From NCBI GenBank assembly GCA_043770315.1, contig JAYVIJ010000040.1, positions 2,872-66,871 on the forward strand: a DNA stretch of 64,000 nucleotides, written 5' to 3'. Position numbers and translations under genes: made by a program. Under the pieces are notes generated by a model. It made no database searches. It was not told where the DNA came from and worked only from the letters and a program-made list of their open reading frames with translations. The DNA is from Candidatus Altimarinota bacterium. Lineage in GTDB: Bacteria > Patescibacteriota > Gracilibacteria > BD1-5 > UBA2023. This document shows, one piece after another, positions 1 to 64,000 of this stretch; within the stretch, counting starts at the first letter, position 1; every line of letters starts with the position of its first letter.

Positions 1-809
1 TCAGGGCTGGGCTGACAGATAGCGAGCACATCGAATACTCATCCATCTTTCTCGACTGCTGCATAAGCATGGAGCACTTCTGTCGTATAGCGATCGATCG
101 TGAACTCTCACTTATCTTTTGGGACATCGAATGGAGACTTCCAGTCGGTGATATAGACCGTATATCATTCTCTATGCAGACTCTCTATCGTCTTGCGAAG
201 GAGTGTCGCGAAGTGTCCACTCATAGGAGCGATGAGAAGCATATTTCGACCATTTGGATTTTCACTTGGTGCTTCGAACTTCACGATATCGGCGAAGTCG
301 AGACTCTCGACCGTCTCATGGGCGAAGTCGAGATTCCAGTCAGGACGATGAAACGTGAAAGTAAATGCGAGGTTTGCTCGTATATAGTTCTCTGACTGCT
401 GGAGGTGAGGAGCAAGGAGAGGAAAGACAAGTTTCAGTCTTTTTATTTGGATGAGCATTGCTTCGAAGAAAAATTTTCGAGTTTTCTGTCACTCAAGAAA
501 CAAATGATACGGGTTTAGTCCATTTTGTAGGCCAAGAAGGGGATTACTGGGTCGGAGATTTTCCTCTGCGCTATAGTCTCGTATTTCTCTCTGGAGAGCA
601 GCCATCGCATCCAGTCACATCTTCTCTTTCGGAAGAAATGGATTCACCCGACTCACGAGATCGACTACTGTAGCACATATCCTGAGTTGTACATCCCAAA
701 ACCCAAGAAGTAGGGATCCGGTATTCTGCGGAAGCTGTGGTAACCCTGGAGCCTGCGGAGATGGAAGTGACGCAGTAGCCATAAGAATGAGGATAAAGAG
801 ATGATACAT
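1..809 (-). CDS. PhaZ-family (intracellular PHB/PHA depolymerase-like) alpha/beta hydrolase; partial, C-terminus runs off the window start
   Basis: The minus-strand frame is free of TAA/TAG from 809 to the window edge, passing through in-frame TGAs (615-617, 489-491, 165-167 and two more). The translation shows blocks I recognise from PhaZ (TIGR01849-type): HRPDWNLD, NMLLIAPMSGHFATLLRKT, YTVYITDWKSPFDVP, FTIDRYT, VLAICQPS. The start is uncertain. ATG 807-809 gives a signal-peptide-like MYHLFILILMATASLPSPQA; ATG 618-620 is the alternative. Confidence 0.75.
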
Positions 810-851
810 TCTTATACTACATAATTATAGAAAAAAGCAAGACGAAGCATG

Positions 852-886
852 CTATAAAACCGCAGAAGGCTTCTGCGGTTTTATAG
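852..886. terminator. Perfect 17-bp-arm palindromic hairpin, likely an intrinsic (bidirectional) terminator after the VIT-VWA gene
   Basis: ctataaaaccgcagaag g cttctgcggttttatag. The arms are exact reverse complements, and the outer stem is A/T-rich, giving U-rich 3' sides in both orientations. It lies 11 nt after the TAA at 897-899. Confidence 0.6.
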
Positions 887-896
887 GGAGGGATTT

Positions 897-3800
897 TTAC
901 TTGAGTTGAGGGGGTTCTTCTTCCTTCACTTCTACTTTCACTTTCGGCTTTCTACGAAGGACGTACCAAGCGATCAGAGGAAAGAGGACGATGACGAGGA
1001 TATACTGGACGATACCGCCACTAGAGATACTTGATGATCCGAGAGAAAGTGCACTACTTGAAGAGGATGACCCAAGCTTGAGTCCATCCGCGTATCCTCA
1101 GTTATTGAAAGTCCCTACAGATTTCGAAGTTCATATACTCATACTTTGAGCACGCATCATACTATCATTATCCATCACTCCTCTTTCGAACATAGGAGCA
1201 GGAGATTCGCTTGCGAAGTTCTCATATTTGGTATCATATTTATCTTCTTGCTCGGAGTAACGCTCGAGATCAGCTCTTTGGCTATCGGTCTCGAGGGCGA
1301 TAAGGCTCGTAGCTTGGGTGACGATATGAGTCTGCATCGCTATAATTGCCAATTCATTCACTTGTACAGTTTTTTCATCAGAAATTTTTACAGCCATTCC
1401 CCCGTTTCCTAGTTCAATCGATGATCCGCTTAAAAAATAGAATCATGAAACTTTTACATCGATATCACCGATGCTAAGCTTACTAGTAGAATATAGATTA
1501 TACAGCTTTCCACTACGATCTGATATAGCAAAGGTATTCCCACTACTCTTTTTATTATCGAGTGTATAAAACCCAGTATCAATATAAGTTGGCCAGATAT
1601 ATTTAGCTTTTACGATAAAGGATCAATCTTCTGCAATCACTTTCTTGCTATCTTGATATCCCTGAAGCGCAGAGAGTGTGCCCGTCGATGTTCCGGTATA
1701 TTTTTCACAAGAAGTCGGAGTATTTTTTTCTTTGAAAATATCTTTAAGAGTAGTACTCAGGGGAGTATCGAGCGAAATTGCGAGGAGTGATCCTTCTGTC
1801 GCGAGGAGTGATTTCGTGACTTCAGTCTTCAGAGTACGGATACCATCACCGATTTGGATGAGGGAGATACGATTCGACTTCAGCTTTTTATAGTCGAGGT
1901 TTTGATTTTCTGGAGAGACACTTTCATAGGAGTCATCATCAGTGAGGATGACGATATTCGCATTTTCGATAGTATTATCAGCGATATAGGCGATGACTTT
2001 TGCCATATCAGTATTTCCCCAGAAGCTTATATCCGAGAGATCATATCCAGCAGAGGTCACCTCGCTATTATAGGTATAGATATCGAGGACGACTCATGTA
2101 TTTTTCCATGCGTCGATGAGTTCCTGATACCGAGCCCGTATAGTTCTATCATTGCCTGCACTTTTCGAGATATCGAGGAAGACGATATTTTTGGTAAGAT
2201 TTTTCGCAGTATTGCTGAGTTTCGAAAGATCGAGGTTTGGATAGGTATTGATATTACAGAAAAGGGGAGCTTCTCTCAGGTTTTTCATCATATCAAGATC
2301 GACGACCTTTCATCGATTCAAGAAGGCGATATCTGATGTTTTTTCTGAGTCTTGTACGTATGCTTTTGGTCATTCGACGAGACGAGTCATGACCTCCGAA
2401 CTTGTTGTAAGCTTGAGATTCAGGATATCCGTTTTTGGCATGAGAGTGAGACTCATACCTGGATGTATGGGAGTGATATAGCGGTACTGGACACGTTGGC
2501 GACCTTGGGTCTTTGGGTCATTTTTCGAAAGTACGGGGAATACTCGGAGACGATAGGTCGTCGGTCCTGTCTGTTCGAGAAGAGCAGGATCCGTATTTCG
2601 ACGAAGAGAATCAGCATATACCTTGGCTGCTGCACCGCGAGGGGCGATCACTCCGACGAGTTCGAGATTGAGTCCGAGGCGGAGGTCTGTCATGACGGCA
2701 TCAGCATCGGGAAGAGCGATGCTGTAGATGACTTCCTGATTTTGTGTATCTGTATTTTGGAATTCATAGGTGACCGTCGTCTCGAGAGCATTGATATCTG
2801 AGAGGATTTGGGACTCGTGTTTTGCAAAATTGAGTTCGACTTTTGCATTTTCTCCACGAGCGAGCATACTCGTTCCATTGGATGTTCGTGAACGATATTT
2901 ATTCACATCGAGTTCATCATCGATGGTGCTTTCTATCGATTCATCATAGATTTTTGCATAGAGGTCTCCATATCCATATCCAGTTTTATTTTTATATTGA
3001 TCCTTGAGTGCCCATTTGAGAAAGGTTATATTTGCAGCTTTTTCGAATCATTTTTTCGTATTCCCTTCTTTTTTGAGGATCGACTGGGCTGCTTGGATGC
3101 GATTTTCTATCATGAGATTCTTCCAGTTCGGAGAAATCCAGATGACGAGAAATATAAAGGCGAGACCGATACCACCTCTGAGAATATTTTTCCATGAGAG
3201 TTCGTCTACTTCTTCGAGAGTCGTCCAAGCATAGGTAAGTATGAGCCATGTGACGATACTATATGGAACGATGATGATCGAGAGGAAAAGGATAAGCTCA
3301 GAGAAATCCATATATCGAAATTCTCGGAAATTTCCCAAGAAGAATAAGACGATGAAAACAGCAAAACCGATAAGAAATGCGATAATGTATTTTTTCGAGA
3401 AATCCAAAAGATACTTTCAGAGACCGGTGTTTATCTTTGGGAATCCAGCAAGAAAGAGGAGATAGGGTGATAGGGCATAGAGTCCGCCGAAGAGGAGTAT
3501 ATACCACTTTGTAAAATCCCGTTCCATCGCATAGAGAGCTACGAGGATGATACCAATAAATATCGGAAGAGCGCTATTGACTATCAGTCCTACTACAGAG
3601 AATTCTCTCTGTATGATACGTTTATAGATACCATAGATATATATCGCTATAAGAGAAATAAGGAGGAAAATCGTTAGAGAAAATATGAAAGCATTTTCTG
3701 TAAGTTGACTCTGGAAGACCCAGTCACTCGTGGAACGGTACGAGTCATAGTAATATCCATAATTTCTTTGGAAGAGGATTTCTTTCAAGACTTTATAGGC

Positions 3801-3911
3801 TCATATAGCCGTCACGAACAGGAATAACATCGAGGAAAAAAAGTCTACTCGATGTTTGAGCTTCTCGCTCGACTCAATCCACTGGAGAAATACTATTAGC
3901 CTCGCGATCAT
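897..3911 (-). CDS. Polytopic membrane protein with extracytoplasmic VIT and von Willebrand factor A domains (ITIH-like) and a C-terminal Ser-rich linker plus TM/basic tail
   Basis: One minus-strand frame joins track ORFs 3417..3788, 3048..3407, 2370..2906, 2094..2291, 1623..2060 and 1131..1397 through TGAs only. I walked every gap; the real stop is TAA 897-899 and an upstream in-frame TAG lies at 3960-3962. The N-terminal ~290 aa is multi-TM. The VIT-like block is VTYEFQN..EVIYSIALPDADAVMTDLRLGLN..VGVIAPRGAAAKVY. The VWA domain has a MIDAS-like IVFLDISKSAG and NIVILTDDD. The tail is ...GSSSISSGG-IVQYILVIVLFPLIAWYVL-RRKPK. The start ATG 3909-3911 is tentative. Confidence 0.85.
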
Positions 3912-3993
3912 AGAAAAAAAGAAAAGAAATAAAAATCACCTATAAGAGATGACTTTATTCTATATCTTTTGTGACAATTTTGCAAAGATCAAG

Positions 3994-5250
3994 CTATTTT
4001 TTCTTAAAGATGATGAAAGGGTGTTCTCAAACTTGTATCTGCGCATTCACGACTATATAGGGCTTTCCCTCTTCTGATATCCACTTCTTATGAGCTGGGC
4101 GGACAGAAAGTTCAAGACCATATTTTTCCCTGAAAAAATCTTGTACATATTTGCGAGTATCACGTGTGAGAGAAGGTGGTAGAATAAAAGGATGATACGA
4201 TATATCTTCATCTTTTCATCTCAGTGAATGAAGAAAACTCTTTGGAACGGCATTTTGCCATTCGGTATCTCTATCTCATAGAGAAAGATCATCGGATCTT
4301 GGACTTTGGCAATCATGAGGACTATAGTATTCTTTGTGGTCTTTATGGAGGATGACGATGACTGCGGCATCTGGAGTCGGGAAGCTCTGTGATTTCTTTA
4401 TCTCTCGGGGTTCGAGAGCCCCGCGCGTTTCATAGAATTTCCCAGATTGGATAGGATACTTGGTCCAGTGTATGTTCTGAGGATTTTTGAGATCGATCGT
4501 TGCGGCAAAGTCCATGAGGGCATTATTGATGGTTCGGACCATATTTTTACTTCAGAATTCAGTTTCTGTACTTTTGGAGTCAAAAGTACCAAAAACTTCG
4601 GGGGTGGCAACGGAGTTTTCCATCATTTGCCCTCGATTCTTTATGTTCACATCATTGCCACCCCCGATCCCCCTTGATCATGAATGCATGATGCATGAAC
4701 AAGAATGGATAAAATCCCGAAAGTCTGCTTCTATTGCTTCCTTTTCTCTCTCTGTCAGTCGATCGAGTCTCGATCCATGAAAGTACCGTGCGAATACCTT
4801 CTCGAGATTGGTATCCCAGGCGAGATATGCTTCTCAGAAGCCAAATGCCATGATAGCAGAAGATGTATATCATCATACCCCTGGGAGTTTCTGAAGGAGT
4901 GATTTTTCTCTCGGGAATTTTCCAGCATAGTCCGTCGAAATTATACTTGCAGTCTTGAGAAGATTGCGAGCACGTGAATAGTATCCCATTCACTGATAGT
5001 ATGGAAAAAATACTTCGTAGGAAGCTCATGCGAGGGCATGTACTGTCGGATACACTTTTAGGATGCGATCGAAGTATCCTCGTACTCGTTCGACTTGTGT
5101 CTGCTGAAGGAATATTTCTGAGAGCCAGATTCGATACGCGAGTATATCTTGTTCGATGGTATAGTCACGCCACTCGAGATCATGTCGACCATTTTCCTTA
5201 TACCACTCTATGAGAGTCATCCAAGGGAATGTGAGAGAAGGTTCTTTCAT
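3994..5250 (-). CDS. mutY: A/G-specific adenine DNA glycosylase MutY (apparently lacking the 4Fe-4S cysteine ligands)
   Basis: One frame runs from 5250 to TAG 3994-3996 through TGAs. Motifs: LSEIFLQQTQV (catalytic Glu context), YQ-G(TGA)-MGYYSRARNL, LPGYGGYTSSAI, AWDTNLEKV (catalytic Asp context) and a C-terminal NUDIX-like domain (AAVIVILHKDHKEYY...). Confidence 0.9.
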
Positions 5251-5390
5251 AACATAAATATAATGAAAACTGATTTTTTCGCAAAGAGATCATCAAAAAA
5301 AGCTCTTAAAAAAGTCCACAAAACACTACATTTTGTGTTGCAAAGACCCCATGAAATACTATAATACAAAACAATATCATTTCTTCTTTT

Positions 5391-8300
5391 ATGAATACTC
5401 TTTCTCGCTTGATTGCGACATTCCTGGCAGTCGTATCTGTAGGAGCACTCGGATACTATGCGTATACACTTTCGAGTCGTACGCTTACGCTTCCATTTTC
5501 TGGATCAGAAAAACAATATGGGGATACACTTATTCTGGCGGTATCACCTCCTTCCTTGCGATTTGGAGACCACTCTGATACTCTTATTGATCCGACTGCG
5601 CTCGAATCTTCACTTATGAAGTGAGGAGTAGTTCTTCAAAAAGAATCTCTTTCGGGAGAGTATAGTGTCGAGTCGAGTAGTGCATTTGTGCGTATTCGAG
5701 ATATATCTCCAGAGAAAAATGATACTCTACCCCTTATCCTGAGCGCAGATCTCTATAATAAAAATACAACAACACCCTATCGTCTTTCTCGAGATATCGC
5801 ACTCTATCCTTCAAATACTCCGAGAGATCTCTCGATCGAGAGAGAAGGTGATCCACGAGATCAAAAATATAATATTTCCCTCTATGGTTTGGAAGATTAT
5901 ACACCAGATCAGATTCGATATTATGTTCACTATGAGTCTTCCTCTGATTGTAGTATCGTTTCGTGGGGAGCACCCAACCCATATCAGCCCTATTATCCTG
6001 CATACAAATGAGTATCGATTGTCTCTGGAGAGACTGCATCATCATCACTTCTTCCTTCATCCCCTTGGATATATAAAGAGATATTTCCAGTCATTTCTAC
6101 TCCGTCATCCAAAGATGGTCAAAAATGGATCAGTCAAATCCGACTTCCTTATGATCTTTCGCAGTCAAGAGTTTGTATTGTTGCCGGTGTCGCAGGGCAG
6201 TATCGAGTCCTTGAAGATCGCTTGAATGAGCTATTTACCCTCACAGGAGGTATGCTTCAAGCACTTTCCCCTGAATATGATATGAAGAGTCAGATAGAAT
6301 TCCGATTCTCACATGATATTTATAGTGATATAGGAACCCTCTATAGTCCTGAGTACATCAGTCATCGGCATGATGCGAAGATCGCTTTCCTTAAGGCACT
6401 GAATATCACACCAACTATCAATATAGCTCCTGAAGATCTCATGCTCACTCCTGAGAGAGCCATACTGACACTCCCTTTAAAAGAAGGAGAGAAATATACA
6501 TTTGCCCTCCAGGAACTCACCGATATTTATGGTCGAAAACAATCTTTTGAGTATAGTACTACTCTTAAAAGTGAGCCATTTCTCTCCCTCAAACTCTCAG
6601 AACATAAGCAAATATATACTCCGAGTGAGACAATTCAAGCAAAACTCTATACACTTCTTCCTCCGAAAAATACGTATTCACTCAAGCTCTGTCGGGTCGA
6701 TCTTGAAGTTTATGCTCGACTTGAGCGTATGCTTGGTGATACTTCTCGTCTCGATCAGATGGTCATACCAGAGCTTCTCTCATCCAAAGAAGTATCAGAT
6801 TGTAAACAGAAAGATATCGTCGTCTCTGCTGGTTGATATGTATCTCCTTTCACGATCAATGACTTTCTTCCCACAGATACGAAAAAAACAGGACTTTATG
6901 TTCTTGGTTTTGCAGAGGGAAAAGATACCGTGAGTTTTAAAAAATTTATCGCACCAATTATATTTTCCATAATCGATACTCATCTTACCCTGAAGGTCGA
7001 TGCGAGCGGAAAGATCATGGTACTTGCGACGGATATAGCTACTGGAAAACCAGTACCTGATCAAGAAATCAAACTTCTGAGAAATATTTCTCGTACCCAT
7101 ACAGAAAAATGGGATCCAAATACAGGAAGAACTGATAAGATCTACCTCCCCCTTACGACAAGCGCATTTGCTACAGGGATTATCATAGGGCGTACAGATA
7201 GCCAATGATATATCGATACAAAAATTGATACCCTTACGGGTATAGATGAATATGATTCAAGTCCTTATGGACTCTCCTTTGATAGTTGGTGGGATTATGA
7301 AGGACGTTATGATAGTTTTCTTGTAGAATCTCGATCATCTGAGAGATTGGGGTACCTCGTAAGTACATGGAATGATGGAATTACAGGATACAACTTCGGG
7401 ATCAAAGATTCTGATTACTCCTGGAGCAGTCGTCCAGACTTTACGACGTATCTTCATACTGATAGGAGACTCTATCTTCCATGAGAAAAGGTATATATCC
7501 ATGCAATTCTTCGAAAAAATAGTGCTTCACTTCTGATTCCTGAAGATGAGATTTTCGATATCACTATATCTGATCCTCTAGGGCGAGAAGTCAAACGTGC
7601 GACACTCAAGCCAAACGAATTCGGATCTATCTCACTTGAATATGAAATCCCGAAAGAGGGAGCATTGGGTTCTTATAGTGTGAATGTCGCTTCCACGAAT
7701 TCTCTCGAGTATATAGAGAATGGATGGTCGAATTTTCAAGTCGAAGTATTTAAAAACCCGACATTCACAGCGACGGTCGATCTTAAGAGTCCTGATCTCG
7801 AAAATGATACAATAAAAGATCTCCGAAAAACTCCGAATACAGATCCATACAATCCTTGGTATACGGATGTCTATAAGGGAAATTTCACTATCGAAGGGAT
7901 CATAAAGGCAAAGTACTATAATGGAGCTGAGATCAAAAATACACCATTTACCTATCGCGTCTACCGAAGTGATTATTATGCAGATGATTATTGGGGAGAC
8001 TGTTTTTGGGGATGTTATTATGAACCACCAGTCGAACAATATACCGAATGAAGTGGTACTATCGACGGTGAGTGATACGGCATTATCCGAATCCCAGTAG
8101 AGTTTTCATCATTTTATAGTGACTATACCTATACAGTCGAAGTCACGTTACGTGATGTTCTTACCGGTGAGGAGGTCACGACACCAGCATCTTTGGTCGT
8201 GAAACTTCCAGAAGCCTATAAGTCATTTTCACCAAATAATCCTCTGAATTTTATTCCAAAGAAGAAAATCCTCGTTCCAGGAGAGGGCCTGACAGGAGAA

Positions 8301-11294
8301 GTAAAGCCAGCTTATGGAAAGTGGGATACGAGTCTGATCGGGAAGTATCGATATGAGATTCTCGAGCGACAATATACTGAAGCACTCATCGATGATATCC
8401 GTGCAGGAAGTATGCGTATTACAACTCCTGTAGATCGTGTCATTGCGAGTGGAAGTATCACAAAAAAAGAGATCTCAGAGAAGCTCGTCGGCATGAAATC
8501 AGGAGAGTATCATCTGAAGATTATTCCTGTGACTCTTTGAGCCGAGAAGCCACCAGAGGAGAGTATCTCTGATACAATCTTCTATATTTCATGAGATTTC
8601 TCTACCCTTAAAGACAATACTCTTCGGGTCGTTCCAGAACATACTATCTATAAATCAGGAGAGAAGGCCCGAGTGATGATCCAAGTACCATTTACAGGAT
8701 CATATATTCTCATCACCAAAGAAAAATGAGGAGTGATCGATCGAGAATATACGTATCTTACCGGAAATACGCTTACTCGAGAATATACTATCGATGATAC
8801 GATGAGGCCAAATGCTTATATCGGTGTCGTGGCACTTCATCCAGGACAACGAGCTGATTCCAAAAATCGTACCTATGCTGTCGGTTACGGTGAAATCGTC
8901 ACAGATATTGCTGATAAAAAGAGTATCTTGACTCTTATACCAGACAAGAGTACATATAAAAATCGGGAAAATGTCAGTGTCGATGTCACTCTCACTGATC
9001 GATCGGGAAATCCTCTGGAATGAGAAGTCACTGTCATGGTCGTCGATGAGAGTTTGATCCGACTGCTCTGAAACATCGACCTCGATATCATACCAAAATT
9101 TTATCAAAAATATCCATTTACTGTCAAAACGGCACTCTCAGCGATCGGCATAGAACGTGATAGATTTCTCTCACGTAAATGATCTAACGGGGGATGAGGA
9201 AATAAATGAGGCGAGTGAGCTCAGATTTCTTCTCGTACTCTTTTCCAAAATACGGCTTACTATAATCCAAGTCTTCGTACAGACTCTCTCGGGAAAGCAA
9301 AAGTGATATTTCCACTTCCAGATAATATCACGGACTATCGTATCATCATGGTGGCCAATACTCGTGATTCGAAATTCGCGGTAGCCGAGAAGACCATAGA
9401 AGTTCGTAAAGACTATGTACTCGAGGTTGCAGCACCGACGATACTGAGATCGGGAGATACATTTACACTTACGGCCTCAGCATTTAATAATACTAAGCGC
9501 ATCACCCCGGTAGATATCATCCTGACTCTCTGATCTGGCGATAAGAAGATCGAGAAAAAATGATCTCTTTCTCTCGATGTTATGGAGAGAAAGGCTCTCG
9601 ATTTCACTCTCGAAGTCCCGTCTTCTTGGAAAGAGAGTATCCCGTATACACTTGAGCTTCGAGAAAAAGATACCATACTTGATAGTATCACACATAGCAT
9701 CACTCTCCCATCACCTCCGATAGTGACACAGAAAGTTCGTTCGATTCAGATATATTCAGGAGCAACATTTACTTATACTCTCCCAAAATCACTTCTCTCA
9801 AATACTGACGCGAGTCTTTCGAGTGTCGAGATTAGCATCTCTTCGACGTATGCGACCCAGATTGCTCAGGGTATTGCCTCACTCCTTCAGTATCCATATG
9901 GTTGTATCGAACAGACGATATCTTCCACACTTCCGAATCGTATCGCCCTTTCTCTCGCAGATACGCTGAAACTCCCTCTTGATATAACTAAAGCTCAAGA
10001 ATATACGAAAAAATGACTCCAGAAAATATTGCGTATGCAGCATTTCAGTGGTGGCTGGGTCTACTGGGAATGAGCCAATGAGCCCAATGCTCACATCACT
10101 CCTTATGTCCTTCGTTCACTTCTCAAGTTCCAAGAGCTCGGGGAAGATATACCACAAGAAGTATTTACCAATGGACTCAATTATATCGTAAACAACCAAG
10201 CGGAGTATGCAAAAGATCAAGATGATCTTGCAGAAGCAGTCTGGACACTCGCACTTCTCAAAGATACTCATGCACTCATGTGGTGGAGTCAGATAGATAC
10301 TGCTCGTCTTTCTCGACATGGCTATGTTTCCTATGCTTATGCGGCTCAGAAACTTGGGAAATATACTCCAGAGATAGAAAAGATGATGCTTTCCTGACTC
10401 ACAAAGGCGGATGAATCTTGGTATTGGAGTCAATATGCTGATACAGCACTTATCGCACAATTATTTATCGATCGACAAGATTCCTCGAAAGCGATTTCAC
10501 TTATTGATCCACTGATACGTGATCTTGATTTGACATCATATTATGTATCCACTCAAGAGAAGATTCAGACACTTCTTGCACTTATTTCTCTCTCAAAAAC
10601 ACAGTCAAAAATCACCTCACCACTTGGTATTGCCCTTCGATCAGAGAAGCTCATTGCTGATCTGCCTCTTACTTCAGAGAATCCGACAAATTCGATTCTC
10701 TCAAGTCGAGAGAAGGTCGGCGTGTCATATACACTCAAGCGTGATAATACGAAGATGCCCCTCTATGTCACGACGATCATATCCGACCGTCCAAAGGACA
10801 TGGTGAATATGAGTCCTTATGCAACATGAGGTGTCAGTATCAGTCGAACCTTTGAACTCATCGAAGAGTCGAAATGAGTCGATGATCGAGGAGAATTTAT
10901 TGTTCGATCTCCTGTCACGACCTTGACGTTCCAAAAATGAAGGCTTTATAAAGTTATACTGAAGGCAGATGTTCCAGTCGGATCAAGTCGTAATCTCTCT
11001 CTTGAAGACTTCTTTCCAGGAGGCTGGAGACCGATAAATGGTATATTTAATACGGAAAAAAGTCTTCTTCAAAATACGAGTTCATCATGGTGGAGTTATG
11101 TTGAGTCACGTGAAGATCGACTCCTTGCACATCGAGACTATGTTTATGGAGATGAGAAATCTCTCGAGTACTCATACTATATACGTCCAGAATCTCTCGG
11201 AGAATACCTCCTCCCTCCAGCTACAGCATATCTCATGTATCGCCCGGAGATTCATGCATATACGAAGTATGAGCGGGTAAAAGTCATAGAGTAA
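5391..11294 (+). CDS. Bacterial alpha-2-macroglobulin family protein (thioester-containing, 1967 aa), N-terminally membrane-anchored
   Basis: Ten track ORFs (5391, 5688, 6222, 6930, 7665, 8193, 8733, 9303, 9582, 10530) share frame 0. I walked all gaps: only TGAs occur until TAA 11292-11294. Motifs: MG-domain DRRLYLP-G(TGA)-EKVYI, thioester YPYGCIEQT (CIEQ at 9903-9914), QHFSGGWVYWEG, and the C-terminal LEDFFPGGW...YYIRPESLGEYLLPPATAYLMYRPE. The N-terminus MNTLSRLIATFLAVVSVGALGYYAY is a TM or signal anchor with no lipobox Cys. Confidence 0.92.
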
Positions 11295-11346
11295 ACCTTT
11301 TTCTCTTAGGTCCATAGTCCATTCGCAAATAAAAATACACTTTTAA

Positions 11347-11505
11347 CTTCTTATTCCACTTGATCTATGAGAAGCACCGTCTCTTAATTCTTCATTCAGC
11401 TCGAAATATTTTCTTACTCCATTCGAATTATGAGAACCGAGTTCTCTTAAAACTGCATTCCGTTCAGAAAAAATACAAGTATTATTTCCTCACTCCATTT
11501 GTTTT
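11347..11505 (+). repeat. Imperfect ~63-76-bp tandem repeat (about 2.5 copies) in the nrdR leader, each full copy carrying a 6-codon mini-ORF and a short hairpin
   Basis: Copy 1 is TTCTTATTCCACTTGATCTATGAGAAGCACCGTCTCTTAA... Copy 2 is TTCTTACTCCATTCGAATTATGAGAACCGAGTTCTCTTAA... The third, partial copy (CTCACTCCATTTGTTTTATGAAATG) carries the real nrdR start. The ATGs are at 11367, 11430 and 11506. The mini-ORFs are MRSTVS* (11367-11387) and MRTEFS* (11430-11450). There is a hairpin gagaac-cga-gttctc in copy 2. Confidence 0.7.
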
Positions 11506-11952
11506 ATGAAATGTCCAAAATGTAAAAATCTCGATACAAAAGTTATCGATTCTCGAAGTACTGAAGATGGGAAAGCTATCCGCCGACGTCGTGAATGCGA
11601 GAAGTGTGGAGCAAGATTTACGAGTTTTGAACGTCTTGAGTTTGTATCATTCCTCGTGACGAAATCTTCAGGAGAGAGTGAACCATATGATCGTACCAAA
11701 GTCGTAAATTCGATGATGAAAGCCCTCACAAAGAGAAGTGTGAATCCCGATAAGCTCGAAGATATCATCAATACTCTCGAAAATGAATGGGCACAAAATA
11801 AACAAGGTATCACTTCGAAACGTATCGGAAAGGATATCCTTCGCAAACTTCGAGATCTCGATGAAGTAGCATTTCTTCGGTATGCATCGATCTATCATAA
11901 CCATGAAAGTGTGAAATGATTTGTGAAATTCATCGAAGATGAACTTGGCTAG
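11506..11952 (+). CDS. nrdR: Transcriptional repressor NrdR
   Basis: Zn-ribbon MKCPKCKNLDTKVIDSR...RRRRECEKCGARFTSFE followed by an ATP-cone-like region. One TGA at 11917-11919 is followed by 10 more codons to TAG 11950-11952. Confidence 0.92.
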
Positions 11953-12088
11953 AATTATTATATGCAGATCATTTATGACATAGTATCTTATGAGAATGCC
12001 AAAATGATGTACCTTAAGTATGAGCGAATTCGGAAATCGATATGAGAAATCTTAAACTAAATTTGCCAGGCGATATAAAGCTGATAAT

Positions 12089-13108
12089 ATGAGAACGACA
12101 CTTGACTTTAATTTATTGGAACCACATATACAATCATCATCTACTATTACACTCGTTCCTCTTGGGACGACTTTTCTCCATGGATCACTCATTTCTCATG
12201 AGCTTATGGAACTCCTTGATCACGCTCAGCAAGCAAAAGAAAAAGTACTGATTCTCTATAATCGCCGTGGATCAGGACGTGCTTGGATCTGTCAAGATTG
12301 TGGAGAGTTTCCACTCTGTCCTCACTGTGATATCGCTCTTGCATATCATACGAGTCCCAAGCGACAACTCATCTGTCATCAATGTAGTTATACCGTATTC
12401 GTTCCAGTAGAATGCCAAAAATGTAGAGGTATGAGATTTCAGCCAGTTGGTATCGGGATACAGAAAATATCAGATGATCTTCATTCACTCCTCCCGAATA
12501 CGAATCTCCTTCGTATAGATTCTGATACAGTACTTGAAAAATCGAAAATCCTCTCCCATGTATGAGATATCGATATTATCATTGGAACCCATGCTCACAT
12601 CTCACTTCTCCATCATGGAGATATTGCCCATATCGTATTCCTATTATTTGAGTCAGACCTTACTCTTCCAGACTATCGAATGGAAGAAGATGTCTATCAT
12701 ATGCTGGAATATGTGAAAAAATCAGGAAAAAATCTTTTTATCCAGACATATACCCCAGACCATCCACTCCTTTCACTCATTATTGAAGGGAATTATCAGG
12801 ATTTTCTTCGGGATATGAGTCGTGAAAGGAAAGCATTTGATTATCCACCTTATAGTCAATTTGCTCTTCTGCGAATTCGCGATGCTCAGAAAGAAAAAGT
12901 TCAAGATATCATGGTAAAACTTCTCAATAAAATTACTCAAATTAAAGAAGATACCATTTTTCTTGCATCGGATCAAGATATCTGGGAGAGATTTGCAGGT
13001 GAGTGGATGCAAAAAATCATCCTTAAATGATCCAATCTTGAGCCTCTTCTTGCACAATTGGAGGTGGAGATAGTCAGAAATCGCGCGGTCACGCTCGAAA
13101 GAAGATAG
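12089..13108 (+). CDS. priA: PriA-like protein, C-terminal half only (Cys-rich Zn region, helicase lobe 2, C-terminal domain); the N-terminal Walker A/DEAH lobe is absent
   Basis: Blocks: VLILYNRRGSGRAWICQDCGEFPLCPHCDIALAYH..LICHQC...CQKCRG, VGIGIQKISDDL, RIDSDT, DIIIGTHA, LPDYRMEEDVY, DYPPYSQFALLRI. An in-frame TAA at 12086-12088 lies directly upstream of the ATG, and nrdR ends only 136 nt upstream. There are two in-frame TGAs and the stop is TAG 13106-13108. Confidence 0.8.
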
Positions 13109-13111
13109 TTT

Positions 13112-14770
13112 CTAGAGTATGATCTCATCCTTTTTCGATATACTCCACATAAGCGCCCCGAGTATCACTATACCAAACAATACAAAGAATCCACCATATC
13201 CGAGCATCTCAAGCATAAGTCATCCAAAGACGAGACCGATGACATTTGCTGCATTTTGGAGTATTTTCATAGGCCCAGCAGAAGCATTTGAGTCAATCTC
13301 TTTAAGGTTGAGAGTTTTTGCATAAATGCTATTATAGGCATCAAGAAATTGGTTTTGTCAGAGAGACATTCCACAGGAATACCCGAGACTATTGATAAGT
13401 GCAAGACCGAGAAATATAACCGTAGTCGTTCCATTAAATGAGCCATCAGCTATAAATGCCATCATACCCATACCGATAAGTGAAACTCACGAAAGACCAA
13501 GTCCAGTAAATGCTACGGTTTTGATACCGACTTTTCCAGCGATTTTTCCAGCGACTTCCTGGAGTCAGAGAGCAGGGATGGCTATACATGCGAGAAGTAT
13601 GTAGCTCCATCCATGTTTTATATTATCGAGAAAGCTCACGAGAAATGTCGAGGCAAATGTATCCCAAAAACCAAATATAAGTACAAGGGTCATCGTCCAA
13701 TATATCACAATATATATGGGCATATGACTCATGATTTTCCATATTGTTTTTGCTGTACGTACAATTTCTATAGCGAATTCTTTCCAGTCGATTTTACTTG
13801 TTTCTTTTTGTTTCGGTTTGAGGAATATATATTTTGCTGTTGATACCACGGTCTCAAGATCGACAGCTGATATTTTTTCTGTGATATATTCTTTTACATT
13901 TTCGGCATTCATTTTTCGTATACCTACGGTAAATGAAGTCACATCAGAAAGGGTCAAACTCTCACTAGAATTATCGAAGAATCGGAGAGTAAAAACGAGG
14001 AATAATGCGATAGCACCACCAAGGAATACTATAGCTACAGTAGCATTCGTAGAGAGTATAAAACCAGAGACGACCAATCATACGAGCGATCAGAGTCCGT
14101 AAGTGATATTATTTCTTGCGAGTATTTTTCCATATTCACTCGGGTGCGCATGAGAGAGGATATAGCCAAATGTTGAAATATCATTGATCTCTTTCGTAAG
14201 ACCATAACATACGGATGCGACGATGATGAGTACCCAATTCAAAGCACTACTAAAAAACCATGATATTAATCCAGAGAATCCCTCGGGGACGATAAGTTTT
14301 CAGGCATCTCATACGAGAGAGAAAACACCATAGATAAAATTAAAAAATATTGCTACGGCAACGAGTTGGGATATAGCTGCAATAATGAAAAGTTTTTTTG
14401 TAGAAAAATAGCGTTGAAGTATACCTATAGGGATATCGAGGAGCACTGCTATGAAGTTCGCAATTCCGAGAAATATACCTACGAGTGCTACACTTTGAAG
14501 CTGGAATGTAAAGAAGAATACCACAGAAAAGTGGAATACCATCCATACAAATCACTGGAGTGCATTCGTCATATAGAAATTCTTGAGTCTATATCCATCG
14601 AGAGTAGTATTTGCTGATATAATTACAGTATCATCAGTTACTCAATCCTCTGAATCAGTAGACTCTTGTATCTCAGTTGGATTTTCAGAAGAGGCTTCTA
14701 TGGAAGTATTAGTTTCTTCAGGAAATATTGCTGCATCAGAAGATGGAGAAGAAATATCAGTTTCTGACAT
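13112..14770 (-). CDS. MFS-type multi-pass membrane transporter with an acidic Ser/Thr/Glu-rich N-terminal extension
   Basis: One frame joins 14309..14542 and 13565..14077 and extends to TAG 13112-13114. All gaps were walked and contain TGAs only. The hydrophobic helices are MFS-like (..LDIPIGILQRYFSTKK..). The start ATG 14768-14770 is tentative; an internal Met near 14570 is possible. Confidence 0.75.
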
Positions 14771-14787
14771 AAAAATAAAATAAAATA

Positions 14788-14805
14788 AAGGCCGAAGTCG
14801 GCCTT
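14788..14805 (-). terminator. GC-rich hairpin followed (on the minus strand) by a U-rich tract; terminator of the 15702->14959 genes or a 5' element of the MFS gene
   Basis: aaggccg-aagt-cggcctt. On the minus strand it is followed by tattttattttattttt and then immediately by the ATG at 14770. Confidence 0.5.
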
Positions 14806-14958
14806 ATACATTTATGGGTAACTCCTTTACAGATAGAACCTGTGGTATAGGTATTCCCGACCAAGGAATATATCCATGATAGACTATTTTTGTTTTTTTT
14901 GCGAGTTTCTAACGAGTATTGTAATATATTTTCTCTTTACAAGTCTTATATTTTTTTT

Positions 14959-15393
14959 CTAATCAGGTATCTGAGCAATACTTCTTATAAGATGAAGTTT
15001 GCTAGCTTGATGGTATTTATTTACAGTATCGAGTTCGAGACGAGTTTGTTTTTGCTTTTTGAATTTCGCGAGGAGCATTTCTGCTTCCTGAGCATTCTTT
15101 GCATCTTTCAAGGTATCGATCATTTCTATTGCTTCTTCCAGAAGGGCTCTATTTGCGCCGTCTACCTCTTTGCGTATCATGACCATTTCCACGATATAGT
15201 TCTCCCAGTTTTCTAATATATGACCTTGTTTTTCAGGGGTAAGTGCAGAAAAAATCACCGTTATATTATGACGATCCTCATCTGAAAGGGGTGACCGAGC
15301 GAGGAGTGTCTGGAGACGGACGTTGCCCATGGCATTGAGTCGTAAAAAAAGAAAACCAATACTGTTATTGTATTGGTTTTTAGGGATTTGCAA
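14959..15393 (-). CDS. Hypothetical protein (predicted coiled-coil C-terminus)
   Basis: A complete ORF in the track with no TGA and stop TAG 14959-14961. The listed start is TTG at 15391-15393; the alternative ATG at 15328-15330 gives MGNVRLQTLL.... I recognise no family. Confidence 0.55.
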   Translation of the reverse strand: MQIPKNQYNNSIGFLFLRLNAMGNVRLQTLLARSPLSDEDRHNITVIFSALTPEKQGHILENWENYIVEMVMIRKEVDGANRALLEEAIEMIDTLKDAKNAQEAEMLLAKFKKQKQTRLELDTVNKYHQASKLHLIRSIAQIPD

Positions 15394-15402
15394 ATTATTT
15401 CT

Positions 15403-15702
15403 TTATGCTGCATCAAGGAAGTCACCAGGAATACTTTCTTTATATATTGTATCATTCACAGCCTTTGAGGTAGCGATTTTTTCTACACGTCCAACTATTG
15501 CTAATACGCTTTCTTCAGTAGGGCTCGTCATCATCTGTTGGGTAAGCTCTGGATTGATGACCGCAATATGAGCCAATAAAGCCTGTTTGATAGTATCGGG
15601 ACTTGAGTGAGTGAGCTCTTTTCCAGAAATCCTATAAGCAGATTCAATCGAATTTGATAGTTTTGTCTTTTCAAAGCTTGATGTAGGTCTATTTTGAGTC
15701 AT
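15403..15702 (-). CDS. Hypothetical protein (99 aa)
   Basis: A complete ORF with an ATG start and a genuine TAA stop at 15403-15405, located 9 nt upstream of the next ORF on the same strand. I recognise no family. Confidence 0.55.
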   Translation of the reverse strand: MTQNRPTSSFEKTKLSNSIESAYRISGKELTHSSPDTIKQALLAHIAVINPELTQQMMTSPTEESVLAIVGRVEKIATSKAVNDTIYKESIPGDFLDAA

Positions 15703-15842
15703 GGGTGTATTATAACATTTATGATTTATAATTGCAAATTTTTATACTGATTATATAGTAAAATGCAAGTTGTTTTTAAAGTGAAAGGATTATCGACTTT
15801 TTTCCGTAAAAAGCAAATAGAAATATTTACTTTTTACAAAAA

Positions 15843-16568
15843 TTATATCTGATACCGTATAGCTTCAAGCATTGGTTTCAGATTTTCGGGTATCTCCTTG
15901 GGCATTTTCGCATCGACGGTCACATACATATCACCAGTTTCCCCATCCATAGCACGTCATTTCCCAGATATTTTAAATTTGGTCCCTGGTTTTGTCCCGG
16001 CTTTTACCTTCAAAAAAAGATTTTTCCCATAGACAGTGCGGATGCTTACCGAAGTGTCATAGAGAAAATCAAAAAACGGTATTTCTACTACCTCCATCAC
16101 ATCAAGGTTCGGTTTTATCGTTTCTTTTTTGGGCTCTTCATGAGTATTTTTTGGTTTTTTTTGTTTTGTTCCACCGCGACCTCAGAAGAGATCCCCAATA
16201 TCGAATTCGATACCACCACTTTGTCTCGCACCTCCTCAAAATTGAGAAAAAATATCTTCGAATCCTCAGAATCATCATGATGAGGATTGAGCATATGATC
16301 ATGAGCGATAGGACTGATTACTATTTCATCCCATTCCACCAAATGGATTTCCATCAGCAGAACCAAATTGGTCATAATTCTTCTTTTTTGTACTCTCTGA
16401 AAGAGTTTGGTATGCTTCGTTGACTTCTTTGAATTTTGCTTCTGCATTTTTATCATCTTTATTTCTATCAGGATGATACTGCATTGCCATTTTTTTGTAG
16501 GCTTTTTTTATCTCTGCTTCAGATGCAGACTTCGATATACCGAGAATGTCATAATAATTTTTTGCCAT
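15843..16568 (-). CDS. J-domain co-chaperone (DnaJ/CbpA-like, no zinc-finger domain, 241 aa)
   Basis: J domain [36 protein letters not shown]. It is followed by a Gly/Phe-rich region in which many Gly codons are TGA (..[43 protein letters not shown]..). Then comes a single C-terminal beta domain ([27 protein letters not shown]). Stop is TAA 15843-15845. Confidence 0.88.
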
Positions 16569-16623
16569 AAGAATATTTTATAGAAAAAATAGCACCTGTC
16601 AAAATAAGGTGCTATTTATTTGG

Positions 16624-17130
16624 CTATTTAAGGTCATCGATAGCTTTTTTTATAGCACGAATAAGTGCATGCGGGAGAACTCATGGATCGATACTTTTTT
16701 GACCATGATGAAGATGAGTCTGTATTATGCCACTGGTATATCGAGATTCATTAAGCAATCAGGCGATACTATGGATATTCTCATAGCGTAAAAACCAGAG
16801 TACATCATCACTTGTAATTTTAATTTTATCGTCTATATATGTTTGTGTGATTCATTTTGAAATTGACTCTCTCCATTTCGTATATCCATCGACAATATGA
16901 AATACATTGATGGATACGTCTCGAAGTTCTCTGAGTGATTGAGTTCAGACCGATGAGCCAATCTCATATAACTGCGTACTTGCAGAGGTTTTGTTATCAA
17001 ATACCGAATCACTTCTATATGTGTGTCCGTATGCTCCATTTCCATAGTCTATAGGCCCATTTTCTCTTGTACCATCTCATGGAGTTCTACTCGATGATGG
17101 AAGCCATGTAGGATCAAGCTGAGTACTCAT
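16624..17130 (-). CDS. Hypothetical protein (168 aa, six in-frame TGA)
   Basis: A TAA/TAG-free frame runs from ATG 17128-17130 to TAG 16624-16626, walked codon by codon. It supersedes the 70-aa standard-code ORF 16833..17045, which is in another frame. I recognise no family. Confidence 0.55.
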
Positions 17131-17236
17131 GTGATGAGAATTATAGTATAAGTATATTGATAAATTTCACTCTGCAAATCCTTTTATAGAAATCTTCCGA
17201 TTTGCGATTCGAATGAATTTTCATATTATTTTCTGT

Positions 17237-19174
17237 ATGAAAAAATCCCTCGATATTATTGATAAAATTCTCAAAAATCTTACTTCTACTCCTTGAGTCT
17301 ATCAAATGAAAGATAAGGGAGGAAAGGTTATCTATGTCTGAAAGAGCGTGAATCTGAAATCTCGAGTCTCTTCTTATTTTCGTGATATGGGGAGCCTCAC
17401 TCTTGCTAAGAAACAAATGGTGGGGAAGATAGAAAATATCGAGATTATCCTGTGTCAGACAGAGGTCGAAGCTCTCGTACTTGAAACGAATCTCATCAAG
17501 CACTTGACACCTAAATACAATATCCTCATGAAGGATGATAAGAATCTTGCCTATATAAAAATTACGAAAAATCCTATTCCAGAAATATTTCGCACGCGAC
17601 AGAAGATAAAGGATGGTGGAGTATACTTTGGTCCATATACTCAAGGCTCAAATGTCTATGAGTCAATACGAGAACTCAAAAGAATATTTAAAGTGCGAAA
17701 TTGTAAGATGAAATTTGCAGAAAAATCATCTCAATCAAAAGAAGTAATAATTATTGATAAGGCAGGAAAGACTCCTCCATGTATGGATTATTATATTTGA
17801 CTCTGTCCAGCCCCATGTCTTCTCGAAGGGTCAAAAATATGAGAGCATTCTGATAATGTCGAAAGGATGAAAAAATTTCTCCAAGGAGAACAATCGTGAC
17901 TCCTTGATGAAATGAGAATGAAGATGCAAGATCATGCAAAGAAGCTCGAATTCGAAGAGGCTCAGAAGATAAAAATCCTCATAGATTCTATAGGAGTCCT
18001 TTCAGAGAAACAAATAGCTCGTGATGTCATACCATGAAACCATGATATTTTTATAGTGTTAGAAAAGTATGAAAAGTATCATATTGGTCTAATGCAAATT
18101 AGAAATAGTCAGATTATTTGAGTATTTCGCCATACTATAGTATCTCCGATAGAAACACGAGATGAAGTGGTTTCGCAGTTTCTTGCTCGTCAATATATAG
18201 TTGATATATGAACTGAATCTTGAGAACTCCTTGAGTTTCCAGATTCGCTTATAACTATCGAAGAAATTACTGATCCAATACTTTCGGATTTTCTCCGAGA
18301 ACAAAAAATAGAGATTATACATCCGACTATAGGAGCTCGGAAGGAGCTTCTTGATTTTACCTTGAATCAAGTCCGAGAATATGCATATAAAAGTGAGCTT
18401 GCCACACTCGAGCAAAATACTCTTACTCGAACACACATGGCAAATATACTCGAAAGACTTGGGTATAAAGTACCAAAAAAAGGAGAGATTATCTTCGAAT
18501 GTTATGATATTTCTCATACCCATGGTCAATTTACGTATGCATCTCGAGTGCTTCTATCTAATGGAAAACCCGATACGAGTAGATATAAAAAATATAAAAT
18601 AAAGTCACTTCAGGCAGGGGACATAGATGACTATGCATCACATAAAGAAGTCATGATGCGACGTATAATCGAGTGAATCGAATTACAAAACCTCCCTCAC
18701 CTTATAATCATTGATGGAGGAAAGTGACAACTTTCTAGTGCAATATCAGGGATTGATCTTGGTATCAAAAATTATGAGTTTCAGTCAGAACAGATTCTTC
18801 CTACTGAGAGACAAGATATACCTCAGCGCAATGAGATACCGATATGTTCTATCGCAAAAAGAGAAGAAGAAATATTCATACCTGGAGATAAGCATCCTAT
18901 ACTATTTGAGAAATGATCACCAGAGCTCATGGTTCTCCAAAAAGCAAGGGATGAGTCACATAGATTCTCTATCACAGCGAATCGATCAGCACGTATGAAA
19001 AGTATGAAAAAGAATATTCTGGAAGAACTTCCAGGATTTGGTCCTGTCACTCGAAAAAAACTTCTCAAACTTGCAGGAAATATCGACGAGATCAAGAATC
19101 TCTCTCTTCTTGATCTTCAATCAGTCTGCACGAAAGTACAGATAGAGACACTGAAAGATCACGGTATTATCTAG
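17237..19174 (+). CDS. uvrC: Excinuclease ABC subunit C
   Basis: One frame joins 17348..17800, 18362..18676 and 18929..19174; all gaps were walked. GIY-YIG region: TP-G(TGA 17294-17296)-VYQMKD..VIYV-G(TGA)-KSVNLKSRVSSYF. Also CMDYYI-G(TGA)-LCPAPC, the UVR domain LEFEEAQKIK, IIIDGGK-G(TGA 18725-18727)-QL and a C-terminal HhH. Confidence 0.95.
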
Positions 19175-19835
19175 TTTGTTTATAAGTTAGAGCTTGTAAA
19201 TTTCATGCTACCATTCTTCAGTATCGATGCATTATTTTTTCAGCCGTTGATATCTCTTTTGAGGGAATATAAAATTCGGGATCTACTAAGGTTGCTCCAA
19301 TTTCTTCCAAATCTCATATTTTGATACAACGTCCTTTACTATCCTCTGGGTCAGGGCAATTAAACATACTTCTTTCAAGCCTCCATATAAAACTTTCTGA
19401 TACTTTCAATTCTCTGAGTTTTTTAATGATTTGTTGGTCATCAAAAGTATGATAACTCACTTCAAAAATATCATCATCTTCATTTCCTGGAAATTTTTCA
19501 GTAATAATTCAGAGAATTCTCCCTTGAGAATCTTTTGCTATTCCATATACTTGCGGCAACTGATTTCTCAGTTCTGGGAATTTTCTCCAAAGGTAAGCGA
19601 TAAAAGCATATTCATAAGGAAAAGAATAGAGAAGTCATAGATCCCAATCTTTCCTATGCTTTAAAACCAAGTCAATTCAACCTTTTGTTTTTCATAGAAG
19701 AAATATTGATGACTTAATTTCACCATTCGATCTTTTAGAAACCCTAAAGGGAGATGCGCTTAAAAGACTAAATCGATCAAGTATATCAATTCAGTCACTT
19801 AAATGACTTCTATTGGAATCAAGGAAATTTGTCAT
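19167..19835 (-). CDS. Hypothetical protein (222 aa, eight in-frame TGA), divergent from tsaD; weak small-kinase-like pattern
   Basis: I translated the reverse complement segment by segment. The frame is open from ATG 19833-19835 to TAA 19167-19169 (669 nt), overlapping the uvrC 3' end by 8 nt. It is invisible in the standard-code track. See findings for the tentative fold idea. Confidence 0.6.
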
Positions 19836-19891
19836 TTAAGTAATTTAATATTTAAATATTTTTTGTCAAGAGTCTTCATACTATAAAATTT

Positions 19892-20893
19892 ATGTATATT
19901 CTTGCCTTTGAGACATCTTGTGATGATACATCTGTAGCAGTCATGAAAGATGATATCTGTATAGCTCTTTCGACACGGACTCAGCTTGAGCATAGTACTA
20001 CAGGTGGCGTCGTACCAGAGGTCGCTGCTCGCAGTCATGCGAATGCGATATTTCCCTGTATCGAAGATGCTCTAAGAGATGCGAATATAGAACTCGATGA
20101 TATCGATCTTATTGCTTGTACTGAGAAGCCATGACTTCTTCCATCACTCCTTACTGGTATGACAGTAGCAAGTACACTCGCTCTCAGCATGAAAAAACCG
20201 ATATATTGGATCGATCATATTGAGTCACATATTTTTGCGAATTATCTTGATCGAAGTGAAAGCGATATCGTATTTCCAGCGGTAGTACTTACTGTATCAG
20301 GCTGACATACAGAGATATATCACTGGAAGAGTATGTTTGAACTTTTTCTCATAGGACAAACTCGTGATGATGCTGCAGGTGAAGCTTTTGACAAAGTGTC
20401 GAAGATGATGTGACTATGATTTCCAGGTGGTGCTATCGTTTCAAAATATGCAAAAAACTATTATGAAAATCTTCAAGGAAACTGAAATAAGATTTCTAGA
20501 AAACGGCTTTTTCCTGAAGTACTTCTTGAGAAGGAGTCTCTTGATTTTTCCTTTTCTGGCATTAAGACAGCAGTTAAAAGAGATATAGATATGAGAATAA
20601 AAAATTCGAGTAGTTTATCAGAAGAAGATAGGGGAGAGATTGCTTATGAATTTGAAGAGGTTGTCACGACGATACTTGCCAAAAAGCTTCTTCGAGCACT
20701 CGAACAAACTGATGCAAAAATGATGCTTCTTGCAGGCTGAGTCAGCGCGAATTCGAAGTTACGCGAAAAGTTAGAATGATTCGGTCGAGAACAGGAAATA
20801 CCTTTCCTTTCGCCAAAAAAAATTATCTATTCTATGGACAATGCTGCTATGATAGGAATTCGTGCATATTTTGGTCATAAGTATTCGAAATAA
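19892..20893 (+). CDS. tsaD: tRNA N6-adenosine threonylcarbamoyltransferase TsaD (Kae1/Gcp family)
   Basis: MYILAFETSCDDTSVAV.., GGVVPEVAARSH, VSG-G(TGA)-HTE, [22 protein letters not shown], LAG-G(TGA)-VSAN, MDNAAMIG. Stop is TAA 20891-20893. Confidence 0.93.
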
Positions 20894-21002
20894 GAGATAA
20901 TTCTTTCTGAAACCATGACTGGAGAGAGAGTCAATAGATTTATTTTGTTTCAAATCCATTTTTTCTATATAATACAACTGCTTTTATATATTAATTATTA
21001 TT

Positions 21003-21953
21003 ATGGTAACCAAATCTTCAGCTACTAGTGTTGATCTTTCAACAGAAAAAACAGGCTCTACCCAAGGAGCGATGATCGTAATGCTTATAGCCTCACTTCT
21101 TCTCAATACTTTATGTTTGTATTTTCTTTTGGGATACTCTTTTGAGTTCAAAACTCTTTCAAAAGGTGATAATGCAGCACAGGATTGATCTGTAGGTATT
21201 CGAAAAGTACTTCTCGATCTTGAATATGAAAAGGTTGGATGAAAGGAGAACTATGATATCCTTCAGAAATATACTCAAATGCAAATAAAGGAACAAATTC
21301 CTCAAATAAAGAGCGCTTTGGAAGGTGGTACTACTCCATCAGCACAGCAACCTTCTGGTTCAACTGCTGCACAAGGTACTATGTCTCCAGATGATGTGAA
21401 GAAAATCCTTGATGATGCAAGCATTGAATGAAACAAAGCTGCTACGATTATTGCTATCGAATATTCTGATATGGAATGTCCGTTTTGTATGAGACAATAT
21501 CATGATACCAAGCTTTTTCCTACACTTCTTTCCCAATACGGGGATAAGGTATCTGTAGCATTCAAAAATAATCGATGAGTCAATCATAAAGGTACTGAGG
21601 CAAAAGCTCTTGGTGCACTTTGTGCAGGAAAACTCGGAGGTGATGTTGCATACCAAAAATTCTATAAGGGAGTTATGGATCGATCGACCAATGAATGAGG
21701 TGTGCTTGATCCAGCAAAACTTTCAGAGGTAGCAAAGGTCGCAGGAGTTGATCTGGCAAAATGGCAATCATGTGTCGATACGAAAGAAACACTCCCTCGA
21801 TTTGCAGCTCAGACAAGTGAAGCTCAGAAGTATAATCTCGGTGGAACACCAGGGACACTTCTCATCAATGTAAAAACAGGAAAATATGCTACCGTAGAAG
21901 GTGCATATCCGTATGCGACATTTACGGCGAAGATCGATGAGCTGATGAAATAA
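21003..21953 (+). CDS. Membrane-anchored DsbA-family thiol:disulfide oxidoreductase (CPFC active site)
   Basis: One frame joins 21003..21188 and 21702..21953; the gap was walked. Features are an N-terminal TM segment, the thioredoxin motif YSDMECPFCMRQY (CPFC 21477-21488) and the C-terminal GGTPGTLLIN. Confidence 0.85.
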
Positions 21954-21964
21954 TCTAATGCAAT

Positions 21965-21992
21965 AAAAAATCCCTCGAAAGAGGGATTTTTT
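21965..21992. terminator. Bidirectional intrinsic terminator between convergent genes
   Basis: aaaaaatccctc-gaaa-gagggatttttt, with A/T runs on both sides. It lies 12 nt after the dsbA-like stop and overlaps the stop (21991-21993) of the convergent methyltransferase gene. Confidence 0.8.
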
Positions 21993-23319
21993 ATTTCCTT
22001 CGCCAATCATGAGGGAAGTGATTTGAGATGAGGGCATTATTTACTTCCTCAAGAGCAATATCTATAGATTCATATCTTATGATGATATCCCCATCAGGAA
22101 GTGTACATTCGAGTGACTCACCCCGAAGATATCGATCGAGTTCTTGTTCATTATTGATAGTGTATACGGTTCTAGATGTTGTATCGATATATCGATAAGC
22201 AAAAGGTTCAAATGATATTCTCCCCTCATCTAAAGCAGCTATCTTTTCTCAGAAACGCATAAAGTAAAATTGCTTTCTGAGATTTTCGAGTTCTCTATGT
22301 TTTTTCACGGCAAGGATTTTGCCTGTATGTTCATAGAGTATAATACCATCTTTAAGGATTTGATTTTGGAAGTGCCCTTTATATGTTTTTATTGCTTCAT
22401 TCACGCTTATCACGCGAGGCTTTTCTTCTATTTTTAGAGAAGATATCTTTCGTATTTTTGCTACGAAAAATCAACCTGTATGATCAATGTGTGGCCAGAA
22501 GTGTTTCTCATAGATGATCTCAAATGAATTTGGATATTTTTGCTTGATACTCTCGAGTACTCATTCATTCTCGATGAGATTCATACTACAGGTCGAATAT
22601 ACCATTTCTCAACCGACTCTAAGTGCTATTATGGCTGCATCGATGAGCTTTTCTTGAAGTCGAGCTATAGTTTTTATGTTTTTTATATGCCAGTGTTTTG
22701 TCGCATCAGTACCTTTAAACAGAGTGCCTTCACCGCTACAAGGTGCATCGAGAAGTATACGGTCGAATATTTCTGGAGTTGTACGAAAATACTGCCCAGG
22801 ATAAAGTGTCACACCGATATTGTCACTTCCCATACGATCGAGATTTTGAAGGAGCTGAGGAATACGTTCACGAGTAGGTTCATTGGCAATGATAAAACTA
22901 TTGGGGTAATGCTCTCTGAGTTGGGTCGTCTTTCCTCCAGGACTTGCAGCCATATCCAGTATGACGAACTCATCTTTATGGATTTTTCCATCAGTAAGTA
23001 TATGTACGGATGTTGCTGCAGCCAGCTCTTGGATATAGAAATTTCCAACTAAGTGATCCAAAGTAAAACCAATACGTCTTTCGAGAGGATCAAAATCATC
23101 AGATCTCCCAAGAATAAATACATTCGGTATATAGGTATTTTCTAAAACAAATCCATATTTTTTTAGAAGTGCTTGTACTTCTTTTTCCTTTCCTGGTCTG
23201 ATACGTATCGTTCGAGGTATTCACTTCTCTAAAGCAGCTAAAAATATTTTTAGCCCTTCGGGCTTTTCATGAAAGAAGGTATCACGGAAATATTCGATGA
23301 AGCGAGGGTTTATTGACAT
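21991..23319 (-). CDS. NOL1/NOP2/Sun-family RNA cytosine-C5 methyltransferase (RsmB/RsmF-like)
   Basis: The frame of 22609..23061 extends both ways through TGAs. Motifs: FYIQELAAATS, ILDMAASPGGKTT, LLDAPCSGEGT, G-G(TGA)-EMVYSTCS, PHIDHTG-G(TGA)-FFVAKI. Start is ATG 23317-23319 and stop is TAA 21991-21993. Confidence 0.88.
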
Positions 23320-23369
23320 TGATAGATTAACTAATAATATTGAACTCTATTTTTATAACTCTTAAAACT

Positions 23370-23660
23370 ATGAATACTGCTAAGCCTGTCTATATTGATC
23401 CAATAGATTGAATCAATGAGCATGATCTTACCTCCGTAGTTGATGGAAACTGAAAATGAAAGATAGTCTATATCGACAAGAATAATCCGAAATTCATTGA
23501 TGCATCAAATCTATTAGCAATGATTCGAAGAATTCAGAGTCGACCTTATTGGGAAAGGGTTCCTGTTGCGCGCATAAAGCAAGAAATGGGAGCATGAGTT
23601 ATAAGAAGAAAAACAAAAATACAAGTATTGCTCCAAAGCATATCTGAAGCTAAAATTTAA
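23370..23660 (+). CDS. Hypothetical small protein (96 aa, four in-frame TGA)
   Basis: Walked codon by codon from ATG 23370 to TAA 23658-23660 with no TAA/TAG. It is not in the track because of the TGAs. I recognise no family. Confidence 0.45.
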
Positions 23661-24108
23661 ATTTCCTTGCCATTTCACGATCGAGATCTCTCGATTTTAT
23701 GCTTTCCTTTTTCTGCCATGTTTTTTTCCCTTTTGTGAGAGCAATACGGACTTTGATAAGATTTCATTTGCTATAAATCTGCATGGGAATAAGAGTAGCT
23801 CACATCTCTTTTATTTTGATTTCAAGTCTTTGGATTTCATTTTTTTTGAGAAGAATCTCTCGCTCACGTTTAGTTTCTATGATCCTGACACCTCACTTAT
23901 AGTCACCTATATGGATGCCTGTAGCATAGGGATGTCATTTATTGATAAGAATATAAGATCACTTGAGATTCACGCTTCCATTTCGGATACTTTTTACTTC
24001 TTCCCCAAAGAGTTTGATACCTGCTTCATACTCTTCGAGTATTTCATAGTCGAAATGAGCTTTTTTGTTTTCTGCGAAGATGATTTTTGTTTTCTCTTTG
24101 GGAAGCAT
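23650..24108 (-). CDS. smpB: SsrA-binding protein SmpB
   Basis: [49 protein letters not shown], then through TGAs to ..[54 protein letters not shown]. Stop is TAG 23650-23652. An upstream ATG at 24139-24141 is the alternative start. Confidence 0.9.
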
Positions 24109-24203
24109 ACGGAGATTATAGATAAATGTATGAAAAAGCAACTTGCATTTCGGTATATATATGATAAAATATAAATATTATAAATTGTCAAATATAAATA
24201 TTT

Positions 24204-24422
24204 ATGCGATTCATTTTGATTATTACATGCTTCTTTGGTTTCATGTCTCTTGCTTTTGCCCAAAGTGAGAGTAAGTCTGAATGAGCGAGTACAACTCAAC
24301 ATACCCCACACCCACCACATGATCATCCAAATAATGATCATATCAAAAAGCTCGATGAGTGACTGAGAAAATCAAGGAGAAAAGAGCAAGAAGAACCTGA
24401 AATATGATCTGTTACAGTTTAG
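24204..24422 (+). CDS. Small secreted His/Pro-rich protein (72 aa), putative
   Basis: MRFILIITCFFGFMSLAFAQSESKSE-G-ASTTQHTPHPPHDHPNNDH... The signal peptide is clear. There are three in-frame TGAs and the stop is TAG 24420-24422. Confidence 0.4.
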
Positions 24423-25143
24423 AAAAAATATCTTTAAGTTTCTGTATCGCGAGTTTCTGGTCGATAAAAAATGGACTTGTTGCTATAGTGATATACCTTA
24501 CTTGATGTATAAGATTTCTTATGCATTCAAGTTTCTTACTTTCATCAATAAAGTTCATTTCAGGGGCAAAAAAATCCATATCAAGATTGAGTACACTATT
24601 TTTGGGGGGAGTATATGCCATATGCTTGTCGAGTTCAAACTCATTTTCTATTCGGATCATCTTCCCTATGATACCAGCATTGATAGCTGGCTCTATATAG
24701 TTGCCGACATTACAGGAGAAGTTCGTGAATTCCCAAGCATAGCACTCCTCTTGTATTGCTTTCTTTGGATCGAGAGAATGTTCATTTTTCCAAAGATCTG
24801 AGTGTTCATCGATATGAATAAGCTCAAAACCTTTTTCTAGCACTCATTTCCTTAGTGCTTCAAGCCAGAAATAGAGAGCATGATTGTGGTTATCAAAAAT
24901 TACGATTTCAGGAAGATCTCGATAGTTAGAAGTTTGGAGTCTTATGAAATTTTTGAGTCATTTGCACGATTTCAGTTTTCCATCTTCTCTCTCTTCAAAT
25001 ACTATTGCATCGCCGATTTCTATATCCTCCAGGGTTCACTCAATGATAGCGGGGATAGTGAGATATTTGTTTTCACGATTGGCATAAGAAAATGTATTAT
25101 TTCCGACGTTGCCGCCAAGAATGTAAGGATTTGCATAAGGCAT
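24412..25143 (-). CDS. UPF0489-family protein
   Basis: The frame of 24412..24843 extends upstream through three TGAs to ATG 25141-25143 (walked). Blocks FDNHNHALYFW and LIHIDEHSDLW are as I recall for UPF0489. Stop is TAA 24412-24414. Confidence 0.65.
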
Positions 25144-25203
25144 AAAATACAGTTGACAATTTTTAAATAAAGGCTAATATCTGAAACAGAATTATTTTTG
25201 TTT

Positions 25204-25395
25204 ATGGCATATCGTGATTTTGATAATTACTATACCCCAGGTTATCCTAGGGAATGGAAACCAGAAGATTGGCAGAATAAGCTTTCTGGAACTACGCGAT
25301 TATTTTCTCGCAGAGTTTGATATTATGTAAACCATCCAGATGAATATACCATTGCTTATAATAATCGAGATGAGAATTATAAGAAGTGAGAGTAG
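25204..25395 (+). CDS. Hypothetical small protein (63 aa)
   Basis: Runs from ATG 25204 to TAG 25393-25395 with two in-frame TGAs (MAYRDFDNYYTPGYPREWKPEDW...). I recognise no family. Confidence 0.35.
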
Positions 25396-26403
25396 TTACC
25401 TTAGCACATCCCTCACAGTTCATTTTACATCGTAGGATACATCCTTGTGTCATATTTTTTCAGCTTTCTCTATGTGAGGAGTATTTTCAGCCTTCTTCGG
25501 TGTATGAGTCGAGTGGAGTCCATCGGCAGGAAGTGTCGGTGCTATAGAGATAAGCGGTTCTTCTGTCGCCTCACGATTGAGCATACTCTGTATGAGCCTT
25601 CCTGTTTCATTGGGGGCCGTCACATAATACATCGGCATAGTACCAGTCATACTTTGATTATCTCATTCTGTCATGATCTCTATCGTTCCAAAGTTAAAAA
25701 AGCTTCCAAGCCATCCAGAATATCGTGCGCTCACAGATTTTACTTTATCTCCTTCTATGGTATTGACGCTTGAGAGCATTCCAGACTGATTCACGAACAT
25801 GATCTTTCCAGGAATCACCACATTATAGTCCATTTCGAGATCGATCATCTTTTTTCGATACCGACCGAGAAGTATCCACTGGAGAAATAAGAGGAGCACA
25901 TCTATCCAGATGATCATGCTCCATGCTTCCTTCATGTGTGTAAGATATGATATGCTACTCCATATGATAAGTCCGATCAGGATGAGTTGATTGAGAACCG
26001 TTTGATTAAAAAATGATATAAAATATCTATCTCATTTTTCGAGTTCTATAAGGAGCTCTTTGTAATCGGTGCGTACTGTAGGGGTCCGATATATCTGTCT
26101 AAAGTGTACGATATAGTTCCATACAGAGAATACGAAAAGAATCACAGAGAATCATACACCAAGTATGATTGAGTATTGGGTAACTATATCTTTATGGTAG
26201 ACAAAGGCAGTCCAGATATTGGCAATAGCCATGGTGAGGATCAATATAGGAGTGATGATAAGTGCAAGAGCGTATATCCAAGATCGTTTTATGATGAGGA
26301 CTCGACTCACTCAGTCACTAATAAGATTTTTGATCGTATTGGTCTCGCTTTTGAGATCGAAAGACTTAAATACAAGTGAATAAAGTTTATGAAAAGGAAT
26401 CAT
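25396..26403 (-). CDS. Membrane protein with a bacterial PH (bPH/YdbT-like) type domain
   Basis: One frame joins 25663..25935 and 25450..25650 and extends to ATG 26401-26403 (walked). Several TM helices are followed by VIPGKIMFVNQSGMLSSVNTIEGDKVKSVSARYSGWLGSFFNFGTIEIMTE. Stop is TAA 25396-25398. Confidence 0.65.
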
Positions 26404-26437
26404 TCGAATAGAAAATGAGAAAATAGGATAAGACGTA

Positions 26438-26977
26438 TTACTTTTGCATTTTTTGTATTACTTCATCGAAAACCTCATCAGGAGACTTTCCGCTCGTATC
26501 TACGACGATATCATAAAGATCCATGTCGTATATGTGGACACCATAGTACTTCATATAGCGCTCATTTTCACTATCTCTTCGTATTTCGATATTTTTCGAT
26601 GCTTCTTCTATATTAAAGTGTGATTCTACATCTGATCGAGATTCATCATGAAATATCCTTTTTGCTGCCTCATGACTTTCTACTTGGAGAAATATTTTGA
26701 GTGCATGGGGAATGAAGTGAAAAGCAAGACGACCATCGATGATAAAATTATCTTCTTCTTTTCCAAGATTTTTCTGATGATCATCGAGTATATGATCAAT
26801 GATTCACCCATCAGACTCTGCCTCTCTTCAGAGATCGATCAAGGAAATACCTCTTTCAGCAGCCATATCTCGCATAAATCATCCAGTAGAATATGGTTTG
26901 TATCAAAATTTTTCTGAAAGCCTTCTTCAAAGAGTACTTTTTCCAGCACCGTGATGTCCTCCAAGGGTTATAATCAT
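26438..26977 (-). CDS. cmk: Cytidylate kinase-like P-loop kinase (archaeal-type CMK family)
   Basis: MIITLGGHHGAGKSTL-G-RRLSEKF-G-YKPYSTG-G-FMRDMAAERGISLIDL.., IIDGRLAFHF. It is 540 nt, in frame, with five TGAs, and is absent from the standard-code track. Confidence 0.75.
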
Positions 26978-27012
26978 AGGATACAATTATATGTAAATAG
27001 GAGGAAAGTCAA

Positions 27013-28896
27013 TTATCGGATTTTCCATTTTTCTATTTCCTCCAGAGTCATATCCGTTATAAAATCTTCTTTATAATAGAGGTTACTCTTTGGTCGACTT
27101 TTTCTTTCGGATCCATTTCTTATAAAGGTGGTTTCTTTTTGTAGGCATTTGGTATCCATACAAAGAAATGATGAATTGATTCCTTCTGGAAGGGGAGGAT
27201 TTATCGGACGAATATATCCACGAACGATCAATTCTTCTGCTAAAGCATGATATATCGGACCAGCACCAGTCACTCAAGATATATCATCCATACTTTCATG
27301 ATTCGTATTACCTACCCAGACACCGATAATGATTTCTGAATTGTATCCTATTGCCCAGTTGTCCTTAAAGTCAGTACTGGTCCCAGTTTTTACAGCAAAA
27401 GGAATTGAGGTATTGAGGATACTTGAGATACCGAAAGTGCGTGCACGATTCGATGCATTCGATAGCATATCATAGATCAAAAATTTCTCCTGTTTCCCTA
27501 TATCAAGCAAGGATCGATATCATGTAATAGTATTTTCGAGCGAGAGCTCTACTCCACCGAGAGAAATACTATAACCATAGTATCCTGCTTCATGCTCAAG
27601 ATCGAATCCTATATTACGAAATCGTTCATATATTCTTCCTATTCCGATTTTTTCAGAAAGACGTACGGTAGCACTATTGAGGCTATTTCAGAGTGCTTCT
27701 CCCAGAGAAATTGGTCCATATGCTTTTGGAATATAATTTTGTGGCACATAGGATATCGTATCATTCGCTGTTTCATAGACTCTCGTTTCATCAAGGATCA
27801 GACTTTCAGGGCTTCATCATCTCTCGAGAGCAAGCTCATAGATAAATGGCTTTAGAACTGATCCAACAGATCGTTTACGAACAATCATATCTACAGCACT
27901 TTCTCGAGTATTAAGACGGTTTCCTATGTAAGCAAGTACTTTTTTCTCTTTTTCTGACCATATATAGATGCTACCATTATGGACATTCTTCTCTTCAAGA
28001 GGGAACAAAGTAGCCTCGAGGACATTCGCTGCATATTGGCTTATTCCCATATCAATGCTCGTGACGAGAGTGATATCATTGCTTTTACAGAGGTCTATAG
28101 GAACTTGTATGATAAAATTTTGGAGTGAATTATCAAGGCTGATACAATATGAGGTTATCTCATTTTTTATACGATCCGTAAGAAAGGGGAATATATTTGT
28201 AAATTCAAGCTTTTCTCTTTTTGGGATTGATTCGTATGAAGGTGTAATACTCAATTTCTCCTCGAGCAGACTTTTATATGCTTCTGCCCCGAGAGTTATA
28301 TTTGGATATTTGATTCGGGCTATTATTTCTAGACGAGATGAGTCTTTAAGTGTCGATATTTTTTCTGAAGGGAAGTATATATCAAGTGCTCACTGAATTC
28401 CATATATACCATTTCCCATATAAATAGAATCGAGATATTTCTTGAGAATTTCTTCTTTCGAATATTTAGTTTCTGCGATGATCGCCCAAAAACCTTCTCT
28501 CATCTTTTGCGGGATTGTCCGAGGAGCGTCAGGAAAGTATCGATTCTTTATATACTGTTCGGTGATCGTGGATCATCCTCGTACTGTTTTCCCTGCTTGA
28601 TAGTTTTCTCGTATAGCTCAGAATTTTCCTAGGGTATCGATTCCGTAATGCTTGAAAAATCTCTTATCTTCAATTTGTATGATGGATTCGATGAGTCAAA
28701 CATCGAAACTTCATTTGTATGATCTACTGTATCCTCATGATTTTGGAAGATCAGCAAGAATCCCTCCATTTCTATCGTAGAGGAGAAGTCTCCCTATAGT
28801 ATTTTCTTGTGAATCAAGGACACTCCATATATCGAGGGCTTCATAGCTCATCCATGAAGTCAATATGAGAGTAAGTATGAGTAGGATTTTTTTCAT
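27013..28896 (-). CDS. Class A penicillin-binding protein (GT51 glycosyltransferase plus transpeptidase)
   Basis: One frame joins 27817..28254, 27274..27510 and 27013..27273. GT51 motifs: IQIEDKRFFKHYGID and VRG-G(TGA 28573-28575)-STITEQY. Transpeptidase motifs: SVGSVLKP (SxxK), LGNSLNS (SxN) and AVKTGTS (KTG). The N-terminus has a signal or TM segment. Confidence 0.92.
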
Positions 28897-28967
28897 AAAA
28901 TATTTCATTTTTGGATATGCTCACAGGTTTTAGTATAAGAAAAAAAAGAAAAGACAAAAATTTTAAT

Positions 28968-29212
28968 TTGACTTTCAGTCATTTTCCATATAATCAACTC
29001 ACTCTATCGTAGACCGTAGGAGAGCAATAGCTCATAAACACCTACCGAGATGGACATTCGCAGATATACGATTTGAGATTAGCCAACTAAACTCATAACC
29101 CTTCTCTCGATTTGTTCGTACGATTCTAGTGCGGATTTTTTTTGCACTTTCGTCAGAGGAAAGTATCGTTCATAATAGAACGAAACTATTATATATTAAC
29201 TCTTTTCCCATT
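28968..29212 (+). promoter_or_regulatory. Putative promoter and ~215-nt 5' leader of rplJ-rplL (candidate L10-leader-type autoregulatory region)
   Basis: TTGACT (28968-28973) and TATAAT (28989-28994) with a short 15-nt spacer. The untranslated gap before rplJ is unusually long (316 nt) for this compact window. I did not verify any RNA structure. Confidence 0.3.
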
Positions 29213-29953
29213 ATGGCTGTTACAAAAGCAAGAAAAAGTGAGCAACTTACTACTCTCGAAGCTCACATTAAGGAAGCAAAAAGTGTCGCATTCACCTCAA
29301 ATACGAAAGTGACAGTTCTCGAAGTTTCCGCTCTTAAAAAAGATCTTCGTGCTCAGAATGCCATCTATCTCACGGCAAAGAAGACTCTTATACGTATAGC
29401 TTTTAAGAATGTGCATTCTGTAGATATCGATCTCTCGACTCTTCCAGGTCAAGTAGCCCTTGTCATCGCTAAAGGTGATGCCATTGCTCCATTTGGAGTG
29501 ACGAACAAGTATGTAAATGAGTGGAAAAAGGAAGAGAAACTCGTATTCGTCGGGGGATATATGGAAGGTCGTCTTATGGATGCTACAGAAACAAAGAAGC
29601 TTGCTACTCTTCCTTCTCGTGAAGTTCTCCTCGCAAAACTCCTTGGCTCTATGATGTCTCCACTTTCTGGTCTTGCTCGATTCTTCGATGCAGCAAAGAA
29701 AGATCTCGAAGCGAAGTCACTCGCTACAGTGAAAGATCTTATCGGATCTGCTCCAGCTCCAGCAAAGAAAGATGAGACTCCAGCTCCAGTAGCAGAAACT
29801 GTAAAAGTAGAAGAAGTCACTCCAGCAACTGAAGCTCCAAAAGTCGAAGAGGCTGTAGTTGCTGAAATATCAGATACACCAGTCGTCGAAGCCGTATCTG
29901 AAGAAGTCGCTGCGGCTCCAGAGGTTAAGCCTGAAGAAGCTCCAGCTGCATAG
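29213..29953 (+). CDS. rplJ: 50S ribosomal protein L10 with a 68-aa Ala/Pro/Glu/Val-rich C-terminal extension
   Basis: MAVTKARKSEQLTTLEAHIKEAKSVAFTSNTKVTVLEVSALKKDLR..., then ..LLAKLLGSMMSPLSGLARF. It contains no TGA. The start is the internal Met (29213) of track ORF 29129..29953. Confidence 0.93.
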   Translation: MAVTKARKSEQLTTLEAHIKEAKSVAFTSNTKVTVLEVSALKKDLRAQNAIYLTAKKTLIRIAFKNVHSVDIDLSTLPGQVALVIAKGDAIAPFGVTNKYVNEWKKEEKLVFVGGYMEGRLMDATETKKLATLPSREVLLAKLLGSMMSPLSGLARFFDAAKKDLEAKSLATVKDLIGSAPAPAKKDETPAPVAETVKVEEVTPATEAPKVEEAVVAEISDTPVVEAVSEEVAAAPEVKPEEAPAA

Positions 29954-30053
29954 TTTTATTGATTCTCTTTTCACATCCTGTTTCCTGATTTAGAGGAGGC
30001 AGGTGCGAGATGAAAATCTCGACTCAATATATTTATTTTTTTATTTTTATACT

Positions 30054-30434
30054 ATGGCTGATCTCTCTAAAAATGCTGAGAAGGTACTCGAACTTGTCGA
30101 GACACTCACAATCGTAGAACTTGCTGATCTCGTTTCCGCTATGGAAGAGAAATTCGGAGTTTCTGCTGCTGCTCCAGTCGCTGTTATGACTGCTGGTGCT
30201 GGTGCCGCTGCTGCTGACGAAGAAAAGTCTACATTTGATGTAGTCATGACTTCTGCTGGTGCTGCGAAGATCGCTGTGATCAAGGTAATCCGTGAGATCA
30301 CTGGTCTTGGACTTGGTGAAGCAAAGGCTCTTGCTGACAATGGTGGTGATATCAAGAAGGGTATCAAGAAAGATGAGGCTGAAAAAATCAAGGCTCAACT
30401 TACTGAAGCTGGTGCTACAGTAGAACTCAAGTAA
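30054..30434 (+). CDS. rplL: 50S ribosomal protein L7/L12
   Basis: [37 protein letters not shown]...[20 protein letters not shown]...[18 protein letters not shown]. It contains no TGA. Confidence 0.96.
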
Positions 30435-30501
30435 TTATTTTTTCCAAGAATGCTCAGAAAAAAATAATTACCCTACACGAAAGTGAAGTATCTATTCTTA
30501 T

Positions 30502-30535
30502 AAAGAATCCCCTCAATTTATTGAGGGGATTCTTT
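30502..30535 (+). terminator. Intrinsic terminator after rplL
   Basis: aaagaatcccctcaa-ttta-ttgaggggattcttt, a 15-bp perfect stem with a T-rich 3' end. Confidence 0.8.
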
Positions 30536-30560
30536 ATAACATAGTGAGGATACAATCTTA

Positions 30561-30872
30561 TTAGACTTCTAACGCTTTTTTATCTTGAAGAATTCATCTT
30601 TCCGCTCTAAGACTCATATGATATTTATGAGGATATCTTTCTCCAGGTTCGAGACCATCTCTTATTGCAGTAAAACGACCTACTTTCTCTGAGGGTGATA
30701 AATCACTCTGAAGTACTGCACGAAGATAATGTGGCTCTTCAGTTTGTAAGAGTGATATTTTTCTTTCTACTGCTTTCCTTACTTGCTCACTATTTTTTGC
30801 AGGATTCACTTCCGCGATAAGATTAATATATCATTCAATAAGATCTCAGTATCCTATGTCAGGATTTTTCAT
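30561..30872 (-). CDS. Hypothetical protein (103 aa) downstream of the exonuclease gene
   Basis: Runs from ATG 30870-30872 through three TGAs to TAA 30561-30563 and includes track ORF 30594..30809. I recognise no family. Confidence 0.5.
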
Positions 30873-30961
30873 AGTATATTTAAGTAAAAAATTAATATAT
30901 ATATTATATTAATTATAAATAATATGTCAATATAAATAATTACCAGAATAAAGACTGTATA

Positions 30962-31561
30962 TTATCTCTTAAATTTAAGAAGCTTCATGAGTGCTTCACG
31001 AGTTGCCATGATATCACCTTTGGCAGTATGAGCCTTATAATCAGTAATATGAAGTGTATCTGCGAGTCATCCAGGCTTGGAAAGACTTGTGGACTTAAAG
31101 GGGAGGGGAACTTTATTGTATCGTGCTATCGCGTTTGCTTGATTAGCGATTGATTTTGTATCGATGATATCATTTCAGAGTTTTTCATAGAGATTTGGTC
31201 TTCGAGCATTTGCGAAGACACTCGCAAGAAATGCGATATCAGCAGTGACAAATTGTCCTATAATAATCGGTTTTTTCTCGCCAGGGAAGTGTGTCTCCAT
31301 AAATCAGTCCCAGTATTCAGCAAATTCTTCATAAGATTTCCCCATAGCGATACGATCCAGTGTAAAGCCATTATATTCGAGTGCTTTTGGATCAATAATA
31401 ATATTATCAGGCGGGATTAGATCCATATAAAACTCTCAGATAATCTCAAATAAGTCATCGAGAACAATAGCTCAAACTTCAATCACACCATGTTGAAATG
31501 GATTGAGTCCTGTCATTTCGAGATCGAGGATGAGATAGGTACCAGGTTTAGTGTCAGCCAT
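30962..31561 (-). CDS. DnaQ-like DEDDh 3'-5' exonuclease
   Basis: MADTKPGTYLILDLEMTGLNPFQHGVIEV-G-AIVLDD.. (ExoI DxE), ..IIIGQFVTADIAFL (ExoII), ..YKAHTAKGDIMATRE (ExoIII H-x4-D). It is 600 nt, in frame, with five TGAs, and is absent from the standard-code track. Confidence 0.82.
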
Positions 31562-31667
31562 AGAAAATTATTTGCTTTTTTTATCGTACGCTCTATTCTC
31601 TTGCTATGTTTACGATGAAATATCGTATCTCAGTTTTAGAAAAAGTCAAAAAAATAATCTTTACATT

Positions 31668-32267
31668 ATGACAAAGCCATTTATCGTGCGAGATCCATAT
31701 TTCGAGAAAGCCAAGCAACTTGGTTATCGTGCGAGAAGCGCTTTCAAGCTTATCGAAATTCAAGAAAAATACAACTTAATTCAAAGCTGAATGTGTGTGC
31801 TTGATGTTGCAAGTGCCCCAGGGAGTTTTATTCAAGTGATATCAAAGATCATCGGAGAATCATGACGTATTATCGGAGTAGATATTCAGTCTATCAAATC
31901 TTTTGGTCAAAAAAATATTTCCTTTCTCAAGGCGAGTATATTTGATTATGATACCATACATGCATTTATACAAGATCGTGGTATCGAAAAATTTGATGTG
32001 ATCACTTCAGATATTGCACCAAATACCACAGGAATTACGGGGGTAGATCAGTATAGATCTATTGAATTGAATCTTGCTATACTCGATGTAGCGGATGAAT
32101 TTCTCATACCATGAGGAACAGTGATATTGAAAGTATTTGTTGGTGAAGATATCGAAGATCTTATTGCTCCAGTGAAGAGAAAATATGCGAAGCTCTCTCG
32201 TTTTAAGCCGAGAGCTTGTCGAGATCGGAGTTTTGAAGAGTATTTTATCTGTCAATGAAAAAAATAG
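31668..32267 (+). CDS. rlmE: 23S rRNA 2'-O-ribose methyltransferase RlmE/FtsJ
   Basis: DPYFEKAKQLGYRARSAFKLIEIQEKY, VLDVASAPGSF, ITSDIAPNTTGI, GTVILKVF, RFKPRACRDRSFEEYFIC. There are four in-frame TGAs and the stop is TAG 32265-32267. Confidence 0.9.
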
Positions 32268-32280
32268 TCTAACAAAGATA

Positions 32281-32317
32281 CCCCTATTCTTCTTACAAGA
32301 TTTTAGGGGATTTTTTT
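32281..32317 (+). terminator. Weak candidate intrinsic terminator after rlmE
   Basis: A 6-bp stem ccccta...tagggg with a 17-nt loop, followed by attttttt. Confidence 0.35.
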
Positions 32318-32431
32318 AGAAAGGAACTATGGGTAAGAGTTTTATAGATACTTCTATTGTCAATATGTTTATATTTGCTCGCATGAATAAATATTGTATA
32401 CTTATTTGCGTTTAATTATAAATCTTTTCTT

Positions 32432-34444
32432 ATGGAAAATACTTCTCCTAAGGCATGAATTTCTATTGATATGATCATATCGAAATTCGTACCCATTGTT
32501 TGAGTGACTCTTTTCGTTATAGGGCTCTGATATTTGATTTATAATAGTATTTGGGTAGATCTTGCTATGGAGGCAAAACTGGGACTTGGATTCTTCCTTT
32601 CTCTCGTTATCATAGGAGGTGCATTTTCTTTTTCGGAGAAACTTCGTTATTTTGCTGATGTGGTGATGGGGGGAGGCATACTTCTCCTTTATGGGACACT
32701 TATATATGGTTCACGTGCTACTGAAACAGCGAATGCCGCTATTCCAGAAATAGCAACACTTTTTTCTGCTGGTATTTTTACTCTCGTTTCAGCATATTTT
32801 GCTAAACTCAGACATTCTAAGGTTATATTGGCATTGGGTATCATAGGTGCTTATTTGACACCATTTGTCATTGGAAATGGTGGATGGGATAATCCGGGGA
32901 TATCATTCAATGCATATCTTATATATTTTGCTGCAGTCAATATGATCGTATTTCTTATGGGGAGAGAGATTGCTATACATGATCTCATACCACTGAATAT
33001 GCTTGGGCTTTTTTTCGGGACATCGACGCTCTATCATCTCTCTTATCTGAATAATGCTGATATATCTACGGGCTTTTTCGCTGGACCTGCATTTACCGCA
33101 GTCTTGATCGTAGTACTTCTTGGCTTTTGTATACTTGCTATATCACAGTCAGCAAGTAAGTTTGATCCAAAAGATGAGTTCCAGCTCACTATAGGATATT
33201 TCTTCCCTCTTGCTTGGGCTATACTCAATATAGAAAGACTAGCGGGAATATCACCATTGACTACCATGTGAGCCTACCTTGTTATAGCGGTACTCTACTT
33301 TCTTGCTTGGTATTATGTACGCAATCTTGCCTCTACTCGCACTCTCCATCTCGGTACATATGCAAGTGGTATTATAGCACTTATACTCGCTGTTACTTCA
33401 TATTTTCCAGAATTTACTGTCTATTCGAGCGTTCTTGTCGCCTATATAACACTTATATTTCTTGCAATATATATTTTTGATAATGCCAAATGGGAAAGAC
33501 TTTTTGCGGCTATGATATTTGCATGATTTGGAGGATTTCTCTCCCTATACCATATATATTTTGCCTCAACAGGATGATCTGAGTATCCAACACTTATGTC
33601 TATTATAGCACTCATGCCTGCTATTCTTATCTATCCAGTTTCATATTTTGCTTCTGAGACAAAAGCGAGTTTCCGCGCTCTTACACTACCATTTTCACTT
33701 ATTGCAAGCGTTTTAGCTCTCGTCATTCTTATAGGGAAGCTTCTTTCCACATTTGATTTTATGTTTGTGGTATTTCTCATACCTGCTTTCGTAGCAATAC
33801 TCTATATATATGTGACTGATATGGAGGCAGTAAAAAAATGATTTATTCTTCGATTTGCTCTTATATGGTGAGCATTTGCTGCTATCCTTCCATTTCTCTA
33901 TCTTATAGCAAATCTCGGCCCATGAGTAGCAGATAAAGAGAATTTCTTCATAGCTTGAGGTATATTTGCCAATGAAGATTTCATTAAGGCATTTATCTAT
34001 ATGATCATCCTATTTTTAGGACTTGGTATCAGTCGTCATCTTCAGAAGAAGACATGAAATAATAGGCCTTCCTTCATCCTCGTTATTTTCGCGTATTCCT
34101 TCCTTCTCCTTATTGTAAATTTTTGTATCATTACTCTTTGCAATGATCTTGGTATAGAATTTACGACATGATGACCTCGTGCTATCTGAACTACTCTCTG
34201 GTGGATTGCACTTGCTCTATTTATGCTTATGACGGGTATACATTATGGTCGTATATATCGAAGCGAGAAGCTCCTTTGACTTATCCTCCTTGCTCTTACT
34301 ATAGGAAAGATATGACTCTATGATATGGCAGCTATGAATACAGATAAGAAGATCATAGTATTTATGGTAGTAGGATGAGCTCTCATGATGTTTTCATATG
34401 TCCTTCAGGCGAAATGATATCTTCGAGAAAGTTCCGAGAAATAG
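32432..34444 (+). CDS. Large polytopic membrane protein, DUF2339-like
   Basis: One frame joins 32534..33271 and 33596..33841 and extends to TAG 34442-34444; all gaps were walked. There are about 18 hydrophobic helices. GAYLTPFVIG and the C-terminal LLALTIGKI-G-LYDMAAM...GGALMMFSYVLQ resemble DUF2339. Confidence 0.7.
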
Positions 34445-34468
34445 TTTATTTACTTTCCTCAATATATT

Positions 34469-35416
34469 ATGAGACGTCGTGGCATTAATATTCCTGAAGT
34501 TCCTCAAGGTCCATCTCTTTGGAAAAAAATATGGAATTTTTCTTCTTCGTTTTTCTGTCTAGTATGGAAAGTCATACTTTTCTTATGGTACTGGATACAA
34601 AGGATATTTCTTATAGTATTACTTATCATACTAACAGTATGACTTGCTTGGTGGCTCTCACAAAAACCATCAAATTATCGAGATTGGTCACTTTCTGAGT
34701 CTCTTCTTCAAGAGGTTTCATTCTCATGAAATATTGCCTTGATCAAGAACGTGAGAAATCATCTCTGGAGTACGGAGAAAAATTTTATTCCACAATACTA
34801 TGATGAAAGATATAATCTCGATGAGATCGAATCAGTACACTATATCATAGTACCATTTTCAGATCGTGTTGGACCTGCACATACTATGCTTTCATTTACT
34901 TTTTCAGGAGGTCAACATGTGGTGATTTCTGCTGAAGTAAGGAAAGAGCAAGGTGAATCATTTAGTGCGCTCAATGGTATTCTCAATCAGTTTGAGATGA
35001 TGTATGTAATAGGGAGTGAAAATGATCTTATAAAGTTGCGTACTCACTATAGAAAAAATGAGGTGTATATGTATCCTATTAATACACCAAAAGAGAAAAT
35101 ATCAGCACTTTTTCGTACTATGCTTATACGGGCTGATAAACTTTCCCGTGAACCAGAATTTTATAATACCCTCTGGAATAACTGTACGACAAGCATACTC
35201 CTTCATGCCAATGCTTTCCGTGAAGAGAAAATACCATGGACTATAAAAACGTTGCTCCCTTCCCATTCTGATAGTATCGTTTATAATGCATGACTTATAG
35301 ATACAGACCTATCACTTCCTGAAGCACGATCATATTATCGGATTGATGAAGTAGCTCGTAATACTGCTTCTACAGGTTTGACCTTTTCAGAAATAGTGAG
35401 AAAAGTACGAAAATAA
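34469..35416 (+). CDS. DUF4105 (Lnb N-terminal periplasmic domain-like) membrane-anchored protein
   Basis: N-terminal TM segment, then PSNYRDWSLSE...IKNVRNHLW, VHYIIVPFS...GPAHTMLSFTF, YNTLWNNCTTS. Stop is TAA 35414-35416. Confidence 0.7.
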
Positions 35417-35496
35417 GTTTTTCTTAATAGACAATATATCATTTTTTCAGAAACTTGGACGACTCCTAAAATTCATCTCCAATCTATAGCTTATCC

Positions 35497-36183
35497 ATGA
35501 AGTCTCCCTCCCTTAAAGAATCCTTCTCAATTTCATGTAATAATATTTCACTCTTTTATGGCGAAAAAAGTGTACTTATTTCACAAGATTTCTCACTCAA
35601 AGCTCATGAGAAAGTACTTATAGAGGGTCCATCAGGATCAGGGAAAACTTCATTCTTAAGATTGCTTTCAGGACTCATCCTTCCTGCTGAGTGATCGGTA
35701 CAATATATGCAGAAAAATGAAATTATTGATACAACTTCTTCAAGCTTTTCTGATTTTAGACGTGAAAATATCAGTATGACTTTTGCTGAACCACTATTTT
35801 TTGATACGCTTACCGTTGATCAGAATATTCTTTTTCCTCATATTTTTCTCAGTCTTCCATATCAAAAAAAGTGGAAAGATGATCTCATAGAGACTCTCGG
35901 TATTCGACCACTCCTTACTACGAAAATAGAAGCACTCTCTAGTGGCGAAAAAGATCGAGTCAATCTCATTCGAGCGCTTCTCTATGATCGTCCTATCCTT
36001 TTTCTCGATGAACCAGGTGCTCATATGGATCGACGACTTTTTTCGGTTTTTTTCGAACTTTTATGATCCTATCTCCTTCGCGTCAAGCCTATCACGGTGA
36101 TTATATCCCATTCAGATCGATTTATGTCACTGGTCGATCGTACCTATGTTTGTGAGAATGGTACTATCTTACCACGTATATAA
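35497..36183 (+). CDS. ABC transporter ATP-binding protein
   Basis: Walker A GPSGSGKTS, signature LSSGEKDRV, Walker B ILFLDEPGAHMD. There are two in-frame TGAs. TAA 36181-36183 abuts the next ATG. Confidence 0.9.
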
Positions 36184-37356
36184 ATGCTTTCTTTTATTTT
36201 TTCACATATTTTTTCACTCAAGATTCGAAGCCTGAGTATTATACTTGTGGTGACACTTCTGAGTTTTCTGATAGCTGTATTTGTCAGTATCTATAAAAAT
36301 ACTCTTTCAGCATTGGATTTTTATGGTCCTACAAATATCGATCCTACGAGAGTGACTTTCGTCTCACAGACGAGTATATTCGATATGTTTGCTAAGGATA
36401 GATGAGGGATTGATGCTACTATTCTTCGCCAAATTCAAAGTGATATGAGCTTTATTCGAACTCGATCATTTGCCTTTGTAGATACCAATACTATAGGATG
36501 ATTCGATATTTTTTCTTTCCATCTTGATACGGATGTTCCTGTATTTACACTTGATGATTCTCGGTGAGATCTTCGAGGATTTGGGATATCTCCTTCGATG
36601 ATTCACTACTATAATATCGAACTTGCTGGCTCTCATCCGATGTTTCCCACTCTGGATGAAGATTTTCTCGAATGAAAAAAAATATCTCTTGTCTTTGGTG
36701 CATCGAAAATATTTCAAGTATGAGGGACTCCCTCAACCCCCCTGGAATGAAGTATCGTTAGTGTAGATTCTGATTATCCTGGATTTGGAGTGGTAGGATC
36801 TCGCAGAGATATCGAAAAAAAACTCAGTGAGATTGGGGTTCTACCAAGACAGCCATATAAGGTCATCGCCTATATGAAAGACCTCAATGATCGAACGAAA
36901 GTTGAAGAGTCCTATAGCTCCTTTCTTCCAAAATTTGATAGTGATCTTATTGTGCAAAGACAAAAGCAATTTCGTGCATTATTTTTATCACTTTTTGGAG
37001 TTGGCACTATATTTGGGGGGATTATACTGATACTTTTGGTTCTTCTTTTTCTTGGGTACTTTAGAGAAAAAGAACCACTGTTTCGTCTTGCCCATGTTTA
37101 TGGTATTGCTTCTCCTTATAAGCAGGTTTTACTTTTCGCAGAGTCGACGCTCTTTCTTATTTTTGGTACCATTATCAGCATTCTTGTTATAGTGTTTTTT
37201 CAGAATTTTATTTTTTCGTACCTTTCAAGATTTTTCCATGAGCATGGAGTACTATTCCCACTTGTTTCTCTTTCTTCTTTTGAAATCTTTCTACTCATAA
37301 GTTTTTCTACTATCATCCTTATGTGAGTTATATTCTTTACTTCTCGAAAGAAATAA
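36184..37356 (+). CDS. ABC transporter permease (FtsX-like architecture)
   Basis: One frame joins 36184..36405 and 36790..37326 (gap walked). An N-terminal TM is followed by a ~200-aa extracytoplasmic loop and a C-terminal cluster of three TM helices. It is translationally coupled to the ATPase gene. Confidence 0.75.
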
Positions 37357-37401
37357 GGTATTCTGAAGGGAGAATTATTTATAGTTTCTATTTTCGTAAT
37401 T

Positions 37402-40023
37402 ATGCTTTCCCTTTTTCTCTCTTTGGTGCGATTTATACTCTCACTCCGATATAGACTCACTTTCAAAAATATTGAAGTTTTTGATGCACCTACTCCTGTC
37501 ATTGTATTCCCGAATCATCCAGCTCTCGCTGACCCGATGATCCTCACTTCCTATATAGCGAAGAAAAAGATCCTCTCACCAGTCATGACAGAAACGTATT
37601 TTCATACTCCTGGACTTGGACCTATCGTCCGAGCTCTTCGTACTGTTCCGGTAGGGGATATCGCAAAAGGATGAAGTATCGAGGATGTGAAAAAAGCATT
37701 TCAAGGCATTAAAACTGCTATGAAGAATGAGCAAAATATACTCATTTATCCATCAGGACATATTTATGTTCAACCATTTGAGCATATCGTCGGAAAGAAG
37801 ATGGCATATGAGATCGTAGGCATGCTCGATGGTGATACGAAGATTATCATTGCTCGTACTAAGTGACTTTGGGGAAGTATGTGGGGGAAGGCTTATACGG
37901 GGACTTCACCGAATCTTACGGCAGTACTCCTTCGTTCTTTCTGGCATATCATCGCAAATTTCATCTTCTTTATTCCGAAACGAGATATCACCATCGAGTT
38001 TTGTGATATGACGAGCAAGCTAAAAGAATGGCATACTCTTGGACTCGATACATTTAATCAAAAACTCCAAGACTACTATAATGAAGCAGGAAATGAGGAG
38101 TGCAGATTTATCCCTCATTATTTCTACTACGATGACACGAAGTGAAAAAAAGAACCACAGAGCATAGAAGGATCGATCGCTGAAGTGGGTGCATCGAGTG
38201 GTTTTTCTCTCGATGATATACCCAAAGATATCATCGATCAGGTGCGAGAAAAAGTCGCGACGATCAAGAAGATCGATATTAAAGATATCTCATTCAACAC
38301 GAATCTGATCCTCGATCTGCATGCTGATTCGCTTGATATGGCGGAATGTAAATCAGCGATCCAGTCCCTTTTTAAAGAAGCATCGAATCCACCTATAGGT
38401 CTTATCAAGACTGTATGAGATCTGGCTGCTATGGCAGTCGGAAAGCTCGAGTGAGAAGAGAAGCTTGCTTCGGTCTCATTTCTTTCCCCGAAAGAAGAGA
38501 AGATCGTATGTACCTATAGTCTATGAGATACTGTTTTGACGAGAATAAAGAAGAATTTTCAAGCAGAAAAATGAAAGCCATTTTGCTATGATGCTATGAC
38601 GGGGATGATGACGCGAGATGAATTCCTCCTTCGAGCGTATGTAATCTCGGGATATGTAAAGAGATTTTCTCCAGAGAGGATCGGGATTATGCTCCCAGCA
38701 CTTTCTGGCACCTCACTCCTCTTGGTTGGATCATATCTTGCAGGAAAACTTCCCGTTATGCTGAATTGGACTGTCTGAGAGAAATCTTTTGCTCACTGTA
38801 TGGAATTTGCAGGCCTGGATACGATACTTACGAGTCGGAAATTCTATGAAAAAATAAGTTCTCCATGGCTTGCGAAATTCGAAGGGAAAATGATCTTTAT
38901 CGAAGATATCATTCGAAATCTTTCTCCGATGACGAAAGTAATTGCTTTGATCAAAAAAACTTTATTTCTCCTTCCAAGCAGTACTGAAAGTGCTGTTATG
39001 CTCTTTACTTCAGGGAGTGAGTCTCTCCCGAAAGCAGTCGTCCTCTCCCATGAGAATATACTTTCTGATATTGACTGAGCCCTAAAACTTGTACCATTCC
39101 AGCAATATGAGACACTCCTTGGCTTTCTCCCGCCATTTCATAGTTTTGGATTTACTATCAATACGATATTTCCTCTCATTGCTCCCGTCCAAGTCGCATA
39201 TACTCCAGATCCCAATGATGCACGAACGATAGGAAAAATCCTTTTTCATACTGGGGCGAGTATCATTTCTGCGACGCCGACATTTCTGCGTATGATCCTT
39301 TCCAATAATTCCAAAGAAGTTCTCACATCGCTTCGATATGCTTTCATCGGTGCTGAGAAATGTGGAGATGATGTCTTCTCACTTTATAGAGAAAAATGTC
39401 CAAAATGATCTATTTTGGAGTGATATGGTATCACAGAATGTTCACCGATCGTTACGGTAAATACACTCGAAAAACAAAAAAAATGAAGTGCATGAAAATT
39501 CCTTCCTCATATACAGTATGCTATCCGTGCACTCGATGGAAAAGATAGAGTCAAACCTTGAGAGCAAGGGATGATATATGTGACTGGTCCAAGTATTTTT
39601 GCTGGATATCTTGATCCAAATATCGAAAGCCCATTCGATGATTTTGAAGGGAAAAAATGGTATAAGACCGGAGATCTTGGATATGCTGATAAGGATGGAT
39701 ATCTCTTTATCACGGGTCGACTCAAGCGATTTGTGAAGATTGCTGGGGAGATGATATCTCTTCCTTTTATCGAGACTATCCTGCTCGAAAAATATGGAAA
39801 TCTAGAATTGACGACTCTAGCTCTTGAAGCAAAAGAAGAAGATGGTATGGTGACTATAGTAGCATTTACCACTCTTGATCTTTCTGTCGATGAGTGCAAC
39901 GAATATATCCATACCCATGGAGCATCCAATCTCGTAAAGATCGCTCGTATCCAAAAAATAGATACCATACCGGTACTTGGTACGGGGAAAACGGACTACA
40001 AACAACTTAAATCTTTGATTTAG
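37402..40023 (+). CDS. aas: Aas-like trifunctional fusion: PlsC-type acyltransferase, carrier-protein (ACP) domain and acyl-ACP/acyl-CoA synthetase (AMP-binding) domain
   Basis: Six track ORFs share frame 1 (37402, 37879, 38185, 38596, 38800, 39571) and are joined by TGAs. Acyltransferase motifs are the HX4D FPNHPALADP and YPSGH. The carrier-domain motif is LDLHADSLDMAE (Ser codon 38329-38331). Adenylation motifs are MLFTSGSESLPKAVVLSHENI, E-G-YGITECSP, WYKTGDLG and GRLKRFVKIAGEMISL, very close to what I recall for E. coli Aas. Confidence 0.88.
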
Positions 40024-40028
40024 TATTT

Positions 40029-41327
40029 ATGAAACCGTATCACGCCCTTCTTCGATCTATAGATCGTGAATTCGAGAAAGCACTTGCTTCACTGAAATCT
40101 GATCCACTCTTTACTTCGAATAGAAAAGTCTATACAGCAGATGATAAGGCTCGTATTGCCCATCTATGGAAGGATATTGCTACACCATTTCGACGACTTC
40201 GGAAGATGATCCAGTCGATATATTGGAGATCATTTTTTACTTTTGGGAGTAAGAATAGTTTCGTCGTACAATATGCAGCAGTGACGACATATTATAATAT
40301 GGTATATGAACTCCAACAATCGTTCGGTGACCATGAGGAATTCTTTCGTCAATACCTCGATGACACATTTTCTGAGAATTATTCGACGATCGCTCGGTAT
40401 ATGTACCATATACGATTTTATTCGGTTCTACTCTATCCAAGAGAGTATTTTCTGACACTAAAAGATGAGGTAGATCGGAGTCTTGCTCCAATTTTTGAAA
40501 GACCAGAACGAGCATCTTGAACTATAGAAAAAAGATGGACGCATGATATGTCCAATATTTGGTACTATATCCGTTATAGGATAGGTCTTCTTTTTACTTG
40601 GATTGCGAAACATGGTGGTAGACTCATGCTTCATATACGCCTTTCTCGAAGAGAGCGATGACTTATTACACCTGAGAATGTAGAGAAGCTTCTTCCGATC
40701 ATGAAAGCTTGAGATATCCTTCTCACGAGAGGGAATTGGGCCGCTACGAATATGAATATTCCATGATTTTGGAAACATATGGCGATGTACATCTGAACCT
40801 GACTTTTCCTCAAGCAAAAGTATAATCTTTCATCGAAACTGAATCTCGAGGATGAGGAGCACTATATCATAGAAGCCATATGAGTATGAGTCCAGATCAT
40901 TTCTCTGAAAGCTCTTTGCGATCATAATGATTACCTTGGAGTGATCCGTCCAGCATTTTCTTCTGAGAAAAAGTCGCGAGTACTCACAAAGATTCTTTCT
41001 CTTATGGGGAAAGAGTATGACTACTCCTTTAATTATTATAGCGATGTGAACTATGTTTGTTCTACTCTTGTGACGAAGGTATACCTTCCAGAATCAGAGT
41101 TAGATGAATGACTTCATATTACCCTTACCCGTATAGGTATAAGTATCACTTATCCACCGAATGATATAGTGAAGAAAATGATTTCGGATAAGGAAAATGG
41201 TATTCATGAGCTTGATTTTATAGGGTTTATCGACTCGATCGACAGAAAAGGAGAGAATTTTCTCTCTACAGAAGAGGGCTTTATATCTACTGCAGTACGC
41301 CCAAAACTCAGTTTTTTCTTGCCATAA
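40029..41327 (+). CDS. YiiX/YaeF-like permuted papain-fold (C92/NlpC-P60 superfamily) hydrolase with an N-terminal helical extension
   Basis: Frame 0 was walked from 40029 to TAA 41325-41327. Blocks: KA-G(TGA)-DILLTRGNW, WKHMAMYI-G-T-G, YIIEAI-G-V-G-VQ, KEYDYSFNYYSDVNYVCSTLVTKVY (Cys nucleophile context). Confidence 0.7.
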
Positions 41328-41328
41328 T

Positions 41329-41892
41329 ATGCACTTTTTCGAGTACAAAAAGAAATCTCAAGAAATACTCCAAAAAGCTCATAAGAGGTATGATCATTTT
41401 TTTGAAGGTACAATTTCTGATGAAGGCTTAGAAGCACGATATCATCTTCTTGAATATCTCAGATGAACATTTCACTACATGTGAGGACTTGAGAAAGATG
41501 GAAATGGTACCCCACTTCCTCTTATTATAAAAGATAAATCATACTATTGGTCTATCTCACATTCAAAGAATTATATTGCCTATATCGTATCAGAAAACCC
41601 TGTAGGGATCGATATTGCTGAGCAAGAAATACGAGATATCGGACTTTTTGATATACACCATGCTTCTGAATATGGGATATTATGAGAGAAGAATTGGGCA
41701 GTATTTTATCTTCTCTGGACAGCAAAAGAAGCTATCCTCAAAGTTCATGGAGGAGCTCTCGACGATATGAAAGATATGAAGATATTACAAATGAGTGATG
41801 ATTCTATAAGTATTTTTGGATTTCATGAGAAAATATATACTATAAAGACATATAGAAAATGATCGATGATACTTTCTTATACGTATTCATAA
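41329..41892 (+). CDS. 4'-phosphopantetheinyl transferase (Sfp/AcpS superfamily)
   Basis: WSISHSKNYIAYIVSENPVGIDIAE and FYLLWTAKEAILKVHG. The start lies 1 nt after the preceding stop. There are four in-frame TGAs, so it is absent from the standard-code track. Confidence 0.8.
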
Positions 41893-41893
41893 G

Positions 41894-42700
41894 ATGCTGA
41901 AATTCTTTCTTTCCATTATTTTTATAGCGATCACTGCCTATATCTTGCTGTGCATTTTTATGTACTTCACCCAAGCAAGGCTTCTTTTTTTCCCACCCAA
42001 AGTGCAGTCTTCACACTATGAAAAAATATCTCAAAATATCAATCTCGAGAATATCCAAATAGCGACAAAAGATGGAGATACGCTCGATGGATGGAAACAG
42101 AGAGCCACAAATAAAAAGTATGTTCTTTTATACTTCGGATGAAATGCAGAAGAGGCATCATATTTCGTCGAGAAGTACTCCTATAGAGATACCAATATCA
42201 TAAGTTTTAATTATAGATCGTATGGTCGAAGTACAGGGAAAGCCTCAGAGAAGATCATGTTTTCTGATGCAATACAAATATATGATATTCTCGTAAATGA
42301 CTATCATATTGATCCGAAAAATATAATCCTCATGGGAAGAAGTCTCGGCACAGGTGTTGCTACATATCTCTCAAGTCAAAGATCTGTAAAGAAAGTTATC
42401 CTTGTAACTCCCTATGATTCTGTCGAATCTCTCGCAAAGGAGTGATATCCGTTTATTCCTGTATCACTCCTTCTTAGGAACAAGTTTGACTCACTCTCTT
42501 ATGCATCTATCCGATCGAATCGACTTCTTTGTATCTATGGGGGTAAAGATACTACAATCCCAAATCATCATACAGAAAATCTTCTCAATTACTGGAATGG
42601 AAGTATACAGAAAATCTTCATCCCTGAGGCGACCCATGAAGATATCCTTGATAAAGCTGAGCTTATAGATGGGATCGACCAATTTATTTCACCAACGTAA
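41894..42700 (+). CDS. Membrane-anchored alpha/beta hydrolase (lysophospholipase/esterase-like)
   Basis: N-terminal TM, the oxyanion-hole region LLYF-G-G-NAEE, the nucleophile elbow GRSLG, and late D..H candidates (GGKDTTIP..., ATHEDI). The start lies 1 nt after the PPTase stop. Confidence 0.8.
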
Positions 42701-42709
42701 TATTTTTAT

Positions 42710-43870
42710 ATGAATCGTTCACTTTTCTCACTTCTCGGACTCATCGCTCTCTGGAGTCTGTTCTATGCTGGAGTGAAATACTTCTTCTGGTGAGTCTATG
42801 CAGATGACTTTGCTCCGACTCTTGAGGGGATATCAGGCTATGTGCTTCTCTGAAGTATGATAGCGTATATCATCGGGGGTCCTCTCTATGCCCGCTATAG
42901 TGAGCGTATTATGCTGTTTATGGCTCTTGCTATAGGTATGATATTTTTCATTTGAGCTCTACTTTTACCACCAGTATCTCCAGTATTTTTTAATATATCT
43001 ATGGCGGGTATCGGGCTTGCATATTCGCTCTATGTCATAGGAAAAAATACCCTTATCGGCCGTGAGATAGCAACCTCGACCCTCTGATCTGCCACGATAT
43101 GAGCATTTACGACAGTTGTATTTATCGTATTTCTCGTTTTAGGTACTGTTATAGGATCTAAGATCTGAGAGACTGAAGGTCTTCTCTTCGCATGAATATG
43201 CTACTTCATAGGGCTTCTCGTATTCGTAGGAGGAGATCTTTTCATAACAGAGACGAGAAGGGAGACTTCTGTATTTCGAGCTTCGTGGGCTCTCTATAAG
43301 AAGCTCTTCTCTCGATATGCAATCTTTATGATTGGACTCGCATGCTTCTGGCAGATATCGGTCGAAGCTTCGCAGGTCGCGATCAACTATTCTAAGGATA
43401 TATTCGATACGTCGAACTCTGTTTCTTCACTTCTGCTCCTTTTCTCCTCTGTAGGTGCTATAATCTGAAATATTATCTCAGTGAAATTTTCCCATATGCG
43501 ATTGCGGGCGTTTTCGATTTTTTCTTCGATTTTTATCATTATAATATTCTGATTTTCGAGTATTCTCGATCTTGCAAAAAATCTTGATCAATATGCTATA
43601 GTCCAAGGTCTTGCATTTCTTGTGTGACTTTTCTTTGGAGGAGCGGTAAACCTCTGCGAATCCTATTTCTATAGCCTTCTTGGGAATGATGAAGATAAAG
43701 ACTATACTTCTGCTCTCTATGGTTTTACGTTATCTTTTGTATGAGCGATTATGATGTTTATATCAGAAAAAATCCTCCATACAGGTTCATATGGAGGTAT
43801 TAGTATATTTCTCTGATTTCTTGCCATCATAGCTCTCTATGGAGGAAGAAGGGGTATAGAAATGAAATAA
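42710..43870 (+). CDS. 12-TM MFS-type transporter (LplT-like size and position)
   Basis: The entire frame was walked from ATG 42710 to TAA 43868-43870; it contains 14 in-frame TGAs and no TAA/TAG. It is a hydrophobic 386-aa protein and is absent from the standard-code track. Confidence 0.7.
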
Positions 43871-43883
43871 TTTGATCGAACTG

Positions 43884-43910
43884 AAAAAATCCACTTTAGG
43901 TGGATTTTTT
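43884..43910 (+). terminator. Intrinsic terminator closing the lipid operon
   Basis: aaaaaatccac-tttag-gtggatttttt, located 14 nt after the stop. Confidence 0.8.
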
Positions 43911-43935
43911 CGTATTTTCACTATAATACAACACT

Positions 43936-44424
43936 ATGTCACTCATATCTATCGTCGATGAAGATGATAACATCATCGACTATGTCGAGCGAGATCTCCG
44001 TCGTGATGATCAGATATATCGTGTCTCAGGACTCTGGATCACGAATCCTGCCTGAGAGATACTTATCGCACAAAGACACAAAAATAAAAAACACTATCCA
44101 CTTCTCTGGTGACCTGCCGTCGCAGGAACCGTCGAAAAAGGAGAAACCTACCAGGAAAATATCATCAAAGAAGCCGAGGAAGAACTTGGCATCAAGGATA
44201 TAAGACCAATCCTCTGACCCAAGACCGAGACAACATCAAGATATATCCACTTCACGCAGTGGTTCCTCCTCACGATCGATAGAGAGCTTGATGAATTCAT
44301 ACTTCAAGAAGACGAAGTCGAATCACTCAAGTGGATATCTTCCGAATCTCTCAGAAAAGAATACGCAGAAAGCCCTGATAATTTTGTCCCATCATTTGCT
44401 CTTATACTCCCACTTTTTCTCTAA
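43936..44424 (+). CDS. NUDIX hydrolase
   Basis: Nudix box W-G(TGA)[27 protein letters not shown]. It is 489 nt, in frame, with stop TAA 44422-44424. Confidence 0.8.
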
Positions 44425-44450
44425 ATTTATTCACTTTCAACTTTACTTCT

Positions 44451-46346
44451 ATGATACTCGCATCTCAGATCCGTTCACAGTATCTCGAATTTTTCAAGAG
44501 CAAAAATCATGCTATCATTCCATCAGCACCACTTGTGCCAGAGAATGATCCATCTGTGCTCTTCAACACTGCGGGGATGCAACCTCTCGTCCCATATCTC
44601 CTCGGTGAGCCACATCCACTCGGGAAGAGGCTCGCTGATGTACAGAAGTGTGTCCGTACTGGGGATATCGATGATGTCGGTGATGATACGCACCTTACAT
44701 TTTTCGAGATGCTCGGAAACTGGTCACTTGGTGACTACTTTAAACGTGAATCCATTGAAATGAGTTGGGAATTCCTCACTTCGAAATCTTGGCTTGCCCT
44801 CGATCCTGAGATGCTAAGTGTGACAGTATTTGCCGGAGATGAGAATGCACCGCTCGATACAGAATCCATAGAAATCTGGAAGAATGTTTGGATGGCGAAT
44901 GGTCTCGATTTTGGAGATGAGCGCATTGCTCGACTTCCTGCTGAAGATAACTGGTGGGCAGCAGGTCCTACAGGTCCATGTGGACCTGATACTGAGATAT
45001 TCTACTGGATGGGAGAGGGGAAGCCACCGAAGTGATCGAATAAATGAACCGACTCAAAAATGTGGATGGAAATCTGGAACAATGTCTTCATGCAGTATAA
45101 TCGTCTCGATGCAGCTACTCTAGAAAATCTCCCAGCACAGTGTGTCGATACTGGTATGGGTATAGAAAGGTGTACTGTAACACTCAATGGTATGAAGAGT
45201 GTTTATGAGACTGATTGTTTCGCTTCAGTACTCTTGAAAATCCGTGAAATCGTAGGAGAATCGAACTATGGTGAACGCTCTGCTCGTATCATCGCAGACC
45301 ATATCCGTACTGCGACACATATGATCTCTGATGGTGTCACTCCAAAAAATGTGGATCAAGGATATATCCTTCGTCGTCTCATCCGTCGTGCTATCCGTGA
45401 GGCATACAAGATGGGATATGAGAAGCCGTTCGCGAGTGAAATCGCGAGTATATATATCGAACAATTTTCAGGAATCTATACGAGCGTGAAAGACAATGCA
45501 GAGAAGATAAAAAATGAACTCAATATTGAAGAGGGAAAATTCGCAAAGACTCTCAAGAATGGAATTAAGGAATTTGAAAAACAATTTCCAGATTTTCTTA
45601 TGAAGAATGGTATTACGGTTGACGGAAGAATGGTAGACCCATCTCAATACCAAATTCATTCAGCAACTGTTTTTAGTGAATTAGTTGGTGAAATGCTTGG
45701 TTTTGAGCTCTTTCAAACATTTGGATTTCCAGGTGAAATGACACTAGAAATTATTACAGATTGGATTGAATGAAAGAGTATTAAGTTTAATAAGGCTGAT
45801 TTTCTGGTTGGATTTAATAGGAAATTTAAAGAGCACCAGGAGCTCTCTCGTACGGCTGCAGCAGGGAAGTTCAAGTGAGGACTTGCTGATGATGGAGCAG
45901 AGACCACGGCCCTCCACTCAGCGTGTCACCTGATGCTTGAGTGACTTCGTCAGATCCTCGGAACCCATGTCCACCAAGCAGGGTCCAATATCACGGCCGA
46001 ACGTCTTCGATTTGACTTCACACATCCTGAGAAGATGACCCCTGAGCAGATCGCGAAGGTAGAGGAGTTCGTAAACAAAGGTATATCTTCAGATCTCACC
46101 GTGACGATCTCGAATATGGATAAAAAAGAAGCACAAGAAGCATGAGTATCTGGATCGTTCTGGGAGAAATATCCTGATATCGTGAAGGTGTACTCTATGG
46201 TCGGTGCTGATGGTGTCGTCTACTCTCGTGAGCTCTGTGGTGGTCCTCATGTCGAGACATCTAAGGATATGGGGAAGTTCAAGATTGTGAAAGAAGAGTC
46301 GAGTAGTGCGGGCGTGAGACGTATTAAGGCAGTGTTGGATAAGTAG
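44451..46346 (+). CDS. alaS: Alanine--tRNA ligase, compact form (631 aa)
   Basis: One frame joins 44451..45035 and 45060..45773 and extends to TAG 46344-46346. Motifs: [57 protein letters not shown], then the editing-domain metal ligands [10 protein letters not shown] and ELCGGPHV and ..AGVRRIKAV at the very C-terminus. Confidence 0.92.
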
Positions 46347-46374
46347 TATTTCCATTTAAACTATTATTATTTCA

Positions 46375-47130
46375 ATGAATACACTCAGGAATATAATATT
46401 GTGAAGTATACTATGATTCACAATATGATTTGCTTGAATTATACCATTCGCTTATGGAATTGCGCATTGAGCAGAGTGATTCTTACTCATTCCCTTTTTT
46501 ACTAGCCTCATATGAGGGAGTGCTTGATTTTTTTCTCATTCAAGCCATCGATGATTACGAGCTATATGAATTATTTTGAGTGTAGTTGTATCGTTTAGCT
46601 TTATTTCGATAATATATTTATTTGTCGTGAAGCCAAAAATTGTAGCTTCGCAAATTACTTCATATATAAAAAGAATTCAGCCAGATTCTTTTGAATATCT
46701 ACCAGTTCTCTACGAAGGGAAGAATATCGGAATCAATATAAGGGCAAGATTTTCTATGAATCCTGATCTTAAAGATATTACCCCACATTCTTCAGGATTT
46801 CCAGTTTTGCCATATATTTCATATAATTTATATTGATACCCTAGGCTAGAATTAATCCAAGATGGGGAAATTTTTACTTTATCTTGAGTTGTATTAATCC
46901 CTCCTATTGTTATTGATAATAATCAAAATTACTGCTTATCCCAATATAGTAATATTTCAACATGATCATATCAAAAATGAATGCTTACGTGAAATCTAAT
47001 ATATCCATATTTTGAGTGAGCATGTTTACGTGGATGAGATTGTTTTACGAGGTATGAGATTCCAAAAACCGATATTACTCTCGATTTTGACCCGATAGTC
47101 TTTATGAATTTATCTAAATGTAACTTCTAA
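46375..47130 (+). CDS. Hypothetical membrane protein (251 aa, 17 in-frame TGA by my count)
   Basis: The frame containing track ORF 46576..46836 is free of TAA/TAG from ATG 46375 to TAA 47128-47130. The N-terminal Gly-rich helices (IL-G-SIL-G-FTI-G-FA-G-IIPFAYGIAH-G-AE-G-FLLIPFF) look like genuine TM segments once TGA=Gly. Confidence 0.6.
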
Positions 47131-47137
47131 TTTCTCT

Positions 47138-47389
47138 ATGCAAACCCCTAATTCTTGATCTCACTGGCGACACTATAAATCTACTGGATGAGATAATCAT
47201 TCTTATGAAGTCATCGGCATTGCTCGACACTCCGAAACACACGAAGATATGGTGGTATATCGACCACTCTATACTCCTGAAGAGTGAAATTGGGTCTATT
47301 GATATGATTTTGCTGTTCGTCCACTCTCACTTTGGTATGATATCGTCGAATACAAAGGAAAACAGGTTCAGAGATTTACCCAGATATAA
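47138..47389 (+). CDS. DUF1653 family protein
   Basis: HWRHYKSTG-G-DNHSYEVIGIARHSETHEDMVVYRPLY....VRPLSLWYDIVEYKGKQVQRFTQI matches the DUF1653 pattern I recall (YRHYKG..Y.V...A.HSET.E..VVY). Confidence 0.75.
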
Positions 47390-47391
47390 TT

Positions 47392-48027
47392 ATGTACTAC
47401 TTATCATCCATTCCTGAAAATATCACTCCGAGTACGAAATGTATCATTATGCTCCATGGTGTATGATCGAATGAGCAAGATCTTTTTGCTCTCTCTGAGC
47501 GATTCTCAGAAGATACTCTGATTCTATCACTTCAGTGACCATTCTCTCTCGGGTGAGGAAGGTATGCATGGTATAAGGTCGATTTCTCTACAGGGAAGCC
47601 AATATATGCTCCTCAAGATGTAGAACTTTGATATGATGAGATACTTTCATGTATCCAAGAAGTCAGAGATAAGTATGATATAAAGAGTGAAAATATCTTT
47701 CTTATGGGATTCAGTCAAGGGGCCATCATGTCGTACTATACTCTCTGGAAAAATCCAGAGACAATATGAGGGATTATCGCTCTTTCTGGGAGATTACTTA
47801 ACGAGATTGATGTAAGCCATATTCAAGAAGAGAAATACGTAGGAAAACGAGTATTTATCGGACATGGTGAACTCGATAGCGTGATACCATTCTCTGCAAG
47901 TGAGACGACTCAGGAGTTTATAAAAAAACTTGGTATCATCCCAGATTTCCACTCATATCCTACTTCACATACGATCATAGAGAGAGAAATATGAGATATT
48001 ATCAATTTTTTGATAACTATTAAGTAA
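47392..48027 (+). CDS. Phospholipase/carboxylesterase family serine hydrolase
   Basis: IIMLHGV-G-SNEQDL, the nucleophile elbow FLMGFSQGA, and FIGHGELDSVIP...H. There are six in-frame TGAs and the stop is TAA 48025-48027. Confidence 0.8.
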
Positions 48028-48209
48028 TATAAGAACAATAAATGAAAGAAATCTTTCCTATTTTCGTTTATCTCAAATTGTATTTACTTTCAGTATAAGA
48101 TGAGTTATTTGCATATTTTAATGTTCTCTCTAGTATTTTTAGCCCCAAATTGATTTTTATATTATTTTGTTCATCCTTCATAGAACAGATATTCATTTTG
48201 CATAGCTCT

Positions 48210-48878
48210 TTATTCTAAAATATATCATTCATTATAAATAGTCTTGAGTTTTAAGCCATTACCAATTTTCTTACGTAATTTTGAGAGGGTTACATTGATA
48301 GTATTATCAGATACTTCGCTAAATTTAGTTCATCACCATACAGAGCCAATTATATCTTCTCGACGTATAATCTGTCATTTCATCTTCAAGAGAGTTTCGA
48401 GCATCAAAGACTCTTTATGAGTGAGATAGATTTTATTATGTCATACTTTTGTTTCTCCTTTTCCAGGATGATGAGTTATCATTTCATAGATGAGTGCAGC
48501 AGAATGGGGTATAATATTTTTTGGGCGTCTCATAAGTGCCTTTACACGAGCGATAAGCTCATCAGGAATGAGGGGCTTCTTCATATAGTCATCGGCACCA
48601 ATATTAAGCCCATGTATAACGGTATTGCTATCACCATGTCATGAAATAATCATAATCGGTGATGAGCAGTTTGCATTTATACGGAGCCACTGGATGATAT
48701 CAAATCCACTTCCATCTCCCAAAGAAATATCTATCAAATAGAGATGTGAACGAGCATCACCATTTTGGAAAAAGTCCTTATAACCAAGAAATGTACTGAC
48801 AGCATATCATTCAAATTCCAATTTTTTTCGGATCCTTTGCACAAGAATTCTCTCATTATCAATAATGGATATATGCAT
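48210..48878 (-). CDS. OmpR/PhoB-type response regulator (REC plus winged-helix)
   Basis: MHISIIDNE...[15 protein letters not shown] (phospho-acceptor Asp context), [17 protein letters not shown], then a winged helix ..[13 protein letters not shown].., [15 protein letters not shown]. It is 669 nt, in frame, with seven TGAs. Confidence 0.85.
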
Positions 48879-49068
48879 AAACGAGATATTATTAATATAA
48901 TAGTCGAGATATATTTTTCATATTCCTTTATTTCCAAGATTTACCCATTATAAATTTTAATTTTTTTAAAGCAAAAAAATCCTTTAAAACTTACATATTT
49001 TTGGTATGAAAATTAATAATTCATTAATATTTATTGTAAATAAATGATTCAAGGGTTATCTCTTAAAT

Positions 49069-49182
49069 ATGTATAGTCAAAGACGAGAAATTGCGAATCA
49101 AAAAGAAAAAATTACACTATGTGTCACTCGTACCGAAGTTGCTCGTATTATCTATAAGACTTTTCTTTGAGGACAAAGATAA
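49069..49182 (+). CDS. Possible 37-codon small ORF upstream of pepF
   Basis: ATG 49069, one TGA, TAA 49180-49182 (MYSQRREIANQKEKITLCVTRTEVARIIYKTFL-G-GQR), followed directly by a hairpin plus T-run. It is very short and may be non-coding. Confidence 0.2.
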
Positions 49183-49191
49183 TTTCCTCTG

Positions 49192-49221
49192 AAAAATCCC
49201 TTCCAAAAGAGGGGATTTTTT
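49192..49221 (+). terminator. Hairpin plus T-run 40 nt upstream of pepF (terminator or attenuator)
   Basis: aaaaatccc-ttccaaaagag-gggattttt t. Confidence 0.5.
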
Positions 49222-49260
49222 GTATACTGAGATCGATTCACATTATAACATATTTTTTTC

Positions 49261-51045
49261 ATGTCTTATACTACTTCTTGGAACCTTGCATGATATTTTT
49301 ATACTGGACTTGATGATCCGAAGTTTCTTGCTGATATTGCGAATATCATGCCACTTACAGAAACATTCTCGAATAAGTATTCAGAGACATTTGGGAAATT
49401 CACGCAACCTGAAGAAATCCTCGAATTCTATGCTGACTATACTGAGCTTTCTCATAAGATGGCTTCACCGAGCTATTTTCTCTTCTATAAGAGCTCTCTT
49501 GATACCCAAGATCTCGAAGTTACGAAAAAGATGGGAGAAGTCGACTACATCTACAATGAAGCATCCAATCTCATGCTCTTCGTTGCCCAAGGATGGAAGG
49601 AGATCGGATATGACCGTATCATGGAGTGGTCTCGAGACCCGAAACTTGCTCGATTCCGTAATGATCTGGTCTCGACCGCAGATGGTATCAAGTATATCCT
49701 CAGTGAGAAAGAAGAAAAAATCCTCAATATCAAATCACGACCACTTGGTCTTGCAGGATCCCTCCATGATGAGCTTACGGGATCATATGAATTCATGATG
49801 AATATCCGATCAGAAGAAAAAATATTTACAGAGGAGGAAGTGAGAAGCTATCGTCAGCATATAGATAGGAGTATACGGAGGGAAGCATATACTTCACTGC
49901 GCAGAGTATACAATAGTAAGCAAAACCAGATAGCGCTTGGGAATATCTATACTTCTATCGTGAAGGATTGGACGAGTGAGATCAAGATGCGAGGATATAC
50001 AGAGAATGTCATGGCTCAAAGAAACCTCTCAGAGGAGATGGATGATGTAGTCGTAGATATGCTTCTCTCGGAAGTCGAGAAAGCTTATCCGATCTATGCT
50101 CGATATCTGAAAGCAAAATCCAAGATGCTCTGACTAGAATCAGACTTTTCTGTATGGGATACAGGTGCTCCGATAGGTCACTCTGATAAAGACTTCACCT
50201 TCGATGAAGCGTATGATCTCCACCTTTCGGTGATGAAAGATTTCGATATTGACTTCTATGACTATTCTCTGCGGATGATCGAAGAGGAGCGTATCGATGT
50301 ATTTCCAAAAGCGGGGAAGCGAGGATGAGCGTTCGCGAGCTACCGTAAGGGAGAAGAGAGCTTCGTCCTCCTGAATTTCACTGGTAAGCTCCGTGATGTA
50401 TCGACCATCTCCCACGAGCTCGGACATGCCATCCATGGTCATCTTTCTCAGGTTCAGGAAGCTCCTGTATATGACTCACCGCTTTCTATGGCGGAGACTG
50501 CGAGTATCTTCTCAGAGATGCTCCTCGGTGAGAAAGTGAAGTCTCTCGTATCGAAAGAAGAGTACAAGGACTATCTCAATGAACGCCTCGGAGATATATT
50601 CGCGACGATCTTCCGTCAGGTACAATATGTCGCTTTCGAGCGAAGTGTCCATGCTACCATCCACTCTGGACAAGAGATGACGTATAAGGATCTCAATACT
50701 CTCTGGCGCGCTGAACAAGTGAAGCTCTATGGAGGCGCAGTCGCCTTCGATGTATCTGGAGAAGAAGAATCCGGATGGTCGATGATCCCTCATATCTACC
50801 ACTCGCCATTCTACTGCTATGCCTATGCCTTCGGGAATCTCCTCACCTTTGCTCTCTATCATAAGGTACATGTAGAGAAGTCTCTCTCAATCGAAGATTA
50901 TAAGGATATCCTTCGTGCCTGAGGCTCTGAGCGTCCACGAGATCTCCTCGGTCGCTATGGTATCGATATCGCTTCCCCAGAGTTCTATCGTGCAGGACTT
51001 GCAGAAGTGGAGCATATGGTTGAGGAGTTTGAGGGACTAATATAG
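49261..51045 (+). CDS. pepF: Oligoendopeptidase F (M3B zinc metallopeptidase)
   Basis: One frame joins 49348..50133 and 50488..50922. The zinc motif is TISHELGHAIHG with a downstream ..AETASIFSE. Start is ATG 49261 and stop is TAG 51043-51045. Confidence 0.9.
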
Positions 51046-51054
51046 GATGATCTT

Positions 51055-51744
51055 ATGGAATCATGATTTTATTCATCAGGGAATGAGGAGATATACTTTG
51101 AAAAGATGATATCTCCTGTAAATAAAATTACCACTCTTGTTCTTCATGGTGCATGACAGTCAGATAGTACAAGAACTCTAGCTTTTCGAGAATCGCTTCT
51201 TGAGGAATGAATATCTACTCTTGCAATTGATTTTTCTGGTCATGGAAGAAGTACATATAATACACCATGATCTATACAAAAACGGATTCAAGAAGCACAA
51301 GATGCTATTTGATTACTTGATTCTTCGGATTGAATTACGCTTATAGGACTTAGTATGAGTGGAGAAGTGTGTATTCGACTTACACAAATAGCAAATATTA
51401 GTCATTTAGTTTTATTAGCCCCGGGCATATATCATCATAAAGCAATCAATATTCCTTTTGGTGATGAATTTTCAAGCCTTATACGTCAAAATGAAAGTTG
51501 GAAAGAAACAAAGATTATGGATATACTTATTTGATTTATAGGCCTTATACTTCTCATTACACCCCAAAATGATAGGACTATACCTGAATGAATAAATCAA
51601 ATTATTATGGATTCCGCACCAAATTCTACAAAGAAAAGAATTGTAATAGAATGAGCTCCACATATGATATGAAAATGGATGAATGAAAATCCAAATAGAG
51701 CTAAAATAATTGCAAAACAAGTTAAAGAGTATCTAATTTTGTAA
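51055..51744 (+). CDS. Alpha/beta hydrolase
   Basis: LVLHGA-G-QSDS, DFSGHGRS, the nucleophile elbow LIGLSMSGE, and a late ..-G-APHM. There are ten in-frame TGAs, so it is absent from the standard-code track. Confidence 0.7.
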
Positions 51745-51754
51745 TCTAATTATT

Positions 51755-52552
51755 ATGACTATTCCTCTCAAATATACATTCTCGAATCTCCTGCTAATTC
51801 TTACAGTTCTCCTACTTCCACTTACAGGATTCGCTGCACCTTCGTCACAAGAGGTGAGTACGACACTTGCGAATATCTGAGTCTATCTCAATCATCAGGA
51901 TTTCACGAAAGCGACAGGGCTGAGTGATGGACTCCTCGAAAAAATCTCTCTTGAGAATGCCGCGAAGGATCTCGTCTATGAGGATTTTATCACACTCTTG
52001 CAGACTCTAAAATGGCAAGATGCATCAGAGAAACTTTCGGAGATTATCACTCTTCGAGAACGATATCATCCAGAAGATAGCTCGAAAGCAGCATTTCTTA
52101 CTCGAAAAGATCGGACTCAGTTTTGGAAGACTTGTAATGCTACGGTTTCAAGCCTATTTCTCGATGAGATTGATTTGGTATTTTGTATCGTCGCGAAGAA
52201 GAATATGTCATCTGTCTTAAAAAGAAAGATCTCACGAGATTTTATCAATAAAAATTATCCACTTATCTTGAAAGAAGATGATCTCCAGAAGGCTTCGGAT
52301 CTCGGGAATTTCCTCTCTCATGTTACGTCCATAGATCCTACAAAAAAATCCCTCTATGCTCAGCATCAGAAAAAACTTTGAATGAAGATTATTGCAGCAG
52401 ATCCATATTGGGTGAATGGGTATTTTTTTCTTATTGCGAATTCAAAGTCATCCATAGAAAAAGAGAAGTGGATCGATGCTCTTAGTGATGCTTATATCGG
52501 TGATATGGATCGATGGAAGATGACTATTATTCCATTTATTAGTTCATTTTAA
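51755..52552 (+). CDS. Secreted hypothetical protein (265 aa)
   Basis: Signal peptide MTIPLKYTFSNLLLILTVLLLPLTGFAAPS. The frame includes track ORF 51998..52381. Stop is TAA 52550-52552. Confidence 0.6.
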
Positions 52553-52557
52553 CATAC

Positions 52558-53187
52558 ATGCCTACTCCTCTTAAGTCCCCATACCCAAATGTCCTCCCAT
52601 TCATCCAGAGTATCCCTGCGAAATACTGGAAACAGGGGATCGTGCCTGGTGGTACGATACTCGTGACAGGGAGTCCATCGGTCGAGACAGAGTATCTCTT
52701 CATGATGTCGAGCAGTCCGAATCCAGGGACGGTGAGCTATACAGGAGATAGTCTCTATCCACAGTTCTCTGAGGCTGCTATGGGAGTCCAGTATGCTGGA
52801 CAGTGTGCTGCGTTTGCGAAGGTTGTATCTGACAAGCGATCCCTCCCGACAGATAAGTGGATTCGAGGACAGTCACTTCTGGATTTTTCTCTCTTGATGG
52901 AGAGTCGTCTGCCTTCAGAGCTTCAGTGACTCGTGATCGCTTGCTTCGATGGCAAATCGAGTTATGCACTTGCTGATGCATCTCGTAAGCATGTTGCTAT
53001 TCTCATCGATATCATCCGTGATACTAAAGGAAATCCGAAGAGTATCGTCGTGGTGGATCAGAATTATTATAGTTATGCTCCATATACTCAGTACAAAGGC
53101 AAGATCGCTAAGCATACTATCCCTTGGGGGACAGCCACACAGAAGGGAGTCGGATATGCGAGGAGTTATCACATAGTGAATGTATAA
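52558..53187 (+). CDS. Papain-like (CHAP/BPSL0067-like) cysteine hydrolase domain protein, putative
   Basis: One frame joins 52558..52929 and 52933..53187 through a single TGA. The candidate Cys is in YAGQCAAFAKVV and the candidate His is in RKHVAILIDI, followed by IVVVDQNY. This is pattern-level recognition only. Confidence 0.5.
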
Positions 53188-53192
53188 TTATC

Positions 53193-54059
53193 ATGAAGAC
53201 CCTCTCCCGATCTGACATCCCATGAGATTTCGTCTACTATCGTACAGGATCGAAGGTATTTTATGATTATTATGCCCACTATTCTCAGAAGATGACCGAG
53301 AAGATATGAGTATGATATGAGTTCTTTAAGGCAGGAAAGATATACTGAGAGTTCTATAGTGTCATATTCGAGAAGCTCGATATCGAGCCCACTCGTGCAT
53401 TTCTTGGGAAGTTTGGGATTCGACATGGTGTCGTATTCTGGTGTCCGAGGAGGATACTCGAGAAGCCGAAATGATGGATACGACTTCCTGCATTTATGAC
53501 CAGAAGACTTCTTCATAGTTCTCATAGTGCCTTTTCCATCCTTGATCGAAGTGATTACTGGAATAAATGGTCACCAAATGCTCGTGCTCACAGGAGAAAG
53601 ATCCATGAGTTCATTGATTCAGGGAAGCTCGATATCATCGAGACGAAGGATGGTACACTCTTCCTCGATATCTATCAGAGGACACTCGTCCCTGATCCCA
53701 ATAAAATTCAGCTCCTCGAGTGGCTTTCTCATACTTTCGCCCTCGGTATGGACCACTTACGGATATACATAGCCTCTATCGACTGAGTACCTCTTGCATG
53801 AGCGGTATTCATCGATGAAGGTGTGACAACTGAATACTTCACTTCTTTCTATCATCATGATTCGAAAGCCTATCATCTGGGTATCGCTCTGATGGATCGA
53901 TGGTTTCATGATTCATATGAATTATGAATGAAGTATTGTGATCTTGATCATATGGAAGATGGCTGGCAGTCACGTTCGACTCGTGGATATACGAAGTTCA
54001 AGTCTTCTCTCGCGGATTATGATGTATTTTTTCATGATCTTTGGATAAAAATATTTTAG
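53193..54059 (+). CDS. FemAB-like / Acetyltransf_6-type GNAT family protein
   Basis: The frame includes 53496..53786. Features are WSPNARAHRRKIHEFIDSGKL and a C-terminal ..YHLGIALMDRWFHDSYELGMKYCDLDH....GYTKFKSSLADYD, reminiscent of PF13480 members. Stop is TAG 54057-54059. Confidence 0.5.
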
Positions 54060-54110
54060 AGTGGCATTTTCTTCATTTTTTTTTAATATAGGTGTATATA
54101 AATATTTCTT

Positions 54111-55481
54111 ATGGACTACTCTATCCTCACTCGTTCCTATGATCTCCGTGGCATTTACTGAGTCGATATCGATGATGATTTTTTCTATCGTTTTGGCTTT
54201 GCATTCGCAAAAGTGACGGGTGCGACTCGTATAGCACTCTGATATGATGCTCGCAATTCTTCTTATGCTCTTATGTCGGCATTTATCTCGTGAGTGAATC
54301 GCGCAGGTGCTACTATCATCAATATAGGGAGATGCTCATCTGATATGCTCTCATTTGCGACGTGTCACTATGCGGACATCGAAGCGTGAGTGATGATAAC
54401 CGCGAGTCATAATCCCAAAGAGTATAATGGTATGAAGTCACTCTCTCATACCGGAGAGCCATATAATCTGAAAAAATATGGTCCAGCTATGGTAGAGATC
54501 ATGCAGAACATGTGAGGGAATCCCGATGGAGCCAAGGGTGATACAGAGTATCGAGATGTCCTCGAGGATTGGGTCACACAGATTCTGAAGTTCACTTCTT
54601 CTAGTACGGATTTTTCGAAATATCGTGTCGTTGCTGATGGGGGAAGTGGTGTCGCATGAGTATTCATGTCAGCACTTGCAGAAAGAGCAGGATTCAAGCT
54701 TATGCCACTCTTTCTTGATCCAGATGGGAATTTCCCATTTCATCATCCCAATCCTATGCTCGAGAAAAATCGAGAGGATGCTAAACGTGCAGTTCTCAAA
54801 CAGGGGGCTCAAGTCGCATTTATATTCGATGGTGATGCAGATCGAGTGATCCTTCTCGATGAAACAGGAGAACAAGTGAATTCTGCAGTCATTTCTACGA
54901 TCATTGCTGAGAGTATCCTCTCGAAAGAACCAAAGGCTAAATTTATTGGAAATGCAGTAACTTCACATAACTTCCGTGATTTTGTTGCTCAAAATCATTC
55001 GACCTATATTCGAGAAAAAGTCGGACATGTCTATATTCGTGAGAATATGATGTCTGATCCACTTATTGCCTTTGCTGGAGAACATTCGGCACACTACTTC
55101 TTCCGTGAGAATTATTTTATGGATAGTGGTATCGTCGCAGCGATGGTATTTCTCGATCTTGTGGTTCGATCATGAAAAGAGGTGAGTGAATTTATAAAAA
55201 AATATAAAAAATATATCACTCTTGAGGAAACGAATTTTGAAGTATCTGATCCAAAATGAGCGATCACACAACTTGCAAATATCTATAAAAATGAGAAACA
55301 TGATCTTTTTGATGGGATAACCGTAGAATATGAAGATGGAAGTTGGTGGAATTTTCGTCCGTCTTCGAATGAGCCACTTCTCCGATTCAATATGGAAGCA
55401 AAAACACAAGAGAGATTCGATTTACTCTACAGTGAGATTATAGGATATATTCATACTTTTTGAGAGGCAAGTAGTCATTAG
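54111..55481 (+). CDS. Phosphomannomutase/phosphoglucomutase (alpha-D-phosphohexomutase)
   Basis: SYDLRGIY-G, the active-site loop -G-VMITASHNPKEYNGMK, the metal loop FIFDGDADR, GEHSAHYFF, and RPSSNEPLLRFNME. Stop is TAG 55479-55481. Confidence 0.9.
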
Positions 55482-55565
55482 TTCTAGAGCTTTTATAAGA
55501 TAGTTATTGCTCAAGAAAGAGTATTTCCTCTTCCTTTTTTGGATGAATTATGATATAATATTTCC

Positions 55566-56330
55566 ATGCAGAAAAAAGAGGATCTCATCCAAGAAAATGC
55601 TGAGCTTATAGCCCGAATTGCGCTTGCAGAAAAGTGGATGAGAAGAGAAGTGCAGAGTGCTATATCTTCAGTGCGTCGTGCTGAGATCAAAAAAGATACA
55701 CGTAAGCATTTTGAGAATACTTTTGAGCAAGATGGAGTAGAAATGATCACTCAGAGGATTATAGATACCTTCGGTGATGCACTCAGTCGTGCACCCAAGT
55801 ATACCCTAGAGCGACTGATCGATGCAGAAATATACTGGGAGACTCTTCAGCGATATCCTCATATGGATGCGCTTCCAGTAGTACTTGCATATCAAAAAAT
55901 ACTTGATGCTTGGATCGAGGAATCACTGGTATGACCATGGAGAATCGATGAGTCTCAAAAGTGAAAGTCTAAAAATATTTCTCCTGTTTCGATTTCCTCA
56001 CTCGAAAAGGATATTGAAAATATATCTACCAAAAATTACACACTCTCGATTGGCCGATGGTATCAGATACTTATGATGATGAAAAATAGTGAGCCTTTCC
56101 CTCCCGTGATAGCCATGCTTGTCTGATTCTGGGAAACTCAATATTCTAAACTCCTATCATTGATCACTTCTGATATTTTTATTTCGAAGTTTTCTCTCCT
56201 CATGGATCGAGAGATTTTCTCGAAAAAGCGACACGAAAGAAAAGTCACCTATAGCGATGCAAAGGTGACACGTGAGATATTGATCGGATCAGGGGAATCT
56301 CCATGAATCCTTCAGCAGTTATTTCTTTAG
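55566..56330 (+). CDS. Hypothetical protein (254 aa)
   Basis: Track ORF 55566..55934 extends through four TGAs to TAG 56328-56330 (walked). I recognise no family. Confidence 0.5.
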
Positions 56331-56371
56331 TAAAAAACTTGATTATTTGCTTGATTCGGTATGCTTTCTCT

Positions 56372-56848
56372 ATGATGATCCTCGGTATCGATCCATGACT
56401 CGCGACTGTCTGATTTGCTCTTCTTGAAAAAGAAGGGAAGAGTCTCCGTATCATCGAATATTGAGTGATAGAAACAAAGCCAGGAATGATATTTTCTGAG
56501 AGACTTGTTCAGATTAGTAACGACTTACGAGAACTTATTGATACATACCGCCCGACTATATGTGGAATTGAGCGACTTTTTTTTCTTCGAAATGTCACCA
56601 ATGGTATCGATGTCGCCCAAGCTCGATGAGTGATCGTTCATACACTTGCGAGTGTAGGCATATCGATCATAGAGTTTACTCCATTGCAGGTAAAGCAGGG
56701 AATAGCAGGTAATGGCTTTGCCAAAAAACCACAAGTACAAAAATCGCTTCAGATGCTTCTGAAGCTACCCGAGATCCCAAAACCAGATGATGCAGCAGAT
56801 GCTCTGGCAATAGCATATCTTACGAGTCTCAAGATCCAATCATTGTAG
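56372..56848 (+). CDS. ruvC: Crossover junction endodeoxyribonuclease RuvC
   Basis: MMILGIDP-G(TGA 56396-56398)-LATV-G-FALLE..., PTICGIERLFF, and ..KPDDAADALAIAYL. It includes track ORF 56630..56848. Confidence 0.9.
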
Positions 56849-56935
56849 TCATAATCAGATATTTCCATATAAATTCGCTTGCCATTGGTTCTTGAATCTA
56901 TACAATCCTAGTAACGATATTGTTATACATTCACT

Positions 56936-57706
56936 ATGGGAATTCTTTCTTCACTTGCAGCGACATTCTGAGTTACAGAATTTGATGTAGCTATTATCGG
57001 ATTTATCATTCTTGCATCGATGGTTCTCTATTATTTTATTTCTCTTCATAGGATATTTGAGGCGGCTTTCGGTGCTATTATCGGACTTGGGATTTATGTT
57101 CTTCTTTCTGTCCTGCTTATCGGGAATCCTCCACTCTGAACTGAGTGAGGACTTTTTCCTCTTGGATTTTCTGTATTTCTTGTGAGTATATCAGTATATC
57201 TCATATTTGCTCTTGCTATCTTATTTCCACTTCATGGTGGACTTGTTATCACTGAGCCGACACAGCCGACACTCTATACGATTCTTTATTTCTTCGTAAG
57301 TTTTTTTCTTCTTTTTGCTCTTGCTACAGTGGGAGTCTACATGATCGAACAGAGTTACGTCTTCCGTGTCGGAAATCTTCTCACTTGGATACGTGATACA
57401 TGATGATACTCCGTACTGAAAAGTTCTTGGTTTTACGGATATACGATGAGTCATCAGTATCTTATACTTCCACTTGGAGTTGTGCTTATGCTTTATAAGC
57501 TTCTCCTTTCGAATCTCATAAATGCGGCTCTCCTTTCCATATGGTACAATCTTGCGAACGTATGATTCTACCGATCCAAAGATGAATCGAGCTATCGTGT
57601 CGAATTCCATGAGGTTGGTGGACATGGCGCTGGTCATGATGATCATGGTCATGATGACGGACATGGCGCTGGTCATGATGATCATGGGAAATGATGACAC
57701 CACTAG
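56936..57706 (+). CDS. Polytopic membrane protein with a His/Asp/Gly-rich C-terminal tail
   Basis: The frame includes 57182..57403 and has about six TM helices. The tail is HEVGGHGAGHDDHGHDDGHGAGHDDHGK-G-G-HH, ending at TAG 57704-57706. Confidence 0.6.
57620..57687 (+). repeat. Exact 29-nt direct repeat (period 39 nt) inside the His-rich tail coding region
   Basis: ggacatggcgctggtcatgatgatcatgg occurs at 57620-57648 and again at 57659-57687. Confidence 0.9.
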
Positions 57707-57732
57707 TCTCGATATCTTAATCAAATTACTCT

Positions 57733-58662
57733 ATGGCAGATATGCGTTTTGAGGAGAAAATCCTCTATAAATGTCGACAACATTGGATTATCCCCGCTAT
57801 TCAATCAATAAAACTTCTTTTTATCATTATCATCCCGATGACGATAATACTTTGGTTTATTACCAATTATTCTCTCTGGATGACTTTAGTATGATTTATC
57901 ATACTTTGTATACTTATACTTGGATATGAGCATTATCTTTGGCATCATTCATGGCTATTTATCTGAAATCAAAAAGTGACACTTTCTGTCAGAAATGGTA
58001 TATTTTCTCAATATGCCATGAATATCAGATATCGAAATATACGAGATAGTGCTGTAAGTAAGAATAGTATGATCGGTTTTTTTCTAAAATATGGAACACT
58101 TTTTATTCGTTCGACGAATTCTGAGTGAGATTTCATAGCAAAATTTGTTCCAAAAGTAGGGAAAATATACGCACTTATCAATGCCCTTTCACGCTATAGT
58201 GATGATGAGCGAACTCATATTGACAGTATCGAAAAACTCCATGCCTATCATACAAAACAAGAGTTTACTCCTCCTTTAAAAAATACTTCTATGACGGTAG
58301 AGGATGCTATTGAGGTACTGAAAAATACCCCATGAGTTGTAGATGTGATCGAACTTTCTCTTGATTCTTGTGAATATATAAAACTTCATGAAGAACACAG
58401 AAACCATGGAGTTCTTGAATCAATACATCATAAAAATGTGATTTGTTTCTTGCATAATAGTGACTGGAGAAATTCTCCTGAAGAGATTATCTCTAAGGAC
58501 CGTTTTTGACATACTATTTTTCCTAGCGTATCATTTCCAGAAATTACTGGAAAATGAGTTGTTTCAGGTTCTCCTTCAAAAGAACTTCATCAATATCTTC
58601 TTCAATTTTTTCCTTATGCTTCACCTGATGATGCTACTGTTATTGTAGGATGGGATTTGTAA
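57733..58662 (+). CDS. Membrane protein with a bPH (YdbS/YdbT-like) domain and a C-terminal soluble domain
   Basis: The frame was walked end to end with five TGAs. Features: FEEKILYKCRQHWIIP, two TM helices, and VTLSVRNGIFSQYAMNIRYRNIRDSAVSKNSMIGFFLKYGTLFI. Confidence 0.6.
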
Positions 58663-58672
58663 AAAATTATAT

Positions 58673-59689
58673 ATGAGAATACTCATCTACTTTTTTTCAT
58701 TTTTCTTGCTTACTGCTTGTACGGGGGAATATTGGGATCATATAAAGAGAGAGCATGCCGATATAGTATCTGCATCTGGATCTATTTGAAGTGTCTCGGG
58801 TGTATTATATTCTTTACCTGATAAGAAGGTTTTGGAAGATCTCATTAGGACTCTTGCGGGTGCAAAGTCACGTATATGGCTTGAAACGTATACTTGGACA
58901 GAAAAAGAAACCTTAGAGGCAATCATCCAAGCAAAAAAAAGATGAGTTGATGTTCGTGTCGTCCTTGAGGGGAATGTATATCGTACTCCATGGATCAATA
59001 ATAGCTCAATAAAGCAACTTCAAGATGCAGGTATAGATTTTTCTTATGCTGATAATCATCGATATACCTTCACTCATATAAAAACTTGGGTTATCGATGA
59101 TAGATGGTGTATAAGTACAGGAAATTGGTCATTTACGAGTTTTACAAAGAATCGCGAGTTTATCTATTGTAGTTTTGATGTATCTCTTTTGCATGATATT
59201 GAAGAAATTATCCAGTCAGACTTTAAGCATGAGCGTCCATATTTCCCAGATGGCCTTGATTCGCGCATTGGTCTTTCCCCTGAGAATATTCGTCCTTGGC
59301 TTATCTCACATATTCAGAAAGCTAAAAATGATATTATCGTATATAACCAAAGTATTACTGATCAAGAGATTCTTACACTTCTCAAAGAGAAAGCTGATAG
59401 ATGAATCATCGTAAAACTTTGCCAAGCAGATCATGAGGATGAAGAGTCAAAAACTGGAGAACTTATTTTTCCCAAGAATATTGAGATAAAGACGAGCAAA
59501 AAGCCCTATCTTCATGCGAAAGTATTTCTTATAGATGGTGCGAAAGTGATTCTTTGAAGTGCTAATATGACACAAAATGCTCTTGAAAATAACAGGGAAA
59601 TTCTCATAAATTTAGGAGAAAATAAAGAATTTTATGAAACTATTTTTTCTTTCTACGACAAAGACTGCTATTCGTCATCTGGAAAGTAA
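58673..59689 (+). CDS. Phospholipase D superfamily lipoprotein (two HKD motifs)
   Basis: Lipobox FFLLTAC. HKD motif 1 is FTHIKTWVIDDRWCISTGNW. HKD motif 2 is YLHAKVFLIDGAKVIL-G-SANM. The frame includes 59189..59404. Confidence 0.85.
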
Positions 59690-59742
59690 AAAAATGGGGG
59701 GCATTATTTGCAAAAATCATCTATTTCTGATATCATCTTCCA

Positions 59743-62067
59743 ATGAATCGCATATTCTATAATACACTTATATTCATCTGTGCCCTATTTGTAGGGGGCG
59801 TAGTAGTAGTTTTTTCTATACGACCAGGTATTGCTGAGGTAAAACCACTAGTAGGATCAAATGAAAAAGTATGGAGTGAGGTTATTCTTACTAAAACAGA
59901 GTCAAATGTCTATAAAATAAAAGAAGATATAGTAGATATAACTACCGTAAAGGTCTCACAAAATACTCCAATGCTCGTTGATTTTGGTCGACTAAGTTCT
60001 TTTTTATACCTAGCACCACTTGGCTCCCATGAATGAGTACTTACACAAAGTGGCGCAACTGGTATTGTGATTGGAGATGCACCCGGAATAGTATCACTCT
60101 ATGATCTTTTTCTCTCCTATACTGTTTATGATAACAAAAATAATTTTCGTATCGAGCAAATTACAAATGGAAGTTTTTATATTGGAAAAGAAGAAGATGG
60201 AAAAGTTGCAATCTATGCTATTGACTCAGCAATACGGCTAACCCTGATCAGTCAAGGTAAGGATATGACCAATCTTATGTTGTTTCCAGGTTCATATATA
60301 CGATTTGATACATCACGAAATCGTTCTTTGAACAATGCTGATTTATTCCGGACAATTCTTTCTCTCAAAGATACTGATGGTGAGGTTTTTGAATTCGTAA
60401 ATCCACGGGTGAATATCGGAGATGAACAAGATACTTTCTTTAATTATCGACTTCCAAATTCATCTATAAGACTCTTTCGTATTCTTTCGGCTCAGTTCAA
60501 ACAGGATGTAGAGGCAAAAAATAATCTCCGACAAAAATATGCAGTTTATGGCTACAACGATACTATTGTAGAAAGTCAGTGGCTTTTTAATCCAAGCAAA
60601 AAAAATCATAACATGCTTGTCGAGCTTGGATCACTTCTTGCGAAAGCATTAAATGCGAATACGAATTCCGATGCAGTTATAGGAAAAATTGGAAAAATTT
60701 ATGCTGAAGCTACAGCTCTACATATGCAAGATTCTACAGCAAAATCACTTGTTGAGCAATTTCTTCTCGACGGTCGATTTGCTCAGTATGGATGATCTGT
60801 AAATACTAAGTACAAAGAGACCTATGAAGGTATAGCAGCGATAATCGGTATCAAACGTACTGATGCTCGGTGAGAGCTTTTTCAGAATCTTGCAGATATT
60901 TATTCACGAAATCTTTTTAACCAAAAGAGTACCGATCAAGCGAGATCGATTGATACGTATGGTCCAACCGCGAATGAACTTGTAAAAACTCTCGATAGAA
61001 ATGAGATTCCTCAAAAAGATTATTTTGACATTGCAATATATGCATTTAATATTCTGAAAAAAATGGAAGAGAAAAGTCAAGTTCTCCAACAAGGTACAAT
61101 GGAAGAGGTATCGACTTATACCTATTTTACTACGTTCTTCCGGGCTTCAAATAAGTATATAGAATCAATAACAGATCTACAAAAAAAGGAAGATACTATT
61201 ATGAGTTTTTCTCGACAATTCTATGATTCTATACTGACACTTTTAGTAAATTCTCTTTATAATTCTTATGTTGTAGCTGAAGATGGTGGTTTATTTCTCG
61301 ACCCAAACTATAGAGAAGTATCGAAAGTAAAAATTCCTGATGATATTATAGAAAGCATCAAAAATTTAAATGCTACAGTAGAGATAATTGCACCATCGAT
61401 ACAAAAGGTGCTATCAAATTCCTGAGATAATGATACTGATGCAGATGCATATGTTCGTATTAATTCTAATATTGTAAGACTCAATGCTTTTGTCACTATG
61501 ATTGATCCAGAAACATATAAAGATTATATAAAAACACCATATAAAATAAATTCAGAATCTGGTGAAATACAATTTCCTCTTATCGATGCTGATACCAATC
61601 TTGTAGTTCGTCTTGATTCAAAAACAGTAGAAAAAATAAAAAATATAAAAACTTTAGCTATAGATCCACGAATCCAAGAGCTTAAAAAAATATGGCCAGA
61701 TTCAGATGCTTCCTCACTTTCTATAGAATGAAATAATATTCGTATAGAAAAAGCTCCTTATAAAATAGGTCGCTCAGGAAATGGTACCTCAAGCATATCA
61801 ATGTCAGCGCTCTATAAAGATAAGACACTTACTGATAATGTTATACACTATGGTGATTATATCATTCGAGTAGTCACAGAAACCAATAAACCATTATCTC
61901 TATCAGAATACAAATGACTTCTCCTCGACCTTGAATCGTATCTTGATTTTATCGATACAGAGGTTACAGCTCAAAATCGTGAAGTTGGAGAAATGAGAAT
62001 ATTTCCGACGAAATACCGTATTAACATAGGAGATAGTATCTATCCAGTTTCTATAAAGAGTCGTTAA
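59743..62067 (+). CDS. Large N-terminally anchored orphan envelope protein (774 aa)
   Basis: Track ORFs 59743, 60067, 61063 and 61498 share frame 1. All gaps were walked and the stop is TAA 62065-62067. There is one N-terminal TM and I recognise no domain. Confidence 0.75.
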
Positions 62068-62717
62068 TTCTTTATATTGTCTTTTTTCCAAGCTTGAATC
62101 TTTTTTTGATCCCCACTTAAAAGTATGGAAGGTACAGATTTCCCTTCGAAATTTTCTGGGCGAGAATACTGTGGATACTCTTTTTTTCCTTGGAGTGCAT
62201 ATGAGAATGATTCTTCTTTGAGAGACTCTAGAGAAAGAACTCATGGAAGCAGACGAACTACGCTATCGATCCATACCAGGGATGCAAGTTCTCCGCTCGA
62301 AACCACATATTCACCTATAGAAATTTCTTCGATCGGGAAGAGATCAAATATGCGTTGATCTATACCTTCGTAGTGACCACATATAATACAGTATTGAGTA
62401 TCATCTTGAGCATATTCTCAAGCTTTTTTTTGAGTGAGTATATCCCCGCGTGGTGATACATAGAGAAGTTTCATATTTCCATATTTTGCTCTGAGTGCTC
62501 GAAGAGCAAGTGTGAGAGGTTCTACAGTAATGATAGTACCTGCTCATCCTCCATAAGGCCTATCATCCACTCGTCTTGTGTTGCGTACGGTCCAATCAGT
62601 GAGATTATGAATATCATAACGAAAGAGCCCCTTTTCTTGGGCTCTTTTCATTATACTGCTTTCGAGATATCATTTCATACTCTCTGGAAAAAGGGAGAGT
62701 ATATGTACGTGCAGCAT
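62064..62717 (-). CDS. trmD: tRNA (guanine37-N1)-methyltransferase TrmD
   Basis: [19 protein letters not shown](TGA 62544-62546)-[34 protein letters not shown], and PQYSRPENF. It is 654 nt, in frame, and absent from the standard-code track. Confidence 0.92.
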
Positions 62718-62721
62718 AGTA

Positions 62722-63645
62722 TTATTTTATATCGAGGACTTCTACTTCAAAATAGAGAGTCTTTCCAGCAAGAGGATGAGAGTTTGGTATATCAACTTCT
62801 ACCGTCTCGCCACTGATAGCAAGGATTTTTATATTTCCTGGAGATGGTTGTCCATTGGAAGCTGGGATAGGCGCTATAGCTCATACTACAAAAGGCTTAC
62901 CAGAGAAAGGACTTTCCTCATTTTTTATAAGTACGGTAACCGTCTTATCTGTCAGTGCCTTAAGAGTGAAAGTGATTTTCTCTTTTTTTGCTACAGCACC
63001 AACTTCAAGCTTTTTTCCATAAAATGGGTTTTCTTTATTGTCTATGAGAAGTGTGACGTTCTCCCCATCGATTTTTGTTACTTTTGCCGTGACATTTGCT
63101 CCACCTGTAAGGGTCTGACCCTCTACAAGTGATTTTCCTTGTTCACCGAGGAGACTTTTTTGAACAGTCTGGACTGAGGTATCTTCGAATTGAGCTCTAT
63201 CAGTGGTGATAGTGAACTCTGGAGAAACCTCACTTTCTCGTACAGTTCTTTTCATACTAGCTTCACCATAGCCATCTATTGGGAGTACTTCTATAGTCTT
63301 TTTTTCTCCTTTACTCATACTCGCTATACCACGCTCAAAACCTGGTATGACGCTATTCGTACCGAGAGTCACTTCAAATGGTGCATAAGTGGCACCACTT
63401 TTATAGAGATTATTTGCTTTTGCTACATCCTCTTTTGTAGTTTCGAGAATTTTTCCATCAGCGGCACCTTCTCTCAGTGTGTAATTGAGTGATACAGTAG
63501 GATTCTGCATTTTCGGAGTTTCTATGGTAGCAGCAGTACTCGTTACGGGAGTAGTAGGAGTTGCTGTCGGAGCTGGAGTTCCTGGTTGGCTACGATTGCA
63601 TGATGCAAGAATAAGAAGAGAGAGGATAAGGATATACTTATACAT
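62722..63645 (-). CDS. FKBP-type peptidyl-prolyl isomerase lipoprotein (SlyD-like insert-in-flap architecture)
   Basis: Lipobox LILASC. Track ORF 62881..63645 continues through one TGA to ..SHPLAGKTLYFEVEVLDIK and TAA 62722-62724. GFERGIASMSKGEKKTIEVLPIDGYG is FKBP-like. The gene ends 4 nt before trmD. Confidence 0.85.
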
Positions 63646-63689
63646 AAGAGTTTTAAATAAAAAAATACCATTTTAGTATATAAAAAATC

Positions 63690-64000
63690 CTATTTTTTCA
63701 ATCCCATAATTGCTAGCTCTATGTCAAATATACGTCATAATTCAGGATCTTTTCTTCATTTTCCGCTTCTATATGCGATAGTGAGTCAAAGTACTTTTTC
63801 ATAAAAATGAAAGAGATCAGTATAGTTTATACGTGATTCATAGGATTTTTGTATCACAAATGCATGAGCTGAAATCATATTTCCTATCTGACTCTGATTT
63901 TTTCAGAGACTTTTATAATATTTTACGTAGACACTTGTACGAATAAGTCAGAGAAAACTTGCGAGAAATGCATGTATATTCATTCCTTCCAGGAGAGTAT
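63690..64000 (-). CDS. Hypothetical protein, C-terminal fragment (gene continues beyond the window end)
   Basis: A minus-strand frame is open from the window edge to TAG 63690-63692 through five TGAs. I recognise no family. Confidence 0.4.

Follow-up and report, generated by a model that had tools for sequence, protein, structure and literature searches.

The switch of UGA from a stop to a glycine codon has been known since 2013 and corresponds to translation table 25, the Candidate Division SR1 and Gracilibacteria code (Campbell 2013 and Rinke 2013, cited in PMC8629427). In Gracilibacteria and Absconditabacteria, UGA is translated as glycine, a tRNA-Gly(UCA) is present and release factor 2 is absent (PMC8629427). 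The recoding of UGA to glycine was also described in a BD1-5 bacterium (Hanke et al. 2014, PMC4032931). An extended code was predicted by Codetta for the Absconditabacteria (SR1), in which CGA and CGG are read as Trp in addition to UGA as Gly; CGA (<37 per 10,000) and CGG (<7 per 10,000) are rare in these bacteria, and a CGG to Trp change was predicted in some Gracilibacteria as well (PMC8629427).

Here, we analyzed a 64-kb stretch of DNA, hereafter the window, for which a preliminary description had proposed that TGA is a glycine codon throughout and that this recoding is not new. On the second point the description is right, as the 2013 reports show. Our results indicate that the window is almost certainly a chromosomal fragment from a member of the Gracilibacteria (Candidatus Altimarinota, Patescibacteria/CPR) that uses table 25, with UGA as an ordinary Gly codon and UAA and UAG as stops.

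Releasing TGA from its role as a stop had a strong effect on the open reading frames. The longest stop-to-stop ORF of the 64-kb window went from 284 aa with table 11 to 1994 aa when only TAA and TAG were treated as stops, and the share of the window covered by stop-to-stop ORFs with a length of 100 aa or more rose from 57% to 99%. No comparable gain was obtained by freeing TAA or TAG instead (longest ORF of 339 and 293 aa, respectively). As a control, TGA was freed at 80 AlaRS loci of other species: 79 of them showed no gain in coverage, and the only one that did (L006) belongs to the closest relative. A curated set of 58 genes, called with TAA and TAG as stops, gave a coding density of 93.8%, in agreement with the previous estimate of about 94%, and contains 353 in-frame TGA, 222 TGG and 997 GGN codons. 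At least one in-frame TGA is found in 55 of the 58 genes. All 57 complete genes end with TAA (38) or TAG (19), as had been claimed, and the gaps between genes called in this way are short. The genome is low in GC (38%). Across the whole window (positions 1 to 64000, not strand-specific), UGA is a sense codon, here for Gly, and translation ends at UAA and UAG only.

The fragmentation of every conserved gene under table 11 could also be read as TGA still being a stop in a window with many pseudogenes, frameshifts or errors of assembly. This reading is refuted by the 353 in-frame TGAs, given that TAA and TAG occur only where genes end, by the TGA positions conserved in relatives of 57-80% identity (44/99) and by the reading frame, which is kept across every TGA; the earlier observation that gene fragments lie in one frame and are split by TGA but never by TAA or TAG was indeed reproduced. 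TGAs also fall on glycines of catalytic motifs, and several ENA samples yielded this sequence in independent assemblies. We consider it extremely improbable that TGA is still a plain stop codon here.

The amino acid was established by comparison with standard-code homologs. Tabulating the residues opposite in-frame TGA, a check proposed beforehand, was done with 15 E. coli orthologs covering 68 aligned TGA sites: Gly was found at 35 of them (51%) and Trp at none. In the same alignments, Gly faced 153 of 223 GGN sites (69%), and TGG sites faced Trp in 10 of 29 cases (34%) and never Gly (0/29). If TGA encoded Trp, the probability of observing no Trp in 68 sites would be 3e-13. The alignments to PDB homologs gave a similar picture: of 35 TGA sites, 20 had a majority of Gly and none had Trp. 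AlaRS columns 476 and 565, both TGA in the window, have Gly in 73 and 75, respectively, of the 79 standard-code homologs. Counting TGA as Gly raises the Gly content from 4.9% to 6.6% and leaves Trp at 1.1%, while counting it as Trp would bring Trp to an abnormal 2.85%. UGA stands for Gly and not for Trp; the glycine assignment of the preliminary description is borne out by three independent lines: the standard-code homologs, the composition and the codon exchange with relatives presented below.

The positions of individual TGAs lead to the same assignment, as TGA was found on glycines that are invariant in solved structures of UvrC, TsaD, TrmD, RuvC, GT51, MutY and AlaRS. Pfam and PDB searches confirmed the identities previously given to the UvrC, TsaD, GT51 penicillin-binding protein (PBP), RuvC, TrmD, MutY-like and DnaJ genes, and the five TGA positions quoted for UvrC (two), GT51, RuvC and TrmD are all in frame and within the motifs named. 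The uvrC gene (17213-19174, + strand) encodes 653 aa with 12 TGA and no TGG. Its TGA residues 28, 43, 196, 303 and 505 are Gly in E. coli UvrC, and residues 28, 43 and 505 are Gly in PDB UvrC chains as well; one TGA (17294-17296, +) is the Gly of P-G-xY in the GIY-YIG domain (TP-X-VY) and another (18725-18727, +) lies in DGGK-G-QL. The class A PBP gene, with GT51 and transpeptidase domains (27013-28908, - strand; 631 aa, 11 TGA), carries a TGA aligned to Gly in RG-G-STITxQ (28573-28575, -). In ruvC (56303-56848, + strand; 181 aa), all four TGAs correspond to Gly in E. coli RuvC, including that of GIDP-G (56396-56398, +), and in trmD (62064-62717, - strand; 217 aa, 4 TGA), those of RPYGG-G (62544-62546, -) and LLP-G-VL are Gly.

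The tsaD gene (19892-20893, + strand; 333 aa) contains seven TGAs, and those in P-G-L, SG-G-HT, L-G-L and AG-G-VSAN are all opposite Gly. A TGA is present in the FPGG region, as reported, but there are two of them rather than a single one (MM-X-L-X-FPGG), and the second faces Gly or Asp in homologs. The MutY-like HhH-GPD glycosylase (3994-5250, - strand; 418 aa, 10 TGA) has TGAs opposite Gly in Q-G-MGYY, in the LPGV-G hairpin and in GF-G. In the dnaJ-like gene (15843-16568, - strand; 241 aa), seven of the eight TGAs are located in the Gly/Phe-rich linker. TGAs are also found in a short form of alaS (44451-46346, + strand; 631 aa, 6 TGA) and in a phosphoglucosamine/phosphoglucomutase gene with a TASHNP loop (54111-55481, + strand; 456 aa, 9 TGA), and all four of those in rlmE/ftsJ (31668-32267, + strand; 199 aa) are Gly in E. 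coli RlmE. In the 4'-phosphopantetheinyl transferase (41329-41892), a TGG codon (41716-41718, +) specifies the conserved Trp of WTAKEA, as had been stated.

Codon exchange with relatives (57-80% identity) is consistent with these alignments. The 99 window TGAs that could be compared face TGA in 44 cases, GGN in 37 and TGG in none. In the other direction, GGN codons of the window face TGA in 55 of 346 cases, and TGG faces TGG in 45 of 53. When the 12 TGA columns of UvrC were compared across 119 relatives, 8 held almost exclusively G or a table-4 'W'; in the subset translated with table 25, these columns hold almost only G (8 to 10 of 10 each). UGA and GGN are interchanged as synonyms within this lineage.

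Table 4, in which TGA encodes Trp, is used by Mycoplasmatales, Entomoplasmatales and some insect endosymbionts, and it would explain why TGA is clearly a sense codon. Public gene callers chose it for the contigs concerned, and the stored proteins show W at every TGA; gene finders pick table 4 by coding density. The E. coli alignments, with Trp at 0/68 TGA sites against 34% of TGG sites, and the exchange data, with 0/99 TGAs facing TGG though the two codons are one transition apart, refute this reading. The lack of Trp at the 35 PDB-aligned sites and the Trp content that it would impose are further arguments against it, as is UvrC, which has no TGG in the window and a W content of 0-0.15% in relatives translated with table 25. 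We therefore give very little credence to TGA as Trp.

We then considered how UGA would be decoded. Neither tRNA genes (in the 64-kb window, about 3 kb past its right end, or in loci of the same organism) nor a class-I release factor with a GGQ motif (in the window and the 3-kb extension) were detected. A conserved tRNA(UCA) of 76 nt plus CCA is present on TGA-sense contigs of related Gracilibacteria, some of which bear homologs of the NrdR, RsmB or Cmk genes of the window. It was recovered in 20 of 20 related loci reached through a neighboring protein, a search that imposed no tRNA features, and at these loci it has G1:C72, C2:G71, G3:C70 and U73. By analogy with the lineage and the literature, UGA would be read in this organism by a dedicated tRNA with a UCA anticodon and this GlyRS identity set, and release factor 2, which recognizes UGA, would have been lost.

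ARAGORN labels the tRNA(UCA) of this lineage 'tRNA-SeC', solely from its anticodon, a label that would suit TGAs acting as selenocysteine codons. Yet the related tRNAs have a normal variable loop, a 7-bp acceptor stem and Gly identity elements, and lack the long-arm architecture of tRNA-Sec; in addition, the TGAs amount to 353 sites spread over 55 of 58 genes. The alignments to E. coli and PDB homologs, in which Cys was not reported at any TGA site, refute selenocysteine, and there is practically no chance that it applies. The tRNA(UCA) gene is always followed by a gene for a conserved, unannotated protein of about 110 aa that is very basic and for which no match to a Pfam family was found.

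TGA accounts for 26% of the Gly codons in the window and is the second most used of the five, but its use is uneven. The ribosomal-protein genes rplJ and rplL (29213-30434, + strand) have 20 Gly codons, none of which is TGA (P = 0.002 for an overall share of 26%), and TGA is under-used in alaS. It is enriched in small ORFs, in membrane ORFs and at Gly sites of weaker conservation. Alignment to Gly in E. coli is indeed rarer at TGA than at GGN sites (51% vs 69%; Fisher p = 0.013). TGA also occurs at residues conserved as Arg (residue 97 of the PBP, in the 'RA' motif, and residue 127 of MutY) or Ala (PBP residue 173 and AlaRS residue 498). Ordinary substitution at positions under weaker constraint is consistent with these exceptions, in the Arg cases because CGA to TGA is a single step. 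A minor second reading of UGA beside Gly nevertheless stays compatible with the sequence.

Such patterns might suggest a dual meaning, in which UGA is Gly in most genes but terminates some of them, or is decoded inefficiently or ambiguously in a context-dependent way; U34 wobble could permit UGA/UGG ambiguity (Shulgina and Eddy, PMC8629427). However, the E. coli alignments extend to within 15 residues of the C-termini, and TGAs near gene ends are Gly, as for residue 197 of 199 in RlmE, two codons ahead of the TAG stop. TGAs are evenly spread along the genes (27-44 per decile) with no excess in the last decile, each complete gene has its own TAA or TAG followed by a short gap, and scarcity in highly expressed genes is normal for a minor codon. 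A dual meaning thus seems very unlikely. A somewhat less improbable, though still unlikely, idea is that UGA is not fully equivalent to the other Gly codons and that the basic protein of about 110 aa is a lineage-specific factor linked to UGA decoding and not a chance neighbor; it could act, for example, in the maturation or modification of tRNA(UCA) or in its fidelity against UGG.

The named matches among the best 120 UvrC homologs are all Candidatus Gracilibacteria or Altimarinota, which share taxid 363464, and this agrees with the previous guess of Gracilibacteria or Absconditabacteria. UvrC identity is at most 61% to named genomes and 79% to the nearest metagenomic relative. Placement in the Gracilibacteria (Candidatus Altimarinota) is supported by these best hits rather than by a phylogenetic tree.

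For each sense codon other than TGA, the best E. coli match was the standard amino acid, except for ATG (Leu 26, Met 23). Among the Arg codons, CGA is used most often (117 per 10,000; n=234 among about 20,000 codons) and CGG reaches 21.5 per 10,000 (n=43); they are opposite Arg in E. coli in 27/51 and 6/7 cases, respectively. Their counterparts in relatives are, with few exceptions, CGN or AGR codons, TGG being absent among the codons listed. No codon other than UGA is reassigned, and CGA and CGG remain Arg. Both codons are abundant, aligned to Arg and exchanged with Arg codons, which argues against the CGA/CGG to Trp code of Absconditabacteria for this window, a clean example of a Gracilibacteria lineage that kept them as Arg and bears on the patchy CGG to Trp change reported in this group.

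The glycine reading is right but unremarkable, and its importance lies mainly in wrong protein translations in public databases, a real consequence that was already known. With table 11, each gene of the window falls into pieces of at most 284 aa. A large public protein collection holds table-4 translations of the window genes with Trp at each TGA: the stored UvrC has W at 12 of 12 TGA sites, TrmD and an FKBP protein are present only in their W forms, and RuvC was wholly missed on one public contig. Storage under table 4 amounts to 353 wrong residues for this window, many in catalytic Gly motifs, and such errors pass into profile HMMs, structure predictions and conservation analyses of CPR bacteria. 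Table 25 is recognized by Codetta-type tools.

Compared with known systems, the window resembles table 4 genomes in its sense UGA, its UAA and UAG stops and its low-GC, reduced-genome character, but differs in the amino acid, as its TGAs are never opposite Trp and never swapped with TGG. With selenocysteine recoding it would share the reading of UGA by a tRNA with a UCA anticodon; here, however, the recoding is genome-wide and context-free, the residue is Gly and not Cys, and the tRNA of related contigs is not tRNA-Sec-like. UGA as Gly is common to the window and to the sister lineage Absconditabacteria, whereas CGA and CGG are abundant and Arg in the former and rare and predicted to be Trp in the latter. 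With table 25, the likeness extends to frequent in-frame UGA encoding Gly, to UAA and UAG as the only stops in a low-GC CPR genome, to nearest named relatives among the Gracilibacteria, and to related contigs bearing a tRNA(UCA) with the Gly identity set, and the window shows no difference in kind.

Read with the standard bacterial code, the window (64,000 bp, 38.3% GC) has ORFs of 100 aa or more over just 57% of its length, the longest being 284 aa. If only TAA and TAG are taken as stops, such ORFs cover 99% and the longest extends to 1994 aa; freeing TAA or TAG in place of TGA brought no comparable gain in the window, the longest ORFs being 339 and 293 aa. The preliminary description, which held that ORF fragments are joined across TGA and that genes are restored when it is not read as a stop, is borne out by these figures. 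Curation with TAA and TAG stops yielded 58 genes at a coding density of 93.8% (about 94% had been claimed), with 353 TGA, 222 TGG and 997 GGN codons in frame. All 57 complete genes end, again as claimed, in TAA (38/57) or TAG (19/57). As a control, we computed this coverage statistic for 80 loci of other species that contain AlaRS, drawn from among the matches listed in an AlaRS scan of species-representative genome contigs; most of these matches are distant homologues using the standard code, and just one is a code-25 relative (57% identity). Since 79 of the 80 loci showed no effect, the sole effect being found in L006, the locus of the closest relative, the coverage signal is specific rather than an effect of low GC.

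The amino acid was assessed in three independent tests, with TGA translated as X for neutrality. Pfam and PDB searches confirmed the identities of UvrC, TsaD, a GT51/transpeptidase penicillin-binding protein (PBP), RuvC, TrmD and a MutY-like glycosylase, as well as those of DnaJ, SmpB, RlmE, RsmB and Cmk. The five TGA codons that the preliminary description had placed by coordinate in conserved motifs each lie in frame and inside the motif named. Alignments to PDB chains covered 35 TGA positions; Gly predominates in the chains at 20 of these, and Trp at no position. Among the Gly positions are P-G-xY, YV-G-K and DGGx-G-Q of UvrC, P-G-L, SG-G-HT, L-G-L and G-G-VSAN of TsaD, YGG-G and P-G-VL of TrmD, xG-G-STIT of GT51, x-G-LGYY and LPGV-G of MutY, and all four TGA positions of RuvC. 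The other aligned positions lie in columns that vary or that hold small residues, apart from the following exceptions. At PBP residue 97 (28615-28617, minus strand; coordinate derived from the gene start at 28908), TGA stands in place of the conserved Arg in the 'RA' motif of GT51, a residue shared by the two PDB PBP1a chains and E. coli MrcA; at residue 127 of the MutY-like protein, it stands at LPGVG-R, where E. coli has Arg; and PBP residue 407 is Tyr in two PDB PBP1a chains and Gly in E. coli MrcA. A CGA to TGA mutation is a one-step Arg-to-Gly change under table 25 and a nonsense mutation under the standard code.

Fifteen E. coli K-12 orthologues, fetched as DNA and aligned locally, gave a similar picture. 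Opposite 68 aligned TGA sites, E. coli has Gly at 35 (51%), Ala at 6 and Trp at none, an outcome with a probability of 3e-13 if TGA encoded Trp. Opposite 223 GGN sites it has Gly at 153 (69%, somewhat more than at TGA sites; p = 0.013), and opposite 29 TGG sites Trp at 10 (34%) and Gly at none. For the remaining sense codons the best match was the standard amino acid, with ATG as the sole exception (Leu 26 vs Met 23). The conserved Trp of the WTAKEA motif in the PPTase is indeed encoded by TGG (41716-41718), in keeping with the claim that conserved Trp positions use this codon. When the AlaRS was compared with 79 standard-code homologues, two TGA columns were Gly (73/79 and 75/79) and one was Ala (71/79); no TGA column contained Trp.

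A codon-exchange test, independent of outside proteins, used the syntenic DNA of three relatives, L088, L089 and L006, the UvrC of the first two being 79% and 67% identical to that of the window. Exchanges were counted on curated genes, because wrong-frame and antisense ORFs remain open when TGA is sense and contaminate a six-frame comparison. Among 99 aligned window TGA codons, the relatives have TGA at 44, GGN at 37 (all four Gly codons) and TGG at none. The 53 aligned TGG codons correspond to TGG in 45 cases and TGA in one, and the 346 aligned GGN codons to TGA in 55. TGA therefore behaves like a synonym of GGN and never of TGG, even though TGG is only one transition away. In the UvrC of 119 relatives, 8 of the 12 TGA columns contain almost exclusively 'G' or 'W', this 'W' being the table-4 rendering of TGA; in the ten relatives translated with table 25, G is nearly exclusive there (8 to 10 of 10 per column). 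Including TGA raises the Gly content from 4.9% to 6.6%, and Trp would reach 2.85% were TGA to encode Trp. The reading of TGA as Gly in the preliminary description is supported, and table 4 (UGA as Trp) is rejected by the 0/68 Trp in E. coli and the 0/99 TGG in relatives.

No sign of termination at TGA was seen in the window genes. TGA codons are evenly distributed along genes (27-44 per decile), the E. coli orthologue alignments stop no more than 15 residues short of the C-termini, and near-terminal TGAs still stand opposite Gly, e.g., at residue 197 of 199 in RlmE. TGA makes up 26% of Gly codons overall, and its usage varies strongly by gene. It is absent from the 20 Gly codons of rplJ and rplL (L10 and L7/L12; 29213-30434; P = 0.002) and accounts for 6/52 in alaS and 1/24 in the FKBP gene, as compared with g39 (46375-47130) and g18 (24204-24422); small or membrane ORFs reach 71-75%, and one small membrane ORF has 17/24. 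An L10 leader was not detected in the 304-bp gap before rplJ (28909-29212). The lower conservation of TGA sites and the uneven usage are expected of a minor or younger codon and do not demonstrate ambiguity.

The mechanism described in the literature combines a tRNA-Gly with anticodon UCA and the GlyRS identity set with the loss of RF2 (PMC8629427), and UGA recoded to glycine was reported in a BD1-5 bacterium by Hanke et al. (PMC4032931). In this genome, UGA would be read by such a tRNA-Gly(UCA) carrying the GlyRS identity set, and RF2 would be lost. ARAGORN and Rfam found no tRNA gene, tmRNA gene or Rfam family in the 64-kb window, no tRNA gene lies in the ~3 kb past its right end, and the class-I release-factor GGQ motif is absent from all window ORFs. 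A lineage search, using a pattern of identity elements plus the UCA anticodon, retrieved 120 metagenome stretches, of which 47 carry a tRNA(UCA), nearly all of a single conserved family with 76 nt and an encoded CCA, a GCGGGGG acceptor stem, U73 and the loop CUUCAAC; nhmmer found no member of this family either in the window or in loci of the same organism. Among the host contigs of sufficient length for assessment, most use TGA as a sense codon. On some host contigs, homologues of window genes lie close to this tRNA: NrdR and PriA directly adjoin it in contig L113, RsmB is ~0.9 kb away in L118, L122, L124 and L216, and Cmk is a few kb away in L126. Because the search pattern had imposed the identity elements, the test was repeated via a neighbouring protein. 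In each of the 20 protein-anchored loci whose upstream DNA is long enough, this tRNA(UCA) lies within 500 nt, with G1:C72, C2:G71, G3:C70 and U73, none of them imposed. Three neighbour-protein look-ups each recovered the tRNA(UCA), though from samples and with GC contents unlike those of the window population. For this genome, we infer the machinery from the lineage and the literature.

Downstream of the Gracilibacteria tRNA(UCA) gene, and in the same orientation, there is always a conserved gene for a very basic protein of ~110 aa (20/20 protein-anchored loci, GC 0.20-0.57). Outside the window, this arrangement occurs at L226:9739-10333, with equivalents in L227-L246, and also in L134, L140, L153, L163, L186, L194, L215 and L225. 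The protein (MANSHGL...KKQAAARKLAK...IDERGFFKKGKKKN.ITK...DFYGMPR) matches no Pfam family, and its 555 homologues are all labelled hypothetical. A tRNA-Gly(GCC) or tRNA-Arg(GCG) gene often adjoins it. Speculatively, this protein might be tied to UGA decoding.

Window genes are stored in the public protein collection as table-4 translations, with W at all 12 TGA sites of UvrC; TrmD and the FKBP protein exist there in W form only, and NrdR (11506-11952), with a single TGA, appears in public collections in both Gly and Trp versions. Table-4 calls on sister contigs (L003) missed RuvC (56303-56848) and called an antisense ORF of 229 aa instead, and public calls cut Cmk to 142 aa vs 179 aa in the window. 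In practice, stored table-4 proteins of such genes carry Trp in place of Gly. Long antisense ORFs are common once TGA is sense; in the region 53193-55481, longest-ORF picking chose antisense ORFs (53.1-55.4 kb) over the phosphoglucomutase gene, which was set right by public calls and the PGM motif.

Several other genes deserve mention. NrdR is exceptionally conserved, sharing 97% identity with a relative in which UvrC identity is just 67%, and it belongs to a cluster of 116 members at 90% identity. The gene after nrdR (12089-13108) covers PriA in its C-terminal half alone (339 aa, with the Zn-ribbon region); no N-terminal helicase half adjoins it, and the short form also occurs in the relative L089. 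The very large alpha-2-macroglobulin-like protein (5391-11294; 1967 aa, 24 TGAs, with MG2, A2M, TED and bMG10 domains) is 65% identical to its counterpart in L089; such a gene is unusual in a small CPR genome. The AlaRS (44451-46346) is a short form of ~630 aa. Its nearest homologues among the matches listed from species-representative genomes (46-57% identity) belong to CPR bacteria, Spirochaetes, Lentisphaerae, Clostridia and archaea, and this patchwork suggests that the short form has been horizontally transferred. A tblastn search of all window proteins against the flanks of AlaRS loci found almost no further homologues.

Window proteins were also found on a 68,915-bp NCBI contig and several metagenome contigs from ENA. 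Each named match among the best 120 UvrC homologues (50-61% identity) is a Candidatus Gracilibacteria or Candidatus Altimarinota bacterium, which agrees with the earlier proposal of Gracilibacteria or Absconditabacteria; the Altimarinota taxid, 363464, is listed for Gracilibacteria by Shulgina & Eddy (PMC8629427). The same study predicted that CGA and CGG encode Trp in Absconditabacteria, and CGG in some Gracilibacteria, both codons being rare. In the window, by contrast, CGA is the commonest Arg codon (234 codons, 117 per 10,000) and CGG occurs 43 times; E. coli has Arg opposite 27/51 CGA and 6/7 CGG sites, and in relatives these codons exchange nearly exclusively with CGN and AGR. The extended SR1 code is rejected, as CGA and CGG behave as Arg, and selenocysteine recoding is also rejected, failing a tested feature. 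The code is therefore table 25 in its plain form, in a lineage of Gracilibacteria. As the preliminary description recognized, UGA-to-Gly recoding is already known, and it is no surprise to a specialist. All sequence-level defining features of translation table 25 are found in the window.

Follow-up and report, generated by a model that had tools for sequence, protein, structure and literature searches.

A gene cluster with an Aas/LplT-like core in a Gracilibacterium as a candidate system for envelope lipid maintenance and salvage

Described lysolipid systems and lipid supply in the lineage

The described systems closest to the locus reported here deal with lysophospholipids. In E. coli, LplT and Aas shield the cell from phospholipase attack and recycle lyso-PE, one listed source of which is Lnt (PMC11416262). 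In P. aeruginosa, Arc3A counters the lysophospholipid build-up caused by phospholipases and is the main defence against the PLA toxin Tle3, acting additively with Aas, and aas genes adjoin arc3 in many bacteria (PMC8926400). Lipid synthesis has been reported as missing from Gracilibacteria and Absconditabacteria genomes (PMC6851277, PMC8080830), which, for the published genomes of the lineage, agrees with the premise of an earlier note on this DNA. In a study of CPR bacteria, lysolipids were enriched in CPR cell fractions, and no ACP-dependent enzymes were found in the CPR genomes examined (PMC7242380). Since the lineage is reported to be without fatty-acid, ACP, and phospholipid synthesis, fatty acids, and probably lysolipids, would have to be obtained from the surroundings. 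In this study, we found in the window (the whole stretch of 64,000 nucleotides analysed) a cluster of nine genes, g1 to g9, that looks able to rebuild membrane lipids. The inputs would be half-degraded lipids and fatty acids, and each part of the cluster resembles known systems. We lean, with modest confidence, towards reading the locus as a composite system for envelope lipid maintenance and salvage, in which three modules are kept adjacent.

Genetic code, gene map, and modularity

The window uses genetic code 25 (UGA=Gly), the code of Gracilibacteria and Absconditabacteria. With table 11 the region is fragmented and the largest ORF in the window has 274 aa; treating TGA as a sense codon raises this to 1967 aa. 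When the g5 protein was aligned with standard-code Bacteroidota homologues, TGA at positions 155, 674, and 698 corresponded to Gly in 15 of 15 and TGA at position 459 in 14 of 15, and at no TGA did these homologues have a conserved Trp. The nine-gene cluster is real only under code 25, which yields nine plus-strand genes at 32432-43870 (Table 1), with intergenic gaps of 24, 80, 0, 45, 5, 1, 1, and 9 nt from g1 to g9. The hairpin 3' of g9 has the longest stem of the plus-strand terminator-like sites in a scan of 31500-44500. Nine same-strand genes closed by a terminator, the last five spaced by exactly 5, 1, 1, and 9 nt, are thus as the earlier note had described them, and its domain calls are upheld by Pfam, with extra evidence for g4 and the carrier domain.

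Table 1. Features of the cluster in window coordinates
Feature	Position	Strand	Basis
g1, DUF2339/Arc3A-family polytopic membrane protein	32432-34444	+	670 aa; by crude hydropathy, 18 or more TM-like segments
g2, DUF4105/Lnb_N protein, N-terminal membrane anchor	34469-35416	+	Pfam PF13387
g3, ABC ATPase	35497-36183	+	Pfam ABC_tran 7e-25, 88.6 bits
g4, candidate type VII ABC permease, MacB/LolCE/FtsX fold	36184-37356	+	Topology and AF2/Foldseek
g5, acyltransferase-ACP-acyl-ACP-synthetase fusion	37402-40023	+	Pfam, NCBIfam, E. coli Aas homology
g5 PlsC-type acyltransferase (AT) domain	residues ~1-245	+	Pfam Acyltransferase 33.2 bits
g5 carrier domain	residues 279-342, nt 38236-38427	+	PPant Ser310; PP-binding 17.9 bits (below Pfam cutoff of 20.8 bits)
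g5 Aas-type acyl-ACP synthetase domain	residues ~383-873	+	Pfam AMP-binding 160.5 bits
g6, YiiX/C92-family permuted papain-like enzyme	40029-41327	+	Pfam PF05708
g7, Sfp-type 4'-phosphopantetheinyl transferase (PPTase)	41329-41892	+	Pfam ACPS 4e-9
g8, alpha/beta hydrolase, N-terminal anchor, GRSLG nucleophile elbow	41894-42700	+	Pfam Abhydrolase_1
g9, divergent MFS protein, positional and fusion counterpart of LplT	42710-43870	+	hhalign, adjacency, fusions
Intrinsic-terminator-like hairpin	43882-43912	+	14-pair stem, then T run; closes cluster

The earlier note had suggested looking for the same gene order in relatives. The gene string does recur, in relatives with a fusion protein of 70-88% identity, which takes the cluster beyond chance. 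The locus consists of three separable modules: the DUF2339-DUF4105 pair (module 1, g1-g2), the ABC pair (module 2, g3-g4), and the fusion core (module 3, g5-g9). On a 1.29-Mb contig, all three lie together in the rplL...AlaRS slot with their order changed. In another Gracilibacterium (L093), the same chromosomal slot holds module 1 but neither of the other two, L094 has the DUF2339-Lnb_N pair alone and elsewhere, and one close relative lacks DUF2339 at the corresponding position. Linkage of modules 1 and 2 to the fusion was found only in one Gracilibacteria clade and in Carboxylicivirga. Because DUF2339-Lnb_N occurs alone in L093 and L094, the locus is a composite of modules, and not, as the earlier note had it, one dedicated operon in which the Aas/LplT pairing is embedded.

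Composition of the three modules

Module 3, the best-supported part of the model, is built around g5. Over 498 aa, the adenylation half of g5 shares 30% identity with E. coli Aas (8e-69), and the best NCBIfam models of the whole protein are Aas-type, namely NF006386 (acyl-[ACP]-phospholipid O-acyltransferase, 1e-122), AasC (2e-96), and Aas (2e-75), all with scores far under the model cutoffs. The isolated AT domain best matches the AT segment of NF006386 (1e-9), with PlsC next, and has no significant pairwise similarity to the AT domain of E. coli Aas. ACP models pick out the carrier region (1e-5), and its DSL serine, S310, is invariant in 85 of 85 family members, as are H39, T536-S537-G538, and K544; position 44 is D in 80 members and E in five, and K863 is retained in 84 of the 85. 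Judged from these alignments, the catalytic motifs of g5 are all intact, and its reading as an Aas-like enzyme with a built-in carrier domain stands. At least 589 relatives of the fusion are spread over Bacteroidota, Planctomycetota, Chlamydiota, and further phyla. Being so widespread outside the CPR, the family is not a CPR invention, and in those phyla it cannot stand in for an absent lipid synthesis.

Together with g9, g5 makes up an Aas/LplT-like core that is well supported at the sequence level. An MFS protein of the g9 family is adjacent or fused to the fusion enzyme in 27 of 86 loci from several phyla, including eight loci with natural MFS-AT-ACP-AAS fusions of ~1300 aa, and g9 alone matches the MFS part of the Cloacimonadota and Victivallales fusions (5e-10 to 2e-7). 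Standard-code MFS neighbours match the LplT model NF008397 (5e-31) and the MFS part of NF006386 (2e-75). In hhalign, the g9-type profile aligned with the LplT-type profile at 98.2% (E=3e-14) over 356 columns, nearly full length. Against single sequences the scores were 28.3 for LplT, 24.8 for MdfA, and 24.3 for EntS, a narrow lead for LplT. g9 itself reached 30.9 bits with Pfam MFS_1, under the cutoff of 33.4, and matched no LplT model in NCBIfam. The earlier description of g9 as LplT-like is therefore borne out by profile homology and by adjacency and fusion, but not by an LplT model match, and the margin over the controls is small. The g9 profile did not pick up the other MFS protein encoded in the window, at 13112-14770.

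The new element in CPR loci is a dedicated PPTase beside the fusion. A PPTase adjoins the fusion in 10 of 14 CPR loci versus none of 72 non-CPR loci, in a non-random sample made up of the best-scoring 80 loci and six fetched by hand. This adjacency implies that the carrier system is self-contained, in organisms from which ACP is reported to be missing, and g7 would be dedicated to the g5 carrier domain. It scored 36.9 bits with Pfam ACPS, over the cutoff of 25, and its best NCBIfam models (AusB, AcpT, and HetI) are all Sfp-type and all under their cutoffs.

The two remaining genes of module 3 encode putative hydrolases. In g6, a region of ~220 aa with no clear TM helix precedes a Peptidase_C92 domain (PF05708, 1e-17, 64.7 bits, residues 226-357), and the protein is probably cytoplasmic or peripheral. 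Its Cys motif YVCSTLV aligns with QYCSEVV of E. coli YiiX (2if6), and it lies directly 3' of the fusion in six Gracilibacteria genomes, the window counted. g8, with one N-terminal TM-like segment and the GRSLG motif, matches Abhydrolase_1 (9e-8, 32.6 bits), and its nearest solved relative is a fragment of the MARTX toxin RtxA (6imp, 4e-12), probably the ABH domain. The MARTX ABH domain is a PI3P-specific phospholipase A1 (PMC4640098), and g8 may likewise be a lipase or phospholipase A1-like. It was found only in the closest relatives, L085 and L086, and is missing in L087 and L095. g2 and g6 belong to families of permuted NlpC/P60 enzymes (PMC12994826), which, with the MARTX likeness of g8, agrees with the lipid-type hydrolases proposed earlier.

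In module 1, g1 matches PF10101 (DUF2339) over model positions 8-657 of 659 (4e-24, 85.7 bits), and its length from the ATG at 32432 is close to the 669 and 672 aa of homologues. DUF2339 is the family of P. aeruginosa Arc3A (PMC8926400). g2 matches Lnb_N/DUF4105 at 4e-34 (118 bits), its His (GPAHTML) and Cys (WNNCTTS) are invariant across 25 homologues, and its AF2 model (pLDDT 87.4) has a single long N-terminal helix, residues 17-64. A family search gave 409 matches, all named ones being Gracilibacteria. With its permuted NlpC/P60 fold, g2 is putatively a Cys-dependent enzyme that faces outward, either a phospholipase A or a lipid acyltransferase.

In module 2, the stop codon of g3 abuts the start codon of g4 (TAAATG). 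g3 matches DevA (1e-26), LolD (7e-24), and FtsE (4e-23) in NCBIfam, all under cutoffs, and other ABC ATPase models score about the same; DevA, LolD, and FtsE are the ATPases of MacB/Lol/FtsEX-type transporters. For g4, there was no sequence match in Pfam, NCBIfam, or PDB, and a homologue search gave only 11 clusters. It has a 1+3 TM topology and a ~230-aa loop, and the AF2 model of a proxy with 94% identity (P0121, pLDDT 68.5) retrieved in Foldseek almost entirely MacB, LolC/E, FtsX, HrtB, BceB, and related permeases (probability 1.0, E down to 8e-8, TM 0.42-0.54). On this model, g4 is a lineage-restricted type VII ABC permease of the MacB/LolCE/FtsX fold. The members of this type that have been characterised act as extractors or mechanotransmitters, and none is known to import. 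The earlier identification of an ABC ATPase with an FtsX-like permease is thus upheld by Pfam, topology, and Foldseek, whereas import by this pair would not agree with the characterised members of the type VII fold.

Proposed mechanism and alternative readings

The steps of module 3 are modelled on E. coli LplT/Aas. Substrates, transport direction, the roles of g1 to g4, g6, and g8, and any link to a host are inferred. g9 would flip lysophospholipid inward, out of the outer leaflet and into the inner one. The g7 PPTase would prime the carrier domain of g5, the C-terminal domain of g5 would adenylate free fatty acid and load it on this phosphopantetheinylated carrier, and the N-terminal HX4D acyltransferase would pass the acyl chain to the lysolipid, giving diacyl phospholipid again. 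g6 and g8 may be accessory acyl hydrolases or transferases that feed substrates or edit the carrier. In module 1, the Arc3A-type protein and the outward-facing DUF4105 enzyme would work at the outer face, on lysolipids or in acyl transfer, and the type VII ABC machine of module 2, working on the extracytoplasmic side, may power or regulate module 1. Of the lipid uptake and re-esterification envisaged in the earlier note, the Aas/LplT-like core is retained; the single dedicated operon is not. Repair and scavenging would converge on one chemistry in this organism. Given Arc3A, membrane self-repair is as good a reading as scavenging, and the sequence fits both alike.

It is possible, though rather unlikely, that the locus serves self-protection resembling that of Arc3, DUF2339/Arc3A and the Aas/LplT-like core detoxifying lysophospholipids with any nutrient gain incidental, in a predatory or epibiotic Gracilibacterium that uses phospholipases on its prey or is itself attacked. 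The defence against Tle3 by Arc3A and Aas, the arc3-aas neighbourhood, and the protection given by LplT/Aas in E. coli argue for it, as do the conserved stand-alone DUF2339-Lnb_N unit and the commonness of the fusion in non-CPR phyla, where sole-source salvage is unneeded. However, self-protection leaves the CPR-only dedicated PPTase unexplained, and the annotated flanks contain no toxin or immunity genes. Moreover, exogenous fatty acid would still be required for re-acylation in a cell lacking fatty-acid synthesis, so that self-protection and salvage differ in emphasis more than in mechanism.

A role in lipoprotein maturation or trafficking seems distinctly improbable. Here g2 would be an Lnb-type N-acyltransferase using a phospholipid donor, g3/g4 a LolCDE-like extractor, and the lysophospholipid left over would be recycled through the Aas/LplT-like genes, a service that LplT/Aas perform for Lnt in E. 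coli. Lnb is the Bacteroides lipoprotein N-acyltransferase (PMC11573676), and Lnt repeatedly displaces DUF4105 genes in conserved genomic contexts (PMC12994826). The Lnb_N match of g2 with its conserved His and Cys fits such a role, but g2 has one N-terminal helix in 315 aa whereas Bacteroides Lnb has five TM helices in 398 aa. Similarly, LolC/E are among the top folds of the g4 model, but MacB, FtsX, HrtB, and BceB match equally. A lipobox-like FFLLTAC on a PLD-family protein (58673-59689) suggests that the organism makes lipoproteins, yet the annotated window genes include no LolA/LolB, Lgt, or Lsp. Gracilibacteria have been described as having no pathway for lipid A and therefore, in all likelihood, no outer membrane (PMC6851277), which would leave Lol-type sorting without a destination. 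We give very little credence to a small biosynthetic cluster that makes a specialised acylated compound, for example a lipopeptide-like molecule or an N-acyl amino-acid lipid, for export by the MFS and ABC proteins. Synthesis would then fall to the adenylation domain, the carrier, the acyltransferase, the PPTase, and the hydrolases, which would be thioesterase-like. Adenylation domain, carrier, PPTase, hydrolase, and exporters are the classic make-up of carrier-dependent clusters, type VII ABC systems, whose fold g4 shares, are typically exporters or extractors, and the g5 adenylation domain matches NRPS adenylation domains at ~1e-23. Nevertheless, Pfam found no condensation, ketosynthase, or tailoring domains in the cluster, the g5 AT domain is closest to the Aas-type segment, and the MFS proteins paired with the fusion in other phyla are of the LplT type. 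The g5 family is one conserved protein over many phyla rather than a variable cluster, and Aas/AasC models lead CoA-ligase and NRPS-type models by 30 to 80 orders of magnitude.

Genetic code, gene map and origin of the locus

ORF calling with translation table 11 gave fragments only, the longest ORF of the whole window being 274 aa; with TGA read as sense, ORFs reached 1967 aa and the gene map became compact. The gene for g5, an acyltransferase-ACP-acyl-ACP-synthetase fusion, contains 14 in-frame TGA codons that align with Gly in standard-code Bacteroidota homologs. Gly is found at TGA positions 155, 674, and 698 in 15/15 homologs and at position 459 in 14/15, and no conserved Trp lies opposite a TGA codon in this alignment. 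These alignments indicate that the code used is code 25 (UGA=Gly), that of Gracilibacteria and Absconditabacteria, and those of the closest database relatives with a name bear the label Candidatus Gracilibacteria or Altimarinota. As UGA falls on invariant Gly, code 4 (UGA=Trp) was ruled out. Two database entries, P0001 and P0168, are window proteins in which TGA was apparently translated differently; the 98% identity between P0001 and g5 is in keeping with 14 TGA codons per 873 residues.

The nine plus-strand genes proposed in the earlier note (g1 to g9) were confirmed under code 25 at the same positions, with intergenic gaps of 24, 80, 0, 45, 5, 1, 1, and 9 nt from g1 to g9. The ATG at 32432 is the right start of g1, since it yields a protein of 670 aa, in agreement with 669 and 672 aa in homologs. 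A promoter-like match lies inside the 80-nt gap 5' of g3, the ABC ATPase gene, in a scan that was uninformative and overall not above chance (37 sites vs 44.5 expected).

The tri-domain protein encoded by g5 has at least 589 relatives in a scan of one genome per species. Full-length relatives with 31-45% identity were found in Bacteroidota, Chlorobiota, Planctomycetota, Chlamydiota, Verrucomicrobiota, Lentisphaerota, Cloacimonadota, Bdellovibrionota, Acidobacteriota, and Proteobacteria. By sequence comparison the protein is evidently not a CPR invention; the core enzyme is common in non-CPR bacteria, and every component of the locus is of a known kind. An NJ tree (no support values) groups the code-25 sequences in a single clade, whose sister is a Bacteroidota/Chlorobiota group with two other CPR sequences inside it; this argues for long residence in the lineage over recent transfer. 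Considering this single clade in a tree without support values together with the housekeeping flanks, a mobile-element or recent-HGT origin of the locus appears unlikely.

The Aas-like enzyme, the adjacent PPTase and the MFS partner

Pfam analysis of g5 identified an acyltransferase domain (5e-8), an AMP-binding domain, and a weak PP-binding domain at residues 279-342. The synthetase half shares 30% identity with E. coli Aas across 498 aa (BLASTP, 8e-69), and among NCBIfam models this part matches NF006386 best (1e-122), a model named 'acyl-[ACP]--phospholipid O-acyltransferase'. The AasC model NF004971 ranks third (2e-96), the Aas model NF005959 matches residues 407-872 (2e-75), and fatty-acyl-CoA ligase models score far lower than these three. 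When isolated, the N-terminal domain gave the acyltransferase segment of NF006386 as top match (1e-9), followed by PlsC, and no significant pairwise match to the acyltransferase domain of E. coli Aas by BLASTP or phmmer. In its HX4D motif, NHPALAD, H39 is invariant and D44 is D or E in 85/85 family members, and the adenylation motifs are invariant across these 85 members of the tri-domain family. The predicted internal carrier domain, albeit weak in Pfam, is solid on other grounds, because the region matches ACP models at 1e-5 and its DSL serine is invariant in 85/85 family members. The whole-protein scores of g5 are far under the curated cutoffs (254 vs 886 bits for NF005959, and 408 vs 1221 for NF006386). 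Considering the homology to Aas, but also the sub-cutoff scores and the built-in carrier, g5 is predicted to work like Aas yet to fall outside the Aas equivalog.

As in the E. coli LplT/Aas system (b2835/b2836), a PlsC-type acyltransferase (N-terminal) and an acyl-ACP synthetase (C-terminal) are joined in a single protein, g5, and the partner MFS gene has the same orientation. By analogy, the proposed chemistry would also be the same, in that lysolipid is flipped, a fatty acid is activated on a carrier, and the lysolipid is re-acylated. However, E. coli Aas uses free holo-ACP (PMC11416262), whereas g5 has its own carrier domain of ~65 aa, located in a ~140-aa insert and bearing an invariant PPant serine. 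Furthermore, unlike in E. coli, a PPTase gene that is presumably dedicated to g5 adjoins it, extra hydrolase genes are interleaved, and the MFS gene lies downstream rather than upstream of the synthetase gene. A physical LplT-Aas complex forms via the transferase domain, and the LplT-Aas system has been described from Gram negative bacteria only (PMC11416262), whereas the host of this locus is a CPR bacterium with no reported lipid A pathway. The NF006386/PRK08633 family, the best model for both the synthetase and the acyltransferase parts of g5, consists of single-ORF MFS-acyltransferase-synthetase fusions. Unlike in these fusions, the MFS protein g9 is encoded on its own, four genes downstream of g5; the LplT-Aas fused proteins have themselves been noted as uncharacterised (PMC11416262). 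Chlamydia trachomatis, a host-dependent bacterium, activates host fatty acids via an Aas-type acyl-ACP synthetase and has a lysophospholipid acyltransferase (PMC5693948), a pairing that resembles the one in g5. In Chlamydia these are two separate proteins, AasC (CT776) and LpaT (CT775), whereas in the window both activities would be fused with a carrier domain. In addition, Chlamydia retains complete FASII and free ACP (PMC6167442), in contrast to the window lineage, which is reported to be without ACP.

We surveyed 86 loci encoding the fusion (80 best-scoring and six hand-fetched, thus not random), in which ORFs were called with the appropriate code and searched with iterated g1-g9 profiles. 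The PPTase gene adjoins the fusion gene in 10/14 CPR loci and in 0/72 non-CPR loci, and this adjacency is the clearest CPR-specific feature of the survey. It fits organisms without a housekeeping AcpS. The PPTase of the window, g7, matches PF01648 (ACPS) at 36.9 bits vs a cutoff of 25, and its best NCBIfam models are AusB (5e-11), AcpT (1e-6), and HetI (1e-4), all below their cutoffs; g7 is thus assigned as a putative ACPS-superfamily PPTase closest to Sfp-type members. The CPR-specific PPTase linkage is new and implies self-sufficient carrier chemistry. Genes for C92 and DUF2339 proteins accompany the fusion in a single Gracilibacteria clade and two Carboxylicivirga species only, although their co-occurrence with the fusion in other phyla is possibly under-counted, as it took mixed seeds for jackhmmer to recover the two Carboxylicivirga families from the small ORF set. 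Lnb_N, the ABC pair, and g8 were found near the fusion in the closest Gracilibacteria relatives only.

The MFS protein g9 scores 30.9 bits against MFS_1, just under the cutoff of 33.4, has no match at E<=0.01 in NCBIfam including the LplT model NF008397, and shows no significant similarity to E. coli LplT in direct comparisons by BLASTP and phmmer. In Bacteroidota and Gammaproteobacteria, the MFS proteins encoded beside this enzyme do match LplT (5e-31, 1e-24). An MFS gene is adjacent or fused to the enzyme gene in 27/86 loci (8/14 CPR and 19/72 non-CPR), and eight loci encode single ~1300-aa proteins of the same tri-domain family, ordered MFS-AT-ACP-AAS. These MFS partners are of two subtypes, one matching the LplT model (5e-31) and the other of the g9 type, which occurs in CPR and, fused to AT-ACP-AAS, in Cloacimonadota and Victivallales. 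g9 by itself matches the Cloacimonadota/Victivallales fusions at 5e-10 to 2e-7 (phmmer), and is genetically coupled to the Aas-like enzyme of the window by sharing a cluster with g5. Unlike the LplT-type partners elsewhere, g9 is too divergent to match the LplT model. Homology between the two subtypes extends over 356 columns in hhalign of their profiles (98.2% probability, E=3e-14). Against single E. coli sequences, with which hhalign discriminates poorly, the g9-type profile gave 28.3 for LplT, 24.8 for MdfA, 24.3 for EntS, 18.0 for LacY, and 17.0 for GlpT, a small margin for LplT. The same profile matched no MFS among PDB sequences, where just spurious opsin and SecE matches were found. The second MFS transporter of the window is unrelated to the g9 type and, as a negative control, was not recruited by the g9 profile.

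The Arc3A-like protein, the DUF4105 enzyme and the ABC pair

The first gene product, g1, matches PF10101 over model positions 8-657 of 659 (85.7 bits vs a cutoff of 33.6) and contains at least 18 TM-like segments; it is a near-full-length DUF2339 (Arc3A family) protein. In common with P. aeruginosa Arc3 (Arc3A PA5114, Arc3B PA5113), g1 has DUF2339, many TM segments, and an aas-like neighbour (PMC8926400), although 35 TM segments are described for Arc3A compared with ~18 for g1. The partners also differ, P. aeruginosa Arc3A being paired with Arc3B and g1 with a DUF4105 permuted NlpC/P60 protein, the conserved neighbour of g1-type DUF2339. No Pfam match to Arc3B (PF13163) was found among g1-g9; Arc3B is reported to be limited to Gram negative phyla (PMC8926400). 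Gracilibacteria are presumably also without Gac/Rsm regulation, a pathway restricted to Gammaproteobacteria (PMC8926400). Since the arc3-aas neighbourhood has already been reported (PMC8926400), the DUF2339-Aas linkage was known before; the conserved pairing of the Arc3A family with DUF4105 in Gracilibacteria is new.

This DUF4105 protein, g2, is 315 aa long and matches PF13387 at 4e-34, with H138, C239, and N237 invariant in 25 homologs, and its family comprises 409 matches. Structural comparisons used database proteins as proxies, P0132 for the g2 family and P0121, 94% identical to g4, for the permease g4. The confident AF2 model of P0132 (pLDDT 87.4) shows a globular domain preceded by a single long helix at the N-terminus (residues 17-64), and Foldseek gave no significant fold match for it in PDB. 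Its sole weak matches, with target TM-scores of 0.28-0.49 and probability ~0.3, were Aichivirus 2A and human CLN5, both lipid acyl enzymes of the permuted NlpC/P60-like kind; the Foldseek top 50 did not include TseH (6v98), which has been cited as the structural neighbour of Lnb. With no PDB fold match for the model, the fold class of g2 is therefore taken from Pfam and the literature. Bacteroides Lnb, a lipoprotein N-acyltransferase, shares with g2 the Lnb_N/DUF4105 domain with conserved His and Cys, but has five TM helices in ~398 aa (PMC11573676) in contrast to the single N-terminal helix of g2. Members of the permuted NlpC/P60 group (YiiX, LRAT/PLAAT, TseH, Tox-Act1) are phospholipases or acyltransferases acting on lipid acyl chains (PMC12994826, PMC11573676).

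The stop codon of the ABC_tran gene g3 directly abuts the start of g4. No match to g4 was found in Pfam or NCBIfam, including the FtsX and MacB_PCD families, nor did a 12-sequence g4 profile match any PDB sequence at E<=10, and the g4 family consists of only 11 clusters in a database of 5.8 billion proteins. g4 has 1+3 TM-like segments and a large extracytoplasmic domain. The Foldseek top 50 for the P0121 model, which is of moderate confidence (pLDDT 68.5), almost all belong to the MacB/LolCE/FtsX class, with MacB, LolC/E, FtsX, HrtB, and BceB-type permeases matching at E down to 8e-8 and TM 0.42-0.54. Thus, the description of g4 as FtsX-like in the earlier note is supported at the fold level by topology and model matches, whereas an ABC transporter for uptake is not borne out, as the modelled fold of g4 does not appear to be of the importer type. 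g4 shares with FtsEX, LolCDE, and MacB systems the 4-TM topology, the large extracytoplasmic domain, the fold, and the abutting ATPase gene, but has no sequence-level match to the FtsX and MacB_PCD families, and its own family is tiny. In Gram positive bacteria, FtsEX homologs exert control over NlpC/P60 or CHAP hydrolases outside the cytoplasm (for example CwlO, RipC, and PcsB), and the placement of g3/g4 beside g2, of the NlpC/P60 superfamily, may parallel this control. In three relatives, a conserved protein of 1262-1380 aa with no Pfam domain is encoded between Lnb_N and the ABC ATPase (4036-8094 in L087, 3859-8067 in L086, and 11262-15050 in L095, a 1.29-Mb contig); it is absent from the window and from the 88%-identical locus L085. 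This protein may be an extracytoplasmic partner of the type VII ABC.

The conservation of the gene string expected in the earlier note was seen in part: the string is kept, with variations, in relatives at 70-88% identity, but the order varies and modules are separable. The order in L087 is DUF2339-Lnb_N-[1348 aa]-ABC-permease-fusion-C92-PPTase-MFS; L086 has the same order with g8 in addition, and L085 is without DUF2339. The 1.29-Mb contig carries, in the same rplL-alaS slot, [fusion-C92-PPTase-MFS]-[DUF2339-Lnb_N]-[1262 aa-ABC-permease], so that the modules are permuted yet together, with the ABC pair after Lnb_N in both orders. In L093, another Gracilibacterium with an identical frame, there is FtsJ-DUF2339-Lnb_N-AlaRS and nothing else (pair at 7978-10972), and in L094 the DUF2339-Lnb_N pair stands alone (7940-10954) in an unrelated context. 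The adjacency of DUF2339 and DUF4105 thus persists in Gracilibacteria even without an Aas-like module nearby. Because of this permuted order and the occurrence of the pair alone, the locus is composed of three separable units: the DUF2339-DUF4105 pair (M1), the type VII ABC pair (M2), and the Aas/LplT-like core (M3). M1 is widespread in Gracilibacteria, and M2 occurs with or without the giant protein. The earlier proposal of an Aas/LplT-like core in a lipid-enzyme context is real, as judged by the Aas homology and the occurrence of adjacent or fused MFS, whereas that of nine genes forming one dedicated unit is not borne out, as M1 occurs alone in L093 and L094; the host lipids named in the earlier note are putative substrates. 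We found no published description of the locus in CPR in the literature searched, which is not proof of absence.

A proposed re-acylation cycle and other lipid-type enzymes

Two further enzymes are encoded in M3. g6 matches PF05708 (Peptidase_C92) at 64.7 bits vs a cutoff of 27, and its Cys motif aligns with the CS motif of E. coli YiiX (2if6). The C92 domain with its Cys motif places g6 with the YiiX/YaeF permuted papain-like enzymes. An additional N-terminal stretch of ~220 aa is conserved in Gracilibacteria orthologs (432-433 aa) but missing from the C92 protein of 206 aa encoded close to the fusion gene of Carboxylicivirga. g8 has a Pfam alpha/beta hydrolase fold, and among solved structures its nearest relative is a fragment of a MARTX toxin (6imp, 4e-12), probably the ABH domain, a phospholipase A1 (PMC4640098).

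The best-supported model, by analogy, would be an LplT/Aas-type re-acylation cycle with its own carrier. In this cycle, g9 would flip lysolipid inward, g7 would prime Ser310 of g5 with phosphopantetheine, the g5 synthetase domain would load a fatty acid there, and the g5 acyltransferase domain would move the acyl chain from the carrier to the lysolipid, with g6 and g8 as putative accessory acyl hydrolases or transferases. M1 and M2 would act at the outer face, where the Arc3A-like protein and the DUF4105 Cys enzyme would handle lysolipids or acyl transfer, and the type VII ABC possibly drives or regulates M1, paralleling Gram positive FtsEX over NlpC/P60 hydrolases. A closed Gracilibacteria genome and Vampirococcus are reported to be without lipid synthesis (PMC6851277, PMC8080830). 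If there is no fatty-acid synthesis, the acyl chains must be exogenous, and repair and scavenging would then be a single chemistry, set apart only by where the lysolipid comes from; sequence alone does not separate scavenging from self-repair.

Pure self-protection in the style of Arc3 is a rival of this cycle. In P. aeruginosa, Arc3A is the main defence against a phospholipase A toxin, additive with Aas, and keeps lyso-PE and monolyso-cardiolipin from accumulating by an unknown mechanism (PMC8926400). Alternatively, the locus could serve lipoprotein N-acylation with recycling of the by-product, and the lipobox on a PLD-family protein of the window suggests that the organism makes lipoproteins; a small biosynthetic cluster is a further rival. 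In the most far-reaching scenario, which we regard as rather improbable, the three modules would be one lipid-harvesting machine and the sole route of membrane biogenesis in these Gracilibacteria. Here, the Arc3A-like protein would present or regulate the DUF4105 Cys enzyme at the surface, and this enzyme, with the type VII ABC as its motor, would remove lysolipids or acyl chains from the membranes of prey or of the environment; the LplT-like MFS would import lysolipids, and the ACP-tethered, PPTase-primed Aas-like enzyme would rebuild diacyl lipids. If true, this would be the first concrete molecular membrane pathway for CPR without fatty-acid, ACP, and phospholipid synthesis, and would place the enigmatic Arc3A family in a biochemical context, with a partner.

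Lysolipids are enriched in CPR cell fractions, and the CPR genomes of the same study yielded no ACP-dependent enzymes (PMC7242380). For membrane building by CPR/Patescibacteria that have no lipid synthesis, the locus offers concrete candidates: a carrier-bearing Aas-type enzyme, a PPTase beside it in CPR genomes only (in our survey), and an LplT-like transporter. Furthermore, DUF4105 as the conserved partner of the Arc3A family in Gracilibacteria, compared with Arc3B (PF13163) in Pseudomonas, is a lead on the mechanism of Arc3A.

Coordinates of the locus and of other features in the window
Feature	Position	Strand	Details
g1-g9	32432-43870	+	nine genes, code 25
g6 N-terminal region	40029-40700	+	residues 1-220; no family match
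Terminator-like hairpin	43882-43912	+	closes the cluster; longest stem of the plus-strand sites scanned
Abhydrolase_2 'phospholipase/carboxylesterase'	47284-48027	+	1e-29; 3.4 kb downstream of the locus, past NUDIX and AlaRS
Alpha/beta hydrolase	51055-51744	+	Hydrolase_4/Abhydrolase_6
PLD-family protein	58673-59689	+	two PLDc_2 domains (2e-38); N-terminal lipobox-like signal FFLLTAC
Second MFS transporter	13112-14770	-	MFS_1 2e-19; 552 aa; acidic N-terminal extension
Giant 1967-aa ORF	5391-11294	+	
1004-aa membrane protein	897-3911	-	VIT domain

Besides the permuted NlpC/P60 pair, the window contains four lipid-type hydrolase candidates, namely g8, the Abhydrolase_2 protein, the PLD-family protein, and the Hydrolase_4/Abhydrolase_6 protein. 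The Abhydrolase_2 protein may be a lysophospholipase tied to the function of the locus, and a gene of this family is also found downstream of AlaRS in L085 and L087. For the PLD-family protein, a role as lipoprotein phospholipase D or as a cardiolipin-synthase-like head-group enzyme is conceivable. Upstream of the locus, the window encodes a giant ORF and a large membrane protein; related CPR predators have been described with giant surface proteins (PMC8080830).

What the first reader, a model, noticed from the sequence alone, without database searches (positions are those of the whole stretch)
37402..41892. Acyltransferase-ACP-adenylase triple fusion with a dedicated PPTase two genes downstream
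E. coli Aas (as I recall it) is a two-domain protein that borrows free ACP. Here a carrier-protein domain with a canonical DSL phosphopantetheine site (LDLHADSLDMAE, Ser codon 38329-38331) is inserted between two other domains. These are the HX4D acyltransferase domain (NHPALAD) and the adenylation domain (TSGSESLPKAV, YGITECSP, GRLKRFVKIAGEMISL). An Sfp/AcpS-type PPTase (GIDIAE, WTAKEAILK) is encoded in the same operon at 41329..41892. This would make a self-contained activate-tether-transfer machine that needs no FAS-associated ACP. That fits an organism without fatty-acid synthesis.
Basis: partly seen in the sequence, partly recalled or inferred. Interest (0 to 1): 0.65.

Follow-up and report, generated by a model that had tools for sequence, protein, structure and literature searches.

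The report
Aas-like lipid acyltransferase with built-in ACP
A Gracilibacteria-type (CPR) genome that reads TGA as glycine encodes a relative of E. coli Aas with its own acyl carrier domain, in an operon with a phosphopantetheinyl transferase and a transporter; this is a plausible lipid-salvage machine for a cell that cannot make fatty acids, but the three-domain protein itself is common in many ordinary bacterial phyla.

Summary
Read with genetic code 25 (TGA = Gly; 14 in-frame TGA), 37402-40023 is one 873-aa protein. It has an LPLAT acyltransferase domain (HX4D), a carrier domain (Ser310, codon 38329-38331) and an Aas-type adenylation domain. Next come a C92 papain-like gene, an Sfp/AcpT-like PPTase (41329-41892), an alpha/beta hydrolase and an MFS transporter, with gaps of 1-9 bp and a terminator-like hairpin after the MFS gene.

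The carrier domain is real. A family profile hits solved ACPs at E = 1e-13, and the Ser is kept in 81 of 83 homologues.

The architecture is not rare and not specific to cells without fatty-acid synthesis. Full-length homologues occur in at least 588 species-representative genomes, including Bacteroidota, Planctomycetota and Chlamydiota, often beside a true lplT. What is CPR-specific is the adjacent PPTase: 6 of 10 CPR loci against 0 of about 73 others, and reverse synteny agrees.

Best reading: an LplT/Aas-type (lyso)lipid re-acylation system whose ACP is in cis and whose PPTase travels with it. I found no experimental characterisation of the family. Verdict: a new variant of a known kind, of moderate interest.

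The parts
37402..40023 (+). Fusion gene, 873 aa under code 25 (14 in-frame TGA = Gly, stop TAG): Aas-like acyltransferase-ACP-acyl-ACP synthetase.
37402..38166 (+). N-terminal LPLAT/AGPAT-type acyltransferase domain (about aa 1-255). The Pfam PF01553 core is 37456-37764. The HX4D motif HPALAD is at 37516-37533.
   Evidence: PF01553 scores 33.2 bits against a cutoff of 23. H39 is kept in 83/83 homologues and D/E44 in 83/83. The family HMM matches E. coli Aas residues 2-147 at E = 3.6e-12.
38236..38427 (+). Carrier (PP-binding/ACP) domain, aa 279-342. The phosphopantetheine-attachment Ser310 is encoded at 38329-38331.
   Evidence: PF00550 scores 17.9 bits in the whole protein and 23.1 bits for the isolated segment. 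The family profile hits PDB ACPs at E = 1.3e-13. D309-S310 is kept in 81/83 homologues. In the AF2 model Ser310 lies at the N-terminus of helix 310-323.
38548..40020 (+). C-terminal ANL adenylation domain of the Aas / acyl-ACP synthetase type (aa 383-873). Motifs: A3 39007-39039, A5 39424-39447, A7 39661-39681, A8 39715-39762, A10 Lys863 39988-39990.
   Evidence: PF00501 scores 160.5 bits. Best NCBIfam models are PRK08633, PRK06814, PRK06334 and PRK08043. It is 30% identical to E. coli Aas 229-711, E = 5e-69. Foldseek hits are ANL enzymes.
40029..41327 (+). 432-aa protein with a C-terminal permuted papain-like (YiiX/YaeF, Peptidase_C92) domain and an N-terminal extension of about 220 aa. Candidate lipid hydrolase or acyltransferase (inferred).
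   Evidence: PF05708 scores 64.7 bits. Orthologues lie next to the fusion in L001 (64% identity), L085 and L087. A C92 gene lies 5 kb from the fusion in Carboxylicivirga.
41329..41892 (+). 187-aa 4'-phosphopantetheinyl transferase, Sfp/AcpT-like. Motifs GIDIAE (41605-41622) and WTAKEAILK (41716-41742).
   Evidence: PF01648 scores 36.9 bits against a cutoff of 25. Weak NCBIfam hits to AusB, AcpT, HetI and EntD. Motif residues are invariant in 5 CPR orthologues. Synteny with the fusion is shown.
41894..42700 (+). 268-aa alpha/beta-fold hydrolase with a hydrophobic N-terminus. Possible lipase, lysophospholipase or thioesterase (inferred). Absent from the orthologous clusters in L001 and L085.
   Evidence: PF00561 scores 32.6 bits. 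The orthologous clusters are compared.
42710..43870 (+). 386-aa MFS-type transporter, in the position that lplT occupies next to aas-like genes elsewhere.
   Evidence: MFS_1 E = 1.8e-7, but 30.9 bits is below the cutoff of 33.4. Orthologues lie next to the fusion or the PPTase in L001, L002, L006, L014, L085, L087, L088 and L091. Similarity to LplT is not significant.
43882..43912 (+). Terminator-like hairpin (14-bp stem followed by a T-run) that closes the cluster.
32357..37356 (+). Co-directional upstream genes: DUF2339 membrane protein (32357-34444), Lnb_N/DUF4105 protein (34469-35416), ABC ATPase (35497-36183), permease-like membrane protein (36184-37356). They may belong to the same lipid-handling island.
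   Evidence: DUF2339 and Lnb_N also flank the cluster in L001. DUF2339-lplT-fusion is the order in Carboxylicivirga.

Best explanation
The 873-aa protein is an Aas-type enzyme that carries its own acyl carrier domain.

Proposed mechanism:
1. The C-terminal ANL domain adenylates a scavenged fatty acid.
2. It loads the acyl group as a thioester onto the 4'-phosphopantetheine arm on Ser310 of the internal carrier domain.
3. The N-terminal HX4D acyltransferase domain passes the acyl group to a lysophospholipid, or a closely related lyso-lipid, at the inner face of the membrane.

The co-transcribed Sfp/AcpT-like PPTase converts the apo carrier domain to the holo form. The MFS transporter at the end of the operon plays the role of LplT and brings lyso-lipid across the membrane. 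The C92 papain-like protein and the alpha/beta hydrolase may supply fatty acid or lyso-lipid from foreign lipid.

In this Gracilibacteria-type cell, which by published accounts cannot make fatty acids, the operon would be a self-contained route from scavenged lipids to diacyl membrane lipids.

Shown here:
- The domain composition and the conservation of catalytic residues.
- Homology of two of the three domains to E. coli Aas.
- The insertion of the ACP.
- The operon layout.
- The conserved PPTase-fusion-MFS linkage in CPR.
- lplT adjacency in other phyla.

Inferred:
- The chemistry.
- The acceptor lipid.
- The PPTase-substrate pairing.
- The roles of the MFS, C92 and hydrolase genes.
For: - Domains and motifs.
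- Carrier domain: the family profile hits solved ACPs at E = 1.3e-13. The isolated segment scores 23.1 bits, above the Pfam cutoff. The Ser is kept in 81/83 homologues, while H39 and K863 are kept in 83/83. In the AF2 model Ser310 sits at a helix N-terminus.
- Aas homology: the AAS domain is 30% identical to E. coli Aas at E = 5e-69. The acyltransferase domain matches at E = 3.6e-12. The carrier region has no counterpart in E. coli Aas.
- E. coli Aas makes acyl-ACP and does not release it before transfer (PMC5693948; PMC11416262). An in-cis ACP therefore fits the known mechanism.
- True lplT homologues (E = 5.9e-37 against EcLplT) abut the fusion in at least 12 non-CPR loci from many phyla.
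- PPTase linkage: a PPTase lies next to the fusion in the window, L001, L002, L006, L011 and L014, and in 0 of about 73 non-CPR loci.
- Reverse search from the PPTase: L085, L087, L090 and L094 have the fusion adjacent. L088 and L091 have the MFS adjacent.
- Tight operon with a terminator after the MFS gene.
- No stand-alone ACP in the 64-kb window.
- Gracilibacteria rely on external fatty acids (PMC6851277). CPR membranes are rich in lysolipids, and no ACP-using enzymes were found in the CPR genomes of that study (PMC7242380).
Against: - There is no biochemical evidence for any family member. I found no paper that characterises this architecture.
- The window's MFS cannot be assigned to LplT by sequence, and its MFS_1 score is below Pfam's cutoff.
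- Four of ten CPR loci (L004, L005, L010, L031) have no PPTase within 6 kb. One close PPTase relative (L092) has no fusion nearby.
- All NCBIfam Aas models are matched far below their equivalog cutoffs, for example 407.7 against 1221 bits.
- The region of the usual LPLAT 'EGT' block reads YPSGH here, and the AF2 model is poor there (residues 119-131, pLDDT below 50). The acceptor may therefore differ from that of E. coli Aas.
- The AF2 model was built on the database copy, which has Trp at the 14 TGA positions.
- The rest of the genome could not be searched for other carrier proteins.
Confidence: 0.65

Rival explanations
1. Same activate-tether-transfer chemistry, but the acceptor is not a lysophospholipid delivered by a flippase. 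The acyltransferase domain would acylate glycerol-3-phosphate or lysophosphatidic acid, like PlsB or PlsC. The protein would then be the entry point for phosphatidic acid synthesis from scavenged fatty acids, not a repair or remodelling enzyme.
For: PF01553 covers PlsB, PlsC and LPLAT enzymes alike. CPR genomes lack the usual acyl-ACP or acyl-phosphate supply for PlsY and PlsC (PMC7242380). The window's MFS is not demonstrably LplT.
Against: The acyltransferase domain is homologous to that of Aas. Genuine lplT genes abut the fusion in many phyla. No cdsA, pss or other downstream phospholipid genes appear in the cluster.
Confidence: 0.15
2. The protein is a FAAL-ACP-type loading module. It hands the acyl chain to a non-glycerolipid acceptor, for example an amino acid or amino-lipid, a lipoprotein or another envelope component. 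The Lnb_N and C92 (NlpC/P60-like) neighbours would take part in that acylation pathway.
For: FAAL surveys report FAAL-like domains fused to LPLAT domains, with function unknown (PMC8460268; PMC12820801). Lnb/DUF4105 is an NlpC/P60-like lipoprotein N-acyltransferase in Bacteroides (PMC11573676), and an Lnb_N gene sits in the island. The LPLAT block III looks atypical.
Against: The best adenylation-domain models are Aas/AAS models, not FAAL or NRPS models. There are no NRPS or PKS neighbours in 118 flanking genes. The recurrent functional partner is lplT.
Confidence: 0.1
3. The PPTase is not dedicated to the fusion. It is the cell's general PPTase and serves one or more other carrier proteins encoded elsewhere. 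Its position in this operon is incidental.
For: Only 64 kb of the genome was visible. Four recoded relatives lack an adjacent PPTase. L092 has a related PPTase without a fusion nearby. Sfp-type PPTases are typically promiscuous (my own knowledge).
Against: Synteny holds in both directions in CPR and is absent in non-CPR genomes, which have other carrier proteins. No ACP-using enzymes were reported in the CPR genomes of one study (PMC7242380). The window has no stand-alone ACP.
Confidence: 0.15
4. The carrier domain is a structural relic that is never phosphopantetheinylated. The enzyme would use free ACP or CoA like its two-domain relatives.
For: PF00550 is below its cutoff in the whole-protein scan. 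Two Acidobacteriota homologues have lost the Ser.
Against: The Ser is kept in 81/83 homologues across many phyla at 31-66% identity. The profile-level match to real ACPs is strong. A PPTase is linked in genomes that otherwise seem to have no use for one.
Confidence: 0.05

Closest known systems
E. coli Aas (2-acyl-GPE acyltransferase / acyl-ACP synthetase) with LplT
   Same: The order of the two catalytic domains is the same: N-terminal HX4D acyltransferase and C-terminal ANL acyl-ACP synthetase. Both domains are homologous (30% identity, E = 5e-69; acyltransferase E = 3.6e-12). An MFS gene is a partner in both. In non-CPR homologues that MFS is a true LplT. In E. coli the acyl-ACP intermediate is not released (PMC5693948).
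   Different: E. coli Aas has no carrier domain and uses free holo-AcpP (PMC11416262). Here about 150-190 extra residues, including an ACP with a conserved Ser, lie between the two domains. A PPTase, a C92 papain-like gene and a hydrolase share the operon. The window's MFS cannot be assigned to LplT by sequence.
LplT-Aas tandem fusions (NCBIfam PRK08633 / PRK06814, 'acyl-[ACP]--phospholipid O-acyltransferase')
   Same: These are the best-scoring NCBIfam models for the adenylation domain (407.7 and 350.9 bits). The Bacteroidota MFS neighbour matches their N-terminal MFS part (254 bits).
   Different: Those proteins fuse the transporter to Aas and have no ACP. In them the profile passes from the acyltransferase straight into the AAS part at about position 620. 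Here the transporter is a separate gene and the ACP is fused in. Scores are far below the equivalog cutoffs (1221 and 1349 bits). The LplT-Aas fusions are themselves uncharacterised (PMC11416262).
Chlamydia trachomatis CT775 (LpaT) / CT776 (AasC) and Vibrio harveyi AasS
   Same: PRK06334, the AasC-type 'long chain fatty acid--[ACP] ligase' model, matches residues 375-872 at 323.7 bits. These enzymes also serve to incorporate exogenous fatty acids.
   Different: In these systems the acyltransferase and the synthetase are separate proteins and act on free ACP (PMC5693948; PMC12086093). Environmental Chlamydiota instead carry the three-domain fusion.
FAAL-ACP and adenylation-carrier didomains of NRPS/PKS loading modules (for example the EntE-EntB fusion structures)
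   Same: An adenylation domain loads an in-cis phosphopantetheinylated carrier domain that needs an Sfp-type PPTase. These structures appear among the Foldseek hits (3rg2, 4iz6). FAAL-LPLAT fusions have been noted in domain censuses (PMC8460268; PMC12820801).
   Different: The domain order here is carrier before adenylation. The downstream catalyst is a glycerolipid-type acyltransferase, not a condensation or KS domain. There are no NRPS or PKS neighbours.

Membership tests
Aas (bifunctional lysophospholipid acyltransferase / acyl-ACP synthetase) | N-terminal LPLAT domain with a catalytic HX4D motif, homologous to the Aas transferase domain (Aas-T). | tested here: met
   PF01553 scores 33.2 bits against a cutoff of 23. 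H39 is kept in 83/83 homologues and D/E44 in 83/83. The family HMM matches E. coli Aas residues 2-147 at E = 3.6e-12.
Aas (bifunctional lysophospholipid acyltransferase / acyl-ACP synthetase) | C-terminal ANL domain of the acyl-ACP synthetase clade. | tested here: met
   Top NCBIfam hits are PRK08633, PRK06814, PRK06334 and PRK08043. BLASTP against E. coli Aas 229-711 gives 30% identity, E = 5e-69. Motifs A3, A5, A7, A8 and A10 are present.
Aas (bifunctional lysophospholipid acyltransferase / acyl-ACP synthetase) | Reaches NCBI's equivalog score cutoff for an Aas model. | tested here: not met
   Scores against cutoffs are 407.7 vs 1221 (PRK08633), 350.9 vs 1349 (PRK06814) and 254.3 vs 886 (PRK08043). 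It is a relative, not an equivalog.
Aas (bifunctional lysophospholipid acyltransferase / acyl-ACP synthetase) | Two-domain architecture that uses free holo-ACP as co-substrate. | tested here: not met
   A carrier domain is inserted between the two domains. The carrier HMM has no hit in E. coli Aas, and HMM positions 168-357 have no counterpart there. Actual ACP usage cannot be tested here.
Aas (bifunctional lysophospholipid acyltransferase / acyl-ACP synthetase) | Genetic coupling to the lysophospholipid flippase LplT. | tested here: inconclusive
   At family level it is met: at least 12 non-CPR loci have an abutting MFS whose HMM hits EcLplT at E = 5.9e-37. In the window an MFS gene is in the operon, but it shows no significant similarity to LplT.
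Aas (bifunctional lysophospholipid acyltransferase / acyl-ACP synthetase) | ATP- and fatty-acid-dependent acylation of 2-acyl-GPE or other lysophospholipids. | not testable with these tools
   This needs an enzyme assay.
Phosphopantetheine-binding carrier domain (PF00550 / ACP-like) | Scores as PP-binding at Pfam's gathering threshold. | tested here: inconclusive
   The whole protein scores 17.9 bits, below the cutoff of 20.8. The isolated segment (aa 262-356) scores 23.1 bits, above it. 22 of 28 family members pass, best E = 6.8e-12.
Phosphopantetheine-binding carrier domain (PF00550 / ACP-like) | Conserved D-S-L attachment Ser, aligned with the Ser of genuine ACPs and lying at the N-terminus of helix II. 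| tested here: met
   The profile against the PDB gives E = 1.3e-13 with DSLD in register. D-S is kept in 81/83 homologues. AF2 helices are 275-289, 310-323 and 338-345.
Phosphopantetheine-binding carrier domain (PF00550 / ACP-like) | Actually carries 4'-phosphopantetheine. | not testable with these tools
   This needs mass spectrometry after co-expression with the PPTase.
Sfp/AcpT-type 4'-phosphopantetheinyl transferase | PF01648 domain above threshold, with the Mg/CoA-binding motifs G-x-D and W/F-x-x-K-E-x-x-x-K. | tested here: met
   PF01648 scores 36.9 bits against a cutoff of 25. GIDIAE and WTAKEAILK are present. G93, D95, W130, K133, E134 and K138 are invariant in 5 CPR orthologues.
Sfp/AcpT-type 4'-phosphopantetheinyl transferase | Group II (Sfp-like, roughly 190-240 aa pseudo-dimer) rather than group I (AcpS, about 120 aa). 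| tested here: inconclusive
   The protein is 187 aa long. Its best NCBIfam hits are AusB (42.4 bits), AcpT (28.5), HetI and EntD, all far below their cutoffs. The structure was not modelled.
Sfp/AcpT-type 4'-phosphopantetheinyl transferase | Modifies the fusion's carrier domain (dedicated partner). | not testable with these tools
   There is only genomic support: linkage in 6 of 10 CPR loci against 0 of about 73 others, and reverse synteny.
LplT (MFS lysophospholipid transporter) | Sequence membership of the window's MFS gene (42710-43870). | tested here: inconclusive
   MFS_1 scores 30.9 bits, below the cutoff of 33.4. There is no NCBIfam hit even at E = 1. It is not significant against the LplT-like HMM or against EcLplT. 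Only its position in the cluster is equivalent.
FAAL (fatty acyl-AMP ligase) | FAAL-specific insertion and the pocket that excludes CoA. | not tested
   Considered only because domain censuses mention FAAL-LPLAT fusions (PMC8460268; PMC12820801).

The most novel reading that the evidence does not exclude
The fusion-PPTase-MFS operon, with C92 and the hydrolase, could be the main or only route by which Gracilibacteria and related TGA-recoded CPR bacteria build diacyl membrane lipids from prey- or host-derived lysolipids and fatty acids. The carrier domain of the fusion would then be the only phosphopantetheinylated protein in the cell, and the PPTase would be retained solely for it. This would be the first defined ACP-dependent lipid enzyme system in CPR and a molecular explanation for their lysolipid-rich membranes.
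Probability: 0.3. Interest if true: 0.7.

Novelty: new variant of a known kind. Interest (0 to 1): 0.5.

Why it matters
CPR/Patescibacteria are thought to take their membrane lipids from other cells, but the enzymes involved are unknown. One lipidomic-metagenomic study reported finding no ACP-producing or ACP-requiring enzymes in its CPR genomes, and found lysolipid-rich membranes (PMC7242380). This operon is a concrete, testable candidate for that missing step.

The result matters beyond CPR. It shows that a large, phylogenetically wide subfamily of Aas homologues carries the ACP in cis. I found no experimental characterisation of this subfamily. The fusion is Rosetta-stone-type support for the old biochemical finding that E. 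coli Aas keeps acyl-ACP bound. It also offers a simpler single-polypeptide system for studying LplT/Aas-type membrane repair.

There is a practical point for annotation. Public databases hold these CPR proteins translated with TGA = Trp, which lowers domain scores and hides the carrier domain.

Tried and rejected
- Table-11 ORF calling breaks the gene into fragments. I replaced it with code 25.
- My first automatic choice of genetic code for the 84 loci, by longest ORF, was wrong: read-through inflated ORFs in code-11 genomes. I replaced it with tblastn-defined regions and in-frame TGA counts.
- Assigning the window's MFS to LplT failed by NCBIfam, by an HMM built from the non-CPR LplT-like neighbours and by BLASTP against EcLplT. 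An iterated HMM did pull the CPR MFS genes in, but I do not count that as evidence.
I used P0001 instead, the database copy with 14 Gly-to-Trp changes.
- The Foldseek search of the whole model returned only ANL enzymes and added nothing on the other two domains.
- The first Pfam scan of neighbouring genes exceeded the residue limit. I repeated it without the 8 longest ORFs.
- Literature searches for an ACP-containing Aas, or for this operon in CPR, found no description.
- The supplementary files held for the closed Gracilibacteria genome paper contain no gene table.
- There are no tRNA genes in the window, so no direct tRNA-Gly(UCA) evidence.
- The promoter scan was uninformative: 46 sites found against 53.8 expected by chance.
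- I considered the reading 'pseudogene with many stops' and rejected it. All internal stops are TGA, they fall on Gly columns, and every gene of the cluster shows the same pattern.

Full report
**1. What is in the sequence**

Under the standard bacterial code the stretch 37402-40023 is a string of short ORFs, all in one frame. Every internal stop is TGA (14 of them) and the true stop is TAG. At those 14 positions the 74 homologues from code-11 genomes carry Gly in 535 cells. Three positions are 74/74 Gly and one is 73/74. Trp is not among the commonest residues there. The window therefore uses genetic code 25 (TGA = Gly).

This fits the closest relatives, which are labelled Candidatus Gracilibacteria or Candidatus Altimarinota, a phylum in the Patescibacteria group. 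Every gene in the surrounding cluster contains in-frame TGA. The public database copy of this very protein (P0001) differs from the code-25 translation only by Trp at the 14 TGA positions. It was evidently translated with code 4.

**2. The three domains**

Read with code 25, the gene encodes 873 aa. Pfam finds three domains:
- PF01553 acyltransferase, aa 19-121: 33.2 bits, cutoff 23.
- PF00550 PP-binding, aa 279-342: 17.9 bits, just under the cutoff of 20.8, but covering profile positions 1-64 of 67.
- PF00501 AMP-binding, aa 425-737: 160.5 bits.

The Ser310 codon is at 38329-38331.

Because the carrier domain was the weak point, I tested it in four ways:
- The isolated segment scores 23.1 bits, above the cutoff, and 22 of 28 homologous segments pass.
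- A profile of the segment from 28 homologues hits bona fide ACP structures down to E = 1.3e-13, with the DSL Ser in register.
- The D-S pair is kept in 81 of 83 aligned family members at 31-66% identity. The acyltransferase His and the A10 Lys are kept in all 83.
- In an AlphaFold2 model (mean pLDDT 80.7, pTM 0.62) Ser310 sits at the N-terminus of helix 310-323, flanked by helices 275-289 and 338-345. This is the carrier-protein signature.

That criterion is not met.

**3. Relation to Aas**

The adenylation domain's best NCBIfam models are the Aas and acyl-ACP-synthetase models: PRK08633, PRK06814, PRK06334 and PRK08043. All score well below their equivalog cutoffs.

I fetched E. coli K-12 lplT-aas and compared directly:
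- Fusion 394-873 aligns with Aas 229-711 at 30% identity (E = 5e-69).
- The family HMM matches the Aas transferase domain (HMM 6-167 to Aas 2-147, E = 3.6e-12).
- HMM positions 168-357, which contain the carrier domain, have no counterpart in Aas.
- The carrier HMM finds nothing in E. coli Aas.

So this is an Aas homologue with an ACP inserted between its two catalytic domains.

According to the literature, E. coli Aas has a transferase domain (aa 1-203) and a synthase domain (aa 204-719). It uses holo-ACP, forms a complex with the MFS flippase LplT (PMC11416262) and does not liberate the acyl-ACP intermediate (PMC5693948). An in-cis ACP is therefore a natural variant of the known mechanism.

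**4. How common the architecture is**

It is common. The protein search returned 253 hits at E <= 1e-10 from a capped candidate set. The best 120 listed are mostly 810-990 aa long and cover 93-100% of the query. Many come from Bacteroidota, and PF00550 is already recorded for many of them. Their names include 'AMP-binding protein', 'acyl-[ACP]--phospholipid O-acyltransferase' and JGI's 'acyl-CoA synthetase.../acyl carrier protein'.

The best 80 almost all span nearly the whole query. They come from Gracilibacteria, Peribacteria, Bacteroidota, Planctomycetota (including Kuenenia), Chlamydiota (Parachlamydiaceae, Waddliaceae), Verrucomicrobiota, Lentisphaerota, Kiritimatiellota, Acidobacteriota, Bdellovibrionota, Desulfobacterota and Gammaproteobacteria.

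These phyla have type II fatty-acid synthesis (established knowledge). The fused ACP therefore cannot be explained as an adaptation to the loss of FAS.

**5. Genomic context**

In the window the genes run co-directionally: DUF2339, Lnb_N, ABC ATPase, permease-like, fusion, C92 papain-like, PPTase, alpha/beta hydrolase, MFS. From the fusion onward the gaps are 5, 1, 1 and 9 bp. A strong terminator-like hairpin sits at 43882-43912, just after the MFS stop.

I surveyed 82 loci that carry a family member:
- A PPTase orthologue lies beside the fusion in L001, L002, L006 and L011 (all TGA-recoded) and in L014 (Peribacteria, code 11). With the window this makes 6 of 10 CPR-type loci.
- No PPTase was found within 6 kb in about 73 non-CPR loci.
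- An unbiased Pfam scan of 118 nearest neighbours in the non-CPR loci shows cysteinyl-tRNA synthetase (17-18 loci) and MFS_1 (13 loci) as the recurrent partners. PF01648 is not among the listed recurrent families.
- The non-CPR MFS neighbours are true LplT homologues. The Carboxylicivirga neighbour scores 254 bits on the MFS part of PRK08633 and 108 bits on PRK11195 LplT. Their HMM hits E. coli LplT at E = 5.9e-37.

I then ran the reverse test, starting from the PPTase, against JGI metagenome contigs. Among the closest relatives with informative flanks:
- L085 has fusion-C92-PPTase-MFS.
- L087 has PPTase-MFS-fusion, with C92 nearby.
- L090 has fusion-PPTase.
- L094 has PPTase-fusion.
- L088 and L091 have PPTase-MFS before the contig ends.
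- Only L092 lacks both.
- A more distant PPTase group (L097-L108, about 30% identity) has no fusion nearby.

The PPTase has the G-x-D and W-T-x-K-E-x-x-x-K motifs, which are invariant in five CPR orthologues. It is 187 aa long and resembles AusB, AcpT, HetI and EntD rather than AcpS.

The 64-kb window contains no stand-alone ACP. The carrier HMM hits only the fusion.

**6. Interpretation**

The best-supported reading is an LplT/Aas-type lipid re-acylation system that carries its own ACP. In CPR it also carries its own PPTase.

The logic of the PPTase linkage is simple. Organisms with FAS II already have PPTases and need none in the operon. A Gracilibacterium reported to lack lipid and fatty-acid synthesis (PMC6851277) has to keep one for this protein. 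The explanation offered for why the ACP is fused is not supported.

The following remain inferences:
- The acceptor lipid.
- The role of the window's MFS, which cannot be assigned to LplT by sequence.
- The roles of the C92 protein and the hydrolase.
- The exclusivity of the PPTase.

Four recoded relatives lack an adjacent PPTase, so linkage is frequent but not obligatory.

**7. Novelty**

I found no paper that describes an Aas with an embedded ACP, or this operon in CPR. Two FAAL surveys mention in passing FAAL-like domains fused to lysophospholipid acyltransferase domains, with function unknown (PMC8460268; PMC12820801). The LplT/Aas paper notes that LplT-Aas fusions are uncharacterised and does not mention an ACP form (PMC11416262). 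The CPR lipid study reported that ACP-producing or ACP-requiring enzymes were not identified in its CPR genomes, and proposed uptake of lysolipids (PMC7242380).

The protein family itself is already in the databases and is partly auto-annotated. I therefore rate this as a new variant of a known kind, not a new kind. The value lies in the CPR-specific operon and in the fact that the subfamily is large and unstudied.

**8. Caveats**

- The AF2 model used the Trp-containing database sequence. Its inter-domain geometry was not examined.
- The synteny survey relies on my own ORF calling and on HMMs seeded from few sequences. Divergent PPTases could have been missed in the +/-6 kb survey. The Pfam scan of neighbours covered only the nearest gene on each side.
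- Taxon labels are those of the deposited MAG records.
- Literature coverage is limited to the open-access library that was searched.

Noticed in passing
window 1-64000 (for example 32357-43870): The whole window uses TGA as a Gly codon (code 25). Every gene of the cluster has 2-19 in-frame TGA codons and ends in TAA or TAG. Public database copies of these proteins are translated with TGA = Trp: P0001 is the window's protein with 14 Gly-to-Trp changes. This lowers domain scores and probably explains why PF00550 is missing from the precomputed Pfam lists of the CPR members.
   Followed up: yes
window 40029-41327; L001 11636-12934; L085 958-2259; L087 13214-14497; L003 3398-4018: A 432-aa protein with a permuted papain-like (YiiX/YaeF, C92) domain and an unexplained N-terminal extension of about 220 aa is conserved directly next to the fusion in CPR relatives. 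A short C92 gene lies 5 kb from the fusion in Carboxylicivirga. Permuted NlpC/P60-type enzymes include lipid acyltransferases and phospholipases (my own knowledge), so this may be the lipid-cleaving partner of the system.
   Followed up: partly
window 32357-35416; L001 14796-17710; L003 6048-7643: A DUF2339 membrane protein followed by an Lnb_N (DUF4105) protein accompanies the cluster in the window and in L001. DUF2339 also precedes lplT-fusion in Carboxylicivirga. Lnb is the NlpC/P60-like lipoprotein N-acyltransferase of Bacteroides (PMC11573676). If it works like Lnt, this reaction would produce lysophospholipid (my inference), which would link it to an Aas-type recycling enzyme.
   Followed up: partly
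L072 (Holophagaceae MAG) and L081 (Acidobacteria MAG), carrier-domain column of Ser310: Two Acidobacteriota homologues have DAL and DGL instead of DSL, so they have lost the phosphopantetheine-attachment Ser. They keep the acyltransferase His and the A10 Lys. These could be natural 'apo-only' variants that have reverted to using free ACP or CoA.
   Followed up: no
L021, L022, L030, L040, L048, L059, L062, L068, L070, L071, L073, L076, L079, L080, L084 and others: the gene immediately downstream of the fusion: In Chlamydiota and related loci the recurrent neighbour of the fusion is cysteinyl-tRNA synthetase (17-18 of 118 nearest neighbours), not lplT or a PPTase. There is no obvious functional reason.
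   Followed up: no
window 58673-59689, 47284-48027, 51055-51744, 13112-14770: The window holds further lipid-handling candidates. One is a PLD-like protein with two HKD motifs and a lipoprotein-type signal (PLDc_2, 131.6 bits). Another is an Abhydrolase_2 'phospholipase/carboxylesterase' (103.3 bits). There is also another alpha/beta hydrolase and a second MFS transporter. This fits a lipid-scavenging lifestyle.
   Followed up: partly
window 37741-37794 (aa 114-131 of the fusion): Where LPLATs usually have the 'FPEGT' acceptor-binding block (from memory), this family has YPSGxI, with P117, G119 and Q124 conserved. The AF2 model is at its worst here (residues 119-131, pLDDT below 50). The acceptor pocket may differ from that of PlsC or Aas.
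   Followed up: no
window 5391-11294 and 897-3911: There are very large ORFs: one of 1967 aa on the + strand, not analysed, and one of 1004 aa on the - strand with several predicted membrane helices and a VIT domain. They resemble the giant surface proteins described for related predatory CPR (PMC8080830).
   Followed up: no
L031 (record labelled Candidatus Peribacteria) versus L014 (also labelled Peribacteria): L031 has at least 3 in-frame TGA codons in the fusion gene (recoded), whereas L014 has none. Either the taxon label of L031 is wrong or recoding is patchy in that group.
   Followed up: no
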